A DNA stretch of 64,000 bases from Isurus oxyrinchus (taxonomy: Eukaryota), in the NCBI GenBank assembly GCA_026770705.1, contig JANJGN010000121.1, positions 682,001-746,000 on the forward strand, in the 5' to 3' direction. The number at the start of each line of letters is the position of its first letter. Within the stretch, counting starts at the first letter, position 1. The notes beneath the pieces are model-generated. The model saw nothing but the letters and a program-made list of their open reading frames with translations, was not told where the DNA came from and did not search any database. The position numbers were made by a program, and so were the translations under genes. This document shows positions 1 to 64,000 of this stretch, piece by piece.

Positions 1-2532
1 TTGGAGAGAATTCCAAGGCAAGATCTTCGAAGTTGAAGACTGGAATCCCTCATGACAGAAATAGAGTTTCAGTGAGATTGGTTGACTGACAGTGTTCACT
101 GATGTCCGGGTGGGTTGTTGTGAAATCCATGGGCTCTATCTTGGTCACGTTTACAATTTAATGAGTAGTGTGGCTGTGAGACCACAGTTTGCCTGTTAAT
201 TCACATGAGCTCATATTAATCCAGAGTGTTAGAGTATAAGGTGGATATTGTGAATTATTTTATCTTTCTGAGTTGGTGCAGTAAAGTTTATTTTTGTTTG
301 TTTAAAAGCCATGGAATCTTGTAGCTTTATTCTCTTCACAAGCATCTTAAATCTCAAACCTCGTCTACTTGAAACAAAATATTATTGGTTCCTAACTATA
401 AATTATCAAAAAAAATTGGGTGTCTGTTCCTCCATCAGCAACTCTTCAGAATCCTGCTGAAGTCACGGATATTTCAGAAGGACAGGGAACAAGAGGTTTC
501 TGGTATCAGCGTTTCATGTGGGGCCCAGTTCAGTTTGAACAAATAAACAACACCATCTTTGAAAGTCATGAACCCACCACAGGGGCACCTCCGACACATG
601 CAGAGCTCAGGCGAGAGGCGCTTTGTTAGTGTGTTTCACAGTGTCTGCTGGAGTAGGGTCAGTGCTGAGAGGGTCTGCTCAAGGATCATAACAACCTGCA
701 CTTGCACCTTCCAAGTAATAAGATTTTGTAAATGTATTCATTCATGGGATGTGGGCGTCGCTGCCAAGGCCAGCATTTGCTGCCCATCTCTAATGTCCCG
801 TGACATAATCTCTGTAGCAGAGTAGAGACAATCATGATCACTCAGGATATTTGACATCTATCCACATGAGCAGCTTTACCTTCCTTCTCTCTTTCAGTTA
901 TCTTACTCCCTTATTGAAGTTTCTAGCATGGTGAGAACTGGATGGTTTGCTCGGACATTTCAGAGGAACCACGTTGCTATGAGTCTGGAGTCACATGGAG
1001 GCCAGACCAGATATAGACGGCAGATTTCCTTCCCTAAAGGCCATTAGTGAACCAGATGGGTGTGTATGACAATCGATGATAGTTTCATGGTCTCCATTAC
1101 TGAGACTAACTCCCATTAGTGTAAACAGAGTGAACAGTTTTCCATTGATCCCACCTTTCCCGTTCTCTCCGGTATTTTACACACTATTGCTCGATAATTT
1201 GATTCTGCCAAGGACCCCTTGGAAAATCATGGACCCCAGTTAGACAACCAATGGAATAAGGAATCTCTTTGGATTCTCATTGTCTAAGGAATCTCTTCGG
1301 ATCCTCATTGTCTGAAGAATCTCTTTGTATCCTCATTGTTTAAGGGATTATTTCTGATCCAAACCCCATATTGTTGTATTGTTGATTCCGATGCAGCATT
1401 GTAGACTGACTTGTCCCCAAGCTCAGCACTGACCCTACTCCAGCAGACACTGTGAAACACACTAACAAAGTGCCTCTAGCCTGAGCTCTGCATGTGTCGG
1501 AGGTGCCGCTGTGTTGGTTTCATGACTTTCAAAGATGCTGTTGTCATTTTTTTTGTTCAAACTGAACTGGGCCCCACATGAAGCGCTGATACCAGAAACC
1601 TCATGTTCCCTGTCCTTCTGAAATATCTATGATTCAGCAGGATTCTGAAGATTTGTTGATAAGGATCTAAAATTGTCTGATTGTCGAATGATACAACACA
1701 GGAGGAGCTCATGTGACCCATCGTGCATGTGCTGGCTCTTTCCCAATTCCTCTCCAGCACCTTTCACACAGCCCTGCAAATTTCCCTTCAAGTATTTATC
1801 CAGTTCCCCTTCTGAAAGTTCCTGTTGAATCTGCTTCCACCGCCCTTTCAGGCAGTGAGTCAATGGTCTCTCTCTGAGCTGCAAAGTGCTCAGATTCTGT
1901 GAAATTTAAACTATGCAGCAGATCAGAGACAATCATGATAACTCAGAATATTTGACACCTTTACACACAGACAGTTTTGCCTTTGTTCTCTCTTTCAGTT
2001 ATCTTGCTCCCTTATTGAAGTATCTAGCAAGGTGAGAATGGACAGGAAGTGTGACACTGAACAGCCTGTCTATTCTAGGGGCTGCTGTGTTGTCTTCATG
2101 GGAAATTCTGTCTAAAATCAGCAAAAGACACAAATTTCAGGGCATTGCTATCGGAGACCTCACATTAGGATAGGCTTCATCCATCAGTTTTTATCCCTGC
2201 TTCTCTACTCAACCCATCAATCCCCTTCGCTCACTGACCAACATCCGACAGCAGCTGAATTTTAAGATTCTGCTCTCACTGCTACAAACCTGCCTATCCC
2301 TGTAAACTCCTCCAGCCCCTACAACCCTCCAAGACCTCTGGTCTCCTCCAATTCTGCTGTCAGACAGGGAGTCAGTGTATATCAGTGAACACAGGGGTGA
2401 TGGGTGAATGGGACTTGGTGTGAGTTTGTACACTGGCTCACTGCGGAATCAGTTCCCTATCAGAGCTCAATAAGAATGATCTTTTACAAAGACTATTAAC
2501 CATAAATCTGTCCGAGCTGACGATGGTATTAC

Positions 2533-2572
2533 CTTGAAGAAGTGACAGGAGGAAGTAAGATTTCCCGATCAT
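2533..2572 (-). CDS. Unit A signal-peptide exon coding part (MIGKSYFLLSLLQ, phase 1); exon 2533-2614; no downstream exons found in the window
   Basis: tttctctttcag acceptor, ATG at 2572, CAAG|gtaat donor; near-identical to the leader exons of units B-E. Confidence 0.8.
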
Positions 2573-3022
2573 TGTCCACTCCCAGATATTTCCTCAGCTT
2601 CTAACTCTGAAGTTCTGAAAGAGAAAGGAGTTAATGAGACTTCACCTCTTGTCCGAATGCTCTCGAGAGATCAGAACTGCTTTTAGACAATGTCTTCACA
2701 GACTAATTTGATTCTCTGTGGGATGATTGGTGCTCTGGAGAGAATTACAAGGCTTTCAGAAAGAAAAACAATGAAGGACTTGCATTTCTATAGCACCTTT
2801 CACCACCTCAGGATGTCCCAATGCTCATGTCCCTGCACTTCCCTCATCCCTTGAGCTAGAAAGATGTTCTGTACAACAGACTTGAGCCTCACACCCAGAT
2901 CTCAATAATCAGTAGAAATCTTTCAAAGGCATCAATCATTGGAATCTGTCTTTATAAAGTCACAACATCAACAAAGGACGGTGTTGGTGGTGGAAGTGAA
3001 TTCCAATCGTTCCGTTACTTAC

Positions 3023-3165
3023 CCAGGACCTGTCCGACTGCTCGCCTGGGGAGGAACTGCCCACACGCTCTGCTTGGGCTGAATGACCTCTTCCTGTGCT
3101 GCTCCCTCTGTGTGTTTAATTAGAAAGGGTTGATGTGTCTCTGTGAGTCAAAATGAGGAAGTTGG
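3023..3165 (-). promoter_or_regulatory. Unit A non-coding first exon (~3023-3100) and promoter with TATA-like TAATTAAA, ETS/PU.1-like GAGGAAGT (3155-3162) and AP-1-like TGAGTCA (3144-3150)
   Basis: CTGG|gtaagt donor at 3022; block conserved upstream of the leader exons. Confidence 0.6.
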
Positions 3166-3249
3166 AACAAAGTGAGAGAACAGCACTTTGCTGTGCACTG
3201 TCAGTAAACCCTGTGTCTGTATAAGAATATAAGAACAGAACAAGTAGGA

Positions 3250-3680
3250 TCAGCTGGACACCCTGACATTTCCCCTCCTTATATTCCATCCACTCATTTT
3301 TTTACCCACTCTTTGAAACTATTTATCTCCCTCTGCAGCCTCTTTGTGTCCTCCTCACAACTTGCTTTCCTGCTCAGCTTATATATTTCCTACCTATCTT
3401 CACCATACAGTCAGAAAATCTGCCTACAGTACAGTCAGTCCCTTCATCCAAGTCACTAATGTAGATAGTGAATAGTTGAGGCCTCAGCACTGATCCCTGT
3501 GGCTCTCCACTAGTTACAGTTTACCAAGCTGAAAATCACCCATTTATCCTGGCTCTCTGTTTCCTGTCAGTTAGCCAGTCCTCCTTCCATATTAATATAT
3601 CACCCCCAACACCATCCAATTTCACCCTGTGCAGTATCCTTTGATGTGGCACCTTAACGAATGCCTTTTGGAAATCCAGT
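3250..3680 (-). mobile_element. Degenerate CR1 LINE RT fragment
   Basis: Reverse complement of gaggcctcagcactgatccctgtggctctccac encodes the CR1 'SG(V)PQGSVL' motif; boundaries approximate. Confidence 0.55.
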
Positions 3681-4200
3681 GTCATGAAGATATATTTGTG
3701 TGTAACGTGTGCTTGGAAATAATATCTTCAAATAGAATTCTAGTGGTGGTCCATGTATAGGTGTGTGTCTGGGTGTGTCTTAATTGGATTAAAGCCAGCT
3801 GGTCTGTGTGCTTTGATGTTTAGTAGTTTTGAGATGTTAATTGGGTGAATTGTGAGGAGAACAGTAAATTGTTCATTTGCAATTGTTGAATAAACCATTC
3901 CAGACTGGGGGTAAAATCTTGCACCTAGTTAGAAGGAGCCAAAAGATGTGTTTTTTCTTGAACTTACTAATGAAATTGGTGCTATGAAAGGGGGTTTTAT
4001 TGTTAGAAGAGCTGGAGTTCAGAAGTCCGGGTGATACAATGGAAAATTTACATTCAAAGGGAAAGCTAGCTATATAAAGGAAGGAGTTTGTGTGTGTGAG
4101 GCAGGAGCATTTCAGACCGAACCAGCCTGTAGCCTCCAACCAACTTGCAAAGGAACCTCATTCGGAATTCGTAATGTCAAATGTGCTTTGCCTGGTGTCT
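3679..4200 (+). mobile_element. LTR-like repeat fragment, related to 7280-8022 and 10365-11104
   Basis: Shared blocks taattggattaaagccagc, ttattgttagaagag and ggaacctcatt. Confidence 0.45.
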
Positions 4201-4224
4201 ATATTATGTCAATGGTTTTATCCC

Positions 4225-4900
4225 TAATTACCTTGAGAAGGTGGTGGTGAGCTGCCTTCCTGAACCTCTGCACTCCATGTGGTGTAGGTACACCCACAAT
4301 GCAGTTAGAGAAGGAAGTCCAAGATTTTGACCAAGTGGCAGTGAAGGGACGGCGATATATTTCAAAATCAGGATGATGTGTGGCTTGGAGGCGAACTTCC
4401 AGGTGGTGGTGTTCCCCTATGCCTGCTGCCCTTGTCCTTCTCAATGGTAGAGGTCGTGGGTTTGGAAGGTGCTGTTGAAGGAACCTTGCTGAGTTGCTGA
4501 AGTTCATGTTGTAGATGGGACACACTGCTGCCACTGTGCATTGACGATGGAGGGAGTGAGTGTTGCTGTGGTTGAGGGGGAGCCAATCATGTGGGGCTGC
4601 TTTGTCCAGGGTGGTGTCGAGCTTCTTGAGTGTTGTTGGAGCTGCACTCATCCGGGCAAGTGGAGAGTATTCCATTCACACTCCTGCCTTGTGCTATGTC
4701 GATGATGGACAGGATTTGAGGAGTCAGGAGGTGAGTTACTCACCGCAGGATTCCCAGCCTCTGAACTGCTCTTGTAGCCACAATGTTTATGTGGCTGACC
4801 CAGTTCAGATTCTCGTCAATGGAAACCCCCAGGCTTTTGATATTCGGGGATTCAGTGATGGTGCTGCCATTGAATATCAAGGAGAGATGATTAGATTCCC
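4225..4900 (-). mobile_element. Non-LTR retrotransposon 3' part (family uncertain), same family as 8365-8830 and 11450-11920
   Basis: Shared translation 'SARxLQQHLPNPRPLP..RTRAA..EHHHLEV..KAAHHHLLK' in all three copies. Confidence 0.65.
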
Positions 4901-6174
4901 TCTTGCGTGCATTCAGATTAAGAACCTTTCTGTCTTTTCCCCATTTCCCCTACTCTGACCTTATTTGCTGGGACACTGGTTGGTGCTGGTTTCAGTCTCA
5001 GTTTGTCTCAGTTGCTCACACTCTGGCCTCTGTCTCGAGACTGATATTCCCTCTTGGTAGTGACAGTGATAGGGGTGTTGGGGAGGGTGTGGATATTGAC
5101 CCCACTGCTCCCCCTCCCCCACTCCGCCATTCTTTCCTGGGAGATCCGCCAGGATCCTTGTTCCAGCTGCGATGGGCAGCCCTTCCACACTTTCCTGTCG
5201 GTCCCGCACTTCATGTGTAAAAGCGCTAAGTTAGAGCAGGGATGGGGAAATGAACAGGGGGCGTGGAATGAGTGTGGAGGTCTCACAGCCAGAACTGACC
5301 CTGCCCACAACTCTGTGAAGGGGGGGAGGTTTCACCAGCTCTCTGTCTTAACAATATCGTAAACACAGGGTGAAGATTGTCCCCATTTCCTGTATCTTAA
5401 TAATATTGTAAAGACAACTGGGAGATGTCCTGCAGTCTCTGAGAAAGAATTTGGTGCACCTACAGCACCACCACTGGCAAGAGAGTGTAAGTACAGTGTG
5501 ACATGTTTACATGGGAAATTTTCATGATAAATGTGGACACAGGAATTTTTGATAATTTGGTGGGGAAATGCAATGATATGAAATAACAGATTGGAGCAGG
5601 AAGGTTGTCCTAGAGTAAGATGTTTAATAAAAATATATCTGTACAGAGTTATCTGGGCATTTCAATCCCTTGTGACAATAAATGTAATATCATAGAAAAT
5701 GCAAAGGCTTCTTGTAATCTATCACAGAATAAACAAGTTGCAGAATTCAGAAAGCACTTTCTGAAATGTTAACAAGGTTCAGTGACGTCACATTTCTGCT
5801 AATGACTATTCGGCCATGTTGGCTGCACGCAGTCAGGCAGTCCCTCGGTTGTGATGTGTCCACACAGCTGGACTGGGATGCATCAGCATCAAAGGACATG
5901 CTTAGTTGTTGCTGTGCAATGCATTTATTGCGAGCCTGTTGCACACACGCCCTGTCGAAGGAGCCTCCGTGTTTCCATTCTGAATCGAGGCAGATCAATA
6001 TTACTACAACAACTTGCATTTATATAGCACCCATAATGTAGCAAACTATCCCAAAGCTCTTCAGGGGATTGTTAACCACATATAAATCCATCTCTGAGAC
6101 ACATAATGAGATATTAGGGACAGGTGACAAAAAGCTGAGTTAACAGAGCCAGTTAATAAGGACCATGTTAAAGG

Positions 6175-6335
6175 AAGAGAGAGAGAGAGAGAGAGAGATA
6201 GAGAAGCAGAGGGAGAGAGATAGAGAGATAGAGAGAGAGGGACAGACAGAGAAGGAAAGAGAGATAGAGAGACAGAGAGAGAGAGAGACAGAGAAGGAGA
6301 GAGAGATAGAGAGACAGAGAAGGAGAGAGAGTGAC
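6175..6335. repeat. (GA)n-rich microsatellite (paralog 9110-9230)
   Basis: gagagagaga/gacagaga runs. Confidence 0.9.
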
Positions 6336-6534
6336 ACTGAATCTCTGTCCCCAATGACTCAGCATCAAGTCGTCACTGAGGAAACATTTCATTCCAAACC
6401 ACACCAACCACAGATCCATTCAGTACCTTCCTCCCTCTCTCCCCCTGTCCCCCAGTGGGTTGTCTCGTGTTCCATGGAATCTTAAGCCCTGCCCCCAACC
6501 ACAAACATCCTCACCCCCTCTCCCCGTTTCACAC

Positions 6535-6783
6535 TCAGTTTCGCTTGAATCTGATCTGTGCGTATTCCGTCTCCTCTTCCCTGTGGACAGACGCATCACC
6601 ACTGGACACCCTGAAGACTTGGGGATTGGCGTAGAGAAGGTCGTTGGGATTGTCAGGGATTCCATGTCCAGCATCGCCTCCCACTGCACCTTCAGAGAGA
6701 CCCCAGGGAGCTGGGGTCTCCCCCTCACTAGTTGTTTCTCTGGTTGTTTTCCGGGGCTCAGTAATCAGCACGTTCTGTTTACC
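6535..6783 (-). CDS. Unit B distal terminal cytoplasmic exon: GKQNVLITEPRK...DLLYANPQVF...EEETEYAQIRFKRN*
   Basis: ccatttctctgtag|GGT acceptor, phase 0, 249-bp open frame, ITSM TEYAQI; minus-strand AATAAA at 5924-5929. Confidence 0.8.
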   Translation of the reverse strand, partial: GKQNVLITEPRKTTRETTSEGETPAPWGLSEGAVGGDAGHGIPDNPNDLLYANPQVFRVSSGDASVHREEETEYAQIRFKRN

Positions 6784-6924
6784 CTACAGAGAAATGGAAA
6801 CAGAAGACATCCTCACATCATTTACTGGCACTGATAGGGTTAAATTATTGTGCAGCCTCGTTAGTGTCAGTCATGTCTCAGTGGGTTTAAATTTCTCTCA
6901 TATCATATAAAAGTCACCACCTAT

Positions 6925-7125
6925 GGCAATGCAGCACTCCCTCAGTACTGACCCTCTGACAGTGCAGCACTCCCTCAGTACAGACCCTCTGACAGTGCAG
7001 CACTCCCTCAATACTGACCCTCCGACAGTGCAGCACTCCCTCAGTACTGACCCTCCGACAGTGCAGCACTCGCTCAGTACTGACCCTCAGACAGTGCAGC
7101 ACTCTCTCAGTACTGACCCTCTGTC
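6925..7125 (+). repeat. 33-bp satellite array (actgaccctccgacagtgcagcactccctcagt)
   Basis: ~6 tandem units visible. Confidence 0.9.
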
Positions 7126-7279
7126 AGTCTCGCAATCCCTCTGAAATGTCTCTGGCGAGTGCTGGCTTAGATTCTGCACTCAGGTGCCTGGTGTGAGGCT
7201 CAATAACATGAAACTTGTAATCAGAGACATGATGAGAAAGAGAGAGAGAGGGAGAAAGAGAGAGGAAGGATTATGAATC

Positions 7280-8022
7280 TATTCATGTATGTATTGTAAA
7301 TGGAAATTGTCTTTTTAAACAGAGGTTTAGTCTGTGGGTGTGTGTGTGTGTGTTTTAATTGGATTAAAGACAGCCGGTCTGGGGACTTTGATGTATAGTA
7401 GCTTTGAGATGTAAACAAAGAGGTAAAGAGGCATATTGCATTTTTAAAAGGAGGATTCAAAGCCTGGGAGTGAATTCTTAAACCAATCAATGTTTATATT
7501 ACTAATAAAATTGATACTATGAAACGGGATTTATTGTTAGAAGAGATGGAGTTCAAAGGTCCTGATGATACAATGAGAATTTACATTCAAAGAGAAGCAT
7601 TGGGTATAACTTGAGCAGTTTTGTGTGTGCAGAGCAGAGGCTTGTAACATCAAAGCAGCTGTAAGCCTACACCTGTTAGCAAAGGAACCAAAGTGAAAAG
7701 AACCTCATTTGGAATTTGTGAGGTGAAAATGCTTTGCTTGGAATCTGCTTAAAGTCTATGGGTTATCTTAGAGGAGATTAGTTTGGGAATTTGTTATAAA
7801 GTTATGATAATACTAGTTTGTAGCCACGTGCATTTGTTTAACTTGTGTAAATTAATAAATGTCTCATGTAGTTTGATATAAACCCATCTCAAGAACTGAT
7901 GGTCTTATTCCTGAATTTAGAGATGCATCTCAAACATTCCACTGGGAAATATAGGTTATGACAGTTGTTTAAAGTTTCCCTCTGGGATTTTAAACAACAG
8001 CCTTTACCAGTTGCTGTGTCAT
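7280..8022 (+). mobile_element. Solo-LTR-like element in the tail intron (copy 10365-11104)
   Basis: Internal AATAAA, ends ...gtgtcataaca; similar to 3679-4200. Confidence 0.45.
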
Positions 8023-8148
8023 AACAGAGAGACTGCATGATACTGAACCATTGCTGACTCCACAGGTACAAATCAGTGGGAATCTGGGACATGTGTTGTC
8101 TACACACTGAGAGTGAAGCTTTGGAGTGAGTGTAAACAGTTCCTGTAC

Positions 8149-8230
8149 CTGGTGTTTCACAGAGAGTGGACTGGGGGTCAATGCAATGTCTCTGGTCCCT
8201 GAAACTCTCTCCTCCATCGCTGTCTTTCTC
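8149..8230 (-). CDS. Unit B distal juxtamembrane cytoplasmic exon (K)RKTAMEERVSGTRDIALTPSPLSVKHQ
   Basis: ttattgcag|G acceptor (phase 2, matches the TM exon), CAG|gtacag donor (phase 0, matches the terminal exon). Confidence 0.75.
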
Positions 8231-8364
8231 CTGCAATAACACAATATCACACTGTGGTTATCATATAGCAGAGAGTCAGTGCAGCACAGACACAGAGCAC
8301 ACTGTAACCTTACACCAACGAATGGGACTGTCTCTTTAAACCACTTCTGCACAAAGCACAGTAT

Positions 8365-8830
8365 CAAGAAGCTTGACACCATCCACAACAAAGCAGCCCG
8401 ATTGATCTACACCCCATCCCCCACATTGAACATTCACTCCCTCCACCATGAACACACAGTGGCAGCAGTGTGTGTACCATCTACAAGATGCACTGCAGCA
8501 ACTCAGCAAGGCTCCTTCAACAGCACCTTCCAAACCCACGACCTCTACCATCTAGAAGGACAAGGGCAGCAGACACATGGGAACACCACCACCTGGAAGT
8601 TCCCCTCCAAGTCACTCACCATCCTGACTTGGAAACATATCACCGTTCCTTCACTGTCGCTGGGTCAAAATCCTGGAACTCCCTCTCTAAAAGCACTGTG
8701 GGTGTACCTACACCACATGGACCGCAGCGGGTCAAGAAGGCAGCTCACCACCACCTTCTCAAGGGCAATTAGGGATGGGCATTAACGCTGACATCACCAG
8801 TGACAGCCACATTCGATGAAAGAATTAAAA
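8365..8830 (+). mobile_element. Non-LTR retrotransposon 3' end (copy 11450-11920)
   Basis: 'CTIYKMHCSNSARLLQQHLPNPRP...' followed by tail ccaccttctcaagggcaattagggatggg. Confidence 0.7.
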
Positions 8831-9153
8831 ATCTCACAGATCAATGTATTTATTGTGACCCTGCTGCACACACGCCCTGTCGAAGGAGCCTTTGTGGTTC
8901 CATTGTTAATCGAAGCAGATCAGAGTTACTACAACAACTTGCATTTCTTTAGCACCTTCAATGTAGCAAAACGTCCCAAGGCTCATCCGGGGATTGTTAG
9001 TCACATCTTCACCTGACTCTGAGGCACATGAGGAGATATTAGGGACAGGAGACCAACAGCTGAGTCAACAAAGTCAGTTCTTAACGGGCATCTTAAAGGA
9101 GGAGCTGGAGATAGAGAATGAGAGACAGACACAGAAAGAAAGACAGAGACAGG

Positions 9154-9187
<34 letters not shown>

Positions 9188-9188
9188 C

Positions 9189-9230
<42 letters not shown>

Positions 9231-9427
9231 TGAATCTCTATCCCCAATGGCTCAGCATCCAGTCCTCTCTGGAGAAGCATTTCATTCCAAACCACACCAA
9301 CCGCAGCCCAATCCCATCCCTTCCTCTCTCTCTCTCCCTCTCCCCCAGTGGGTTGTTTCCTGTTCCCAGGAATCTCAATCCCTACCCCCACACCCACACC
9401 TCCTCACTCCCATTCCCCATTTCTCAT

Positions 9428-9676
9428 TCAGTTATGCTCGAACCTGATCTGTGCGTATTCCGTCTCCTCTTCCCTGTGGACAGACCCATCACCACTGGAA
9501 ACCCTCAAAACTTGGGGATTGGCATAGAGAAGCTCGGCGGGATTGTCGGCGTTCCCATGTCCAGCATCGCCTCCCACTGGACCTTCAGAGAGACCCCGGG
9601 GAGCTGGGGTCTCCCCCTCACTAGTTGTGTCTCTGGTTGTGTTCTGGGGCTCAGTAATCAGCACGTTCTGTTTACC
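9428..9676 (-). CDS. Unit B proximal terminal cytoplasmic exon: GKQNVLITEPQN...ELLYANPQVL...EEETEYAQIRFEHN*
   Basis: ctctgtag|GGT acceptor, 249-bp open frame, ITSM TEYAQI; minus-strand AATAAA at 8849-8854. Confidence 0.85.
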   Translation of the reverse strand, partial: GKQNVLITEPQNTTRDTTSEGETPAPRGLSEGPVGGDAGHGNADNPAELLYANPQVLRVSSGDGSVHREEETEYAQIRFEHN

Positions 9677-9819
9677 CTACAGAGAAATGGAAACAGAAGA
9701 CATCCTCACATCATTTACTGGCACTGATAGGGTTAAATTATTGTGCAGCCGCGTTACTGTCAGTCGTGTCTCAGTAGGTTTAACGCTCTCTCTCATGTCA
9801 TATGATAGAAACCACATGT

Positions 9820-10185
9820 GACAGTGCAGCACTCCCTCAGTTCTGACCATCCGACAATGCAGCGCTCCCTCAGTCCTGATCCTCTGACAGTGCAGCACTC
9901 CCTCAGTACTGACCCTCCGACAGTGCAGCACTCCCTCAGTACTGACCCACCAACAGTGCAGCACTCCCTCAGTACTGACCCGCTTACAGTGCAGCACTCC
10001 CTCAGTCCTGACCCTCTGACAGTGCAGCACTCCCTCAGTACTGACCCTCCGACAGTGCAGCACTCCCTCAGTACTGACCCACCAACAGTGCAGCACTCCC
10101 TCTGTACTGATCCTCCGACAGTGCAGCACTTCCTCAGTACTGACCGTCCGACAATGCAGCAGTCCCTCAGTACTGACCCTCTGTC
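9820..10185 (+). repeat. 33-bp satellite array
   Basis: ~11 tandem units. Confidence 0.9.
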
Positions 10186-11236
10186 AGTCTCGCACTCCCT
10201 CGGTAATGGCTCTGGCGAGAGCTGGTTTGGATTCTGCACTCAAGTGTCTGATCTGAGGCTCATTAACATGAACCTTGTAATCAGAGAGAGAATGAGAGAG
10301 AGAGAGAGAGAGAAAGAAAGAGAGGTAGGGATAGAGAGAGAGACTGACATGATGCGATCAATGAATATCATGTTATTGGAAATTATTTTTATTAAAATAG
10401 AGGTTTATTCTGTGGGTGTGTCTGTGTGTGTATAAATTAGATTAAAGCCAGCCAGTCTGGGTACTTTGATGTATAGTAGTTTTGAGATGTAAACAGGGAG
10501 GCAAAGAGGTAATTTGCATTTTTAAACAGCGCATTCAGTGCCTGAGAGCGAAATCTTAAAACAATCAACATTTATATTACTAATAAAATTGATACTATGA
10601 AACGGGATTTATTGTTAGAAGAGATGGAGATCAAAGGTCCTGATGATACAATGAGAATTTACATTGAAAGAGAAGAGCTGGGTATAACTTGAGCAGTTTT
10701 GTGTGTGCAGAGCAGAGGCTTGTAACAGCAAAGCAGCTGTAAGCCTGCACCTGTCTGCAAAGGCACCAAAGTGAAAGGAACCTCATTTGGAATTTGTGAG
10801 GTGAAAATGCTTTGCCTGGTGTCTGCTTAAATTCTATGGGTTATCTTAGAGGAGATTAGTTTGGGAATTTGTTAAAAAGCCATGATAATACTAGCTTGTA
10901 GCCATGTGCATATGTTTAACTTGTGTTAATTAATAAATGGCTTATGTAGTTTGATATAAACCCATCTCGAGAACTGGTGGTCTTATTCCTGAATTTAAAG
11001 CTGCATCTCAAACATTCCACTGGGAAATATAGGTTATGACAGTTGTTTAAAGTTTCCCTCTGGGCTTTTAAACAACAGCCTTTACCAGTTGCTGTGTCAT
11101 AACAGAGAGACAGCATGATACTGAACCATTGCTGACTCCACAGGTACAAATCAGTGGGTAACAGGGCTGGGAATCTGGGACATGTGTTTACACACTGAGA
11201 TTGAAGCTTTGGAGTGAGTGTAAACAGCTCCTGTAC

Positions 11237-11318
11237 CTGGTGATTCACAGAGAGTGGACTGGGGGTCAATGCAATGTCACTGGTCCCTGAAACTCTCTCC
11301 TCCATCGCTGTCTTTCTC
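11237..11318 (-). CDS. Unit B proximal juxtamembrane cytoplasmic exon (K)RKTAMEERVSGTSDIALTPSPLSVNHQ
   Basis: gcag|G acceptor (phase 2), CAG|gtacag donor (phase 0), 82 bp. Confidence 0.8.
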
Positions 11319-12291
11319 CTGCAATAACACAATATCACACTGTGGTTATCATATAGCAGACAGTCAGTGCAGCACAGACACAGAGCCCTCTGTAACCTTA
11401 CACCAACGACTGGACTGTCTCTTTAAATCACTTCTGCACAAAGCACAGAATTAAGAAGCTCGACACCATCCAGGACAAAGCAGCCCGATTGATCCACACC
11501 CCATCCACCACATTAAACATTCACTCCCTCCACCATGAACACACAGTGGCAGCAGTGTGTGTACCATCTACAAGATGCACTGCAGCAACTCAGCAAGGCT
11601 CCTTCAACAGCACCTTCCAAACCCGCGACCTCTACCATCTAGAAGGACAAGGGCAGCAGACACATGGGAACACCACCACCTGGAAGTTCCCCTCCAAGTC
11701 ACTCACCATCCTGACTTGGAAATATATCACCATTCCTTCACTGTCGCTGGGTTAACATCCTGGAACTCTCTCTCTAACAGCACTGTGGGTGTACCTACAC
11801 CACATGGACTGCAGCGGGTCAAGAAGGCAGCTCACTACCTCCTTCTCAAGGGGCAATTAGAGATGGGCAATTAATATCGGCCTCACCAGTGACAGCCAGA
11901 TTCGATGTAAGAATTAAAAATCTCACAGCTCAGGAGGAAGCCACTCAGCCCATTGTGCCTGTGCTGGCCCTTTGAAAAAACTGTCCAATTAGTCCCAATA
12001 CCCAGACTGTTCAATCATTCCTGATGGTTATAACCACCACTCCGGTTGTGTGGAATCACAAGGTGACCTGATACAATCCAGGAGTAATCGTGCAGAGTGA
12101 GGAATCTCTGGTTCTCCTGATTGTTTACCTGGATACAGGACAATGAAAGGTTCTCTCCGGATCATAGTGGACACAGGGATCACTTACAGAGAGGGACCTG
12201 GTGCTGATCCCAAGGGAAACAATCACCAACTTAAGGAAAGAACTTTGAAGTAAATATTTAAATTAAAATCAAGTTAAATCTTCAGACTTAC

Positions 12292-12388
12292 TTTCTCACA
12301 CAGATGAAGATGAAGATTCCAGCCAGGAAAACACTCAACATGATCCCAGCCGTGAACAATCCTACTGTCCATTTACTGGAGTCTCTAC
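12292..12388 (-). CDS. Unit B transmembrane exon, uncharged: RDSSKWTVGLFTAGIMLSVFLAGIFIFICVRK
   Basis: gtttttacag acceptor, AGAAA|gtaagt donor, ~24-aa hydrophobic stretch followed by RK; not in the ORF track. Confidence 0.85.
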
Positions 12389-13069
12389 CTGTAAAAACAA
12401 CCATTAATTACTGCACTACAGGTTTACAATGATGCTCCGATGTATCTCGAGAAGCGATACACTCACTCAGTGTTTAAATACTCATTCTCGGGCAATGCTG
12501 ACATTTATTTTCCATCCCTAGTTTCCCCTTGAGAAGGTGGTGGGGGGTCTTCCTCCTGAACCACTGGTTTGTCCCAAACTGGGAGACCAGTTCAGAGGGC
12601 AGGTAAGAGTTAACCATGTTGGTGTCTGAGACTGGAGTCACATACACACCCAGAACTTTTAAAATGGACAGGTTTTCCTCACTAAATGGACATTAGTGAC
12701 CCACCCTATACATGTGATCTCTATATACGTATCAAACAACCTCATTAAAATAATACATTATCAAATCACTGTCACCTTGCTTTGTGGGATCTTGCTGTGC
12801 ACAGGTTGGTGCCGTGTTTCCTACATTACAACATGACATTGCTTCAAACATATATCGTTGACTGTAAAGTGTTTCGTGACGATCTGGTCATTCAATAAAT
12901 ACAGGTCACCCTTTTCAATGTATCATTTATTGATAATTTGATCAATGAAATATATGAATATTAATCAAACTCCAATTTCTGCCTGTTTACTGTTGACTAA
13001 AACCTGCCAAGACCCTGAGTCACATGAGGTGATGTCAGGGACAGATGACCTTGTGAAGAGGGTGTAAGG

Positions 13070-13940
13070 AGGCTACAAATTGACAGAGAGAGGTTAAGTG
13101 AATGGGCAAAAAGTGCACAATGTGGGGAAATGTGAAATTGTCCATTTTGACAGGGAGAATAAAAAAGTAGCTTATTATCTCAATGGTGAGAGATTGCAGA
13201 GCTCTGAGATTCAGAGGGATCTGGGTGTCCTAGTGCATGAATCACAAAAGGTTAGTGTGCAGGAACAGCAGGTAATTCGGAAAGCGAATAGAATGTTATG
13301 ATTTACTGTGAGGGGCATTGAATCCAAACGTAGGGAGGTTACACTTCAGTTATACAGGGGGCTGGGGAGACCACAGCTGGAGCTTTGTGTTCAGTATTGG
13401 CCTCCTTATTTAGGGAAAGGTGTAAATGCATCAGGAGCAGTTCAGAGAAGGTTTATTGGACCAACACCAGGAATGGGCGGGTTGTCTTATGAGGACGGGC
13501 TGGACAAGTTAGACTTGTATCCACTGGCATTTAGAAGAGGAAGGGGAGACCTGATTGAGAGATTTAAGATCCTGAGGGGCCTTGACAGGGTGGATGTCGG
13601 GAGGATGTTTCCTCTTGTGGAAGAAGCTAGAACTAGGCGTCACTGATTAAAAATAAGGGTTTGATCATTTATGACAGAGATGAGGAGAAAATGTTTCCTC
13701 TCAGAGGGTCGTGAGGCTTTGGAACTCTTCCTGAAAAGGCAGGAAACAGAGTCTTTGAATATTTTTAAGGCGCAGCTCGATAGGTTCTTGATTCACAAAG
13801 GGGTGAAAGGTCATCAGGGGTGAGCAGGGAATGTGGGGTGGAGGTTACAATCAGGTCATCCATGACCTTATGGAAAGGTGGAACAGGCTCGAGGGGCTGA
13901 GTGGCCTCCTCCTGCTCCTCATTCCTGTGTTCGTATGTTT
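13070..13940 (+). mobile_element. 5'-truncated CR1 LINE (RT C-terminus and 3' UTR)
   Basis: 'KCEIVHF...QRDLGVLVH...LQLYRGLGRPQLELCVQYW' and tail ggctcgaggggctgagtggcctcctcctgctcct. Confidence 0.9.
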
Positions 13941-14047
13941 GTTTCACCAAAAGCTTTGTCAAAGAGATCGGTTTTAAGGAGCGTCCAAACTGAATGTTTC
14001 AACACAGCCCAAAAACCAGGACAGTGATCCAGAGTGATCCAGTGTGG

Positions 14048-14510
14048 NNNNNNNNNNNNNNNNNNNNNNNNNNNNNNNNNNNNNNNNNNNNNNNNNNNNN
14101 NNNNNNNNNNNNNNNNNNNNNNNNNNNNNNNNNNNNNNNNNNNNNNNNNNNNNNNNNNNNNNNNNNNNNNNNNNNNNNNNNNNNNNNNNNNNNNNNNNNN
14201 NNNNNNNNNNNNNNNNNNNNNNNNNNNNNNNNNNNNNNNNNNNNNNNNNNNNNNNNNNNNNNNNNNNNNNNNNNNNNNNNNNNNNNNNNNNNNNNNNNNN
14301 NNNTCTAGGTGTGTATGTGTGCGTGCGTCTGTGTNNNNNNNNNNNNNNNNNNNNNNNNNNNNNNNNNNNNNNNNNNNNNNNNNNNNNNNNNNNNNNNNNN
14401 NNNNNNNNNNNNNNNNNNNNNNNNNNNNNNNNNNNNNNNNNNNNNNNNNNNNNNNNNNNNNNNNNNNNNNNNNNNNNNNNNNNNNNNNNNNNNNNNNNNN
14501 NNNNNNNNNN
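14048..14510. other. Two assembly gaps (N 14048-14303 and 14335-14510) inside unit B
   Basis: Runs of n. Confidence 0.99.
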
Positions 14511-14677
14511 CTGCACTATCGGGGGGTCAGTAGGAAGGGAGCTCTGCAATGTCAGAAGTGAATTTTTATCAATAAAAGCAGATGATCTATTGTTAAACAA
14601 ACTGTAGTTTATGGGTTTTTACTGTGTACCATGTGGACTATAATGGCCAAATTAGAATAAAGGGTGTCTGTACTTAC

Positions 14678-14974
14678 CTTGTACAGTTAGTACGAGGGTC
14701 CGCTCCGATGAAACAGATGGATATCTCACTCTGCAGCTGAGATTGTGTCCGTGGTGTTTGAGTGATGGGATCAGGGTCAGAACAGAAGTATAGGTCAGAG
14801 TGACACCATGCTGAGTTACAGTGTTTGAGACTGATCCAGGTACGTCAGTGGGAGTGTCCCAGGTTAAGACAGGTGCTGCTGTTCCATTGCACGTTGTGTT
14901 GAAGGTGCAGCTTACATCCACACGCTTTCCTGCAATAATTTCAGCAGGGAATATCGTGGGTTTATCTGTGAAAT
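14678..14974 (-). CDS. Unit B Ig C2-set exon (DFTDKPTIFP...SCTFNTTC...LTW...LSCRVRY...LTVQ)
   Basis: tgttag acceptor, CAAG|gtaagt donor, 297 bp phase 1/1; extra Cys as in Siglec domain 2. Confidence 0.92.
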
Positions 14975-15702
14975 CTAACACACAGAAAATGGATCCTTTT
15001 AGAGAAATATAACGTGAAGCATCAGTTCAAATAGAAATCACAATCCCACAAGAGAAAGCACTTTTACAAGGATGATATCAGAACTGAGAGATCACAATGA
15101 TCAGGAGAGAATTTCCTGCTTTGACACTTTGGTGTTTCTGTCTCTCAGCGTAATACACGTTCACTCCGAGACACTTGAACTGATAATAGTGGGTGAGGGT
15201 GGTGGAGCAGACCAGAGTTTGGAGTGCACTACCCCATCATTCACTCAGCGATCTGGGCCATTTATTACTTTGCAATTTGTGGGAGCTTGCTGTGTGCAAA
15301 TTGGCTGCTGTGTTTCTCACATTACAACAGTAAATACAATTCAGGAATCAGCTCATTGGCTGTGAAGTGATTTGGTACGTTCTGAGGTGGTGAAAGGCAC
15401 TATAGAAATGTGAATCTTTCTTATGTCGATATGTCAGACTTCGAGACAGGATTAGAGAGATCGATGGGAGTGGATAACCTGATAACATTGATGGACACAG
15501 TCAATATATTTAATCATTGATATTAAAGTGAGTATTAGAGGTTGCTTTAGGACTGAACTGGAAGCTATCACCAGGTTATTGAGAATCAGACAGTGTGTTA
15601 TAATAAGCTGTGTTTTGTGTTAATATGTAAACGTCACAGTTTGTGTTATTTCCCATTGAGTGTTGAATGTGAATTGTTGAGTAATTATAACACAGCACTT
15701 AC

Positions 15703-16071
15703 CAGAAACGTGAAGCTGGGTTACAGGGTAATAGTTATGGCTCGGACCTTTGTCAAATTCTATTCTGAAAAAATAAGGTCCTGCATCTTCCCATCTGATG
15801 TTGTTTATAATCAGGGAACAGTCGCCATCTTTCAGGTCTCCAGACAGCCGGGTCCGATGGTGGAACCGTGGTAACTCGTGATTGTGAACCTTGGAGTGAA
15901 AGGCAATGGGAGCCCAGGGAATCTGTTTCTCATTATTAAACCAGACTCCAGCTCGCGGTCGGTTTTCCAAATGTGCTGGATAACTGTAATGACATGGAAT
16001 CTGTACACACGAACCTTCCTGCGCTGTCACCTCTCGTGGAGTGTCACCTTTCCACTCTTGTGACAGTCCAA
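15703..16071 (-). CDS. Unit B Siglec-type V-set exon V1 (GSCVQIPCHY...GDCSLII...GPYFFRIEF)
   Basis: ccccag acceptor, TCTG|gtaagt donor, 369 bp; Siglec Cys pattern and F-strand Arg (cf. CD33 SYFFRME). Confidence 0.92.
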
Positions 16072-16464
16072 CTGGGGAGTGAAATGTCAATATTTAACTC
16101 TGGATGTTTTTTCGATCCACTAGACTTGATATCCGGTCTGGATCCGAGCACAGGAGACACGGGAGGGAGTGACTAACAGGCTCCTTGTGACAGGCCCCGT
16201 CTGTCCAATGGCTGGCTTTCAGCTGCCAAGGCCAGAGTGGTCCTTGCTAAAACTGGCTCAGGACAGGCCAGGACCTCTGTGCAGACCCCCTCCAGCGCTG
16301 CAGCCTCTGTACAAACCCCTCATGCGCTTGTGGAGAGACACAAACAAGGCTGCACATTACCGAGGAGAATCCCCTCTACGGACTAAGGGACTGACTCATC
16401 ACCTTAAACTCAGCAAATGAGGAGGCTCTCGCTCGGTATCGGGGCTTGGCATTGGCTCAATAAA

Positions 16465-16670
16465 AATAAGAGCTGTTTCAGCACAGTGGCTGGGGTGGGA
16501 ACCTGATTGGAGGGATTCAAACATGGAGTTCCGGGAATGATGGGAACGGATTCGGGAGATGGAAACACGTTCAAGGACTTTGGAGGGGATAGAGAGGCTG
16601 GAGATGGGACGGGGGTTTACACGGACAGTGTGAGGGGTGGAAGGTGTAGTGGGGAGGAGACACTTCACTC
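16465..16670 (-). mobile_element. L2-like LINE RT fragment, truncated relative to paralog 63660-64000
   Basis: 'PISSLSIPSKVLERV...FESLQSGSHPSHCAETAL'. Confidence 0.75.
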
Positions 16671-16888
16671 AGGGGGGAGGTGTCATCACCCCTCAGCTCG
16701 GTTTACGTTACAGCTATGATGTGGATTCAATCACACACAATAAGCTCATGGATCTGGGAGCAGAAATAGACAAATCATTAAAAATAGTGACGCTGGTTAA
16801 CACGGCCAAAAAACAAGCAAATCAAACACTATTATTTCCCATTGAGTGTTGGATGTGAATTGTTGAGTAATTATAACACAGCACTTAC

Positions 16889-17254
16889 CAGAAACATGAA
16901 GCTGGGTTTCAGGACGGTCGTTGTATCTATTCCTGCTGTCAAAATCTGTTCTGAATAAATAATATCCTGCATCTTCCCGTCTGATGTTGTTTATAATCAG
17001 GGAACAGTCACCATCTTTCAGGTCTCCAGAAAGCCGGGTCCGATGGTGGAACCATGGTAACTCGCGACTGTGATCCTTGGAGTGAAAGGCTATAGACCAT
17101 GTTTCCCAATTCCTTCTCATATACCAGATTCCAACAGGTGATCTCGGTACTAAATATGATGGGTAGCTGTAATGACACAGAATCTGTACACACGAACCTT
17201 CCTGCGCTGTTACCTCTCGTGGAGTGTCACCTTTCCACACTTGTGGTAGTCCAG
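16889..17254 (-). CDS. Unit B Siglec-type V-set exon V2 (GSCVQILCHY...WYMRRNWETWS...GYYLFRTDF)
   Basis: ccctag acceptor, TCTG|gtaagt donor, 366-bp open frame, Arg retained. Confidence 0.88.
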
Positions 17255-17644
17255 CTAGGGGGAGAAATATCAATATTTAACTCTGAATGTTTTGTCAATC
17301 CACTAGACGCAAAATCCACCCCCTCCATCACTGGGGCACAGTGGCTGCAGTCTGGTCTCACAACGAATGCCTCAATGTTTCACAACTCATTGAAGAGAAT
17401 CCTGGATACAGGAGTGGACAAGTTCATTCTACATTGGCTCGTGGCCCTCAGGAACCTGTTTAGTGAAGCCAGTCTTCCACCCAACACAGTGTCTACAAGA
17501 CACACTAATTGAAGTGAGTTCACTGCTGATTTACAACGTAGGACAATGGATTTGGAGCCTTCAGAATTCCCCCATTATCACCATCATGAATCATGAATTG
17601 GCCTAGCTGTCCTAGATCCTCAGTGTCTAAGGCAGTGGTTCCTA

Positions 17645-19880
17645 TTGTGATGTAAGTATAATAATTTTCATAATATTTTATAGTATATTGTGAAGTAGGT
17701 TTATGGGGGTACGCATGATGGGTCTGCATGTGATTTAAGTACATTTGGAGTTAATTAGATTGGAAGTTTAAAATGATCAAAAGGAACTAGGTGCTTGACA
17801 TGCTATTGAGGAAACATGGATGCTGCTTAGCATGGAAGGTATGAAGAGAATTTGCATTTTTATCTCAATGAAGGGGTTGTTGGATTTCAAAGGAATCTTA
17901 GTTTGTTTACAACTAGCCAGATAAGCAAGACTAAGGAATGTGTTTATTTTTCTCAAAGGCTCCTGGCAATATGGGCACCACAAAAGAATTTGTTATGAGG
18001 AAGATACAGTTTCAAAAACATTTGGAACAATAGAATTTTCATGTTACAAAGAGAGAAATATATATCTATCAGGGGGAATGAAAGGCTATGTGTCAGAATG
18101 CCATGTAAGATCTAACACGAGTGTGTGATATAGTCTTAATGAAACCTCTAGCTATTGTGCACAAGCCTGCTATCCAACAGAACTGAAGTTGGGGAAAAGC
18201 CACTTGGAATTCCTCTGTGCAGGGTATTGCTATTGTATTGTGTTAACTTGCTGAGTTGTTTTAAATATAAAGTCTATTTTTGGACCATTGCCTTAAAGGG
18301 AGTATAACTGGGAGTCAGGTTAATTTGTAATTTTAAGAATTATTATAGTGGTAATTGTAGAGTTATGTATGTGCTTGAAATCTTTTATTTTGAGAGCAAG
18401 TATTTTAATTTAATTTTCAAATCTCTAAAGGTCTTGGTGTAATTATTGCTTCTGAATTCAGTGCACACATCTCATAATAAATACAAATTGCAAAATCATT
18501 ATGATAGTGTGACCAGGTTTCTCTCAGGGACTTGGTCTGCCTGGCACACATCACCTGCCAAGTGATAACACTGTTGTAATATGCCTTTCAGGGATAGCAG
18601 CATGACATCACTCGAGGGGAAGTGTGTCATGTGATTTTTAGGAAGTGGGGATAGATTAAGGAAGTTCTATGTGTATTTGTGTGTGTTAGGCATAAGGTCT
18701 ATCTTTAAGTTCAAGTTTAGTTTGATTTCTGAATTTGTGTGTTAGGAAAGTGGGAGACTTGAGTTTTGGTTTCATTTTTACAGAAGCCAGCAATCGAATG
18801 AGGTTTGGTGACTCTTAAATGAAAGTCAAAACAAACACAAGGTGTAAGGAACCCTGCTGTTGCCTGGCAACAGTGATCCAGAGGGAAGGACTCACAGAGA
18901 CCGAGAAAAACAGAAAAGTACTTTCAGTTCTGTTGAAAGGAGTTGCCAGGAGAAGCAGCAAAGGAGCGGGACAGATAGTCAGTCCCAAAGTAAAGAAGAA
19001 GCCAAAACCATCGAGTTTGACAGGAGAAAGGGCCCAAGAAAACCTTCTAGTCAAATCTGGAAAAGGCCCTGTTAAGTGAAGTTAAGAGTGAGGAGCAGAA
19101 GAAGGCTTCAAGCTTAAAGGAAGAAGCAGCAGGACACAGACCTAAAGCAAAATAGGCTTGCGAGAAGCCAGAAGATCCTAGGAGACACCACAGGTTGGTG
19201 ACTCATTACTACGGCCATGTGAAGCCATGGTGTTCCATTGACACGGCTGAGCATTGGAGAGACAGGGCGTGGAAGGAAGGCTGAATGCACGTGGCGATCC
19301 GGGGGCAGGAACATGGGAAGGAGAGTTTGAAATAGTGAAAGTGGACCCTTGTGGAAGGTGTCTGAGTGAAAGTGTCATGTTGGAGAAGATTCCAAAGTGA
19401 GTTCTTGGAGAGTGGAGATTGGAAACCCTCATATGGATATCTCAGTTCAGTGAGACTGGTTGGCTCACAGTGTAACAAGCGTCTGGGGTCAGATGAGGAG
19501 GGAGACTTGGCATTTGTTTCAAGTGGGTTCTGTCAGTTTCTTTAAGAATGTGGTGTCCCTGACCCCAGGTCGTCTATTGGTTTACATCGACTGTGTACTT
19601 AGTGTGAACATAAGAGTATAAGATAGCTACTGTAACTTATGTTCTACTTATGAATCTGTAAATGTATAGGTCTGGGTGAAGGAGGAATGTAATATAGTTT
19701 GTCTTTCCTAGTTTAATAAATGTTTTATTCTTTAGTTAGAAGTTCATCGGATGACTCCTGTGACTCTGTTCAGTAGCCGCACTCTACATTCCTAAATAAA
19801 AAATAAAAGTTAGGACCTATCAAGCTGAGTTCCACCCTGGGATCTGACTTGCCCAGTAGTAATATCAGCTGGGATGATAA
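17645..19880 (+). mobile_element. Two adjacent LTR-like elements (~17645-18570 and ~18572-19880), mirrored at ~61125-62850
   Basis: TG...ATAACA-like ends, AATAAA signals, no coherent coding capacity. Confidence 0.45.
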
Positions 19881-20685
19881 CACCATCCAGTCCAAGTTTC
19901 ACTTTGGCCTGTGAGCAGAACACAGCTCACACAGTTTGGCTGCAGGTGTCTCCCAGCTTTCTATCCTTGTATATCTGTTCTCATGTCCCCATTCTAAATA
20001 AATGAACCCACAATGTGTTTACCCAATTCCGTATCAGGGGCTGGTGCCTTTATATCATTATAAAAACACAACATGGTGATGAGCGGTGGCCAAACATTCT
20101 GGCAGCAAGATTCAGTACAGGTATGACGTGGTGAATAGACTTAGATTGAGCTACATGACATGAGACGACCCTCGACGCTTTGGTCAGACCACAACAGAGA
20201 CACAGCATCAGAGAGGGTTGAAATCGCAGTGTACTGACTGCTCAGGAAACCTTTGAAGACACAGTGATGGGACAGAGCTCAAGTAAAGAGCTGGGGAGCA
20301 GACGGATCCCTCGTGGTGAGATTACAGCACACGGCCTGTAGGTCAGTGAGTGGGACAGTGTGTATCGCCAGGACCAGCAGCAGGTTAGCTCAGTCAGGGA
20401 AGGCGAGTGACCAGGGTGTGGGCTGGATCGATAGTGAGCGAGGGAGAGTCAAACACACAAAAACCATTATAAAAATCAGGCCAGAGAAGTTAGTGATTAT
20501 AACGGGCGGCTTCGAGATTGCTGAACAGCAAATTGAATAAAAAACAAAGACTCCATTACTCCGTGGTGTGTTCCTGCCACAACCCGTCTCCGTGGGCAGA
20601 GCTTCGGAAAAGCACACAAAAGGGGCTAAAGCGACACTCATCCCAGGTCCTGTAGGAGAAGGAAGGTCAAAGGAATATTGTCAGA

Positions 20686-21857
20686 ATGTCCACGAAATTC
20701 CCCAGTTTGAACTGGGATGTAGCTGACCGACTATCTGAATTCAGAATGTTTAAACAGCGTACAGAGCTCTGGTTTCCTGATTCAGGTGTGCCTGAACCAG
20801 ACGAGCAAGCCATAAAAATTCACCTCGCGATTGGGAATGAAGGTCTACACAGGCTGAACACGTCAGGATTAACAGCAGAAGAGCGAAAGGATCCCCAATA
20901 GATATGGACGACATTGGAAGACAGGTTCAGAATCAGGTGAAACTCCATATTCATCAACTAGAGTTTATGTCATTTCATCAGCCTACACAATCCATAGACC
21001 ACTTCATCAGCCGATGTAGAGAAAAGGGTACGCACTGTGATTTCAAACACAGAGCCTGCAGACAGAGTTGTTGAGTTGGTGATCGCATCCACTCCCATGG
21101 AAGCCTTCCAGAAAGATCTGCTAGATAAGACCAAAACCTAAAGCATTGAAGAGTTACTCTAGGATGGACATAAATACGAAGTGATCCTCTCAGGTCAACG
21201 AAGCTTACAGGTCCTCAGTACAACATCAATTGTTGACACACTCACTAGAACATCCAAACCTAGTGAGACGTGTGGAAGGTGTGGCCTTCTGCAGGCACCA
21301 AGTAAATGCCCAGCTTTCCACCAATCCATCAAGGCTTGTGGCAGAAATGGCCATTGACAGCGGCAGGGCACTAGAGCAAAGGCTGATGCAGCTTCAAAGA
21401 GCCGTGCGCTGATCCAAACAGACCCTACACAACTGGGAACCTTCAAGCAATAAGAATGACCATCCGCTATCCCATCAGGAACATATAGATGTGGTGACTG
21501 ACAAAACAGGAAATGGCGATGATGTGCACGATGAGACGAGGAGCGGTGATCGATATTCCACCTCTCACACATATCCTGACGTGGCTTGCCAATAAATTGT
21601 GGATTGTTGTCCTTAATGATATCTCTGCGCACATCAAATAAACTGAAAATGTCCCATAGGGGTGGGATTTTCTAGCCCCACCCACTTCCATGATTGTCCG
21701 GTCCGGCCGAAAGCCAATGGATTTATGTCTGTCGCAGTCTCAGAAACTATCCCATCAGCTCAGTTCATGACATAACATTGAAATATGCAGAAAGTTTCAA
21801 CAATATTGGTAGTTTCAAGGGAGCTGCAACATTACACCTGCAGGAGAATGCAAGTCT
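20686..21857 (+). mobile_element. Decayed, internally deleted Gypsy-type gag(-pol) remnant (mirror 59150-60323 on -)
   Basis: 'MSTKFPSLNW...FRMFKQRTELWF' gag-like N-terminus; Cys/His knuckle CGRCG..C..CKACGRKGH in the paralog. Confidence 0.65.
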
Positions 21858-22050
21858 GTCAGACTCCTTGCATTAAAATAAATACAATCCAACTTTGCCA
21901 CGCTATCTTGAGCCTTAAATGGCCAATAATTTCTCTGCCTTCCAGGTTCATTTGCACTCTCTTCTAATTTTGGCTGTGCATCTCTCTCTGTTGAACCTCC
22001 TCTCGGGATCCCATCCCCTGCCATATTAGTTTAAAGCCTCCTCAATTGCA
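21858..22050 (-). mobile_element. Remnant of a CR1 ORF2 start (APE endonuclease N-terminus)
   Basis: 'LDCIYFNARSLT' matches 55400-55584. Confidence 0.8.
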
Positions 22051-23249
22051 TCAAGGGTATAATGTCAATTGAAACCAGGGGCAACATCGAAGAATGACAA
22101 TCCCACAGATCAATGTGAGCAATTAAAGAAACCTCCAGACAATTTTGCCACCACAAGATCTCGACATAACAGCAGATTACCTCTACGCTTTAGAGACTCA
22201 AATATTCAACAGATCTATACACTTATGTAATTGTCAAGAAATATGAAAATGATACCAGAAACCTCTTGTTCCCTGTCCTTCTCAAAGATCCATCCCTGCA
22301 GCAGGAGCCTGAAGAGTTACTGATGTAGGGCTTAATTTATCAGATTGTAGAATGATCCGGAACAGAAGGATGCCATTTGGCCCATCGAGCCTGTGCTGGG
22401 CCTTTGAAAGATCTGTCCAATTAGTCCCACTTTCACCTCTGCTCTCTCCTCCACAGCCCTGCAAAATGTTCCCTTCAAGTATTTATCCAGTTCCCCTTCT
22501 GAAAGTTCCTGTTGAATCTGCTTCCACCGGCCTTTCAGGCAGTGAGTCAATGGTCTCTCTCTGAGCTGCAAAGTGCTCAGATTCTGTGAAATTTAAACTC
22601 TGCAGCAGGTCAGAGACACTCATGATAACTCAGAATATTTGACAGTTTTACACACAGACAGCTTTACCTTCCTTCTCTCTTTCAGTTATCTTGCTCCCTT
22701 ATTGAAGTATCTAGCATGGTGAGAATGGGCAGGAAGTGTGACACTGAACAGCCTGTCTATTCTAGGAGCTGATGTGTTGTCTTCATGGGAAATTCTGACT
22801 AAAATCAGCAAAAGACACAAAATTTCAGGGCATTGTTATCCGAGTCCCAGCATCAGGATAGACTTCATCCCCCAGTTTTTATCCCTGATTCTCTATTCAG
22901 CCGATCGCTCCCCTGTCAATGGCTGAGGTACACTGGCTCCCAGTCCAGCAATGACTCAATTTTCAAATTCTCATAATCGATTTTTACCCCACCATCCCCC
23001 CTCTACACTCCCGATCCCTGTAACCTCCTGCAACCCTAAAACCCTTTGAGATCTCTGCTCTCCTCCAATTCTGCTGTCAGACAGGGAGTCAGTGTATATC
23101 ACTGAGCACAGGGGTGATGGGTGAATGGGACTTGGTGTGAGTTTGTACACTGGCTCACTGCTGAATCGGTTCCCAATCACAGCTCAATAAGAATGATCTT
23201 TTACAAAGACTATTCACCATAAACCTGTCCGAGCTGACGATGTTATTAC

Positions 23250-23289
23250 CTTGGAGAAGAGACAGGAGGAAATAGGATTTCCCGATCAT
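23250..23289 (-). CDS. Unit B signal-peptide exon coding part (MIGKSYFLLSLLQ); exon 23250-23331
   Basis: ATG at 23289, CAAG|gtaat donor; splices in frame to V2 or V1. Confidence 0.85.
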
Positions 23290-23739
23290 TGTCCACTCCC
23301 AGATATTTCATAAGCTTCTGACTCTCAAACTCTGAAAGAGAAAGGAGTTAATGAGACCTCACCTCTTGTCCGACAGCTCTCAAGAGATCAGAACTGCTTT
23401 TGGACAATGTCTTAACAGACTAATTTGATTCTCTGTGGGATGATAGGTGCTCTGCAGAGAGTTACAAGGCTTTAAGAAAGAAAAACATTGAAGGATTTGC
23501 ATTTCTATAGCACCTTTCACCAGCTCAGGATGTCCCAAAGCTCATGTCTCTGCACTTCCCTCATCGCTTGAGCTAGAAAGATGTTCTGTACAACAGACTT
23601 GAGTCTCACACCCAGATCTCGAAAACCAGTAGAAATCTTTCAAAGGCATCAATCATTGGAATCTGTCTTTATAAAGTCACAACATCAACAAAGGACGGTG
23701 TTGGTCATGGAAGTGAATTCCAATCGTTCTGTTACTTAC

Positions 23740-23885
23740 CCAGGACCTGTCCGACTGCTCGCCTGGGGAGGAACTGCCCACACGCTCTGCTTGGGCTGAA
23801 TGACCTCTTCCTGTGCTGCTCCCTCTGTGTGTTTAATTAGAAAGGGTGGATGTGTCACTGTGAGACAAAATGAGGAAGTGGGTAA
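23740..23885 (-). promoter_or_regulatory. Unit B non-coding exon 1 and promoter (ETS/PU.1-like GAGGAAGTG at 23872-23880)
   Basis: Conserved donor and motif block. Confidence 0.6.
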
Positions 23886-24114
23886 CCAGTGAGAAGATCG
23901 AGGATGTTTTGTGCTCTCAGCAAAACGTTTACCATGTGATGATCTGTCAGCTCATATTTGGGCAGCTGTAGTCATGAAGCTTCTCCATTGGCTCTGTGGG
24001 ATTAGACTCCTCCTCCTCACCTCGGAGGCTGAAACTCAGGCGATAAGAGTTCCCAATACAGATCTCTGGCCTTATGATACATTTCAACGATCCCTGTTAT
24101 CATTACAAAGTGAG

Positions 24115-24930
24115 TGCTGCACTGTCAGCGGGACTTTACTGTGGGAGTGCTGCACTATCAGAGGGTCAGTAATGTGGGAGGGCTGCACTGTCAGAGGGTC
24201 CGTAATGTGGGAGTGCTGCACTGTCGGAGGGTCTGTACTGAATGAGTTCCGCACAGTTGGAGGGTCAGTATTGAGGGTGTGCCGGATTGTGGAAGGGTTA
24301 GTACTGAGGTAGAGCGGAGTGTGAGGAGATATTCTTTCATGGCAAAGTTTAACTGGAATTTATTTAAACAGAGATTCTTGTACTGTGTGTTATTGCAAAA
24401 GAAATGATTTGAGGAACTAAGTCTTGTTCCCGTAAGCCTAAAAATAATTTTCAACGATTTCAATGATTTAGCAATGAAACCTCCCTCTTTGGGCACCAGT
24501 CTTGATTGAAACAACTCGCACAGCACTGTGGGAGGGGGAGTACTGAGGGTGTGCTGCACTGTGGGAGGGTGAGTCCTGAGGGAGGGCTGCACTGTGGGAG
24601 GGTGTGTACAGAGTGAGGGCTGCACTGTGGGAGGGTGAGAATTGAGGGAGTGCTGCACTGTGGGAGCGTCAGTACTGAGGGAGTGCTGAACTGTCGGAAG
24701 GTCAGTAGTGAGGGAAGGATACAGTATCAGAGGATCAGTACTGAGGGAATGCTACACTGTGGGTGGGTGAGTACTGAGGGAGTGCTGCACTGTCAGAAGG
24801 TCAGTGCTGACGGGGTGCTGCATTTGAAAAGGGTCAATAATGAGGTAGTGCAGCACTGTCAGAGGGACAGTAATGAGGGAGCGCTGCACTGACGGAGGGT
24901 CAGCACTGAGGAAACGCTGCACTGTCAGTT
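24115..24930 (-). repeat. 33-bp satellite arrays (24115-24310 and 24525-24930)
   Basis: agtactgagggagtgctgcactgt units. Confidence 0.9.
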
Positions 24931-25654
24931 CTGAGCATGGTCTGCACTGTCCTAAGTGCATTCTAGGCACTGCCCAAGGTTCCGCCTGATGTCTGTGTAA
25001 CAACAACATCATGTACACGTCGAGAATATTTCTCACTGTGTCGGTGCAGCAAGACAGCTTTGGAATGGCACCACCACTGGCAGGAGTGTGAAACTACAAT
25101 GTGACATGTTTACATGGGAAATTTCTATTATAAAGATGGGCACAGGAATTCATATGATAGAGAAAATGTGACAACATGAAGTAATGTCTTTGAGCCAAAA
25201 ATTTGGCTGCAAAATAAGAATTTTAATCTATAAATATTTACAGAACAGGCTGAGCATTTTAATCACTTGTGTTAATCAATGTAATTTTATTCATAACACA
25301 AATGCTTCTTACAATCTATCGCAGCATGAAAAAGGTGCAGCATTCAGAAAGCACATTCCAATCAGAGAACAGAGTTTAGCAATGTCACATTTCTGTTCAT
25401 TCCTATTCGACCATGTTGGCTGCACACAGCCAGACAATGCCGTGGTTATGATGTGTCCACACAGCAGGACTGGGGAGCACCAGGTATAAGGAAAAGTTTC
25501 AGCTTGCTGAGGAGAAGAAGGAGAATCTCTCGTTGCAGGTTTCTCTCCGTACATTAAGAAGCAGGCATGCCGATGTTTCATTGCACTCTGTCTGCTGATG
25601 GGAGTCCGCTTGGAAATTGCTGTTTGTGCTGATGGAAAGAATAAGCTTTTCATA

Positions 25655-26245
25655 AATCGAGGGATTGAGTACAAACACAGGGAGGTTATGCTGAACATTT
25701 ATAAAGCTCTGGTTAGGTCACAACTAGAGTATTGTGTCCAGTTCTGGTCTCCTCACTTTGGGAAGGAAGTGAGGGTCCTTGAGAGGGTGGGGAGGAGATT
25801 GAGCAGAATGGGTCCAGGGATGAGGGATTTTAGCTACAAGGTTGGGTTGGAGAAGCTGGGGTTGTTCTCCTTGGAGCAAAGGAGATTGAGGGGGGATCTG
25901 ATCGAGGTGTACAAGATGATGATGGGTTTAGATCAGGCAGACAAAGAGAAGCTGTTGCCATTAGCTGATGGTACAAGGACTGGGGGACACAGATTGAAGG
26001 TTTTGGGCAGAGGGGGGATGTGAGGAGGAACTTTTTTACACAGCGATTGGTAATGAGCTGGAATTCGCTGCCTACGAGGATGGTGGAAGCAGAGACGATG
26101 AACGATTTCAAACGGAAATTGGATGGACACTTGAGGGGAAATAAACTTGAAGGGATACGGGGATAGAGCGGGGGAATGCGACTGACTGGATTGCTTTACA
26201 GAGAGACAGAATGGACTCAATGGGCTGAATGCCGTCCTTCTGTTC
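25655..26245 (+). mobile_element. CR1 LINE 3' fragment in the 3' UTR of unit C (mirror 46565-47155)
   Basis: 'RGIEYKHREVMLNIYKALVRSQLEYCVQFWSP...RRLRGDLIEVYK'. Confidence 0.9.
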
Positions 26246-26273
26246 CATGATGAGATTGTTGCTGTACAAAGCT

Positions 26274-26413
26274 TTAAACAGTCTGTCGACTTCCTTTCAC
26301 TGTTTGTCTCTCCCAGACACAGACTCCAGCGATAGTGATAACCACAGCCACAAGGAATATCACAGCTCGTATTCCCAGGATCAGGATCACGTGCAGAATC
26401 TCTCCTCCACTGT
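26274..26413 (-). pseudogene. Unit C activating-type TM/short-tail exon (SGGEILHVILILGIRAVIFLVAVVITIAGVCVWERQTVKGSRQTV*); frame intact but upstream exons are broken
   Basis: Inverted copy of 46398-46537; acceptor is caag instead of ctag. Confidence 0.8.
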
Positions 26414-28088
26414 CTTGAGAACACACAGAAAGAAATCATCACTGACTCTCCGCTTTCAATCTCTCACTCTGGCTGAACATTCAAGCTTCATATCACTGCA
26501 ACATTTGCTGTAATATTGACCCATCCACTGGGATTCAATGTGGAATGAATGTTTTCATTGTAAACACTCTAAGAGTGGACAATCGGAACTTTCCCCTTAG
26601 CGTGGAACATTGGTGAGAATGGATCATTGTGCTGTTGGACTCCCTGTCCAATGTTTCTCTCCATCGCTGTGTACAGGATTGTGCTGTAGAAAATTCTGGA
26701 AACGTTTAGTGCAGGGTGGAAATCCATCTCGGACGCGTGTGTGATTCGGGCAGGATCGAGATGGACTCCCCCACGGACATACACCCCCCGCTTAATAAAC
26801 AGCTCCAATCTTTACCCAGAGAGAGGGGAGAATGTGGAACTCGCTCCCACTGGGAGTGGTTGAGGTGAACAGTATCGATGTATTTAAGGGGCAGGAGGGT
26901 CGGTAACCAGAGGGACACAGATTGACGAACCGGAGGGGGAGATGAGGAGAATTTGTTTTGACAGAGCGAGTTGTTGTGATCTGGAAGGTGCTGCCTGAAA
27001 TGGCGGTGGAAGCAGATTCAATAGGAACTTTCAAAAGGGAAATTGGATAAACACTTGAAGGAGGAAGTTGGGGGCAAGGTGGAGTGGTGGTTAGTGGATC
27101 TGATTGGATAGATCATTGAAAGACCTGGCACAGGCACAATGAGCTGAATTGCCTCCTCCTGTGCTGTATTATTCTCCGCTTCCATGATCTCTCCCCCAGT
27201 CAGTAACCACTCCAGTTCCCTCTTGAAGGTGACAGAGAAGCAGCAACCACCACACCCACTGACAGCACATTCCCGAGGATCCCTACTCTCTGGGAAAAGA
27301 TGAGCTCCCCAACATCCAGCCTATTCCTGCTTCCCAGAGCGTGTAAACCCTTCAGGGAGGCGCTGAGGAAGTTTTCAATAAAATGAGTTATCAAATCTAC
27401 TGTTTGAGAAATAATTGAATTCCGATGAACTCACAGCTTGTGGAGCGAACTGGGAAGTGGAGTTGCTTGAAAAGCTGGGAGACACAAGGATTAAGTGCTA
27501 CAACGCCACCACTGGTGGAAGGCTGTAACTACAGTGTGATGTTTACATAGGCAGTCATCATTATAAACAGGGGCATTGGACATACTGGGAAATATGTGCA
27601 CGGAAATAGTGAGAACAAGATGTAAGCTTTTCACCAGCAAGAATTCTCGTACTAAACCTCTTCACCTCTCTTTTACTCTCAGATACACAAAAAAAATCAC
27701 AGAATCAGATAAGGAGGAATTGGGACTAGTTCTTTGTCAAAGGGTTAGGTTTCAGGTAGCTCCTTAAAGGGAGAGAGAGAGAGTTGGAGAAGCAGATAGT
27801 ATCTACGAGTGCCTCTATGCATCTGAGTGTTTGTACGAGTAATTTCCATATTCTTCCATAAATATGAATGGGAACACAAATCCCAGAATTCAGCCCACTC
27901 TCCAGGGCAGTACTGAGGGAGGTCAGGTAACCCATGAGGGAGTCTTGTGCTAGTGTGTTTGTTTGTGAGTGTGTCTTTGTGTGTGGTCATATATGTGTGT
28001 CTACACGTGTCTATTTAGGTCTGTATGTTTGAGGGTGTTTGTGTAGTGTTCGAATCTGTGAGAGATGTTGAAGTCTGTGTACACTCAC

Positions 28089-28240
28089 GTTCCACAGTGA
28101 TGGTTATGAACCCCTCCACTGCTCCATGTTCATTCTCTGCCACACACTGATAGTGTCCAGTGTCCCTGGATGTAACGTGAGGAATCACCAACCACAGCTC
28201 ATTGTTGGAACTTGTTCCGATCATTGGAACATTAAGATCT
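28089..28240 (-). pseudogene. Unit C 3' half of the second C2 exon; 5' half and acceptor replaced
   Basis: 'SSNNELWLVIPHVTSRDTGHYQCVAENEHG...TVE' matches only the 3' half of 44411-44692. Confidence 0.85.
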
Positions 28241-28564
28241 CAGGGCAGGAATCAAGAAGCCCGTTTGCACGATTACCAACAGAAAGTGAACAACAATTTA
28301 TACTTAATGGGAAGAGAGTGCTGATTGGTTGGCAAGTGGTCTCTGATAGGAGGAGGTGTTGCCATGGAAAATACTGTGTGTGAGATGAAAAGTTTAGACA
28401 GCTTGTCCCTTCATTCAGCAATAATCAGATAAATATCAATTAAATTATATCGACTGTGAAGCACTTTGAGAGGACTGAGAATGTAGATACTGAGAACGGG
28501 CTGCACTGTCAGAGGGTCAGCGCTGAGGGAGTGCTGATGCAGAATGAAGGATGTCGGTACTTAC

Positions 28565-28861
28565 CTTGCACAGTTAGTACGAGGGTCCGCTCCGATGAAA
28601 CAGATGGATATCTCACTCTGCAGCTGAGAGTGTGTCCGTGGTGTTTGAGTGATGGGACCAGGGTCAGAACAGAAGTATAGGTCAGAGTGACACCATGCTG
28701 AGTTACAGTGTTTGAGACTGATCCAGGTACGTCAGTGGGAGTTTCCCAGGTTTAGACAGGTGCTGCTGTTCCATTGCACATTGTGTTGAAGGTGCAGCTT
28801 ACATCCACACGCTTTCCTGCAATAATTTCAGCAGGGAATATCATGGGTTTATCTGTGAAAT
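28565..28861 (-). pseudogene. Unit C first C2 exon with in-frame stop (TTA>TAA at 28752-28754)
   Basis: CCT GTC TAA ACC TGG versus CCT GTC TTA ACC TGG in the paralogs. Confidence 0.88.
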
Positions 28862-29720
28862 CTAACAGACAGAGAATGGATCCTTTTAGAGAAATATAAC
28901 GTGAAGCATCAGTTCAAATAGAAACCACAGTCCCACAAGAGAAAGCACTTTTACAAGGATGATATCAGAACTGAGAGGTTACAATGATCAGGAAAGATTT
29001 TCTTGCTCTTTGGCAGTAGTGTTTCTGTCTCTCAGCTTAATACACGTTCACTCCGAGACATGTGAATTGAGAACACTGGATGAGAGAAGAGGCTCAGACC
29101 AGAGATTGGAGTTAAAAGCAGAATACTGTGGATGCTGGAAATCTGAAACAAAAACAAAAATTGCTGGAAAGACTCAGCAGGTCTGACAGTATCAGTGGAG
29201 AGGAAGACAGGGTTAACGTTTCGAGTCTGTATGACTCTTCATCAGACCAGAGGTTTGAGTTCACTGGCTTCTCATTTCCTCAGTGATCTGGGTGATTTAT
29301 TACATTGTGGTTTGTTGGATCTTGCTGTGCACAAACTGCCTGCTGTGTTTAACATCTGTGACTACAATTCAGGAATAATTTCATTGGCTGTGAAGGGATT
29401 TGGATCCTCCTGAGGTGGTAAATTGCGTTGCAGAAATGCACATCTTTCTTTTATCGATACGTCAGACTTTCAAACAGGACAGGAGAGATTGATGGGAGTG
29501 GATAACCTGATAATACAGTTAATGCTTTTCATCATTGATATTAAAGTGAGTATTAGCGGTTGCTTTAGGACTGAACTGGAAGCTATCACCAGGTTATTGA
29601 GAATCAGACAGTGTGTTATAATAAGCTGTGTTTTGTGTTAATATGTAAACGTCACAGTTTGTGTTATTTCCCATTGAGTGTTGAATGTGAATTGTTGAGT
29701 AATTATAACACAGCACTTAC

Positions 29721-30096
29721 CAGAAACGTGAAGCTGGGTTACAGGATAATAGTTGTATCTATTCCTGTTGTCAAATTCTATTCTGAAAAAAATAAGGTCC
29801 TGCATCTTCCCGTCTGATGTTGTTTATAATCAGGGAACAGTCGCCATCTTTCAGGTCTCCAGACAGCCGGGTACGATGGCGGAATCTTTGATCCCTGTGA
29901 CTGTGACCCTCGGAATGAAAGGCTATAGACCATTTAGGCTGTGGGTTCCCATCTCTTCCTTTCAACCAGATTCCAACACGTGATCTCCCTACGAAATGTG
30001 ATGATTAACTGTAATGACATGGAATCTGTACACACGAACCTTCCTGCGCTGCCACCTCTCATGGAGTGTCGCCTTTCCACTCTTGTGACAGTCCAA
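29721..30096 (-). pseudogene. Unit C V-set pseudo-exon with TGA (30059-30061), TAA (30005-30007) and a +1 frameshift in the T-run before the essential Arg
   Basis: Manual translation against the five intact V exons. Confidence 0.9.
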
Positions 30097-30693
30097 CTGG
30101 GGAGAGAAATGTCAATATTTAACTCTGGATGGTTTATAGATCCACTAGACTTGATATCCACTCCCTCCATCACTGGGGCACAGTGGCTGCAGTGTGGACC
30201 ATCTACAGGACACACAAGGAACTCCCGAAGTTTTCACAATGGATGGAAGAGATTCCTGGACACAGGAGTGGACAAGTTCATTCTACATTGGCTCATGGTC
30301 CTCAGGACCCTGTTTAGTGAAGCCAGTCTTCCACCCAACACAGTGTCTACAAGATACACAGGGAAACTGTGTAAACATCTCAACTCTCTACACTGACTGG
30401 TGGAGCTTCAGTTTAACTTTCAGTATTTTTAAATTTCCATATTGTGGTTGCTATGGTGAAACTGTACAGGAAGTGTGAAGGCTGGACTCTCTGTCTATTC
30501 TCACTGCAGCTGTGATGTGGTCGTGGTGATTCTCAGTAAAATGAAACCCTCTGATCTCCTACATCCCGAGGTTTAGGGAGTGAATTCCAGAGCTCAGGCC
30601 CCAGGCAGCTGAAGGCCCGGCCGCCAGTATTGGAGTGATGGGAATCGGGGGATGGTCAAGAGGCCGGAATTGGAGTAACACAGAGATCTGGGA

Positions 30694-30907
30694 CAAAAAC
30701 AGAATTACCTGGAAAAACTCAGCAGGTCTGGCAGCATCGGCGGAGAAGAAAAGAGTTGACGTTTCGAGTCCTCATGACCCTTCGACAGAAGGACTCGAAA
30801 CGTCAACTCTTTTCTTCTCCGCCGATGCTGCCAGACCTGCTGAGTTTTTCCAGGTAATTCTGTTTTTGTTTTGGATTTCCAGCATCCGCAGTTTTCTTTG
30901 TTTTCAT
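30694..30907. mobile_element. Palindromic Penelope-like/MITE-like insertion with a 15-bp flanking direct repeat (cacagagatctggga)
   Basis: ~77-bp inverted arms; direct repeats at 30679-30693 and 30908-30922; empty site in the paralog near 50350-50370. Confidence 0.75.
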
Positions 30908-31026
30908 CACAGAGATCTGGGAAGTTGTTTGGTTGAGTTGCAGGAGGTTTCAGAGATTAAGAGATAAGAATGATCTTTTACAAAGACTGTTAAACATAAA
31001 TCTGTCTGAGCTGATGATGATATTAC

Positions 31027-31066
31027 CTTGGAAAAGTGACAAGAGGACGTAAGATTTCCCGATCAT
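31027..31066 (-). pseudogene. Unit C signal-peptide exon (MIGKSYVLLSLFQ); exon 31027-31106
   Basis: Homology to the other leader exons; splice sites intact. Confidence 0.8.
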
Positions 31067-31486
31067 CGTCCACTCCCAGATATTCCATCCACTTCTCACT
31101 CTCAAGCTGTGAAAGAGAAAGGAGTTAATGAGACCTCACCTCTTGTCCGACAGCTCTCGAGAGATCAGAACTGCTTTTAGACAATGTCTAAAATTAGAAA
31201 TGGATTAGAAATGAATTAGAAAGGGTGGATGTGTCACTGTGAGACAAAATGAGGAAGTTGGATCAAAGTGACAGAGCAGCTCATGTTTTGAGATGTTGGT
31301 GAACTGTTACCCGTTTGTGTCCTGACCCTGTGATGATATTTCTGCTCACAGGTGGACAGTCATTGACCAGGAGTTTTTCCTGTGGGTCAATGGTTTTCAC
31401 AGCCAAATTCAGGGGGTCAGAATGTTGCGGGATTCAAGACCCCATTCAGGGGACGTCTGCCCCACAGAGTAGACTGAAATTCCCCA

Positions 31487-31795
31487 GTGTCAGTACTGAG
31501 CAAGTGCTGCACTGTCGGATGGTCATTACTGAGCGAGTGTTGCACTATTGTAAGGTCAGTACTGAGGGAGATCTCCACTGTTTGAGGGTCAGTACTGAGG
31601 GAGTGCTGCACTATCAGAGGCACATTAATCAGGGAGTGCTGCAATGTTGGAGGATCAGTACTGAGGGAGTGCTGCACTGTTGGAGGGTCAGTACTGAGGG
31701 AGTGCTGCACTGTCAGAGGGACATTAATCAGGAAGTGCTGCACTGTTGGAGGATCAGTACTGAGGGAGTGCCGCACTGTTGAAGGGTCAGTATTA
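31487..31795 (-). repeat. 33-bp satellite array
   Basis: ~9 units. Confidence 0.9.
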
Positions 31796-31934
31796 AGGTG
31801 CTGATTTAGAAGACAGGACAATGGATTAGGAGCCCTCAGAACTCCCCCCGTGATTTCCAATCGATCCGTTACTTACCCAGGACCTGTCCGACTGCTCGCC
31901 TGGAGAGGAACTGCCCACACGCTCTGCTTGGGCT

Positions 31935-32545
31935 GCATGGGCCTCCTCCTGTTCCTGTGTAACAGGCTTGATGGGGCTGAATGGGCCTCCTCCTATTCCT
32001 GTGTAACAGGCTTGAGGGGGCTGAATGGGCCTCCTCCTGTTCCTGTGTTATAGGCTCGAGGGGCTGAGTGGGCCTCCTCCTGTTCCTGTGTTATAGGCTT
32101 GAGGGGCTGAGTGGGCCTCCTCCTGTTGCTGTGTAAAAGGCTAAAGGGGCTGAATGGGTTTCCTATTCCTGTGTAAGAGGGTTGAGAGACTGAATGTGCT
32201 CTTCCTGTTCCTGGATAACAGGCTAAGGTGACTGAATGGCCTCCTCTTGTTCCTGTGTTACAGGCTCTATGGGGCTGAATAGGACTCCTCCTTTTCCTGT
32301 GTAACAGGCTCGAGGGGCTGAGAGTCTCTCCTGTTCCTGTTGAAGGGTGTTGAGAGACTGAATGTCCTCTTCCTGTTCCTGTGTAATAGGCTCATGAGGC
32401 TGATGGGCCTTCTCCTGTTCCTGTGTAACAGGCTCAGGTGCTGAATGGGCCTCCTGCTGTTCCTGTGTATCAGGCCCGAGGGGTCTGAATGGGCCTCCTC
32501 CTGTTCCTGTGTAACAGGCTCAGGTGCTGAATGTCCTCCTCTCAT
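31935..32545 (+). repeat. ~43-45-bp tandem array resembling the CR1 3'-end motif (cctcctcctgttcctgtgtaacaggctcgaggggctgaatggg)
   Basis: ~14 units; unit matches the CR1 tail at 13882-13930. Confidence 0.85.
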
Positions 32546-32549
32546 TAAA

Positions 32550-32765
32550 AATAAATACTGCAGATGCTGTAAATCTGAAATAAAAACGGAAAATGCTGCA
32601 TTAACTCAGCAGGTCTGGCAGCAGCTGTGGAGAGAAAAACAGAGTTTTTGCTTTGAGAATCTGAAAAAGGGTCATACGGACTCGAAATTATTATTCTGTT
32701 TATCTCTGCACAGATGCTGCCAGACCTACTCAGTTTCTCCAGCATTTTCTGTTTTTATTTCAGGT
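32550..32765. mobile_element. Penelope-like palindromic element (related copies 43500-43700; half copies 29115-29250 and 51790-51925)
   Basis: actcagcaggtctggcagca ... tgctgccagacct inverted arms. Confidence 0.6.
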
Positions 32766-33865
32766 ACTCTCTTGTTCCTGTGTAGCAGGCTCGAGGGGGC
32801 TGAAGACCTCCTCCTGTTCCTATTCAATGGGCAGTTAAAGCATGTGTCTGATTTTGGACATCGAACCCAATTCTGTCCTCAGGGCACTGATAGAGGAAAT
32901 GACCAGTTATAGATCAATGCAGGAGGATTATTTATTTTCCCAATCTTTGATCCAAGCATCTCATCAAACACAGAGCGGAACCAGGATCAAGGATGTTGGT
33001 CTCTGTAATCTGTAACACATCACACAGTCCACCAATCCACTCAGCCTTCAGAATGGATGCTAATTGTACTCTCCAAGTGTGAAAGACTAAAATGATGGTT
33101 TATTGGAGCTCTATCTCATTCTGTTATCAAAGCTGTCTCATCCATCCATGATATATTGAAGAAGATAAACCTGCAACCAATTTTTCACATCATAATTTCC
33201 AATGTTCATTGGCTATATCAATGTAAACATGTCACGTTGTACTGATGAACTCCCATCATTGGTGGCACTGTAGCACATGTTATCCTCTAAGCTGCAGAGA
33301 ATTTCTCAAATCTCCAATCAAATTGTATCCCAGATTGTTGTTCGTTTCGCTGTTTAACAATGAAGTGTAAAATCCAAATATATTTCTGAAAATACATTTG
33401 ACTACAAAATGGTGTAAATTTTACCAATCTCCTCTGTTCCAATTATCCACCGATCCTGCATTTCCTGAAGTCTGCACTGGCTGATGAATATTCTGTAAAC
33501 ACTGACAGACAGGAAGGTGAATAACAGAATGAAAATTAACTCATAATCACGGACACGGGATTGAATTTGTCCGTTCTGTCCTGGTACATCATCGAACGAT
33601 ATCTAAAGACATTTACAATCAGAATGGAGAGAAGGATGTTTCCAACAGGGAGGGACAATTCTGAAGGAGGATGTTCAAATTGACACCCACAGACAATCAT
33701 CCTGGATAGATCATTCCGAAGAAATTCCATCAGATTGTAACAAGAGGTTTAAATCTATTTCCTGGGAGTGAGTTCCTGTGGATATTAGGAAGGTAAATTG
33801 GAGTTTTGAATGATTCTCCCGTTCTGTATTCTCCCCACACTGTGTGTGTCTCATTCTTGCTCAGT

Positions 33866-33982
33866 TTATAAATTCCCATAAACAGAATCCTTGGCAAAAT
33901 CACAATTTGCGTAAAGATCATCATCTGTATCAGGATTGACTCCGCGGTTAGATTTCATTTCCAGATCCTTCTCATCTTTCTT
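33866..33982 (-). CDS. Orphan terminal cytoplasmic exon KKDEKDLEMKSNRGVNPDTDDDLYANCDFAKDSVYGNL* with two Tyr motifs and C-terminal ITIM-like SVYGNL
   Basis: tttctgtttctattacag acceptor, phase-0 open frame to TAA, downstream AATAAA at 33099-33104; not in the ORF track. Confidence 0.7.
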   Translation of the reverse strand, partial: KKDEKDLEMKSNRGVNPDTDDDLYANCDFAKDSVYGNL

Positions 33983-34089
33983 CTGTAATAGAAACAGAAA
34001 TGATCAGAGTGACAATCAGAGTGATCAGTGTTTAGTATTATTGATCCAAATCGAAAATTCCACCCACAATACATACATTAATTATTGAT

Positions 34090-37000
34090 ACTGTTGGATG
34101 CTGCTCACGAGTTTGTTGGGACTTATGGATCCAGGCTTGTTTTGGAGAGGCTGAGTAGGTACAATAGACAGAGTAGATCAGCAGACAGTTCTTAGATGAA
34201 ACATATTCTGCTTATTTACAAAGGAACTCAGCAGCTACACTTGTGTGCTTTCAACTCAAGCCCTGTCTCCGCATTACAGGCTCTAACCAAAGGTGACCGA
34301 CTACTGAGGTACCTGCGCCACTCGGCTGTTGGACACTGATATAAGAGTTAAACAGGGACTTCTATTAGTGAAAACCAAAGGTCAGCAGAATTCTCCAGGT
34401 GAACCTTGTGCACCATGGGGCTGACATCAGCAGAACTCTCCAGAAAGGCCTTGAAGATCACGAGGGATTAACTCGAGAAGAGACATAAAGAGATGCTGAG
34501 GGTAAACAGATCAGGTAAAGGCAAACAGCACCAGGCTAGAACGAGATAAACAGTTCTTGCTTGGGTAATGAGCAGATATGTACCTGGGACTGGGAACATC
34601 TGCTTATTATGTGATTATGTACTGACAAGATTTGAATTTAAATAACCCAATGTGTACGTGACTAACACTGTGAACAAAAAAGATGGTTTCCCTGTAATGG
34701 GTAGAGTTCTGTTTTTAGCCAGGCCTGAGGTTGATTCTGAGAACACACCACAACACTGAGCTCATGTTATCTTCCATTGTAACGTTCTTCTTAAAGGTAT
34801 ATCACACATCAGATTACCACCACCCTCCCCCTTTACTCAGAAATACATTTTACACTTACTTTTAAAATTTTCTCAAAGTATCAAATGATTTACACAGATC
34901 AGTAATTTACAAATTCAGTCTTTCTGGGGGGTTTCCTTATGCGTCTGGAACGTCTCAGATCCACAGCTTCAGATGCTTTGTCAGGAGTCTCCTTTTCTGA
35001 TGTTGTCCCAACACCAGCTTCTTCGGTGGACACCTGCAAACCTGTTTCCTCAACTCTTGCAGGTCCAACGGACCCTTCAGACACATCTGTTCTCAGCTGA
35101 GTTCTTTCAACAGGAGACATAGACGCAGCCGTGAAGACTGGTGGGATTGTTTCTTGGTACTTTGTTTCTCTCCTCCTTATATGACCCACATGTCTCCATA
35201 TGACTCGGTCTTCCACTTTCACATGGTGAGAAAGAGTTCCAATCGCTGCATTTATTTCACCCGGTGACCACTTTGGCCCCTCTCTAAAATCCTTCACATA
35301 TACCGTCTCTCCTACGGTCAGCTTCCTGTCATGGCTATGCCAGTCATGTCCAGTTTCCTGTCTTCCTGGACTCCTTTCCACCTTCCCGCTGACATTTAGC
35401 ATGACTGATGTTGCAAATGTGACGTGAGAAAAAACTTTTTCACACAACTAAGTTTTGGGCCTGGAATGCACGGCCTGGAAGTGTTGTGGAGGCAGGTTCA
35501 ATCGAGGCATTCAGGAGGGCATTAGATGATTATTTGGATAGAGAAAAGGTGCAGGGGCATGGGGAAAGGCAGGGCAATGACACTAGGTCATGATGCTCAT
35601 TTGGAGAGCTGGGATAGACACGATGGGCTGAATGGCCTCCTGCTGTGCCATTAAGACTCTGTGATCCTGCAGAGGAGACTCTGAAAGGCAAACCGGTTTA
35701 TTGATACAACCCTTTGTGTGTATTAATTGTGACAAACTTCTGGGAGGCCTTCTCGAACTCCAATTGTTGATAAGCATGGCTCATATCAGCTCCGTGTAGG
35801 CCGTTCCAGTCAATTCTTGTCATCTCCACAAACACTTTGGCCAGGCTCAGGTCCAGGGACTATTGGTGCTGCCCATTCTGAGGGCTGCACAGATTGTATC
35901 ACTCCCAGTTTCTAGAACCTGCCCAATTCAGCATCTGCCTTTTCCCACATTGCATAAGGTACTGGCCGTGCCTTCATAAATCAGAGGGGTAGAGTCTGGA
36001 TCCACATGAATTTTTGCTTGCAGCCCCTGGATCTCCCCGAGTTCATCTTGGAAAACTGAGATGTATTTTTGTAGTAGCTCAGGTAGCCCACTGGCTCTCA
36101 GTTGGAAGATCTCAGACCAATCCAGTTTAATATCTTTCAGCCAGTTTCGTCCAAGGAGGCTTGGTCCCTCACCAGCTCCCATCATCAAGGGTCATTTTAC
36201 TGATTGACTTCCATACTGTATAATAACCCTGCTTATGTCTTTGGCTTGAATGTCTTCTCCCGTGTAAGTTTTCAATTAGTCATCTGTTTCTTCCAAATTT
36301 AATTGACTTTCCCCATGATTCCAGTATTTGAAAGTATGCTCACCAATTAGCGTAATGTTAGCTCCTGTGTCCACCCCCATTCTGAGAGCTCTATCATTCA
36401 CCCTCACTGTTACATAGATTGGCTCTGTTCTTCCTACCTTTAAATTATACAATGAATAACTATCTGAATCTGTTACTTCAGGCTCTTCTATGTTATGGAT
36501 CTCACAGGGTTTTCTCTCTTGGTTGAAACTCTGCCTGATTCTATCCTTGCAATCTCTCATGGGCTCTCTGTTTCGATGACAGTAAAAACAATTGATTTTT
36601 TTAAAGTTCCATTCACTACGATGTTGTCTGCTTCACCTCTGTTCACATTATTCCATGTTTTCTCTGCAAAGTCATTCCTTTTTATTTGCTGCTAGTGGTG
36701 GAGGTTTCCCGCTTCTCATCAGAGCTGTACATTTTCCCGCACTTCTTGGCTGAGGCTCCTCACCCAACATGAGGACGGTGACATTTTGTACTCTCCATAT
36801 GTTTTTCGAGTCCCTCACTGCTCTTTCCATAGCCAGCGCTATTCCCAGCGCCTTCTGAATATCCAAATCTGTTTCAGACAGTAATCTCTTCTGAATCGAA
36901 TCTTCATTTATACTGCACACCAGTCGATCTCTCAGCATATCATTTATAGATTTATCAAACTCACAATGTCCTGTTAACTGTTTCAGACTTTCCACATAAC

Positions 37001-37330
37001 ATGCAACTGCCTCCCCTGGGACTCTATTTCTTGAGTTAAATTTGGACCGTTGCATCGTTACCGAGGGCTGGGGCTGGGAAGGAATCTTCACAAGGTTCAC
37101 TATATCATCTAAACTTTTTGAATCCATGGCACCGGGTGGCATTAAAGTTCGCATCAATCCCTAAGTCTTACTCCCACACGTGGATAAGAGGGTTGCTCGC
37201 CTCTTCTCCTCCCCATCAATGTCTTTCACTTGGAAAAAGAATGCGAGAAGTTCACCATAATGAGACCAATCACCCACCGTTGGGTCGAAAGGATCAACTC
37301 TTCCAAACTACAGCATTCTTTGAGGGGACT
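34090..37330 (-). mobile_element. Decayed Gypsy LTR retrotransposon: gag (36672-37330), protease DTG (~36370), RT start, integrase C-terminus (34900-35390), PPT (34823-34834), probable 3' LTR; nested CR1 tail at ~35420-35650
   Basis: 'CEFDKSINDMLRDRLVCSI..IQKRLLSE', 'GVDTGANITLI', 'SLLGRNWLKDIKLDW', 'RRSRRIRKPP', aaagggggagg PPT. Confidence 0.85.
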
Positions 37331-37499
37331 GCTTCAGTTATTAGGATGGAAATTATATTTATAATCACTGTGCGAGGCACGGCCAGATTTCAATTTGCTT
37401 GCTTTCATTCCTTGCTTTTTCTTCCTTGTTTTTCACCTCATCACCAGTTTATTCAACCCTTGTCACTATTTTAGTTGACCAATGGGTGCGGTTTACATT

Positions 37500-38100
37500 C
37501 CCTCGGTACTGAGCCTGCGACAGTGCAGCATTCCCTTGGTACTTACCCTCCAGCAGTGCAGCACTCCCTCAGTACTGACACTCCGACGGTGCAGCATTCC
37601 CTCGGTACTGACTCTCCAACAGTGCAGCATTCCCTCAGTACTGACCCTCCGAAAGTGCAGCTCTCCCGCAGTACTGACCCTCCGACAGTGCAGCACTCCC
37701 TCAGTACTGACCATCTGACAGTGCAGCTCTGTCTCAGTACTGACCCTCTGACAGTGCAGCACTCCCTCAGTACTGACCCTCTGACAGTGCAGCTCTACCT
37801 CTGTACTGACCCTCTCACAGTGCAGCACTCCCTCAGTACTGACCCTCCAACAGTGCAGTACTCCCTCAGTACTGACCCTCTGACAGTGCAGCACTCCTTC
37901 AGTACTGACGCTCCGATTGTGCAGCACTCCCTCTGTACTGACCCTCTGACAGTGCAGTTCTCTATTAGCACTGACCCTCTGACCTTGCAGCACTCCCTCA
38001 GTACTGACCCTCTGACTATGCAGCACTCCCTCAATACTCACCCTCCAACAGTGCAGCTCTCTCTCAGTACTGACCCTCCGATTGTGCAGGACTCTCAGTC
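37500..38100 (+). repeat. 33-bp satellite array upstream of unit D
   Basis: ~18 units. Confidence 0.92.
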
Positions 38101-38329
38101 CTGACACTGAGTGCTGATCTGGTTTGCCAGCCTGAATTTTGCCAAATGAATCTTGAACAGGTGACCATCCACTCAGAGAGCGAGAGAGGGTTCGAAACCC
38201 AGTGACCCACAGGAGAAATTCCTGGTCAATGACTTTCCACTTTTGAGCAGAAATATCATCACAAGTCCAGAACGCAAAGGGTTAACAGCTTCAAAAAACT
38301 CAAAACATCAGCTGCTCTGTCACTTTGAT

Positions 38330-38472
38330 CTGACTTCCTCATTTTGTCTCACAGAGACACATCAACCCTTTCTAATTAAATACACAGAGGGATCAGCACA
38401 GGAAGAGGTCATTCAGCCCAAGCAGAGCGTGTGGGCAGTTCCTCCCCAGGCGAGCAGTCGGACAGGTCCTGG
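38330..38472 (+). promoter_or_regulatory. Unit D promoter (ACTTCCTC 38333-38340, TAATTAAA near 38373) and non-coding exon 1 ending at 38472
   Basis: CTGG|gtaagt donor; conserved block. Confidence 0.6.
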
Positions 38473-38916
38473 GTAAGTAACGGAACGATTGGAATTCACT
38501 TCCACCACCAACACCGTCCTTTGTTGATGTTGTGACTTTATAAAGACAGATTCCAATGATTGATGCCTTTGAAAGATTTCTACTGATTATTGAGATCCGA
38601 GTGTGAGGCTCAAGTCTGTTGTACAGAACATCTTTCTAGCTCAAGGGATGAGGGAAGTGCAGGGACATGAGCTTTGGGACATCCTGAGGTGGTGAAAGGT
38701 GCTATAGAAATGCAAGTTCATCGTTGTTTTTCTTCCTTAAAGCCTTGTAACTCTCTACAGAGCACCTATCATCCCACAGCGAGTCAAATTAGGTCTGTGA
38801 AGACATAGTCTAAAAGCAGTTCTGATCTCTCGAGAGCTGTCGGACAAGAGGTGAGGTCTCATTAACTCCTTTCTCTTTCACAGTTTGAGAGCGTATGAAA
38901 TACCTGAGAGTGGACG

Positions 38917-38956
38917 ATGATCGGGAAATCTTACTTCCTCCTGTCACTTCTCCAAG
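38917..38956 (+). CDS. Unit D signal-peptide exon (MIGKSYFLLSLLQ); exon 38884-38956
   Basis: tctttcacag acceptor, CAAG|gtaat donor. Confidence 0.88.
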
Positions 38957-39906
38957 GTAATATCATCGTCAGCTTGGACAGATTTATGGCTAATAGTCTT
39001 TGTAAAAGATCATTCTTATTGAGCTCTGATAGGGAACCGATTCAGCAGTGAGCCAGTGTACAAACTCATACCAAGTCCCATTCACCCATCACCCCTGTGC
39101 TCACTGATATACACTGACTCCCTGTCTGACAGCAGAATTGGAGGAGAGCAGAGATCTCAGAGGGTTGTAGGTTTGAAGTAGGTTACAGAGACAGGGAGTG
39201 GAGCGGAGTGATGGAGGGATTGGAAATCAAGTGTGAAAATAATCACATCGAGGTGTTGCTGGACGGGGAGCCAGTGTAGGTCAGCGAGTGACTTGTGGGG
39301 TCGGGGTGGAGGTTTGGGGAGGTGAAAGTTTGAGTAGAAAATCAAACACAAAATTCAGGGGATGAAGTCTATCTTGATGCTGAGACTCTGACAGCAATGG
39401 CCTGAAATTAGTGTCTTTTGCTGATTTTAGTCAGAATTTCCCATGAAGACAACACAGCAGCTCCTAGAATAGACAGGCTGTTCAGTGTCACACTTCCTGT
39501 CCATTCTCACCTTGCTAGATACTTCAATAAGGGAGCAAGATAACTGAAAGAGAGAAGGGAGGTAAAGCTGTCTGTGTGTAAAGGTGTCAATATTCAGTTT
39601 GTATATTTGTCTTTCTCTCGACACATGCAGAGCTCAGGCGAGAGGCACTGTGTTAGTGTGTTTCACAGTGTCTGCTGGAGTAGGGTCAGTGCTGAGCTTG
39701 GGGACAAGTCAGTCTACAATGCTGCATCGGAATCAACAATACAACAATATGGGGTTTGGATCAGAAATAATCCCTTAGACAATGAGGATCCAAAGAGACT
39801 CCTCAGACAATGAGGATCCAAAGAGATTCCTTAGACAATGAAGTGACAATGAAGATTCAGTTGACATTGAGGATCCAGAATTAAATATAGATATTTCTCT
39901 CCCCAG

Positions 39907-40275
39907 TTGGACTGTCACAAGAGTGGAAAGGTGACACTCCACGAGAGGTGACAGCGCAGGAAGGTTCGTGTGTAAAGATTCCATGTCATTACAGTTATCC
40001 ATCACATTTGGAAAGCCAACCACGAGTCGGAATCTGGTTTAATAACGAGAAACACAAATTCGACAATCCCTTTGCCTTTCACTCCAAGGATCACATTTAC
40101 GAGTTACCACGGTTCCACCATCGGACCCGGCGGTCTGGAGACCTGAAAGATGGCGACTGTTCCCTGATTATAAACAGCATCAGACGGGAAGATGCAGGAC
40201 CTTATTTTTTCAGGATAGAATTTGACAATGGTCCGAGCCATAACTATTACCATGTAACCCAGCTTCACGTTTCTG
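39907..40275 (+). CDS. Unit D Siglec-type V-set exon (...WFNNEKHKFDNPFAF...GPYFFRIEF...)
   Basis: ccccag/gtaagt boundaries, 369-bp open frame, essential Arg present. Confidence 0.92.
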
Positions 40276-40639
40276 GTAAGTGCTGTGTTATAATTACTCA
40301 ACAATTCACATCCAACACTCAATGGGAAATAACACAAACTGTGACGTTTACATATTAACACAAAACAAAGCTTATTATAACACACTGTCTGATTCTCAAT
40401 AACCGGGTGATAGCTTCCAGTTCAGTCCTAAAGCAACCTCTAATACTCACTTTAATATCAATGATTAAATAGATTGAGTGTGTCCATCAGTGTTATCAGG
40501 TTATCCAATCTTATCAAGCTGTCTAATCCTGTTTTAAATTCCCACAAATTGACAACAGAATGAGTTGCATTCCTATAGCACCTTTCACCACCTCAGGATG
40601 ATCCTAAATCAATTCACAGCCAATGAAGTGATTCTTGAA

Positions 40640-40960
40640 GCACACATTCTCCCCACTCTCTGCGTAAAGAAGTTTCTCCTGAATTCCCCATTGGATTTAT
40701 TAGTGAGGATCTTATATTGTCAGCCTCTGGTTTTGTTCATTGTGAGGAGTGGAAACATTCTCTCCATGTCTACTCGATCAAAACCTTTCACTACTTCAAA
40801 GGTCAAATGAGGTCACCCTTCAACCTTCTCTGTTCAAGACAACAGAGACCCAGCCTGTACATCCTCTCCTGATAGGTAAAGCCTGACATTGCTGAGATCA
40901 TCCTTGTGAAGCTTTTTACCACCCTCTCCAGTGTCTCTATATCCTTTTCCAAATGCTGAG
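40640..40960 (-). mobile_element. CR1 3' fragment
   Basis: 'LERVVKSFTRMI...RRLKGDLI'. Confidence 0.75.
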
Positions 40961-41219
40961 TCTGTTCTCCCCGAGCTGTGAGCTGTTCCTCCACCCTCAC
41001 CCAATCTGGTCAAATCAAGGGTCACTGAGTGAGAGTGTATTAATCTGAGTGACAGAGATTCAACAAGTGTAAAAATAGACAATTCTAAAATGATCATTGT
41101 AACCTCTCAGTTCTGATATCATCCTTATAAAAGTGCTTTCTCTTGTGGGACTGTGGTTTCTATTTGAACTGATGCTTCACGTTATATTTCTCTAAAAGGA
41201 TCCATTCTCTGTCTGTTAG

Positions 41220-41516
41220 ATTTCACAGATAAACCCACGATATTCCCTGCTGAAATTATTGCAGGAAAGCGTGTGGATGTAAGCTGCACCTTCAACACAA
41301 CGTGCAATGGAACAGCAGCACCTGTCTTAACCTGGGACACTCCCACTGACGTACCTGGATCAGTCTCAAACACTGTAACTCAGCATGGTGTCACTCTGAC
41401 CTATACTTCTGTTCTGACCCTGATCCCATCACTCAAACACCACGGACACACTCTCAGCTGCAGAGTGAGATATCCATCTGTTTCATCGAAGCGGACCCTC
41501 GTACTGACTGTGCTAT
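41220..41516 (+). CDS. Unit D first C2-set exon
   Basis: tgttag acceptor, T|gtaagt donor, 297-bp open frame. Confidence 0.92.
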
Positions 41517-41683
41517 GTAAGTACAAACACCCTTCTTTCTACATTAGCTGGAATAGTATCAAATGTGCACAGCAAGCTCCCACATACAGCACTTTGTTTA
41601 CCAACAAACCATTGGTGTTTCACTGGTAAAAAGTGAGCCCTGACAGGCAGTACATCCTTACTACTGACTCTCCGACAGTGCAT

Positions 41684-43420
41684 CATGGACTCATAGACTC
41701 ATAGACACATAGACAGAAGGAGGCCATTTAGCCCATCATGTCCATGCTGGTCAGCAACTCCCTCCCCAAGTGCATCACCTCACATATTTCCAGGTTGAAT
41801 TCCATTTGCGTCTTGATCATTCCTCCTTTATATAAGTCCAATTCATTTATATACACCACAAACAGCAAGTGCCCCAGCACTGAGCCCTGTGGAACCCCAC
41901 TGGAAACAGACATCCAGTCACAGAAACATCCCTCCACCAACACCCTCTGCTTCCTGCCTCAGCCAATATTGGATCCAACGTGCCACTTTGCCTTGGATCC
42001 CATGGGCTCTTACTTTCTTGGCCTCTCTGCCAAGAGGCACCTTATCAAAAGCCTTCCTCAGCCCATGTCGACCACAACAAAGGCATTACTCTCATCAACA
42101 CTCCTGGTTACCTCCTCAAAAGATTTGATCAGGTTTGTCAAACATGACCTTCCCTTAACAAATCCAGCTGAATATCCCAGATTAATCCTTGTCTCTCCCA
42201 GTGCAGATTCATTCTGTCCTTCAGAATTCTTACTAGTAACTTCCCCACCACCGAGGTTAGACTGACTGGCCTGTAATTTCCTGATCTATCCCTTCCTCCC
42301 TTTTTTAATAATGGGACAACATTAGCCATCCTCCAGTCCTCTGGCACCTCACCTGTGGCCAGAGAGGATTTGAAAATTACTGCCAGGGCCCCTGATATCT
42401 CTTCCCTTTCCTCCCTCAACAGCTTTGGATTCATCTCATCTGGGCTTGTGGATTTATCCACTTTTCAGGACACTAAACCCACTAGTACCTCCTCTCTCTG
42501 TGTTAATTTCATCTCATATTTCACAGTCCTCCACCCTGATGTTATACCTGCATCATCCTTTTCCATTGTGAAGACAGATGCAAAGTATTCATTGAGGACT
42601 GTACCCACGTCTTCCAGGTCCACACACACATCACCTCTATGGCCCCTAATCGGCCCCACTCTTTCCCGAGTTATTCTGCTGCTTTTTACATATTTAAAAA
42701 ACCCCTCTGGGTTTTGCTTTATTCTACCCACCAGTGCTTTCTCATGCACTCTCTTATCTTTCCTCATGTCCTTTTTCAGTTCCCCTCTGCACTATTTGTA
42801 CTCCTCTAGGGACTCTGCTGTATTGAGCCCTCAGTATCTGCCATAAGCTTCTTTTTTTTCTCAGTCCTAACCTTTATGTTCCTTGTCTTCCAGGGTTCTC
42901 CAGACTTGGTCTCCCTCTTTGTCTTTACAGGAAGATATCTGCTCTGTACTCTCGCTATTCCCTCCTTGAATGCCTCCCACTGCTCTGACACAGTTTTATC
43001 TGCAAAGAGCTTCTCCCAGTCCACTTGGGCCAAATCATATCTCATCTTAGTAAAATTAGCCTTTCCCCAGTTTAGAATTTTTATTCCCAGCACAAACTTA
43101 TCCTTCTCCATAACTGTCCTAAATCCAATTGAGTTACAGTCACCATCTCCCCTACTGATACGCTTTCCAACTTCCCCGGCGCTTTTCCATATATTAGGTC
43201 CAGAACTGTCCCCTCCCTTGTTGAGCTTTCTATGCACAGACTAAAAATCTTCTCCTGGATGCAACTTCAGAATTTTTCTCCCTCCCTACCTTGCTCACTA
43301 AAGCTGTCCCTGTTAATATTTGGGTAGTTAAAATCCCTGAGTATTACTGCTTTATTATTCTTACACATCTCTGAAATGTGATCACATGTTGGATTGTCCA
43401 TCTCTCCCTGACTGTTTGTT
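41684..43420 (-). mobile_element. Internally deleted CR1 LINE in a unit D intron
   Basis: 'GEVPEDWRMANVVPL..NYRPVSLTSVVGKLL', 'SGVPQGSVLG'; short-repeat tail at 41684-41715. Confidence 0.92.
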
Positions 43421-43974
43421 GGTTTTATATCTTGAGTCTATGAGTTCACTGGTTGAGTAAACTCGAATTGCATTCCTTCATATACACTTGTTAGTTGATA
43501 AAAACAAAAAAACTGCGGATGCTGGAAATCCAAAACAAAAACAGAATTACCTGGAAAATCTCAGCAGGTCTGGCAGCATCGGCGGAGAAGAAAAGTGTTG
43601 ACGGTTCGAGTCCTCATGACCTCAGTTCTGTCGAAGGGTCATGAGGACTCGAAACATCAACTCTTTTCTTCTCCCCCGATGCTGCCAGACCTGTTGAGTT
43701 ATTCTTAGCTGATGCTCGCTATCAATAACCAAGAGAGACCGACATTAGAACAAGCTGATTATTTATTGTAACAGAGGGCAGAGCACTAAATCCTTGCCTG
43801 CTCCCACAACCACCTCCAGCTCCAGACTTACAGTTAACCAGTGGCCCACACTGTCCAGTGATTGGTCAGTACTGTCACATGGTTTATCCACTTGTATTCT
43901 CTTAAAGGTACCTGGCACTCCACATTATCACAGGAGGCCTATAGTACACACATAACAGCATGTTTGCCTCCTCA

Positions 43975-44280
43975 GCACTGACCCTTCTACAGTGCAGCAC
44001 TCCCTCATTACTGTCTCTCTAATAGTGTAATGATCCCTCAGTAGTGCTCCTCCAACATTGCACTGGTCAATCAGAACTGACGCTCTGACTGTGCAGTTTT
44101 ATCTCAGCAGTAACCCTCCTACAGTGCAGCGCTCCCACAGTACTGTCCCTCCTACAGTGCAGCACTCCCTCAGGACTGACCCTCTGACAGTGCAGCACTC
44201 CCTCAGTACTGAACCTCTGGCAGTGCAGCACTCCCTCAATACTGACCCTCTGACAGTGCAGCACGCCCTCAATACTGAAC
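43975..44280 (+). repeat. 33-bp satellite array
   Basis: ~9 degenerate units. Confidence 0.85.
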
Positions 44281-44410
44281 TGAAGTGTCTGCCTGGATTA
44301 CGGGCTATGTGGTGAAAGAACCTACATTGACATCACACCTTTCACATTCTCAGTGTCTTTCAAAGTGCTTCACAGTCAGTGTAAGTTAACTGATCTGTAT
44401 TTGTTTTTAG

Positions 44411-44692
44411 ACGCACCACGGAATCTCTCAATTACTTATCTTGATATGATTAACGCTTCATCGATCAATATAATTGAGGGGAATTCTGCAGTGATAATCT
44501 GCTCTGTCGAGAGCTTCCCAGCTTCTAACCTGACGTGGCGCCATCTTAATGTCCCAATGAACAGAACAAGTTCCAACAATGAGCTGTGGTTGGTGATTCC
44601 TCACGTTACATCCAGGGATACTGGAGAATATCAGTGTGTGGCAGAGAATGAACATGGAGCAGTGGAGGGGTTCCTAACCATTACTGTGGAAT
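44411..44692 (+). CDS. Unit D second Ig exon (YAPRNL...IICSVESFPASNLTW...DTGEYQCVAENEHG...TVE)
   Basis: gtttttag acceptor, T|gtgagt donor, 282 bp; canonical C..W..YxC. Confidence 0.92.
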
Positions 44693-46397
44693 GTGAGTTA
44701 CACAGACTTTAATATTTCTCTCATCTCCGAACACATATACTCAGATGCTCTCCCACACACACACACACAAGCACTCACAAATGTACAGACCCAAAGTGCA
44801 TGCACACACACAATCCCACACTCATGAGCACACAGAAAGACACACTCACACACTAACACAGTAGTACACACTCCCCTGTGAGTTACCTGACCTCCCTCAG
44901 TACTGCACTGGAGAGTTCTCCTGGATTCTGGGATATGTGTTCCCATTCATATTTATCGAAGAATATCCAAATTACGAAGTCTATTCCAGAAACTCACATG
45001 CACAAAGATTCCAACTGATACTCCCCACCTCTCCATGTATCTCTCTCCTCCTTTAAGAAGCTTCCTAATCCCTAACTCTTGCCTGTCCTAACTCCTCCTT
45101 ATAATGCCCTGTGTCAAATTTTTTGAGTATCTGAGAGAAAGGGAGAAATAAGGAAGTTTAGGAAGGGATTTCCTATTAGTGAAGAGCTTACTTCATTTTC
45201 TCACCTTTCCAGTGTTCAGTTTTGCCATCATGTCCAATGACCCTGTTTATAATGGGGGCATCCTATGTAAACGTCACACTGACTTTACGTCCTCCCACCA
45301 GTGGTGGCACTGTGGTGCTTAAGCTTGCACCTCCCTGCTTTTCAGCCAACTTCACTTCACAATTTGCTACACATGCTGTAAGTTCATCGAAATTAACTTA
45401 TATATCAAACAGTAGATTTGATAATACAGTTTATTGAAAGGTTCATCCACGCTCTGGGAAGGGTTTACACTCTCCAGGAAGCAGGAATAGGCTGGATGTT
45501 GGGGAGTTCATCTTTTCCCAGAGAGTAGGGATCCTCGGGAATGTGCTGTCAGTGGGTGTGGTGGTTGCTGTCTCTCTGTTGCCTTCAAGAGGGATCTGGA
45601 GTGGTTACTAACTGGGGGAGAGATCATGGAAGTGGAGAATGATACAGCACAGGAGGAGGCCATTCAGCCCATTGTGCCTGTGCCAGATCTTTCAATGTTC
45701 TATCCAATCAGATCCACTAACCACCACTCCACTTTGCCGCCATCTTCTTCCTTCAAGTGTTTATCCAATTTCCCTTTTGAAAGTTCCTGTTGAATCTGCT
45801 TCCACCGCCCTTTCAGGCAGAACCTTCCAGATCACAACAACTCGCTCTGTCAAAACAAATTCTCCTCATCTCCCCCTCCGGTTCGTCAATCTGTGTCCCT
45901 CTGGTTACCGACCCTCCTGCCCCTTAAATACATCGATACTGTTCACCTCAACCACTCCCAGTGGGAGCGAGTTCCACATTCTCCCCTCTCTCTGGGTAAA
46001 GATTGGAACTGTTTATTAAGCGGGGGGTGTAAGTCCGTGAGGAAGTCCATCTCGATCCTGTCCGATTCGCACACGCGTCCGAGATGGATTTCCACCCTGC
46101 ACTAAACGTTTCCAGAATTTTCTACAGCACAGTCCTGTACACAGTGATGGAGAGAAACATTGGACAGGGAGTCCAACAGCACAATGATCCATTCTCACCA
46201 ATGTTCCACGCTAAGGGGAAAGTTCCGATTGTCCACTCTTAGAGTGTTTACAATGAAAACATTCATTCCACATTGAATCCCAGTGGATGGGTCAATATTA
46301 CAGCAAATGTTGCAGTGATATGAAGCTTGATTGTTCAGCCAGAGTGAGAGATTGAAAGCGGAGAGTCAGTGATGATTTCTTTCTGTGTGTTCTCTAG

Positions 46398-46537
46398 ACA
46401 GTGGAGGAGAGATTCTGCATGTGATCCTGATCCTGGGAATACGAGCTGTGATATTCCTTGTGGCTGTGGTTATCACTATCGCTGGAGTCTGTGTCTGGGA
46501 GAGACAAACAGTGAAAGGAAGTCGACAGTCTGTTTAA
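46398..46537 (+). CDS. Unit D terminal TM exon, activating type: (Y)SGGEILHVILILGIRAVIFLVAVVITIAGVCVWERQTVKGSRQSV*
   Basis: ttctgtgtgttctctag acceptor, phase 1; hydrophobic stretch with internal Arg; short Tyr-free tail; AATAAA at 47519-47524; spliced CDS of 1128 nt (375 aa) is open. Confidence 0.85.
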
Positions 46538-46564
46538 AGATTTGGACAGCAACAATCTCATCAT

Positions 46565-47155
46565 GGAACAGAAGAACGGCATTTGGCCCATCTACTCCAT
46601 GCTGTCTCTCTGTAAAGCAATCCAGTCAGTCCCATTCCCCCGTTCTATCCCCGTATCCCTTCAAGTTTATTTCTCCTCAAGTGTCCATCCAATTTCCTTT
46701 TGAAATCGTTCATTGTCTCCGCTTCCACCATCCTCGTAGGCAGCGAGTTCCAGCTCATTACCACTCGCTGTGTAAAAAAGTTCCTCCTCACATCCCCCTC
46801 TGCCCAAAACCTTCAATCTGTGTCCCCCAGTCCTTGTACCATCAGCTAATGGCAACAGCTTCTCTTTGTCTACCTGATCTAAACCCATCATCATCTTGTA
46901 CACCTCGATCAGATCCCCCCTCAATCTCCTTTGCTCCAAGGAGAACAACCCCAGCTTCTCCAACCCAACCTTGTCGCTAAAATCCCTCATCCCTGGACCC
47001 ATTCTGCTCAATCTCCTCCCCACCCTCTCAAGGACCCTCACTTCCTTCCCAAAGTGAGGAGACCAGAACTGGACACAATACTCTAGTTGTGACCTAACCA
47101 GAGCTTTATAAATGTTCAGCATAACCTCCCTGTGTTTGTACTCAATCCCTCGATT
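46565..47155 (-). mobile_element. CR1 3' fragment, antisense in the unit D 3' UTR
   Basis: Mirror of 25655-26245. Confidence 0.9.
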
Positions 47156-47879
47156 TATGAAAAGCTTATTCTTTCCATCAGCACAAACAGCAATTTCCAA
47201 GCGGACTCCCATCAGCAGACAGAGTGCAATGAAACATCGGCATGCCTGCTTCTTAATGTACGGAGAGAAACCTGGAACGAGAGATTGTCCTTCTTCTCCT
47301 CAGCAAGCTGAAACTTTTCCTTATACCTGGTGCTCCCCAGTCCTGCTGTGTGGACACATCATAACCACGGCATTGTCTGGCTGTGTGCAGCCAACATGGT
47401 CAAATAGGAATGAACAGAAATGTGACGTTGCTAAACTCTGTTCTCTGATTGGAATGTGCTTTCTGAATGCTGCACCTTTTTCATGCTGCGATAGATTGTA
47501 AGAAGCATTTGGGTTATGAATAAAATTACATTGATTAACACAAGTGATTAAAATGCTCAGCCTGTTCTGTAAATATTTATAGATTAAAATTCTTATTTTG
47601 CTGCCAAATTCTTGCCTCAAAGAAAAGCTTCTTGTTGTCACATTTTCTCTATTATATAAATTCCTGTGCCCATCCTTATTATAGAAACTTCCAATGTAAA
47701 CATGTCACATTGTAGTTGCACACTCCTGCCAGTGGTGGTGCCATTCCAAAGCTGTCTTGCTGCACAGACACAGTGAGAAATATTCTCGACGTGTACATGA
47801 TGTTGTTGTTACACGGACATCAGGCGGAATCTTGGGCAGTGCCTAGAATGCACTTAGGGCAGTGCAGACCACACTCAGA

Positions 47880-49230
47880 ACTGACAGTGCAGCGTTTCCT
47901 CAGTGCTGACCCTCCGTCAGTTCAGCGCTCCCTCATTACTGTCCCTCTGACAGTGCTGCACTACCTCATTATTGACCCTTTTCAAGTGCTTCACCCCGTC
48001 ATCATTGACCTTCTGACCGTGCAGGATTCCCTCATGGCTGACAATCTGACAGTGCAACACTCCCTGAATACTGACCCTCTGATACTGTACCCCTCCATCA
48101 CTAATGACTTTCCGACAGTTCAGCACTCCCTAGGTACAGACACTCTGACAGGGCAGCATTCCCTCAGTATTCAAACTCCCACTATGCAGCTGTCCCTCAG
48201 GATTCTCCCCCCCACAGTGCAGCACTCCCTCAGTACTCTCACTCCCACAGTGCAGCACTCCCCCAGTACTCACCCTCCCACAGTGCAGCACTCCCTCAGT
48301 ACTCACCCTCCCACAGTGCAGCACTCCCTCAGTACTCACCCTCCCACAGTGCAGCACATCCTCAGTACTCACCCTCCCACAGTGCTGTGCGAGTTGTTTA
48401 AATCAAGACTGATGCCCAAAGAGGGAGGTTTCAATGCTAAATCATTGAAATCGGAGAACATTATTTTTAGGCTGAGGGGAACTAGACTTAGTTCCTCATA
48501 TCCTTTCTTTAGCAATAACACACAGTACTAGAATCTCTGTTTAAATAAATTCCAGTTAAACTTTGCCATGAAAGGATATCTTCTCACACTCCTCTCTACC
48601 TCAGTAGTAACCCTCCCACAGTCCGGCACCCCCTCAATACTGACCCTCTGACTGTGCAAATCTCACTCAGTACAGACCCTCCGACAGTGCAGCACTCCCA
48701 CATTACTGACCCTCTGACAGTGCATCACTCCCTCATTAAGGACCCTCTTCCAGTGCAACACTCCCACATTACTGTCCCTCTGACAGTGCAGCACTGCCAC
48801 ATTACTGACCCTCTGACAGTGCAGCACTCCTACATTACTGTCCCTCTGACAGTGCAGCACTCGCTCAGTACTGACCCTCCCACAGTGCAGCACTCCCTCA
48901 GTACTATACTCCTGACAGTGAAGCACTCCCTTATTAATGACCCTCTTCCAGTGCAGAACTCCCACATTACTGACCCTCTGACAATGCAGCACTCCCACAT
49001 TACTGACACACTGACAGTGCAGCACTCCCACATTACTGTCCCTCTGACAGTGCAGCACTCCCTCAGTACTGACCCTCCGACATTGCAGCAATCCTTCACT
49101 ACTGGCCCTCTGACAGTGCAGCAATCCCACATTACTGACCTTCTGATAGTGCAGCACTCACTCAGTACTGACCCTCACACAGTGCAGCACTCCCTCAGTA
49201 CTATACCCCTGACAGTGCAGCACTCCTTCA
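47880..49230 (+). repeat. 33-bp satellite arrays (47880-48390 and 48600-49230) upstream of unit E
   Basis: Many tandem units, including a cccacattactg variant. Confidence 0.92.
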
Positions 49231-49454
49231 GTAATGATATCAGGGATTGTCAACATGTATCATACGGCCAGAGACCTGTATTGGGAACTCTATCGCCTGC
49301 GCTTCAGCCTCTGAGGTGAGGGGGAGGGGTCTAATCCCACGGAGCCAATGGAGAAGCTTGATGACTACAGCTGCCCAAATATGAGCTGACAGATCATCAC
49401 ATGGTAAACGTTTTGCTGAGAGCACAAAACATCCTCAATCTTCTCACTGATTAC

Positions 49455-49596
49455 CCACTTCCTCATTTTGTCTCACAGTGACACATCCACCCTTTCTAAT
49501 TAAATACACAGAGGGAGCAGCACAGGAAGAGGTCATTCAGCCCAAGCAGAGCGTGTGGGCAATTCCTCCCCAGGCGAGCAGTCGGACAGGTCCTGG
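49455..49596 (+). promoter_or_regulatory. Unit E promoter (CACTTCCTC 49456-49464) and non-coding exon 1 ending at 49596
   Basis: Conserved block and donor. Confidence 0.6.
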
Positions 49597-50046
49597 GTAA
49601 GTAACGGAACGATTGGAATTCACTTCCACGACCAACACCGTCCTATGTTGATGTTGTGACTTTATAAAGACAGATTCCAATGATTGATGTCTTTGAAAGA
49701 TTTCTACTAATTATTGAGATCTGGGTGTGAGGCTCAAGTCTGTTGTACAGAACATCTTTCGAGCTCAAGGGATGAGGGAAGTGCAGAGACATGAGCTTTG
49801 GGACATCCTGAGGTGGTGAAAGGTGCTATGGAAATGCAAGTCCTTCATTGTTTTTCCTTCTTAAAGCCTTGTAACTCTCTGCAGAACACCTATCATCCCA
49901 CAGAGAATCAAACTATTCTGTGAAGACATTGTCTAAAAGCAGATCTGATCTCTCGAGAGCATTCGGACAAGAGGTGAGGTCTCATTAACTCCTTTCTCTT
50001 TCAGAACTTCAGAGTTAGAAGCTGAGGAAATATCTGGGAGTGGACA

Positions 50047-50086
50047 ATGATCGGGAAATCTTACTTCCTCCTGTCACTTCTCCAAG
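50047..50086 (+). CDS. Unit E signal-peptide exon (MIGKSYFLLSLLQ); exon 50005-50086
   Basis: Intact splice sites and ATG. Confidence 0.85.
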
Positions 50087-50948
50087 GTAATATCATCGTC
50101 AGCTCAGACAGATTTATGGTGAATAGTCTTTGTAAAAGATCATTCTTATTGAGCTGTGATTGGGAACTGATTCAGCAGTGAGCCAGTGTACATACTCACA
50201 CCAAGTCCCATTCACCCATCACCCCTAAACTATCTGACTCCTGGTCCTACAACATCTCAAACTTAAGATTCACATCTCTTTGTTCAAATGCATCCATTGC
50301 CTCACACTGCCTCCTTATCTCTGTAACCTCCTGCAACTCTCCCAACCAACGTCCCAGATCTCTGTGTTACTCCAATTCCGGCCTCTTGACCATCCCCCGA
50401 TTCCCATCACTCCAATACTGGCGGCCGGGCCTTCAGCTGCCTGGGGCCTGAGCTCTGGAATTCACTCCCTAAACCTCGGCGATGGAGGAGATCAGAGGGT
50501 TTCATTTTACTGAAAACCACCACGACTACATCACAGCTGCAGTGAGAATAGACAGAGAGTCCAGCCCTCGCACTTCCTGCACAGTTTCACCATAGCAACC
50601 ATAATAAGGAAGTAAAATAACTGAAAGTTAAACCGAAGACAAACCAGTCAGTTTAGAGAGATGAGATGTTTACACAGTTTCCCTGTGTGTCTTGTAAACA
50701 CTGTGTTGGGTGGAAGACTGGCTTCACTAAACAGGGTCCTGAGGACCATGAGCCAATGTAGAATGAAGTTGTCCACTCCTGTGTCCAGGATTCTCTTCCA
50801 TCCATTATGAAACCCCTGGGGAGTTCCATGTGTGTCCTGTAGATGGTCCACACTGCAGCCAATGTGCCCCAGTGATGGAGGGGGTGGATATCGAGTCTAG
50901 TGGATCTACAAACCATCCAGAGTTAAATATTGATATTTCTCTCCCCAG

Positions 50949-51317
50949 TTGGACTGTCACAAGAGTGGAAAGGTGACACTCCACGAGAGGTGACAGCGCA
51001 GGAAGGTTCGTGTGTACAGATTCCATGTCATTACAGTTATCCAGCACATTTGGAAAATCAACCACGAGGTGGAGTCTGGTTTAATAATGAGAAACAGATT
51101 CCCTGGGCTCCCATAGCCTTTCACTCCAAGGATCACAGTCGCGAGTTACCACGGTTCCGCCATCGGACCCGGCTGTCTGGAGACCTGAAAGATGGCGACT
51201 GTTCCCTGATTATAAACAACATCAGACGGGAAGATGCAGGACCTTATTTTTTCAGAATAGAATTTGACAATGGTCCGGGCCATAACTATTACCCTGTAAC
51301 CCAGCTTCATGTTTCTG
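50949..51317 (+). CDS. Unit E Siglec-type V-set exon (9 aa different from unit B V1)
   Basis: 369-bp open frame, canonical splice sites, YFFRIE. Confidence 0.9.
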
Positions 51318-52175
51318 GTAAGTGCTGTGTTATAATTACTCAACAATTCACATTCAACACTCAATGGGAATTAACACAAACTGTGATGTTTACATATTAA
51401 CACAAAACACAGCTTGTTTTAACACATTGTCTGATTCTCAGTAACCTGGTGATGGCTTCCAGTTTAGTCCTAAAGCAACATCTAATACTCACTTTAATAT
51501 CAATGATGAAAAGCATTAACTGTATTATCAGGTTATCCACTCCCATCAATCTCTCCTGTCCTGTTTAAAAGGCTGACGTATCGATAAAAGAAAGATGTGC
51601 ATTTCTGCTGCGCAATTTACCACCTCAGGAGGATCCAAATCCCTTCACAGCCAATGAAATTATTCCTGAATTGTAGTCACAGATGTTAAACACAGCAGGC
51701 AGTTTGTGCACAGCAAGATCCAACAAACACAATGTAATAAATCACCCAGATCACTGAGGAAATGAGAAGCCAGTGAACTCAAACCTCTGGTCTGATGAAG
51801 AGTCATACGGACTCAAAACGTTAACCCTGTCTTCCTCTCCACTGATACTGTCAGACCTGCTGAGTCTTTCGAGCAATTTTTGTTTTTGTTTCAGATTTCC
51901 AGCATCCACAGTATTCTGCTTTTAACTCCAATCTCTGGTCTGAGCCTCTTCTCTCATCCAGTGTTCTCAATTTACATGTCTCGGAGTGAACGTGTATTAA
52001 GCTGAGAGACAGAAACACTACTGCCAAAGAGCAAGAAAATCTTTCCTGATCATTGTAACCTCTCAGTTCTGATATCATCCTTGTAAAAGTGCTTTCTCTT
52101 GTGGGACTGTGATTTCTATTTGAACTGATGCTTCACGTTATATTTCTCTAAAAGGATCCATTCTCTGTCTGTTAG

Positions 52176-52472
52176 ATTTCACAGATAAACCCACGATATT
52201 CCCTGCTGAAATTATTGCAGGAAAGCGTGTGGATGTAAGCTGCACCTTCAACACAACGTGCAATGGAACAGCAGCACCTGTCTTAACCTGGGACACTCCC
52301 ACTGACGTACCTGGATCAGTCTCAAACACTGTAACTCAGCATGGTGTCACTCTGTCCTATACTTCTGTTCTGACCCTGATCCCATCACTCAAACACCACG
52401 GACACACTCTCAGCTGCAGAGTGAGATATCCATCTGTTTCATCGGAGCGGACCCTCGTACTAACTGTGCAAG
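52176..52472 (+). CDS. Unit E first C2-set exon
   Basis: 297-bp open frame, gttag / G|gtaatt. Confidence 0.88.
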
Positions 52473-52796
52473 GTAATTACATACACCTTTCATTCTACAT
52501 CAGCACTCCCTCAGCGCAGACCCTCTGACAGTGCAGCCCGTTCTCAGTATCCACATTCTAAGGCCTCTCTAAGTGCTTCAAAGTCGATAGAAGTTAATTG
52601 ATCTTTATATGATTATTGCTGAATGAAGAGACAAGCTGTCTAAACTTTACATCTCGCACACACCATTCTCCATGGCAACACCTCCACCTATCAGAGACCA
52701 CTTGCCAACCAATCAGCACTCTCTTCCCATTAAGTATAAATTGTTGTTCACTTTCTGTTGGTAATCCTGTGAACGGGCTTCTTGATTCCTGCCATG

Positions 52797-52948
52797 ACAT
52801 CTGAATGTCCAAATGAACAGAACAAGTTCCAACAATGAGCTGTGGTTGGTGATTCCTCACATTACCTCCAGGGACACTGGAGACTATCAGTGTGTGGCAG
52901 AGAATGAACATGGAGCAGTGGATGGGTTCATAACCATCACTGTGGAAC
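52797..52948 (+). pseudogene. Unit E truncated second C2 exon (3' half only)
   Basis: Same lesion as 28089-28240. Confidence 0.85.
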
Positions 52949-55397
52949 GTGAGTTACACAGACTTCAACATCTCTCTCAGATTCGAACACTACACAAACA
53001 CCATCGAACATACACACCTAAATAGACACGTGCAGACACACATATATGACCACACACAAAGACACACTCACACACAAACACTAACACTCACTCCCTCATG
53101 GGTTACCTGACCTCCCTCACTACTGCACTGGAGAGTTAGCCTGAATTCTGGGATTTGTGTTCCCATTCATATTTATGGAAGAATATGGAAATTACTATTA
53201 CAGACACTCAGATGCTTAGAGGCACTCATAGATACTCTCTGCTTCTCCAACTCTCTCTCTCCCTTTAAGAAGCTTCCTGAAACCTAACCCTTTGACGAAT
53301 CACCAACCCAACTCCTCCTTATCTGATTCTGTGTGATTTTCTTTGTGTATCTGAGAGTAAGAGAGAGTTGGAGAGGTTTAGGAAGAGAATTCCTGCTGGT
53401 GAAAAGCTTACATAATGTTCTCACTATTTCCGTGCACATAATTCCCAGTATGTCCAAAGCCCCTGTTTATAATGATGACTGCCTATGTAAACGTCACGCT
53501 GTAGTTACAGCCTCTCACCAGTGGTGGCATTGTAGCCCTTAATCCTTGTGTTTCCCAGCTTTCCCAGCAACTCTACTTCCCAGTTTGCTACACAAGCTGT
53601 GAGTTCTTCGGAATTCAATTGTTTCTCAAACGGTGGATTTGATGTCATTTTATTGAAAACTTCCTCAGTGCCTCCCTGAAGGGTTTACACTCTCTGGGAA
53701 GCAGGAATAGGCTGGATGTTGGGGAGTTCATCTTTTCCCAGAGAGTAGGGATCCTCGGGAATGTGCTGTCAGTGGGTGTGGTGGTTGCTGTCTCTCTGTC
53801 ACCTTCAAGAGGGATCTGGAGTGGTTACTGACTGGGGGAGAGATCATGGAAACGGAGAATGGTACAGCACAGGAGGAGGCCATTCAGCCCATTGAGCCTG
53901 TGCCAGGTCTTTCAATGTTCTATCCCATCAGATCCACTAACCACCACTACACTTTGCCCCCATCTTCCTCCTTCAAGTGTTTATCCAATTTCCCTTTTGA
54001 AAGTTCTTATTGGATCTGCTTCCACCGCCCTTTCAGGCAGCACCTTCCAGATCACAACAACTCGCTCTGTCAAAACAAATTCCCCATCCAGTTCGTCAAT
54101 CTGTGTCCCTCTGGTTACCGACCCTCATGCCCCTTAAATACATCGATACTGTTCACCTCAACCACTCCCTGTGGGAGCGAGTTCCACATTCTCCCCTCTC
54201 TCTGGGTAAAGATTGGAACTGTTTAGTAAGCGGGGGGTGTAAGTCCGTGGGGGAGTCCATCTCAATCCTGCCCGATTGAGCCAGTGAGCCAGTGTACAAA
54301 CTCACACCAAGTCCCATTCACCCATCACCCCTGTGCTTACTGATACACACTGACCTCCTGTCTGACAGCAGAATTGGAGGAGAGCAGAGATCTCAGAGGT
54401 TTTTAGGGTTGGAGGAGGTTACAGTGATAGAGAGTGTAGAGGGGGGATGGTGTGGTAAGAAATCAATGATGAGAATTTGAAATTTGAGTCATTGCTGGAC
54501 TGAGAGTTAGTGTAGGTCAGCCAGTGACAGGGCAGCGATCGGCTGAATAGAAAATCAGGGATAAAAACTGGGGGATGAAGTCTATCCTGATGTGAGGTCT
54601 CCGATAGCAATGACCTGAAATTTGTGTCCTTTGCTGCCTTTATTCAAAATTGCCCATGAAGACAACACAGCAGCTCCTAGAATAGACAGGCTGTTCAGTG
54701 TCACACTTCCTGTCCATTCTCACCATGCTAGATACTTCAATAAGGGAGCAAGATAACTGACAGAGACAAGGGAGGCAAAGCTGTCTGTGTGTAGAACTGT
54801 CAAATATTCTGAGTTATCATGATTGTCTCTGACCTGCTGCAGAGTTCAAATTTCACAGAACATTAGCACTTTGCAGCTCAGAGAGAGACCATTGACTCAC
54901 TGTCTGAAAGGGCGGTGGAAGCAGATTCAACAGGAACTTTCAGAAGGGGAACTGGATAAATACTTGAAGGTGACATTTTGCAGGGCTGTGGAGGAGAGAG
55001 CAGAGGTGAGAGTGGGACTAATTGGACAGATCTTTCAAAGGCCCAGCACAGGCTCGATGGGCCAAATGGCTTCCTTTTGTTCCCGATCATTCTACAATCT
55101 GATAAATTAAGACCCACATCAATAACTCTTAAGGCTCCAGCTGCAGGGATGGATCTTTGAGAAGGACAGGGAACAAGAGGTTTCTGGTATCATTTTCAAT
55201 TTTATTGACAATTACATAACAGTATAGATTTGTTGAATATTTGAGTGTCTAAAGAGTAGAGGTAATCTGCACTTACGCCCAGATCTTGTGTTGGTAACCT
55301 TGTCTGGAGGTGTCTTTAAATGCTCACAGTGATCTGTGGGATTGTCATTCTTGGATGTTGTCCCTGGTTTCAATTGGCATTTTACCCTTGATGCAAT

Positions 55398-58200
55398 TGG
55401 GGAGGCTTTAAACTAACATGGCAGGGGATGGGATCCAGAGAGGAGGTTCAGCAGAGGGAGATGCACAGCCAAAATTAGAAGAGAGAGCAAGTGAACCTGG
55501 AAGGCAGAGAAATTATTGGCCAGTTAAGGCACAAGATAGCGTGGCAAAGTTGGATTATATTTACTTTAATGCAAGGAGTCTGACGAATAAAGCAGATGAG
55601 TTGAGGGCACAAATAACACATGGATGTATGATGTCATTGCTATCACAGACATGGATTAGAGAGGGGCAGGATTGGCCGCTCAATATTACAGGATACAGGG
55701 TCTTCTGGCAAGACAGGGAAGGAGGTAAAAGAGGAGGGGGTATTGCAAGATTGATCAAGGAATCAGTTATTGCAGTGAGGAGGGAAGACACCTTAGGGGG
55801 CTCCTCAAATGAAGCCATATGGGTAGAACCTAAAAACAAATAAGGAACAATCAGCTTGCTGGGAGTGTTCTACAGGCCCAATGACACTCAGAGAAATAGA
55901 AGTGCAGATACAAAGGCAAAATTCAGAGAAGTATAAAAATAATCGGGTTGTAATGGTGGGGCTTTTCACCTTCCCCAACAATAACTGGGTTAGTCATAGT
56001 GTGATAGTTTTAGAGGGGGCAGAATTGTTAAAATGCATCCAGGAGAGATTTTTAAGCCAGTACATAGAAAATCCTACAAGAGAGGGGTCGGTCCTGGAGT
56101 AAATTTTAAGGAATGTAACCAGGCAAGTTGTAGACGTATCAGTGGGGGAGCATTGTGCAGATAGTGATCATCATTCCATTAGATTCTAGGTTGTTATGGA
56201 AAAGAACAAGGATGGGCCAGAAATCTGAGTTCTCAATTGGTGGAAGGCTGATTTTAATAAGATCAAATATGATTTGGCCAGAGTGGAACTGGGAGCAGCT
56301 ACCTTTAGGGAAATCTGCGTCAGAGCAATGGGACTCATTCAGGAAGGAAGTGGGGAGAGTACAGGGCCAACATATTCCAGTAAAGGCAAAGGGTGGGACC
56401 AACAAATCCAGGGAATCCTGGATGTCGAGAGATTTACAGGATTGGATAAAGAGAAAAAGGGAGGCTTATGGCAGATACCAAAGGCTCAAAACAGTGGAAG
56501 CCTTAGAAGAGTATAGAATGTGTAGGGGGGACCTTAAAAAGAAAATTAGTAGAGCAAAAAGGGGCCATGAAGAAACATTAGCAGGAAAAATGAAGGAAAA
56601 TCCAAAGTTATTTTACAAGTACATTAAGAGTAAGAGGATAACTAGGGAAAGAGTAAGGCCCATTAAGGACCATATTGGTAGTTTGTGTGTGGAACCGGAA
56701 GATGTAGGTAGGGTTCTAAATGAACACTTTGTGTCAGTGTTCACAAGTGAGAGGGGCAATGTGGGTTTGGAAATCAGGCAGAAGGACTGTGATATAGTTA
56801 AAGAAATTAGAATAGAAAGGAACGAGGTTCTAAGTTGTCTGGCAGTCTCAAACGTAGATATATCTGCAGGCCCGGATGAAATGTATCTCAGGCTGTTGAG
56901 TGAGGCAAAGGAGGAGATAGCAGGGGTGCTGGCAATAATTTTCAATACATCTCTGGCCAGAGGAGAGGTACCAGAGGACTGGAGGACAGCCAATGTGGTA
57001 GCGTTATTCAAGAAGGGAGGAAGGGATAAACCAGGGAACAACAGGTCAGTCAGTCTAACCTCAGTGGTGGGGAAACTATTGAAAGCAATTCTGAGGGACA
57101 GAATTAATCTACACTTGGAGAGGCAGGGATTAATCAAGGACAGTCAGCATGGTTTTGTTAAAGGGAGGTCATGTCTGACCAGTTTGATTGAATTTTTTGA
57201 AGAGGTGACCAATTGTGTAGATGAGGGCAATGAATTTGACATAGTCAACTTGGACATCAGCAAGGCTTTTGATAAGGTCCAGCATGGGAGACTGTAAACG
57301 AAAGTAAGAGCACATGGGATCCAAGGGAATTTGGCAAATTGGATCCAGAATTGGCTGAGTGCCAGGAAGTAGAGGGTGATGGTCGACGGGTGTTTTTGTG
57401 ACTGGATGCCTGTGTCCAGTGGGGTTCCACAGGGATCGGTGTTGGGTCCCTTGCTGTTTGTGGTATATATAAACGGTCTAAACTTGAATGTAGGAAGGTT
57501 GATCAGTGACTTCGCGGATGATATGGAAATTGATGGGGTGGTAAATAATGAAGAGGATAGCCTTAGATTACAGGGGGATATAGACGGGCTGGTCAGATGG
57601 GCTGATCAGTGCCAAATGGAATTTAACCTGGATAAGTGTGAGGTGATGCACTTGGGCAGGATAAACAAGGCACAGGAATAGACAATGAATGGTAGGACCC
57701 TGGAAAGTAACAAGGATCAGAGGGACCTTGGTGTGCATGTCCACCGTTCCCTTAAAGTAGTGGGACAGGTGGATAAGGTGGTTAAGAAGGCATATGGAAT
57801 ACTTGCCTTTATTAGCCGAGAGATAGAATATAAGAGCAGGGAGGTTATGCTGGAACTGTATAGAACACTGGTTAGGCCACAGCTAGAATATTGCGTGCAG
57901 TTCTGGAACCCACATTATAGGAAGGATGTGATTGCCCTAGAGAGGGTGCAGAGGAGATTTACCAGGATGTTGCATAGATTGAATCTGGAACTCACTGCCT
58001 GAAAGGGTGGGAGAGGCAGAAACCCTCATAACATTTAAGAAGTATTTGGATGTGCACTTGTGATGCCATCGCATACAAGGCTTTGGGCCCAGTGCATTAA
58101 TGGGATTAGAATAATTAGGTACTTGTTTGACCGACGCAGATTCGATGGGCCAAAGGGCCTTTTACTGTGCTGTGGACCCCTGTGAATCTATGACTCTATG
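55398..58200 (+). mobile_element. Near full-length decayed CR1 ORF2 (APE endonuclease + RT) with 3' tail
   Basis: 'YFNARSL', 'YRVFWQDREGGKRGGGIA', 'SQHGFVKGRSCLT', 'SGVPQGSVLGPLLF', 'FADD'; multiple stops and frameshifts. Confidence 0.95.
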
Positions 58201-59149
58201 GGCTGAATTTCCTGCCTGTCGGGGGGGTGGGTCTGAATATTTAAATGGGGCAGGATGATGTCGGGGGTTCCTCCTGATGTCATCCCGCATCATCATAGTG
58301 TCGCTGAGCAGGCCCTGCCCCCTGCTCGCCAACGGGAAAATTCAGCCCGATGACTCCATGCAACAGGACTGTACGGTGATTGAGGAGCGGGAATGGATCT
58401 GATTTCTCCTTGGTTAGGCCTCACCGCTGATCCTTTGTGTGTAATAACTCCATAGGACCCTGGTTCTGAACAGAAACCTTGGAGATGAAGTTCCGTCCTT
58501 TCACTGAGGATACCCTCCATTGTGTTGTGTGGCACTACCACCATGCTGGATGAGCAGGTTATTGTTGAGTCAATGCCTCTTAATGTCCATTACACCTTTG
58601 TCACTTTGCTTATGATGAAGAGTAAATTAATAAGGTGGTGATTGGCCAGGTTGGAATTGTCCCGCTGGATTGGACATATCCCTGGGCAGTTTTTCACATT
58701 GCAGGTTCAGCAGGCCCTCCCTTCGATGCGCTGTAAAGGACATTGTCCAAGAGCAGGCACAGTGGAGTGCTGAGAGTCACAGTCAAAATGTTGTAGGTGA
58801 TCTCAAATCCTTGTAAGCACTCGGCCAGCCAACAGCCTGAGATGGACACACATGTGGACAGTACTGACACCTGCCAATGGGCCCCTCATTTTCTTACCTT
58901 GACAGGCTGTCCCCACTATTTCCCACTGCCAAGTTGTCGAAGAATATCGGATCACAAAGATTCCAGTATGATGCCCTGCCTGCCTTTAAAAATGACTCCC
59001 CGGGAGATGCCTTGCTCATCCCAATAAGGTCAAGTTGAATCAGGAGATCCTTCAATGATGCTTCCTCAGTATATGTAGTGTAGAAGCTTTCACCGTTCCC
59101 TCTTGCAGCTGCTGGCATTTGTGTTGTGCTAAATGGACTAGATCAATTG

Positions 59150-62100
59150 ACAGACTTGCATTGTCCAGCAGGTGTAATGTTGGAGCTCCTTTGAAACTGC
59201 CAATATTGTTGAAACTTTCTGCATATTTCAATGTTATGTCATGAATTGAGGTGATGGGGTAGTATGTGAAACTGGGACAAACATAAATCCATTGGCTTTT
59301 GGCCAGACTGGATAATCCTGGCAGTGGGTGGGGCCAGAAAATCCCACCCCTATGGGACATTTTCAGTTTATTTGATGTGCTGAGAGAGATCATTAAGGAC
59401 AACAATCCACAATTTATTGGCAAGCCACGTCAGGATATGTGTGAGAGGTGGAATATCGATCACCGCTCCTCGTCTCACCGTGCACATCATCGCCATTTCC
59501 TGGTTTGTCTGTCACCACATGTATATGTTCCTGATGGGATAGGGGATGGTCATTCTTATTGCTTGAAGGTTCCCCGTTGTGCAGGGTTTGATTGGATCAG
59601 CGCACGGCTCTTTGTAGCTGCATCAGCCTTTGCTCTCGTGCCCTGCCGCTGTCAATGGCCCTTTCTGCCACAAGCCTTGCAGGATTGGTGGAAAGCTGAG
59701 CATTTCCTTGGTGCCTGCAGAAGGCCACACCTTCCACACGTCTCACTAGGTTTGGATGTTCTAGTGAGTGTGTCAACAATTGATGTTGTACTGAGGACCT
59801 GTAAGCTTCGTTGACCTGCGAGGATTACTTCGTATTTATGTCCATCCTTGAGTAGCTCTTCAATGCTATAGGTTTTGGACTTATCTAGCAGATCTTTCTG
59901 GAAGGCTTCCATGGGAGTGGATGCGATCACCAACTCAACAACTCTGTCTGCAGGCTCTGTGTTTGAAATCACAGTGCGTACCCTTTTCTCTACATTGGCT
60001 GACAAAGTGGTCTATGGATTGTGTAGGCTGATGAAATGACATAAACTCTAGTTGATGAATATGGAGTTTCACCTGATTCTGAACCTGTCTTCCAATATCG
60101 TCCATATCTATTGGGGATCCTTTCACTCTTCTGCTGTTAATCCTGACGTGTTCAGCCTGTGTAGACCTTCATTCCCAATCACGAGGTGAATTTTTATGGG
60201 TGGCTCGTCTGGTTCAGTCACACCTGAATCAGGAAACCAGAGCTCTGTACGCTGTTTAAACATTCTGAATTCAGATAGTCGGTCAGCTACATCCCAGTTC
60301 AAACTGGGGAATTTCGTGGACATTCTGACAATATTCCTTTGACCTGCCTTCTCCTACAGGACCTGGGATGAGTGTCGCTTTAGCCCCTTTTGTGTGCTTT
60401 TCCGAAGCTCCGCCCACGAAGACGGGTTGTGGCAGGAACACACCACGGAGTAATGGAGTCTTTGTTTTTTATTCAATTTGCTGTTCAGCAATCTCGAAGC
60501 CGCCCGTTATAATCACTAACTTCTCTGGGCTGATTTTTATAATGGTTTTTGTGTGTTTGACTCTCCCTCGCTCACTATCGATCCAGCCCACACCCTGGTC
60601 ACTCGCCTTCCCTGACTGAGCTAACCCGCTGCTGGTCCTGGCGATACACACTGTCCCACTCACTGACCTACAGGCCGTGTGCTGTAATCTCACCACGAGG
60701 GATCCGTCTGCTCCCCAGCTCTTTACTTGAGCTCTTTCCCGTCACTGTGTCTTCAAAGGTTTCCTGAGCAGTCAGTACACTGCGATTTCAACCCTCTCTG
60801 ATGCTGTGTCTCTGTTGTGGTCTGACCAAAGTGTCGAGGGTCGTCTCATGTCATGTAGCTCGATCTCAGGCTGTTCACCACGTCATACCTGTACTGAATC
60901 TTGCTGCCAGAATGTTTGGCCACCGCTGATCACCATGTTGTGTTTTTATAATGATATAAAGGCACCAGCCCCTGATACGGAATTGGGTAAATACATTGTG
61001 GGTTCAGTTATTTAGAACAGGGACATGAGAACAGATATACAAGGATAGAAAGCTGGGAGACACCTGCAGCCAAACTGTGTGAGCTGTGTTCTGCTCACAG
61101 ACCAAAGTGAAACTTGGACTGGATGGTGTTATCATCCCAGCTGATGTTACTACTGGGCAAGTCAGATCCCAGGGTGGAACTCAGCTTGATAGGTCCTAAC
61201 TTTTATTTTTTATTTAGGAATGTGGAGTGAGGCTACTGAACAGAGTCACAGGAGTCATCTGATGAACTTCTAACAAAAGAATAAAACATTTATTAAACTA
61301 GGAAAGACAAATTATCTTACATTACTCCTTCACTCAGACCTATACCTTTGCAGATTCATAAGTAGAACACAAGTTACAATAGCTATCTTATACTCTCATG
61401 TTCACACTAAGTACACAGTCGATGTAAACCAATAGACGACCTGTGGTCAGGGACACCACATTCTGAAAGAAACTGACAGAACCCACTTGGAACAAATGCT
61501 ATGTCTCCCTCCTCATCTGACCCCAGACGCTTGTTACACTGTGAGCCAACCAGTCTCACTGAAAAGCTTCTTTCATATGAGGGTTTCCAATCTCCACTCT
61601 CCAAGAACTCACTTTGGAATCTTCTCCAACATGACACTTTCACTCAGACACCTTCCACAAGGCTCCACTTTCACTATTTCAAACTCTCCTTCCCATGTTC
61701 CTGTCCCCTGGATCGCCACGTGCATTCAGCCTTCCTTCCACGCCCTGTCTCTCCAATGCTCAGCCGTGTCAATGGAACACCATGGCTTCACATGGCCGTA
61801 GTAATGAGTCACCAACCTGTGGTGTCTCCTAGGATCTTCTGGCTTCTCACAAGCCTATTTTGCTTTAGGCCTGTGTCCTGCTGCTTTCTCCCTTTATGCT
61901 TGAAGCCTTCTTCTGCTCCTCACTCTTAACTTCACTTAACAGGGCCTTTTCCAGATTTGACTAGAAGGTTTTCTTGGGCCCTTTCTCCTGTTCCACTCGA
62001 TAGTTTTGGCTTCATCTTTACTTTGGGACTGACTATCTGTCCCAATCCTTTGCTGCGTCTCCTGGCAACTCCTTTCAACAGAACTGAAAGTACTTTTCTG

Positions 62101-62850
62101 TTTTTCTCGGTCTCTGTGTGTCCCTCCCTCTGGATCACTGTTGCTAGGCAACAGCACAGTTTCTTCTAACTTGTGTTTGTTTTGACTTCCCTTCAAGAGT
62201 TATAAAAACTCATTAGATAGGCGGCTTCTTCCAAAGTGAAACCAAAACTCAAGTTCCCCCTTTTCAAAACACCCAAATACAGAAATACAAACTAAACTTG
62301 AACTGAAAGATAGACCTTATGCCTAACGCACACAAATACACAGAGAACTTCCTTAAGCCAACCCCAGTTCTGAAAAATCACATGACGCACTTCCCCTCGA
62401 GTGATGTCATGCTGCTGTCCCTGAAAGGCATATTACAACAGTGTTATCACTTGGCAGGTGATGTGTGCCAGGCAGACCAAGTCCCTGAGAGAAAGGTGGT
62501 CACACGATCATAATGAATTTGCAATTTGTATTTATTATGAGATGTGTGCACTGAATTCAGAAGCAATAAGTCCACCAAGATCTTTAGAGATTTAAAAAAA
62601 TAAATTAAAATATTTGTCACAAAAATAAAAGATTTTAAGCACATACATAAGACTACAATGACAGCTATAATAACTCCAAAAATTCCTAATTAATCTGACT
62701 CCCAGTTACACTCCCTTTAAGGCAACAGACCAAAAATAGATTTTAGATTTAAAACAAACCCAGCAAGTTAACACAATGCCCTGGACAATGGAATTCCAAA
62801 TGGATTTTCCCCAACTTCAGTTCTGTTGGATAGCAGGCTTGTGCACAAAC
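59150..62850 (-). mobile_element. Gypsy-like gag remnant plus LTR-like elements; inverted paralog of 18160-21857
   Basis: Mirror ORFs, e.g. 60123-60323 versus 20686-20901. Confidence 0.65.
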
Positions 62851-63065
62851 AGGGTCCTGAGGACCATCAGCCAATGTAGAATGAACTTGTCCACTCCTGT
62901 TTCCAGGATTCTCTCCCATCCATTGTGATACCTTGGGGAGTTCCATGTGTGTCCTGTAGATGGTCCACACTGCAGCCACTGTGCCCCAGTGAAGGAGGGG
63001 GTGGATATCGAGTCTAGTGGATCGTCAAAACACACAGAGTTAAATATTAATATTTCTCTCCCCAG

Positions 63066-63443
63066 TTGGACTGTCACAAGAGTGGAAAGGCAACACTCCA
63101 CGAGAGGTGACAGCGCAGGAAGGTTCGTGTGTACAGATTCCATGTCATTACAGTTACTCATCACATTTGGTAAAGAAAACACATGTCGGAATCTGGTATA
63201 TGAGGAGGTACATACAGAACAAATGGTCTAAATGGTCTATAGCCTTTCACGCCAAGCATCACAATCGCGGGTTACCACGGTTCCACCATCGGACCCGGCT
63301 GTCTGGAGACGTGAAAGATGGCAACTGTTCCCTGATTATAAACAACATCAGACAGGAAGATGCAGGACCTTATTTTTTCAGGATAGAATTTGACATTGCT
63401 CCGAGCCATAACTATTACCCTGAAACCCAGCTTCACGTTTCTG
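63066..63443 (+). CDS. Unit F Siglec-type V-set exon (...WYMRRYIQNKWSKWS...GPYFFRIEF...), GC donor, no leader exon of its own
   Basis: cccag acceptor, 378-bp open frame, TCTG|gcaagt donor. Confidence 0.8.
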
Positions 63444-63659
63444 GCAAGTTCTGTGTTATAATTACTCACCAATTCACATCCAACACTCAATGGGAAATAA
63501 TAGTGTTTGATTTGCTTGTTTTTTGGCCGTGTTAACCAGCGTCACTATTTTTAATGATTTGTCTATTTCTGCTCCCAGATCCATGAGCTTATTGTGTGTG
63601 ATTGAATCCACATCATAGCTGTAACGTAAACCGAGCTGAGGGGTGATGACACCTCCCCC

Positions 63660-64000
63660 CTGAGTGAAGTGTCTCCTCCCCACTACACCTTCCACCCCTC
63701 ACACTGTCCGTGTAAACCCCCGTCCCATCTCCAGCCTCTCTTTCCTCTCCAAAGTCCTTGAACGTGTTTCCATCTCCCGAATCCATTCCCATCTTTCCCG
63801 GATCTCCATGTTTGAATCCCTCCAATCAGGTTCCCACCCCAGCCACTGTGCTGAAACAGCTCTTATCAAGGTCACAAATGGCATCCTGTGTGACTGTGAC
63901 AAAGGTCAACTTTCCTTCCTCGTCCTTCTCGATCTGTCTGCAGCCTTTGACACGCTCGACCACACCATCCTCCTCCAACACCTCTCCACTGTCGTCCAGC
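63660..64000 (+). mobile_element. L2-like LINE RT fragment
   Basis: Translates FESLQSGS..H.AETALIKVTN..LVLLDLSAAFDTLDHTILL. Confidence 0.85.

What the first reader, a model, noticed from the sequence alone, without database searches (positions are those of the whole stretch)
6535..63443. Paired activating/inhibitory Siglec-like receptor cluster in a probable cartilaginous fish
Seen: near-identical leader and C2 exons and closely related V exons are joined to two different back ends. Unit B has an uncharged TM plus a ~110-aa tail with LLYANP and TEYAQI. Units D and C have an Arg-containing TM plus a ~12-aa Tyr-free tail. B-V1 and E-V differ at only 9 of ~123 aa, and E is an activating-type unit by its 3' flank. 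All five intact V exons keep the Siglec Cys pattern and the F-strand Arg. Established: paired Siglecs such as human Siglec-5/14 and Siglec-11/16 have this same logic. Inference: this is an independent or very ancient paired-Siglec system; I cannot confirm whether it has been described in this lineage.
Basis: partly seen in the sequence, partly recalled or inferred. Interest (0 to 1): 0.88.

Follow-up and report, generated by a model that had tools for sequence, protein, structure and literature searches.

The report
Shark paired Siglec-type receptor gene cluster
This shark DNA holds a cluster of duplicated Siglec-type immune receptor genes whose near-identical sugar-sensing ends join either an "activating" membrane anchor or a long signalling tail. 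Only one gene of each kind looks usable here, and the tail's main "hold back" motif is imperfect.

Summary
The window carries six units (A-F) of an elasmobranch Siglec-type family, made by tandem and inverted duplication.

- **Unit D** is a complete 375-aa gene: leader, V, C2-1, C2-2, then an Arg-containing TM with a 12-aa Tyr-free tail.
- **Unit B** reads in frame as leader, V1, V2, C2-1, [assembly gap], uncharged TM, then a 111-aa tail with LLYANP and TEYAQI.
- **Unit C** keeps the Arg-TM exon, but its Ig exons are dead.
- **Unit E** lost its Arg-TM exon in a 3.6-kb deletion that fuses it to unit F.

The V exons are Siglec-type by sequence (PDB hits E about 1e-16) and by predicted fold, and all five intact copies keep the Cys triad and the YFFR arginine. 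Between B and D/E the exons are 94-99% identical, against about 80% in mid-intron, which fits gene conversion.

Two caveats apply. LLYANP fails the ITIM consensus because of Pro at Y+3. Sialic-acid binding and the adaptor for the Arg-TM are untested.

NCBI's automatic annotation already names shark relatives "Siglec" or "CD33-like", but I found no paper describing the family. This scan had already flagged the same family on other DNA of this genome.

The parts
2533..2572 (-). Unit A leader exon (MIGKSYFLLSLLQ). The rest of the unit runs off the window start.
   Evidence: its downstream intron is B-type
23250..23289 (-). Unit B leader exon
16889..17254 (-). Unit B first V exon (V1, YYLFR), phase 1, AG/GT
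15703..16071 (-). It differs from E-V at 9 of 122 aa.
14678..14974 (-). Unit B C2-1 exon (C-x5-C), 98-99% nt identical to those of D and E
14048..14510 (.). Two assembly gaps with a 31-nt island between them, in B's intron after C2-1, where a C2-2 exon would lie. The edge at 14511-14556 is a unit of the 33-bp minisatellite. The gap was not filled.
12292..12388 (-). Unit B uncharged TM exon (WTVGLFTAGIMLSVFLAGIFIFICV)
11237..11318 (-). Unit B cytoplasmic exon a
9428..9676 (-). Unit B terminal exon a (LLYANP, TEYAQI, stop)
8149..8230 (-). Tandem duplicate cytoplasmic exon b (intact, with splice sites)
6535..6783 (-). Tandem duplicate terminal exon b (LLYANP, TEYAQI, stop)
31027..31066 (-). Unit C leader exon (MIGKSYVLLSLFQ)
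29721..30096 (-). Unit C V pseudo-exon: two stop codons and a 1-nt insertion at the YFFR arginine
28565..28861 (-). Unit C C2-1 pseudo-exon (in-frame TAA)
28089..28236 (-). Unit C remnant of the C2-2 exon (the 5' half is replaced)
26274..26413 (-). Unit C Arg-TM exon with short tail and stop (intact)
38917..38956 (+). Unit D leader exon
39907..40275 (+). Unit D V exon. The predicted fold (pLDDT 88.8) has only Siglecs as its 47 nearest PDB neighbours.
41220..41516 (+). Unit D C2-1 exon
44411..44692 (+). Unit D C2-2 exon
46398..46537 (+). Unit D Arg-TM exon (HVILILGIRAVIFLVAVVITIAGVCVW), 12-aa tail ERQTVKGSRQSV, stop
50047..50086 (+). Unit E leader exon
50949..51317 (+). Unit E V exon
52176..52472 (+). 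Unit E C2-1 exon. Its last 31 nt match, bar the final 2 nt, the loose end of a contig in run X3 that continues into an Arg-TM exon.
52798..52948 (+). Unit E remnant of the C2-2 exon (same lesion as in C)
54272..54277 (+). Deletion junction. Relative to the C-to-B module, 3.6 kb is missing, and that stretch held the Arg-TM exon and the next unit's leader.
63066..63443 (+). Unit F V exon (V1 type, YFFR kept, GC donor). The unit runs off the window end.

Best explanation
The window is a piece of a lineage-specific elasmobranch cluster of Siglec-type receptor genes. It was built by tandem and inverted segmental duplication.

Shown by sequence:
- A shared front end (leader, one or two Siglec-type V domains, C2 domains) is joined to one of two back ends.
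- One back end is a TM helix with a buried Arg and a 12-aa tail. It is intact in unit D, sits behind dead Ig exons in C, and is deleted in E.
- The other is an uncharged TM with a 111-aa tail bearing two tyrosine motifs (unit B).
- Front-end exons of B and D/E are kept near-identical by exon-centred gene conversion.

Inferred mechanism:
- The V domain binds a sialylated ligand through the conserved F-strand Arg.
- D signals by pairing its TM Arg with an acidic-TM, ITAM-bearing adaptor chain.
- B signals through its phosphorylated tail tyrosines.
- B and D would then read similar ligands with different outcomes, as in Siglec-5/14.
- In this lineage B's proximal motif (LLYANP) is not a canonical ITIM. 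Its output may therefore be weaker than, or different from, classical SHP-mediated inhibition.
For: **Gene models**
- D is a complete 375-aa ORF with GT-AG introns.
- B is in frame at 499 aa, all introns GT-AG.

**Siglec identity**
- Pfam finds V-set and Ig_CD22.
- PDB phmmer gives Siglec-5, -7, -8, CD33, MAG, Siglec-10 and sialoadhesin at E 8e-16 to 7e-13, with YFFR and all three Cys aligned.
- C21, C26 and C84 are invariant and R102 is at least 90% conserved in a 25-sequence alignment.
- The AlphaFold model has pLDDT 88.8, and PDB ranks 1-47 are all Siglecs at TM 0.80-0.88.
- C2-1 aligns with MAG domain 2, including the C-x5-C. C2-2 is best matched by MAG domains 3 and 4.

**Back ends**
- Arg-TM with short tail.
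- Tyr tail.
- The same two cassettes occur in Gnomon models of other sharks. Scyliorhinus torazame XP_072326180 has the Arg-TM. Carcharodon XP_041037177 has the same TM and the LLYANP...TEYAQI tail at 88.5% identity.

**Homogenisation**
- V exons are 94-96.5% and C2-1 exons 98-99% identical, with no indels.
- Mid-intron identity is 78-82%, with 17-53 indel events.
- Exon dS is 0.013-0.08.

**Splicing**
- A contig of run X3 joins the 3' end of an E/C-type C2-1 exon directly to the start of an Arg-TM exon.
Against: - LLYANP fails the ITIM consensus [I/V/L/S]xYxx[L/V] given in PMC7226832 and PMC13358205, in both tail copies and in Carcharodon. Relatives have LLYINV, LLYANI or LLYASI.
- Only one of the three Arg-TM-type units is intact.
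- No junction specific to D (C2-2 to TM) or to B appeared in the contigs laid. The runs are only guessed to be RNA, and the family is multi-copy, so the junction seen cannot be assigned to a unit.
- A 2014 survey found no FcR gamma homologue in shark genomes (PMC4016189), so the adaptor is unknown.
- B's architecture across the assembly gap is unknown.
- Ligand binding is untested.
- V-exon dN/dS is about 0.6-1.5, which is also compatible with relaxed constraint.
Confidence: 0.75

Rival explanations
1. This is a decaying multigene array rather than a working pair. Recent segmental duplication alone explains the similar front ends. B's tail is no longer inhibitory because its ITIM is degenerate; the YANP sequence would suit Grb2-type pY-x-N binding instead. 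The 'paired' look is then a by-product of duplication.
For: - C is a pseudogene, E is truncated and fused, and F has a GC donor.
- LLYANP has Pro at Y+3.
- V-exon dN/dS is near 1.
- The duplication structure is dominated by large inverted and tandem copies at 88-94% identity.
Against: - Exons are 2-10 times less diverged at synonymous sites than the intron between them. Plain duplication does not give that pattern.
- D and B are full-length with clean splice sites.
- Both cassettes are kept in several shark orders.
- LLYANP...TEYAQI is conserved in Carcharodon.
Confidence: 0.15
2. The receptors are Siglec-fold proteins that do not bind sialic acid. They would recognise another ligand, as some mammalian Siglecs and Siglec-like proteins do after losing or repurposing the site.
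For: - No binding data exist.
- The V domains evolve fast.
- B stacks two V domains, an architecture not known in characterised Siglecs.
Against: - The F-strand Arg is kept in all five intact V exons and in at least 90% of aligned relatives.
- The fold is nearest to sialoside-bound Siglec structures.
Confidence: 0.07
3. Part of the structure is an assembly artefact: mis-joined or collapsed paralogues in a repeat-rich region.
For: - Assembly gaps lie inside unit B, and the gap edge is a minisatellite.
- 33-bp arrays flank many units.
- Very high k-mer depth over the C2-2 exon in run X14, a large run of unstated type, shows that many copies exist genome-wide.
Against: - The copies differ by 6-17%, with indels and private lesions. 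That is too much for alleles or collapsed copies.
- Unit D is contiguous, with no gap.
- The deletion junction has clean flanks with short microhomology.
Confidence: 0.03

Closest known systems
Human paired receptors Siglec-5 (inhibitory) and Siglec-14 (activating, Arg in TM, DAP12), and Siglec-11/16
   Same: - They are linked genes.
- Their N-terminal Ig domains are near-identical and kept so by gene conversion.
- One partner has a long Tyr-motif tail. The other has a charged TM residue and a short tail (PMC6288428, PMC13358205).
   Different: - The shark system arose independently; its V domains form an elasmobranch-only clade.
- B has two V domains.
- The proximal motif in B is not a canonical ITIM.
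- The adaptor is unknown.
Human SIGLEC14/5 fusion (SIGLEC14-null) allele
   Same: A deletion between adjacent paired genes removes the activating back end and joins one front end to the neighbouring gene. The 54272-54277 junction does the same to E and F. The human case is recalled from my own knowledge, not checked in a paper.
   Different: - Here the deletion also removes the neighbour's leader.
- E's C2-2 exon is already broken.
- Whether a fused transcript is made is unknown.
Carcharodon carcharias 'myeloid cell surface antigen CD33-like' XP_041037177 (Gnomon model)
   Same: - It is 88.5% identical to B from V2 to the C-terminus.
- It has the same TM and the same LLYANP...TEYAQI tail.
- It is 93% identical to E's leader, V and C2-1.
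   Different: It has a single V and no C2-2 (C2-1 is spliced straight to the TM). It is an automatic prediction with no published study.
Tetrapod CD33-related Siglecs (CD33, Siglec-5, -7, -8, -10)
   Same: - The V-set has the same Cys triad and YFFR Arg.
- The C2-1 domain has the inter-domain Cys.
- The distal tail motif TEYAQI resembles TEYSEI/V.
   Different: - They form a separate, well-supported clade, and the deep branching order is unresolved.
- The shark C2 domains score as well or better against MAG.
Myelin-associated glycoprotein (Siglec-4)
   Same: It is the best PDB match for both C2 exons and a top fold match for V.
   Different: MAG is a conserved single-copy 5-Ig adhesion protein. 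It has no Arg-TM partner and no clustered expansion.

Membership tests
Siglec family (I-type lectins) | N-terminal V-set Ig domain of Siglec type | tested here: met
   - Pfam V-set plus Ig_CD22.
- PDB phmmer top 17 hits are all Siglecs, E 8e-16 to 7e-13.
- Foldseek ranks 1-47 are all Siglecs, TM 0.80-0.88.
Siglec family (I-type lectins) | Conserved F-strand arginine that pairs with the sialic-acid carboxylate | tested here: met
   - YFFR (YLFR in B-V1) is present in all five intact V exons.
- It aligns on YFFR of Siglec-5.
- R102 is at least 90% conserved.
- It is lost only in pseudo-exon C.
Siglec family (I-type lectins) | Three-Cys V pattern (B-E intrasheet pair plus a Cys for the V-to-C2 bond) and C-x5-C in C2-1 | tested here: met
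   - C21, C26 and C84 are invariant.
- SCTFNTTC aligns on MAG SCMVPDNC.
- The bonds themselves are not shown.
Siglec family (I-type lectins) | Binding of sialylated glycans | not testable with these tools
   This needs recombinant V-C2-Fc protein and glycan arrays with an Arg-to-Ala control.
CD33-related Siglec subfamily | Groups with tetrapod CD33-related Siglecs in phylogeny | tested here: inconclusive
   - In the V-domain tree the elasmobranch clade has 44 rows (SH-aLRT 95).
- The tetrapod clade has 40 rows (SH-aLRT 99) and is separate.
- The nodes joining them are unresolved.
CD33-related Siglec subfamily | Membrane-proximal ITIM [I/V/L/S]xYxx[L/V] plus a distal ITIM-like/ITSM motif | tested here: not met
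   - The proximal LLYANP has Pro at Y+3 in both tail copies.
- The distal TEYAQI fits TxYxx[I/V].
- Relatives in other sharks do have LLYINV, LLYANI or LLYASI.
Paired activating/inhibitory receptors | Closely linked genes with highly similar ligand-binding domains | tested here: met
   - B and D lie within 30 kb of each other.
- V exons are 94% (B-V2 vs D) to 96.5% (B-V2 vs E) nt identical.
- C2-1 exons are 98-99% identical.
Paired activating/inhibitory receptors | Activating partner with a basic TM residue and a short tail lacking motifs | tested here: met
   D has HVILILGIRAVIF... followed by ERQTVKGSRQSV and a stop, with no Tyr.
Paired activating/inhibitory receptors | Association of the activating partner with an ITAM adaptor, and recruitment of phosphatases by the other partner | not testable with these tools
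   No adaptor gene lies in the window. FcR gamma was reported absent from sharks in 2014 (PMC4016189).
Paired activating/inhibitory receptors | Concerted evolution of the extracellular exons by gene conversion | tested here: met
   - Exon dS is 0.013-0.08.
- Mid-intron divergence is about 0.2, with many indels.
- The pattern is shown; the process is inferred.

The most novel reading that the evidence does not exclude
Elasmobranchs evolved their own large Siglec-type receptor family. The family independently reinvented the whole paired-receptor toolkit:
- Arg-TM and Tyr-tail cassettes swapped behind shared V/C2 exons;
- exon-centred gene conversion;
- SIGLEC14/5-like deletion fusions.

It also adds stacked V-V lectin heads, and it would signal through an adaptor other than FcR gamma. 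If so, a contest between sialic-acid sensing and pathogen mimicry was already shaping immune receptors in early jawed vertebrates.
Probability: 0.35. Interest if true: 0.75.

Novelty: new variant of a known kind. Interest (0 to 1): 0.6.

Why it matters
Published work on fish Siglecs states that fish have only Siglec-1, CD22, MAG and Siglec-15, and that they lack CD33-related inhibitory Siglecs (PMC7226832). Paired Siglecs are described as a mammalian, mostly primate, phenomenon.

A clustered, rapidly turning-over Siglec-type family in sharks, with both activating-type and Tyr-tail forms, would matter in three ways:
- It would either move fast-evolving immune Siglecs to the base of jawed vertebrates or show a striking convergence.
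- It offers natural experiments in one 64-kb stretch: V-V heads, a degenerate ITIM, a deletion fusion and pseudogenes.
- It raises a concrete open question: which adaptor serves Arg-TM receptors in sharks.

The claim rests on sequence and automatic gene models. Nothing about ligand or signalling has been measured.

Tried and rejected
- **Leader search.** A hydrophobicity and donor scan for leader exons missed them. They were found only after shark homologues gave the MIGKSYF motif.
- **Reads.**
  - The one read-laying run showed no joint from D's C2-2 (44692) to its TM (46398), and no B junction was tested.
  - All runs were Logan contigs, only guessed to be RNA, with intron coverage as well. 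They show that spliced family members exist. They do not show which unit is expressed.
  - Depth over the C2-2 exon is just as high in run X14, a large run of unstated type, so it reflects copy number and not expression.
- **Literature.** Seven searches found no paper on shark or ray Siglec expansions or paired Siglecs. One look-up by id (PMC3015071) was not held.
- **A TM exon for E.** Only two Arg-TM exons exist in the window, and neither belongs to E.
- **CD33-related or MAG.** Subfamily assignment could not be settled. The V domain is about equidistant from CD33-related Siglecs, MAG and sialoadhesin, and the C2 exons lean towards MAG.
- **Joined models.** They were assembled only inside scripts from window coordinates and compared locally with proteins already fetched. 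Every database search was made exon by exon, by reference. A search with the joined protein was left out.
- **Assembly gap.** It was not filled or looked up.

Full report
**Sequence and gaps.** The window is 64,000 bases with two runs of N, at 14048-14303 and 14335-14510. Self-comparison shows a patchwork of tandem and inverted duplications at 83-97% identity, and many arrays of a 33-bp minisatellite.

**Exons found.**
- Six-frame scans and tblastn with shark homologues located all exon types.
- There are five leader exons encoding MIGKSYFLLSLLQ, each ending in a phase-1 GT donor: 2533-2572(-), 23250-23289(-), 31027-31066(-), 38917-38956(+) and 50047-50086(+).
- There are six V exons, five of them intact.
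- There are four C2-1 exons. Only one C2-2 exon is intact (44411-44692); the other two are remnants.
- There are two Arg-TM exons and one uncharged TM exon.
- The exon pair encoding the Tyr-motif tail is present twice in tandem.

**Gene models.**
- **Unit D (+)** assembles into a complete 375-aa ORF with canonical splice sites. Its exons are leader 38917-38956, V 39907-40275, C2-1 41220-41516, C2-2 44411-44692 and TM plus tail 46398-46537. The C-terminus reads ...HVILILGIRAVIFLVAVVITIAGVCVWERQTVKGSRQSV, followed by the stop codon.
- **Unit B (-)** runs leader 23289-23250, V1 17254-16889, V2 16071-15703, C2-1 14974-14678, TM 12388-12292, cytoplasmic exon 11318-11237 and terminal exon 9676-9428. 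All introns are GT-AG. It is in frame at 499 aa, with a 111-aa tail holding LLYANP and TEYAQI. A second intact copy of the last two exons follows at 8230-8149 and 6783-6535.
- **Unit C (-)** has an intact leader and an intact Arg-TM exon (26413-26274). Its V exon has two stop codons and a 1-nt insertion at the YFFR arginine. Its C2-1 exon has a TAA, and the 5' half of its C2-2 exon is replaced. C is a pseudogene.
- **Unit E (+)** has an intact leader, V and C2-1, the same C2-2 lesion as C, and no TM exon.
- The joined models were built only inside scripts from window coordinates. Database searches were made exon by exon, by reference.

**The assembly gap.**
- The Ns lie in B's intron after C2-1, and no visible exon is cut.
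- The flank at 14511-14677 matches the post-C2-1 intron of D. The bases next to the gap (14511-14556) are a unit of the 33-bp minisatellite that also precedes D's C2-2 exon.
- Beyond the gap, 12389-14047 has only short repeat matches elsewhere in the window. The shared front end therefore gives way to B's own back end at or inside the gap.
- A C2-2 exon may be hidden there. Because all Ig exons are phase 1, B is in frame with or without it.
- The Carcharodon model closest to B splices C2-1 directly to the TM.

**Is it a Siglec?**
- Pfam gives V-set and the CD22-like first-Ig family for all five V exons.
- Against PDB sequences the 17 best matches are all Siglecs: Siglec-5, -7 and -8, CD33, MAG, Siglec-10 and sialoadhesin, at E 8e-16 to 7e-13. 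The printed alignment puts QEGSCVQIPC on QEGLCVLVPC, GDCSL on KNCSL and YFFRIE on YFFRVE of Siglec-5.
- In an alignment of 25 V domains from sharks, rays, other fishes and tetrapods, the three Cys are invariant and the Arg is at least 90% conserved.
- An AlphaFold model of D's V domain (pLDDT 88.8) has only Siglecs as PDB neighbours down to rank 47 (TM 0.80-0.88). The first non-Siglec is a sodium-channel beta-2 subunit.
- C2-1 aligns with MAG domain 2, including both Cys of the C-x5-C, and then with CD33. C2-2 is best matched by MAG domains 3 and 4.
- Family membership is met on every sequence criterion. Sugar binding is untested.

**Whose genes?**
- A profile-free search of 1.8 billion proteins gave 1,455 hits.
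- The closest are Gnomon predictions from sharks and rays. [quoted passage not shown] The species are Cetorhinus, Mustelus, Scyliorhinus, Carcharodon, Hypanus, Hemitrygon, Pristis, Chiloscyllium and Narcine.
- Carcharodon XP_041037177 is 88.5% identical to B from V2 to the end, with the same LLYANP...TEYAQI tail, and 93% identical to E's front.
- The source is therefore an elasmobranch. The species is not determined.
- In a V-domain tree, all shark and ray sequences plus the window's five V domains form one clade (SH-aLRT 95). Tetrapod CD33-related-like proteins (Tupaia CD33, Xenopus, turtle, gecko) form another (SH-aLRT 99). The order of the deep branches is unresolved.
- The pairing is thus independent of the primate pairs. 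Whether the family is "CD33-related" cannot be decided here.

**Paired-receptor signature.**
- B-V2 and E-V differ at 13 of 369 nt and 9 of 122 aa. B-V2 against D-V, and D-V against E-V, are 94% identical over aligned positions.
- The C2-1 exons differ at 3-6 of 297 nt.
- The intron between V and C2-1 is only 78-82% identical in its middle, with 17-53 indel events.
- Synonymous divergence in the exons is 0.013-0.08, several-fold below intron divergence. Selection on protein sequence cannot explain that, but short gene-conversion tracts centred on the exons can.
- V-exon dN/dS is 0.6-1.5.
- The same Arg-TM cassette (VILILGIRA...) and ITIM/TEYAxI tails occur in other sharks' models.

**Large-scale structure.**
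- On the minus strand the order is C (Arg-TM type), then B (Tyr tail), then A.
- On the plus strand E-to-F is an inverted copy of C-to-B. 50351-54275 matches 30694-26746 at 93%. The match then jumps to 23169-21858 and on to B's intron 1 and V1.
- The 3.6 kb missing at 54272-54277 held the Arg-TM exon and the next leader. E was thus an Arg-TM unit that lost its back end and is now fused upstream of F. I found this before reading the scan's own note on it.
- A LINE fragment with a reverse-transcriptase match is inserted in F's intron.
- According to notes on the adjoining window, which I did not test, F continues to a second V exon and an Arg-TM exon beyond 64000.

**Transcript evidence.**
- Only Logan contigs of coded runs were available, and their kind is a guess.
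- Laid on 44300-46600, one contig of run X3 carries 29 letters before position 46396. These letters are identical to the last bases of the C2-1 exons of E (52442-52470) and C (28567-28595), and they run straight into the Arg-TM exon. This is a C2-1-to-TM(Arg) splice that skips C2-2.
- A contig of run X1 joins a C2-2 3' end to a C2-2 start, as in paralogues with tandem C2-2 domains.
- These contigs show that spliced family members link Ig exons to the Arg-TM exon. They do not identify the unit.
- No D-specific joint was seen, and B was not tested.

**Caveats on function.**
- LLYANP does not fit the ITIM consensus [I/V/L/S]xYxx[L/V] (PMC7226832, PMC13358205). It contains pY-x-N, which from my own knowledge is the Grb2 SH2 preference.
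- TEYAQI fits TxYxx[I/V].
- A 2014 survey found no FcR gamma in shark genomes (PMC4016189), so the partner of the TM Arg is open. CD3 zeta, DAP12-like or other chains are possible.

**Literature.** Teleosts are said to have only Siglec-1, CD22, MAG and Siglec-15, and to lack CD33-related Siglecs (PMC7226832). I found no paper on shark Siglec expansions or pairs. The whale shark genome paper only lists Siglecs among the gene families enriched in the jawed-vertebrate common ancestor. The scan itself had already flagged and followed up this family about 308 kb upstream in the same genome, and on other pieces of it.

Noticed in passing
window 6930-7128, 9820-10205, 24523-24925, 31489-31792, 37499-38105, 43970-44278, 47883-48385, 48599-49237; also 14511-14556: A 33-bp minisatellite (6-19 copies per array, in both orientations) sits between exons and between units. 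One array lies directly upstream of D's C2-2 exon, and one unit sits at the edge of the assembly gap. It may drive unequal exchange and explain the gap.
   Followed up: partly
window 33869-33985 (-): An orphan terminal exon encodes ...DDLYANCDFAKDSVYGNL followed by a stop. It is a third tail type, seen in other shark family members (for example P0014, P0040 and P0007). It lies between the divergent leaders of C and D, with no matching TM exon nearby.
   Followed up: partly
window 3023-3103(-), 23740-23820(-), 38395-38472(+), 49504-49596(+); relic at 31877-31942(-): About 450-530 bp upstream of every leader exon lies a copy of the third tail type's cytoplasmic exon (STGRGHSAQAERVGSSSPGEQSDRSW). 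Four of the five copies have an AG acceptor and a GTAAGT donor. It could be a relic of the duplication unit or a co-opted 5' exon. A polypyrimidine-AG acceptor-like site lies roughly 30-45 nt upstream of each leader ATG.
   Followed up: partly
window 38895 (+), 23311 (-), 31088 (-): An out-of-frame upstream ATG lies 22 nt before the leader ATG in units D, B and C, but not in A or E. Its reading (MKYL...) matches the N-terminus of the Carcharodon CD33-like isoform X2 model.
   Followed up: no
window 55585-59147, ORF 56155-57297 (+): There is a 3.6-kb insertion in F's first intron relative to B's. It carries a reverse-transcriptase (RVT_1) fragment and is likely a LINE.
   Followed up: partly
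window 63443-63445 (+): F's V exon ends in a GC donor (TG|GCAAGT), not GT. Such donors are rare but can be functional.
   Followed up: no
window 15703-16071 (-): B's second V domain reads HYSYPAHLEN. It lacks the extra Cys (PSCL) that second V domains carry in other sharks' models (P0002, P0004, P0005). It looks like a single-V-type exon, closest to E-V. So B may use V1 and V2 alternatively, or V2 may have been converted recently.
   Followed up: partly
window 31930-32541: A 44-bp minisatellite of about 14 copies has overwritten half of the upstream exon copy next to unit C.
   Followed up: no
window 44377-44684: K-mer depth over the C2-2 exon is hundreds to thousands of times that of its flanks in all four runs laid, including the large run X14 of unstated type. 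This exon must be present in very many copies genome-wide.
   Followed up: no

Follow-up and report, generated by a model that had tools for sequence, protein, structure and literature searches.

Siglec reviews treat the presence of two V domains as an oddity of Siglec-12. The available portions of three papers describe two V domains in this protein, also called Siglec-XII (PMC6288428, PMC6829431, PMC7876704), so the rule of one V domain per Siglec, from which the initial annotation of the present locus started, does not hold. In CD33, V-domain C36 forms an inter-domain disulfide with C2-domain C169, as given in an excerpt of PMC6669322. The paired Siglecs 5/14 and 11/16 carry one head on opposite signaling ends, and the SIGLEC14/SIGLEC5 fusion allele combines an activating-type 5′ part with an inhibitory-type 3′ part (PMC4042635, from the part of the text available). 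We present here a chimeric gene of the shark Isurus oxyrinchus that combines traits of these systems and is, on balance, probably a young deletion fusion encoding one inhibitory-type Siglec-like receptor with the order V2-V1-C2, in which a cysteine of V2 would be unpaired.

The window is the whole stretch of DNA that was analyzed, 64,000 nt long, and all positions refer to it. It lies within a very large Siglec-like cluster of a 4.98-Gb genome, and the chimeric gene is on its minus strand (Table 1). The nearest proteins are Siglec-like models of the white shark and basking shark, with 89 to 93% identity. The Siglec layout of a V-set domain followed by a C2-set domain and a single transmembrane helix is present, here with two V domains before C2. 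The features compared with those of an inhibitory Siglec are the uncharged anchor, TEYAQI, which occurs twice, and the proximal LLYANP; we take LLYANP to be a degenerate rather than a canonical ITIM and TEYAQI to be ITSM/ITIM-like. Among contigs of sequencing runs, the 5′ non-coding exon is spliced onto the leader exon in runs X1, X3, and X4, and the V-to-C2 joint 14974/15703 is present in runs X1 to X3, both at the level of the family rather than of this locus.

Table 1. Exons and intron segments of the chimeric gene in transcript order
Feature	Positions	Strand	Remarks
5′ non-coding exon	23740..23820, outer end approximate	-	tblastn and blastn matches; near-identical to cytoplasmic-exon sequence of relatives
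Leader coding exon, MIGKSYFLLSLLQ+G, phase-1 donor	23250..23289	-	sole leader of the gene
V2, first-type V-set exon	16889..17254, 366 nt	-	TAG acceptor, GTAAGT donor; open
V2-V1 intron, 5′ part, ending in a cut LINE (L2/CR1-like RT) piece	16466..16888	-	
V2-V1 intron, middle segment, typical of V-V introns	16135..16465	-	ends at blunt fusion junction 16135/16134
63 bp of first-type V upstream intron, with branch-point-like site and acceptor	16072..16134	-	
V1, first-type V-set exon at inner position	15703..16071, 369 nt	-	CAG acceptor, GTAAGT donor; HYSYPAH, not HYSYPSC
C2-set exon, BC-loop Cys (CTFNTTC) aligned to CD33 C169	14678..14974	-	
Transmembrane exon, helix without charged residue	12292..12388	-	
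Tail module 1, exon a	11237..11318	-	
Tail module 1, exon b, LLYANP and TEYAQI, in-frame internal GT donor 9443, stop	9428..9676	-	AATAAA at 8854
Tail module 2, exon a	8149..8230	-	
Tail module 2, exon b, LLYANP and TEYAQI, without internal donor, stop	6535..6783	-	AATAAA at 5929

Like Siglec-12, the window gene has two N-terminal V domains before C2 and a tail with tyrosine motifs, and its inner V lacks a BC-loop cysteine, as does that of the monkey Siglec-12 ortholog (P0198). Unlike Siglec-12, both V domains keep the essential arginine, the leader has an exon to itself, inner V domains of the shark family form a dedicated type with an extra cysteine, with stacks reaching seven, and the window gene is a recent chimera. 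The junction is young, and the V pairing of the window gene is therefore independent of SIGLEC12. The gene likewise joins an activating-type 5′ part to an inhibitory-type 3′ part, with one head found on opposite signaling ends. Of known events, the SIGLEC14/5 fusion is the nearest; that human fusion passes through homologous sequence and yields a Siglec-5-identical protein (PMC4042635, in the portion available), whereas the shark joint is blunt and intronic and adds a domain.

V2 and V1 are indeed both open, in phase 1/1, and separated by an intron of 817 bp (16888-16072), as first annotated and now confirmed by exon coordinates and splice sites. Their C-C′ loops differ as described (WYMRRNWETWS in V2 and WFNNEKQIPWAP in V1), and a search for family exons at E ≤ 0.01 found no leader, C2, or other family exon either between them or in the leader-V2 interval. 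The two domains are identical at 84 of 122 aligned residues, and both match Pfam V-set above the cut-off. Their cysteines lie at 21, 26, and 83/84 only, namely, the odd Siglec cysteine and the B-E pair, with none in the F strand, where the arginine is kept (YFFRIEF in V1, aligned with Siglec-5 YFFRVER; YLFRTDF in V2). V2, with the odd cysteine, the B-E pair, and the F-strand arginine and without a BC-loop cysteine, is a first-type domain. The best PDB matches of V1 are Siglec-5, Siglec-7, MAG, and CD33. A genome search with V1 gave 813 candidates, of which 40 were scored; all 40 were 97 to 100% identical and lay on a few contigs, so the match of V1 is not due to chance. CD33, Siglec-5, Siglec-10, and MAG have the same odd cysteine pair and arginine as the shark domains but one V only, and CD33 fits the V-C2 part of the model of a shark relative with Z 18.7 and rmsd 2.9 Å over 206 residues. 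The pIgR/CD300-like proteins have several V domains in series, like the shark stack, and pIgR tops the whole-model Foldseek list, but with 16 to 17% identity and rmsd 17 to 25 Å. Their V domains carry the canonical Ig disulfide, not the Siglec pattern.

Tandem V exons by themselves are nothing special in this shark cluster. Of 114 related proteins, 34 have at least two V domains, mostly adjacent; a further V follows 7 of the 22 leader-first V exons in a stretch of 600 kb taken without selection; and rows of three, four, five, and seven V exons occur in genes of related type. Two-V models were also found in lynx, tree shrew, turtles, frogs, and arowana. Six of 22 listed sequencing runs were examined as contigs, with RNA status guessed and with other individuals or species as possible sources. 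In probable RNA contigs, the 3′ end of one V exon is joined to the 5′ end of another at canonical intron borders (16071/16889 in X1, and a V joined onto an EPSQ-type inner V in X2), as family-level joints not assignable to the window locus; X4 and X13, the latter probably DNA, had no V-V joint among those listed. The mirror-arm gene beyond position 64000, with which comparison had been proposed in the initial annotation, is also V-V. It is a V-V(PSC)-C2-Arg anchor gene (63066-63443 and L001:2957-6083), shows no leader match between itself and the truncated gene at 50008-52947, and is possibly another deletion fusion. Genes at C189:686001-706000, C52:595001-615000, and C52:3247001-3267000 have rows of seven, five, and four open V exons, respectively; every inner V of these genes has the BC-loop cysteine, and an Arg anchor stands at the end where seen.

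The annotated break of homology at about 16135 is real: the sequence upstream follows the V2 family, and the sequence downstream follows the 63 bp at the end of an intron of the first-type V kind. No bases are shared at the joint 16135/16134 in the alignments made. This blunt junction, with different relatives on each side, bears out the proposed fusion of two genes at about 16135. The genome holds exactly three instances of the pattern spanning 16135/16134 (control, 0), and these lie on two contigs, inside segmental duplicates that are 98.8 to 99.6% alike. The cut in the LINE piece at 16466/16465 is equally real. It was rejected as part of the fusion and does not stem from the same event, as had been suggested: it is older, common to 12 parent copies, and corresponds to an intron deletion of about 1.8 kb relative to the mirror arm. 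No listed contig bridges the 16135 junction, and among these contigs no splice joint is specific to the window locus; the loose ends at 16135 in X3 and X17 contigs are of the parent type.

The parent of the 5′ part is well represented. V2 is 98 to 99% identical to 13 copies, all on Arg-anchor genes, and all 13 of these other copies (≥98%) have the order V2, V(PSC), C2, half C2, and DSGGEILHVILILGIRAV anchor, the anchor having a buried arginine. Since these 13 are already V-V, the V-V layout was not made by the fusion, contrary to the initial annotation; judged by sequence, the fusion appears to have swapped the inner V and the signaling end. No gene could be matched as the exact 3′ donor, and the 3′ half of the window gene is a mosaic; a single-V gene with the V type of V1, a short V-C2 intron, and the same anchor and tail is present at C71:1200038. 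V-V-Arg genes stand head-to-tail before a PAHL single-V gene at C52:15001-35000 and C52:3247001-3267000, and a deletion of about 12 kb in such a pair would yield the layout of the window. Elsewhere in the window, a V exon with stops and a frameshift at 29721-30095 is a pseudogene in all three segmental copies, and short-tailed anchor exons with a buried arginine (activating type) lie at 46397-46534 and 26277-26414. An X1 contig shows, as a loose end, a C2-to-Arg-anchor splice that skips the half C2 exon.

Inner V exons of the family have a BC-loop cysteine seven residues after the B-strand cysteine (HYSYPSC). It is present in 51 of 54 open inner V exons versus 1 of 59 open first V exons, in a sample of 1.42 Mb and 149 V exons partly chosen by similarity; 21 exons without an upstream leader or V and 1 frameshifted inner V fall outside these ratios. 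The three exceptions are V1, which has His at this position, and its two near-identical copies only. In the unselected 600 kb, the cysteine occurs in 8/8 inner versus 4/22 first V exons (P = 8e-5, which, as with all P values for this rule, is too strong because paralogs are not independent), and 3 of these 4 first V exons are broken. Five of six Cys-bearing first-position V exons are broken and one is open; C52:1127575 is listed with four broken relatives. Annotated elasmobranch proteins from ten shark and ray genera have the cysteine in 38/49 inner versus 0/86 first V domains, a count made on automatic models and related paralogs that excludes 18 domains that were unparsed or truncated and 19 that were not placed; the 11 of 49 inner domains without it, including 4 of 6 in two rays, count against the rule. 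Where the first and inner V exons of a gene are nearly identical (11 to 17 nt differences of 369), the His/Cys difference persists in 8 of 8 genes.

CD33 C36 and C169 align with the cysteines of shark GSC and CTFNTTC, and the cysteine of TTC lies in the BC loop, six residues after the B-strand cysteine. These alignments suggest that the inner V likely copies the C2 acceptor cysteine, letting V domains chain by disulfide, and in normal stacks the inner cysteine would take the disulfide that C2 provides in CD33. For V1-C2, the odd cysteine and its BC-loop partner are both present by sequence; the odd cysteine of V2 finds His at the partner position in V1 and would remain unpaired in a V2-V1 protein, as the initial annotation predicted. 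A natural V-V protein model fits Siglec D1-D2 with rmsd 5.0 to 6.7 Å over about 205 residues (antibody chains, 12 to 13 Å), a comparison made with the natural relatives P0014 and P0016 rather than the V2-V1-C2 protein of the chimera, and with pLDDT under 50 in the V-V linker. This predicted fit is compatible with chained V domains, without proving them. On a tree of 94 V domains with the cysteine site masked, inner and first labels change 10 times versus 28 when shuffled; this is a quick tree whose starred branches force only 2 label changes, consistent with one or several origins, and it places V1 among inner IPWAP-type domains without support. The inner V of bony-vertebrate two-V proteins lacks the BC-loop cysteine in 9 of 10 named. 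The inner V of the arowana (Scleropages, P0180) has a BC-loop cysteine at +4, and Bufo P0188 has two upstream V domains without the odd cysteine; toad and arowana are other solutions to the spare cysteine in V stacks. A literature search outside subscription journals listed no report on shark multi-V Siglecs or the inner-V cysteine.

Under the reading that we consider probable, a deletion would have placed the leader and V2, taken from an Arg-anchor two-V gene, in front of a V exon of the first type, followed by C2, an anchor lacking charge, and tails with tyrosine motifs. By default, splicing would include V2 and V1 one after the other, as in the parent genes, and the free cysteine of V2 may be tolerated or may drive dimer formation. 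The V2 head would thereby gain an inhibitory-type counterpart to its activating-type sisters, comparable to Siglec-5/14. Two-V receptors without the inner cysteine exist (Siglec-12 ortholog P0198 and others), which counts in favor of this reading.

Possibly the gene is nothing more than a young passenger. An explanation we hold to be unlikely, yet the most serious of the rivals, is that the chimera is a drifting by-product of birth-and-death turnover, open because it is recent and with little or no expression or with a product retained in the cell. The three copies are under about 1% apart, and relative to its two sisters the window copy has 3 private replacements (P>L, D>V, R>W) and 0 silent changes in V2 and V1, near the intron rate; yet none of the three copies has a broken exon or splice site, and the C2 and anchor exons show 0 differences. 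Broken copies are common, with a stop in a V exon in 5 of the 13 parents. All 51 other open inner V exons obey the cysteine rule, which suggests that mismatched stacks are purged, but Siglec-12 and other two-V proteins manage without the inner cysteine. Absence of the junction from the listed contigs also fits a passenger; against this, rare variants are lost from contigs, and other individuals or species may be the source of the runs.

The initial annotation had proposed that alternative inclusion switches glycan specificity. In this form, splicing would pick V2 or V1 to make paired single-V receptors with differing glycan preference, and quality control would remove the V2-V1 form. We regard this as quite improbable: no mechanism for it was found, nor any transcript among the listed contigs. 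In its favor, no other stack seen has two V domains of the first type; either single-V form would be a canonical Siglec, and the double form alone would have a free cysteine. The V1 acceptor has a T>A change in its pyrimidine tract, a form present in 2 of 112 open exons, but the pyrimidine counts of 13 and 12 match the family mode, and each donor is the GTAAGT usual in the family. V-exon skipping occurs in CD33. A shorter spliced Siglec-XII is likewise mentioned in the part of PMC7876704 available. The V2 donor, however, serves a V-to-V intron in 13/13 parents, no V2-to-C2 joint is among the joints listed (best 15 of 23 and best 15 of 55, a call limited by the near likeness of the last 20 bases of V2 and V1), and both heads are already supplied by separate family genes. 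Double inclusion in Dscam-like mutually exclusive pairs is blocked by steric hindrance, spliceosome type, frame, or RNA pairing, and none of these blocks was found here: the intron has 817 bp, both introns are GT-AG, and double inclusion is in frame. A switch by RNA pairing was rejected, as just 4 short, imperfect inverted repeats of 14 to 20 nt are present, counted without a shuffle control.

Nor is the proposed 2x2 isoform set the simplest outcome, as the tails can be chained in frame through the GT donor at 9443. This internal donor of tail 1 reads AG/GTTCGA and is in frame, tail 2 has none, and the white shark models P0028 and P0046 chain the tails. Genes have one to three tail modules, and an in-frame GT before the stop is found in 7/7 inner and 6/12 readable last modules. 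A choice between one-tail and two-tail lengths is likelier than a tail swap.

A broader scheme, in which hundreds of genes form a modular shark Siglec system with stapled inner V stalks of one to seven domains and heads swapped between activating and inhibitory types, and in which the chimera is a true two-specificity switch by splicing and cysteine pairing, strikes us as very unlikely. That the 16135 junction is an assembly error is hardly credible: the cluster holds hundreds of near-identical paralogs and the junction is absent from the listed contigs of DNA run X17, but it recurs in three copies, spread over two contigs and each with distinct differences and flanks, as a blunt joint between unlike sequences and not in a shared repeat.

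If the deletion-fusion reading is correct, a putative binding head passed from genes of the activating type to genes of the inhibitory type. The cluster shows an elasmobranch-wide stacking of predicted sugar-binding domains with position-specific cysteines, and the chimera, with the same family and stack and the inner cysteine missing, would be a natural control for the staple idea; it opens both the disulfide rule and the origin of paired receptors to testing.

Further features recur across the window. A 5′ non-coding exon precedes each leader (23740-23820, 3023-3103, 38394-38472, and 49516-49596), and these exons are near-identical to the cytoplasmic-exon sequence of relatives (SSTGRGHSAQAERVG...). 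A 33-bp minisatellite family occupies introns and spacers at 6930-7128, 9820-10181, 24112-24928, 31489-31792, 37499-38081, 44113-44278, and 48115-49226, and an array with a 42- to 44-bp unit lies at 31930-32541.

What the first reader, a model, noticed from the sequence alone, without database searches (positions are those of the whole stretch)
46398..46537. Hidden activating TM exon with an intramembrane Arg completes an intact gene D
Seen: a phase-1 exon missed by the ORF track encodes ILHVILILGI-R-AVIFLVAVVITIAGVCVW followed by ERQTVKGSRQSV*. With it, L-V-C2-C2-TM reads as one open frame. Established: a basic TM residue with a short tail indicates coupling to an ITAM adaptor, either DAP12 (Siglec-14/15/16) or FcR-gamma (N-proximal Arg, as in LILRA, OSCAR, NKp46). 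Inference: the Arg sits in the N-terminal half of the helix, so FcR-gamma coupling is possible, which would be atypical for a Siglec.
Basis: partly seen in the sequence, partly recalled or inferred. Interest (0 to 1): 0.8.

Follow-up and report, generated by a model that had tools for sequence, protein, structure and literature searches.

The report
Shark Siglec arginine membrane-anchor exon
This short stretch is the last coding exon of a shark Siglec-type immune receptor gene and gives it a membrane anchor with a buried arginine and almost no tail, the usual build of an activating receptor, a design that automatic annotation already shows in other sharks.

Summary
46398-46537 (+) follows a good acceptor (ttctctag|AC), is read in phase 1, and encodes SGGE, a 29-residue hydrophobic stretch with one Arg (codon 46442-46444), a 12-residue tyrosine-free tail and TAA.

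All five exons of gene D are open with canonical splice sites: leader 38917-38956, V 39907-40275, C2a 41220-41516, C2b 44411-44692 and TM. They total 1128 nt.

The exon type is real.
- 15 annotated proteins from 8 shark species end in the same anchor, at 62-93% identity, and all 15 hold LGIRA.
- Contigs from 4 of 4 public runs (kind only guessed as RNA; two related organisms) join a C2a exon exactly to this exon.

Limits:
- Those contigs are not from gene D itself. They carry AAG where D has TAT.
- The joint shown is C2a to TM, skipping C2b. No C2b-to-TM joint appeared among the 15 joints shown.
- The closest annotated relatives are V-C2a-TM.
- Which adaptor binds could not be tested, so the FcR-gamma idea stays open.

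This scan already found and followed up the same exon type on other DNA of this genome. It is a new member of a known kind.

The parts
38917..38956 (+). Leader exon of gene D (MIGKSYFLLSLLQ, donor AAG|GTAATA, phase 1)
   Evidence: The ATG, coding letters and donor are conserved in 4 copies in the window (D, E and two on the minus strand).
39907..40275 (+). V-set exon (Siglec-type, with FFRIE arginine and three Cys)
   Evidence: Pfam V-set 3.8e-10 and Ig_CD22 2.5e-9. The 18 best solved-structure matches are all Siglecs, and FFRIE aligns to FFRVE of Siglec-5. Open frame with canonical sites.
41220..41516 (+). First C2-set exon (C2a). Its donor TAT|GTAAGT is derived; the paralogs have AAG|GTAA
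   Evidence: Pfam C2-set_2 3.5e-8. Exon ends and comparison with the paralogs.
44411..44692 (+). Second Ig exon (C2b), complete only in gene D; inclusion in D's mRNA is not shown
   Evidence: Pfam Ig_3 4.9e-13 and I-set 6.1e-11. Acceptor tttttag|AC and donor AAT|GTGAGT. Copies C and E match only from 44543 onward.
46398..46537 (+). Terminal coding exon: stalk SGGE, membrane span with Arg, 12-residue tail, TAA
   Evidence: Homologous C-termini in 15 shark proteins. Joint to this exon start in 4 of 4 runs.
46421..46483 (+). Best 21-residue hydrophobic core (VILILGIRAVIFLVAVVITIA)
   Evidence: mean Kyte-Doolittle 2.95; lowest Hessa-type sum.
46442..46444 (+). CGA codon of the intramembrane arginine
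   Evidence: The Arg is invariant in 17 of 17 aligned anchors.
26274..26413 (-). Near-identical copy of the TM exon in the broken paralog C
   Evidence: tblastn 44 of 45 residues and 138 of 140 nt. Gene C's V and C2a exons carry stops.

Best explanation
46398-46537 is the genuine last coding exon of gene D, one of a cluster of Siglec-like Ig receptor genes in a shark genome. Spliced in phase 1 behind an Ig exon, it supplies a short stalk, one membrane span with a conserved arginine about a third of the way down, and a 12-residue tail without tyrosine. By analogy with mammalian activating receptors (inference), the arginine pairs inside the membrane with acidic residues of a dimeric signalling chain. 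That chain would give surface expression and signalling. Gene D would then be the activating partner of the neighbouring inhibitory-type gene, which has an uncharged TM and ITIM-like tails. Shown here: the exon, its frame, the family-wide conservation of the anchor, and its splicing in relatives. Inferred: adaptor coupling, which adaptor it is, expression of this particular copy, and whether C2b is included.
For: The sequence and frame are correct. The Arg lies inside the hydrophobic core. It is the only TM-like segment on the + strand between D's Ig exons and the next gene (4 segments on +, 3 on -, in the whole window). phmmer of the 45-residue exon product gave 9 real shark proteins carrying the same anchor, E 2.2e-13 to 3.5e-4. 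In total, 15 of 64 fetched proteins carry it, from 8 species, and all 15 hold LGIRA; RefSeq names them CD33-like, Siglec-11/12/13/14, CD22-like, sialoadhesin-like and SLAMF9-like. The anchor is far better kept than the ectodomains: P0006 has V 32% against TM 74%, and P0004 has Ig 31% against TM 80%. The joint 41513>46396 with one letter between occurs in 4 of 4 runs from 4 studies and 2 organisms. It resolves to the C2a exon end joined exactly to 46398. The V exon is Siglec-like. An inhibitory-type neighbour has V 82% and C2a 97% identical to D.
Against: No run of the window's own organism was found: the best share of words was 0.46, and no listed run is on record as RNA. The contigs that show the joint carry AAG where D has TAT and differ at 5 letters in the TM part, so they come from orthologues or paralogues. 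The joint seen skips C2b. No 44692>46398 joint is among the 15 joints shown, and 99 more were not shown. The exon is no better conserved than its flanks against copy C: 138/140 in the exon, 198/200 upstream and 185/200 downstream. That comparison therefore gives no sign of selection, and copy C belongs to a broken gene. Adaptor binding was not tested.
Confidence: 0.7

Rival explanations
1. The exon is used, but gene D's main product is the two-domain form L-V-C2a-TM. C2b would be skipped, so the reader's L-V-C2-C2-TM model is wrong or only a minor isoform.
For: The C2a>TM joint occurs in 4 of 4 runs. Six annotated models join C2a directly to this anchor, including all three from Carcharodon carcharias, the closest relatives found. 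In the window, copies C and E have lost the 5' half of C2b. Of 55 further C2b-bearing shark proteins, 0 end in the Arg anchor. The split codon is TAC either way, so skipping stays in frame.
Against: D's C2b exon is complete and open, scores as an Ig domain, and has a strong acceptor and donor. A C2a>C2b joint exists in run X1. Models P0002 and P0003 join a C2b-type exon to this anchor.
Confidence: 0.3
2. Gene D is a silent or decaying recent duplicate, and the exon looks intact only because the duplication or gene conversion is young.
For: The exon lies in a 96-100% identical block (about 45443-47992) shared with the broken gene C, with no extra conservation over the flanks. D's C2a donor changed from AAG|GT to TAT|GT. 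There is no read evidence from the same organism.
Against: All five exons are open with canonical sites over 1128 nt, whereas copy C has already gathered stops and a frameshift. GTAAGT remains at the changed donor.
Confidence: 0.15
3. One reading: the arginine couples to an FcR-gamma/zeta-type chain rather than to DAP12, which would be atypical for a Siglec.
For: The basic residue is Arg, not Lys. A 2026 review states that DAP12 partners use a central lysine, while gamma/zeta partners use an arginine (PMC13107469, passages). The Arg is in the N-terminal half of the span.
Against: The same review places the gamma/zeta arginine near the top of the span and notes a central Arg for NKG2D-DAP10. 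Here the Arg is residue 8 of 21, or 11 of 29. Akula et al. 2014 found no FcR-gamma homologue in shark genomes (PMC4016189, passages), though on older assemblies. Human Siglec-14 pairs an Arg with DAP12 (recalled, not from a call).
Confidence: 0.25

Closest known systems
RefSeq gene models of other sharks, e.g. [quoted passage not shown]
   Same: They have the same anchor and tail (TM exon product 91-93% and 82% identical), the same V and C2a exon types, and the same stop position.
   Different: These models are V-C2a-TM, whereas gene D has an intact C2b exon between. D's V is only 83-84% identical, and D has Leu-Tyr where they have Gln-Asp at the C2a/TM junction.
Human Siglec-14, the activating partner of Siglec-5 (properties recalled, not from a call)
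   Same: It is a Siglec ectodomain with a TM arginine and a short tail, next to an inhibitory gene with a near-identical ectodomain. D's V exon has Siglec-5 as its best solved-structure match.
   Different: No orthology is shown, the TM sequence is unrelated by any search here, and adaptor use in sharks is unknown.
Siglec-15, the conserved activating Siglec of vertebrates
   Same: It is a Siglec with a basic TM residue that couples to DAP12/DAP10 (PMC7226832, passages).
   Different: Siglec-15 uses a lysine and is a single conserved gene. D's V matches it more weakly (E 9.1e-9 against 7.9e-14 for Siglec-5), and D sits in a fast-duplicating cluster.
Other shark receptor families with the same anchor: CD22-like (P0004, P0005), single-V 'sialoadhesin-like' (P0006), SLAMF9-like (P0007, P0009)
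   Same: They carry the ILGIRA..IF...V...CV anchor at 62-80% identity.
   Different: Their ectodomain builds differ (Pfam) and show little or no sequence likeness to D outside the anchor.

Membership tests
Siglec (I-type lectin) | N-terminal V-set domain with the conserved arginine in the F-strand motif | tested here: met
   Pfam V-set and Ig_CD22 score above their cut-offs. GPYFFRIE aligns to GSYFFRVE of Siglec-5 chain 2zg2_A. That this is the sialic-acid-contacting Arg is recalled.
Siglec (I-type lectin) | Characteristic cysteines of domain 1 (CxxxxC near the start, Cys in the E strand) and an extra Cys in domain 2 | tested here: met
   SCVKIPC and DCSL align to LCVLVPC and NCSL of Siglec-5. 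C2a has SCTFNTTC. The disulfide pattern itself is not testable here.
Siglec (I-type lectin) | C2-set domains following the V domain | tested here: met
   C2-set_2 3.5e-8 for C2a; Ig_3 and I-set for C2b.
Siglec (I-type lectin) | Binding of sialylated glycans | not testable with these tools
   This needs expressed protein and glycan binding assays.
Adaptor-coupled activating immunoreceptor | Basic residue inside the membrane span | tested here: met
   The Arg is at residue 8 of the best 21-residue hydrophobic window and is invariant in 17 of 17 aligned anchors.
Adaptor-coupled activating immunoreceptor | Short cytoplasmic tail without tyrosine motifs | tested here: met
   The tail is ERQTVKGSRQSV, 12 residues with no Tyr.
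Adaptor-coupled activating immunoreceptor | Arg-dependent association with DAP12, DAP10 or FcR-gamma/zeta | not testable with these tools
   No adaptor sequence could be brought in and there is no complex prediction tool. Literature passages only.
Paired activating/inhibitory receptor locus (Siglec-5/14 type) | Neighbouring gene with a near-identical ectodomain but an uncharged TM and ITIM-type tail | tested here: met
   The minus-strand gene has V 16030-15701 at 82% and C2a 14921-14685 at 97% identity to D. Its TM is at 12383-12291, and its tails at 6807-6538 and 9700-9431 hold LLYANPQVF and TEYAQIRF. That these exons form one gene is inferred.
Expressed exon of gene D itself | Reads of the same organism joining D's Ig exon to 46398 | tested here: inconclusive
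   The joint is seen in 4 of 4 runs, but in contigs of related organisms that carry AAG instead of D's TAT, and it runs from C2a, not C2b.

The most novel reading that the evidence does not exclude
One arginine-bearing anchor cassette (..ILGIRA.IF...V...CV..) is shared at 62-93% identity by at least four differently built Ig receptor families across three orders of sharks, while their ectodomains have diverged to 30% or beyond recognition. This would mean that sharks spread a single adaptor-docking exon among receptor families by exon shuffling or conversion. It would also mean that they built paired activating/inhibitory Siglec-like clusters independently of the mammalian CD33-related Siglecs, perhaps on an adaptor other than FcR-gamma, which one paper could not find in sharks.
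Probability: 0.3. Interest if true: 0.55.

Novelty: new member of a known kind. Interest (0 to 1): 0.3.

Why it matters
The exon turns gene D from an apparently anchorless set of Ig exons into a complete candidate activating receptor, beside an inhibitory-type gene with a nearly identical ectodomain. The paired-receptor logic known from mammalian Siglec-5/14 is therefore also present in a shark gene cluster. A teleost paper states that fish genomes lack CD33-related Siglecs and does not treat sharks (PMC7226832, passages). Five literature searches found no paper on activating Siglecs of sharks. The family therefore exists only as automatic annotation. The practical value is modest: a better gene model and a defined arginine to mutate. 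The wider point is the shared anchor across receptor families, which this scan had already noted elsewhere in the genome.

Tried and rejected
- Selection test within the window: I compared the exon with its copy in gene C. The exon (138/140) is no better kept than the flanks (198/200 and 185/200), so the test is uninformative.

- Other membrane anchors for gene D: none lies on the + strand between 44692 and the next gene.

- Pfam on the exon product: only chance-level rows (E 0.11 and 0.18).

- Adaptors in sharks: the literature gave only Akula 2014 (no FcR-gamma found, older assemblies). The searches and the findings look-up gave nothing useful.

- Repeat nature of the flank and intron ORFs: this is weak. 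There was one RVT_1 row at E 0.0098, below the cut-off, and 0 families for three other ORFs. I do not claim a named transposon.

- The window's own protein in the databases: no row marked as window-encoded appeared.

- Exons were translated, scanned and searched one by one.

- Supplements: supplementary files of papers were not opened. Supplementary file 9 of PMC8455134 may list shark Siglec families.

Full report
WHAT IS THERE

The window is vertebrate DNA with a cluster of Siglec-like Ig receptor genes on both strands. tblastn of gene D's exon products against the window finds:
- six V-type exons (39948, 50990 and 63107 on +; 16030, 17213 and 30055 on -);
- four C2a exons (41273 and 52229 on +; 14921 and 28808 on -);
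- one complete C2b exon (44413) and two 3' halves (52798 on +; 28236 on -);
- two copies of the exon in question (46400 on +; 26411 on -).

Two runs of N (14048-14303 and 14335-14510) were left alone.

THE EXON

A pyrimidine tract and AG (46396-46397) precede 46398. From 46400 the frame reads SGGEILHVILILGIRAVIFLVAVVITIAGVCVWERQTVKGSRQSV and then TAA at 46535-46537.
- The C2b exon ends at 44692 (AAT|GTGAGT) with one spare base, so T+AC makes Tyr.
- Taken one by one, the leader (38917-38956), V (39907-40275), C2a (41220-41516), C2b (44411-44692) and this exon are all open with canonical sites. They sum to 1128 nt.
- The leader was found by comparison of four paralogous copies.
- The Arg (CGA, 46442-46444) is residue 8 of the best 21-residue hydrophobic window, and residue 11 of the 29 residues between the flanking Glu.
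- The tail has no tyrosine.
- No other TM-like segment lies on the + strand between D's Ig exons and the next gene.

IS THE EXON TYPE REAL?

phmmer of the 45 residues against 1.84 billion representatives gave 10 proteins at E<=1e-3 (best 2.2e-13).
- One (P0008) is a repetitive chance match.
- Nine are shark Ig receptors that carry this segment, eight of them at the C-terminus. The ninth, P0010, carries it internally in an odd-looking model.

Their source names are CD33-like, Siglec-11/12/13, CD22-like, sialoadhesin-like, SLAM family 9-like and 'hypothetical'. They come from Scyliorhinus torazame, Chiloscyllium punctatum and plagiosum, Hemiscyllium ocellatum, Rhincodon typus and Mustelus asterias.

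A word search with the best hit added Carcharodon carcharias and Scyliorhinus canicula models.
- Of the 64 proteins then held, 15 have the anchor and all 15 contain LGIRA.
- In the 17-row alignment (15 proteins plus the two window copies) the invariant letters are L, ILGIRA, IF, V and CV.
- The closest are three C. carcharias models: TM 91-93%, C2a 94-97% and V 83-84% identical to D.
- The anchor is kept far better than the ectodomains: P0006 has V 32% against TM 74%, and P0004 has Ig 31% against TM 80%.
- Pfam confirms that these proteins have different domain builds.

READS

No run of the window's own organism turned up. The best holder had 0.46 of the sampled words, and no listed run is on record as RNA. 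I laid four contig sets on 41200-46700: X1 and X7 of organism A, X5 and X6 of organism B, from four studies.
- All four show one contig with a joint 41513>46396 and a single letter between.
- Read against the sequence, this is the C2a exon joined exactly to 46398. The contigs have AAG where gene D has TAT as the last three letters of C2a.
- In the window, the paralogs E, C and the inhibitory-type gene all have AAG, and D alone has TAT.
- The contigs also differ at 5 letters in the TM part.
- They stop matching the window just after the stop codon, at 46543 in organism B and 46558 in organism A.

They therefore show that the exon type is spliced at the predicted acceptor in relatives. They do not show that gene D is expressed. 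X1 also has a C2a>C2b joint (41513>44409, the same one-letter offset). No joint from 44692 to 46398 is among the 15 joints listed, and 99 further joints were not shown. X1 and X6 also hold unspliced contigs across the acceptor (records 8 and 23).

C2B IN OR OUT?

Six annotated models join C2a straight to the anchor: P0001, P0012, P0013, P0015, P0016 and P0017. Two join a C2b-type exon to it (P0002, P0003), and P0010 does so in the odd model mentioned above.

A second word search with the C2b+TM part of P0002 gave 58 proteins among 234 candidates. Of the 55 that were new, none ends in the Arg anchor. They end in uncharged anchors and ITIM-like tails, or are partial.

In the window, copies C and E match D only from 44543 onward, so they lack the 5' half and the acceptor of C2b. 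D's C2b is complete, scores as an Ig domain and has good splice sites. Both isoforms stay in frame, because the split codon is TAC either way. I rate inclusion of C2b as somewhat more likely than not, but it is not shown.

CONSERVATION WITHIN THE WINDOW

D and C share a block from 44543 to 48286. The exon is 138/140 identical, the 200 nt before it 198/200, and the 200 nt after it 185/200. This reflects a young duplication or conversion and says nothing about selection. Copy C belongs to a gene with stops in V and C2a and a frameshift in V.

WHAT IT MOST LIKELY DOES

The V exon is Siglec-type.
- Pfam V-set and Ig_CD22 score above their cut-offs.
- The 18 best of 51 solved-structure matches are all Siglecs: Siglec-5, MAG, Siglec-8, CD33, sialoadhesin, Siglec-7, Siglec-10 and Siglec-15.
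- FFRIE and the cysteines align to Siglec-5.

A basic residue in the span plus a short tyrosine-free tail is the accepted mark of a receptor that needs an acidic, dimeric signalling chain (general knowledge; review PMC13107469, passages read).

On the minus strand lies an inhibitory-type relative.
- Its V is 82% and its C2a 97% identical to D's.
- Its uncharged TM is at 12383-12291.
- Two tail cassettes hold LLYANPQVF and TEYAQIRF.

Gene D therefore looks like the activating half of a paired locus.

WHICH ADAPTOR?

The review passages say that DAP12 partners use a central lysine, that gamma/zeta partners use an arginine near the top of the span, and that NKG2D-DAP10 uses a central arginine. 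Here an arginine sits about a third of the way down, which fits none of these cleanly. Akula et al. 2014 report no FcR-gamma homologue in the shark genomes then available (PMC4016189, passages).

KNOWN OR NEW?

Automatic annotation of at least 8 shark species already predicts proteins with this anchor. Earlier follow-ups of this scan reached the same reading for the same exon type on other pieces of this genome, including the point that several receptor families share it. I re-derived both points here from my own searches.

In the held literature I found no paper on activating Siglecs of sharks. The searches were:
- Siglec+shark+DAP12;
- Siglec+cartilaginous fish+evolution;
- Siglec+elasmobranch;
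- CD33-related Siglecs+fish+Siglec-15+evolution;
- DAP12+elephant shark.

From these I saw listings and abstracts. I read passages of PMC8455134, which only lists Siglecs among Ig families, and of PMC7226832, which deals with teleosts only.

VERDICT

This is a new member of a known kind, of modest interest.

Noticed in passing
window 41514-41516 against 52467-52469, about 28570 (-) and about 14683 (-): Gene D alone has TAT as the last three letters of the C2a exon. The three paralogs and the contigs of all four runs have AAG. This weakens the donor context and changes Gln-Asp to Leu-Tyr at the junction.
   Followed up: partly
window 52798-52947 (+) and 28236-28090 (-): Paralogs E and C keep only the 3' half of the C2b exon. 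Homology to D starts at 44543, and about 295 bp of unrelated sequence lies between C2a and this remnant, so they cannot include C2b.
   Followed up: partly
window 54277: Homology between gene E and gene D's C2b-TM intron ends at 54277, and no copy of the Arg anchor exon follows. Gene E therefore has no anchor exon of this type in the window.
   Followed up: partly
window 12383-12291, 11338-11213, 9700-9431, 8250-8125 and 6807-6538 (all -): There is an uncharged TM exon and two tandem copies of a two-exon cytoplasmic cassette with LLYANPQVF/L and TEYAQIRF motifs. The second copy has a stop just after the splice region in the tblastn frame.
   Followed up: partly
window 33982-33869 (-): An isolated exon resembles a different tail type (DDLYANCDF..SVYGNL) found in C. 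carcharias and Cetorhinus models.
   Followed up: no
window 37475-38107, 43968-44315, 47716-48531 and 48596-49233: Long arrays of a roughly 33-nt repeat read as ..HSLSTDPPTVQ.. in one frame. The arrays flank the genes of the cluster and reach very high contig depth in all four runs.
   Followed up: no
window 46538-46560: Contigs of related organisms stop matching the window 6 to 21 letters after the stop codon. Copies D and C of the window agree with each other beyond that point, so the 3' UTR of this species differs from that of its relatives, perhaps through an inserted repeat.
   Followed up: partly
P0038 (Hypanus sabinus): A stingray Siglec-like model ends in a different anchor that also holds an arginine (..ISLAVRGVLF..) with a short tail. 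Rays may therefore have an unrelated activating anchor.
   Followed up: no
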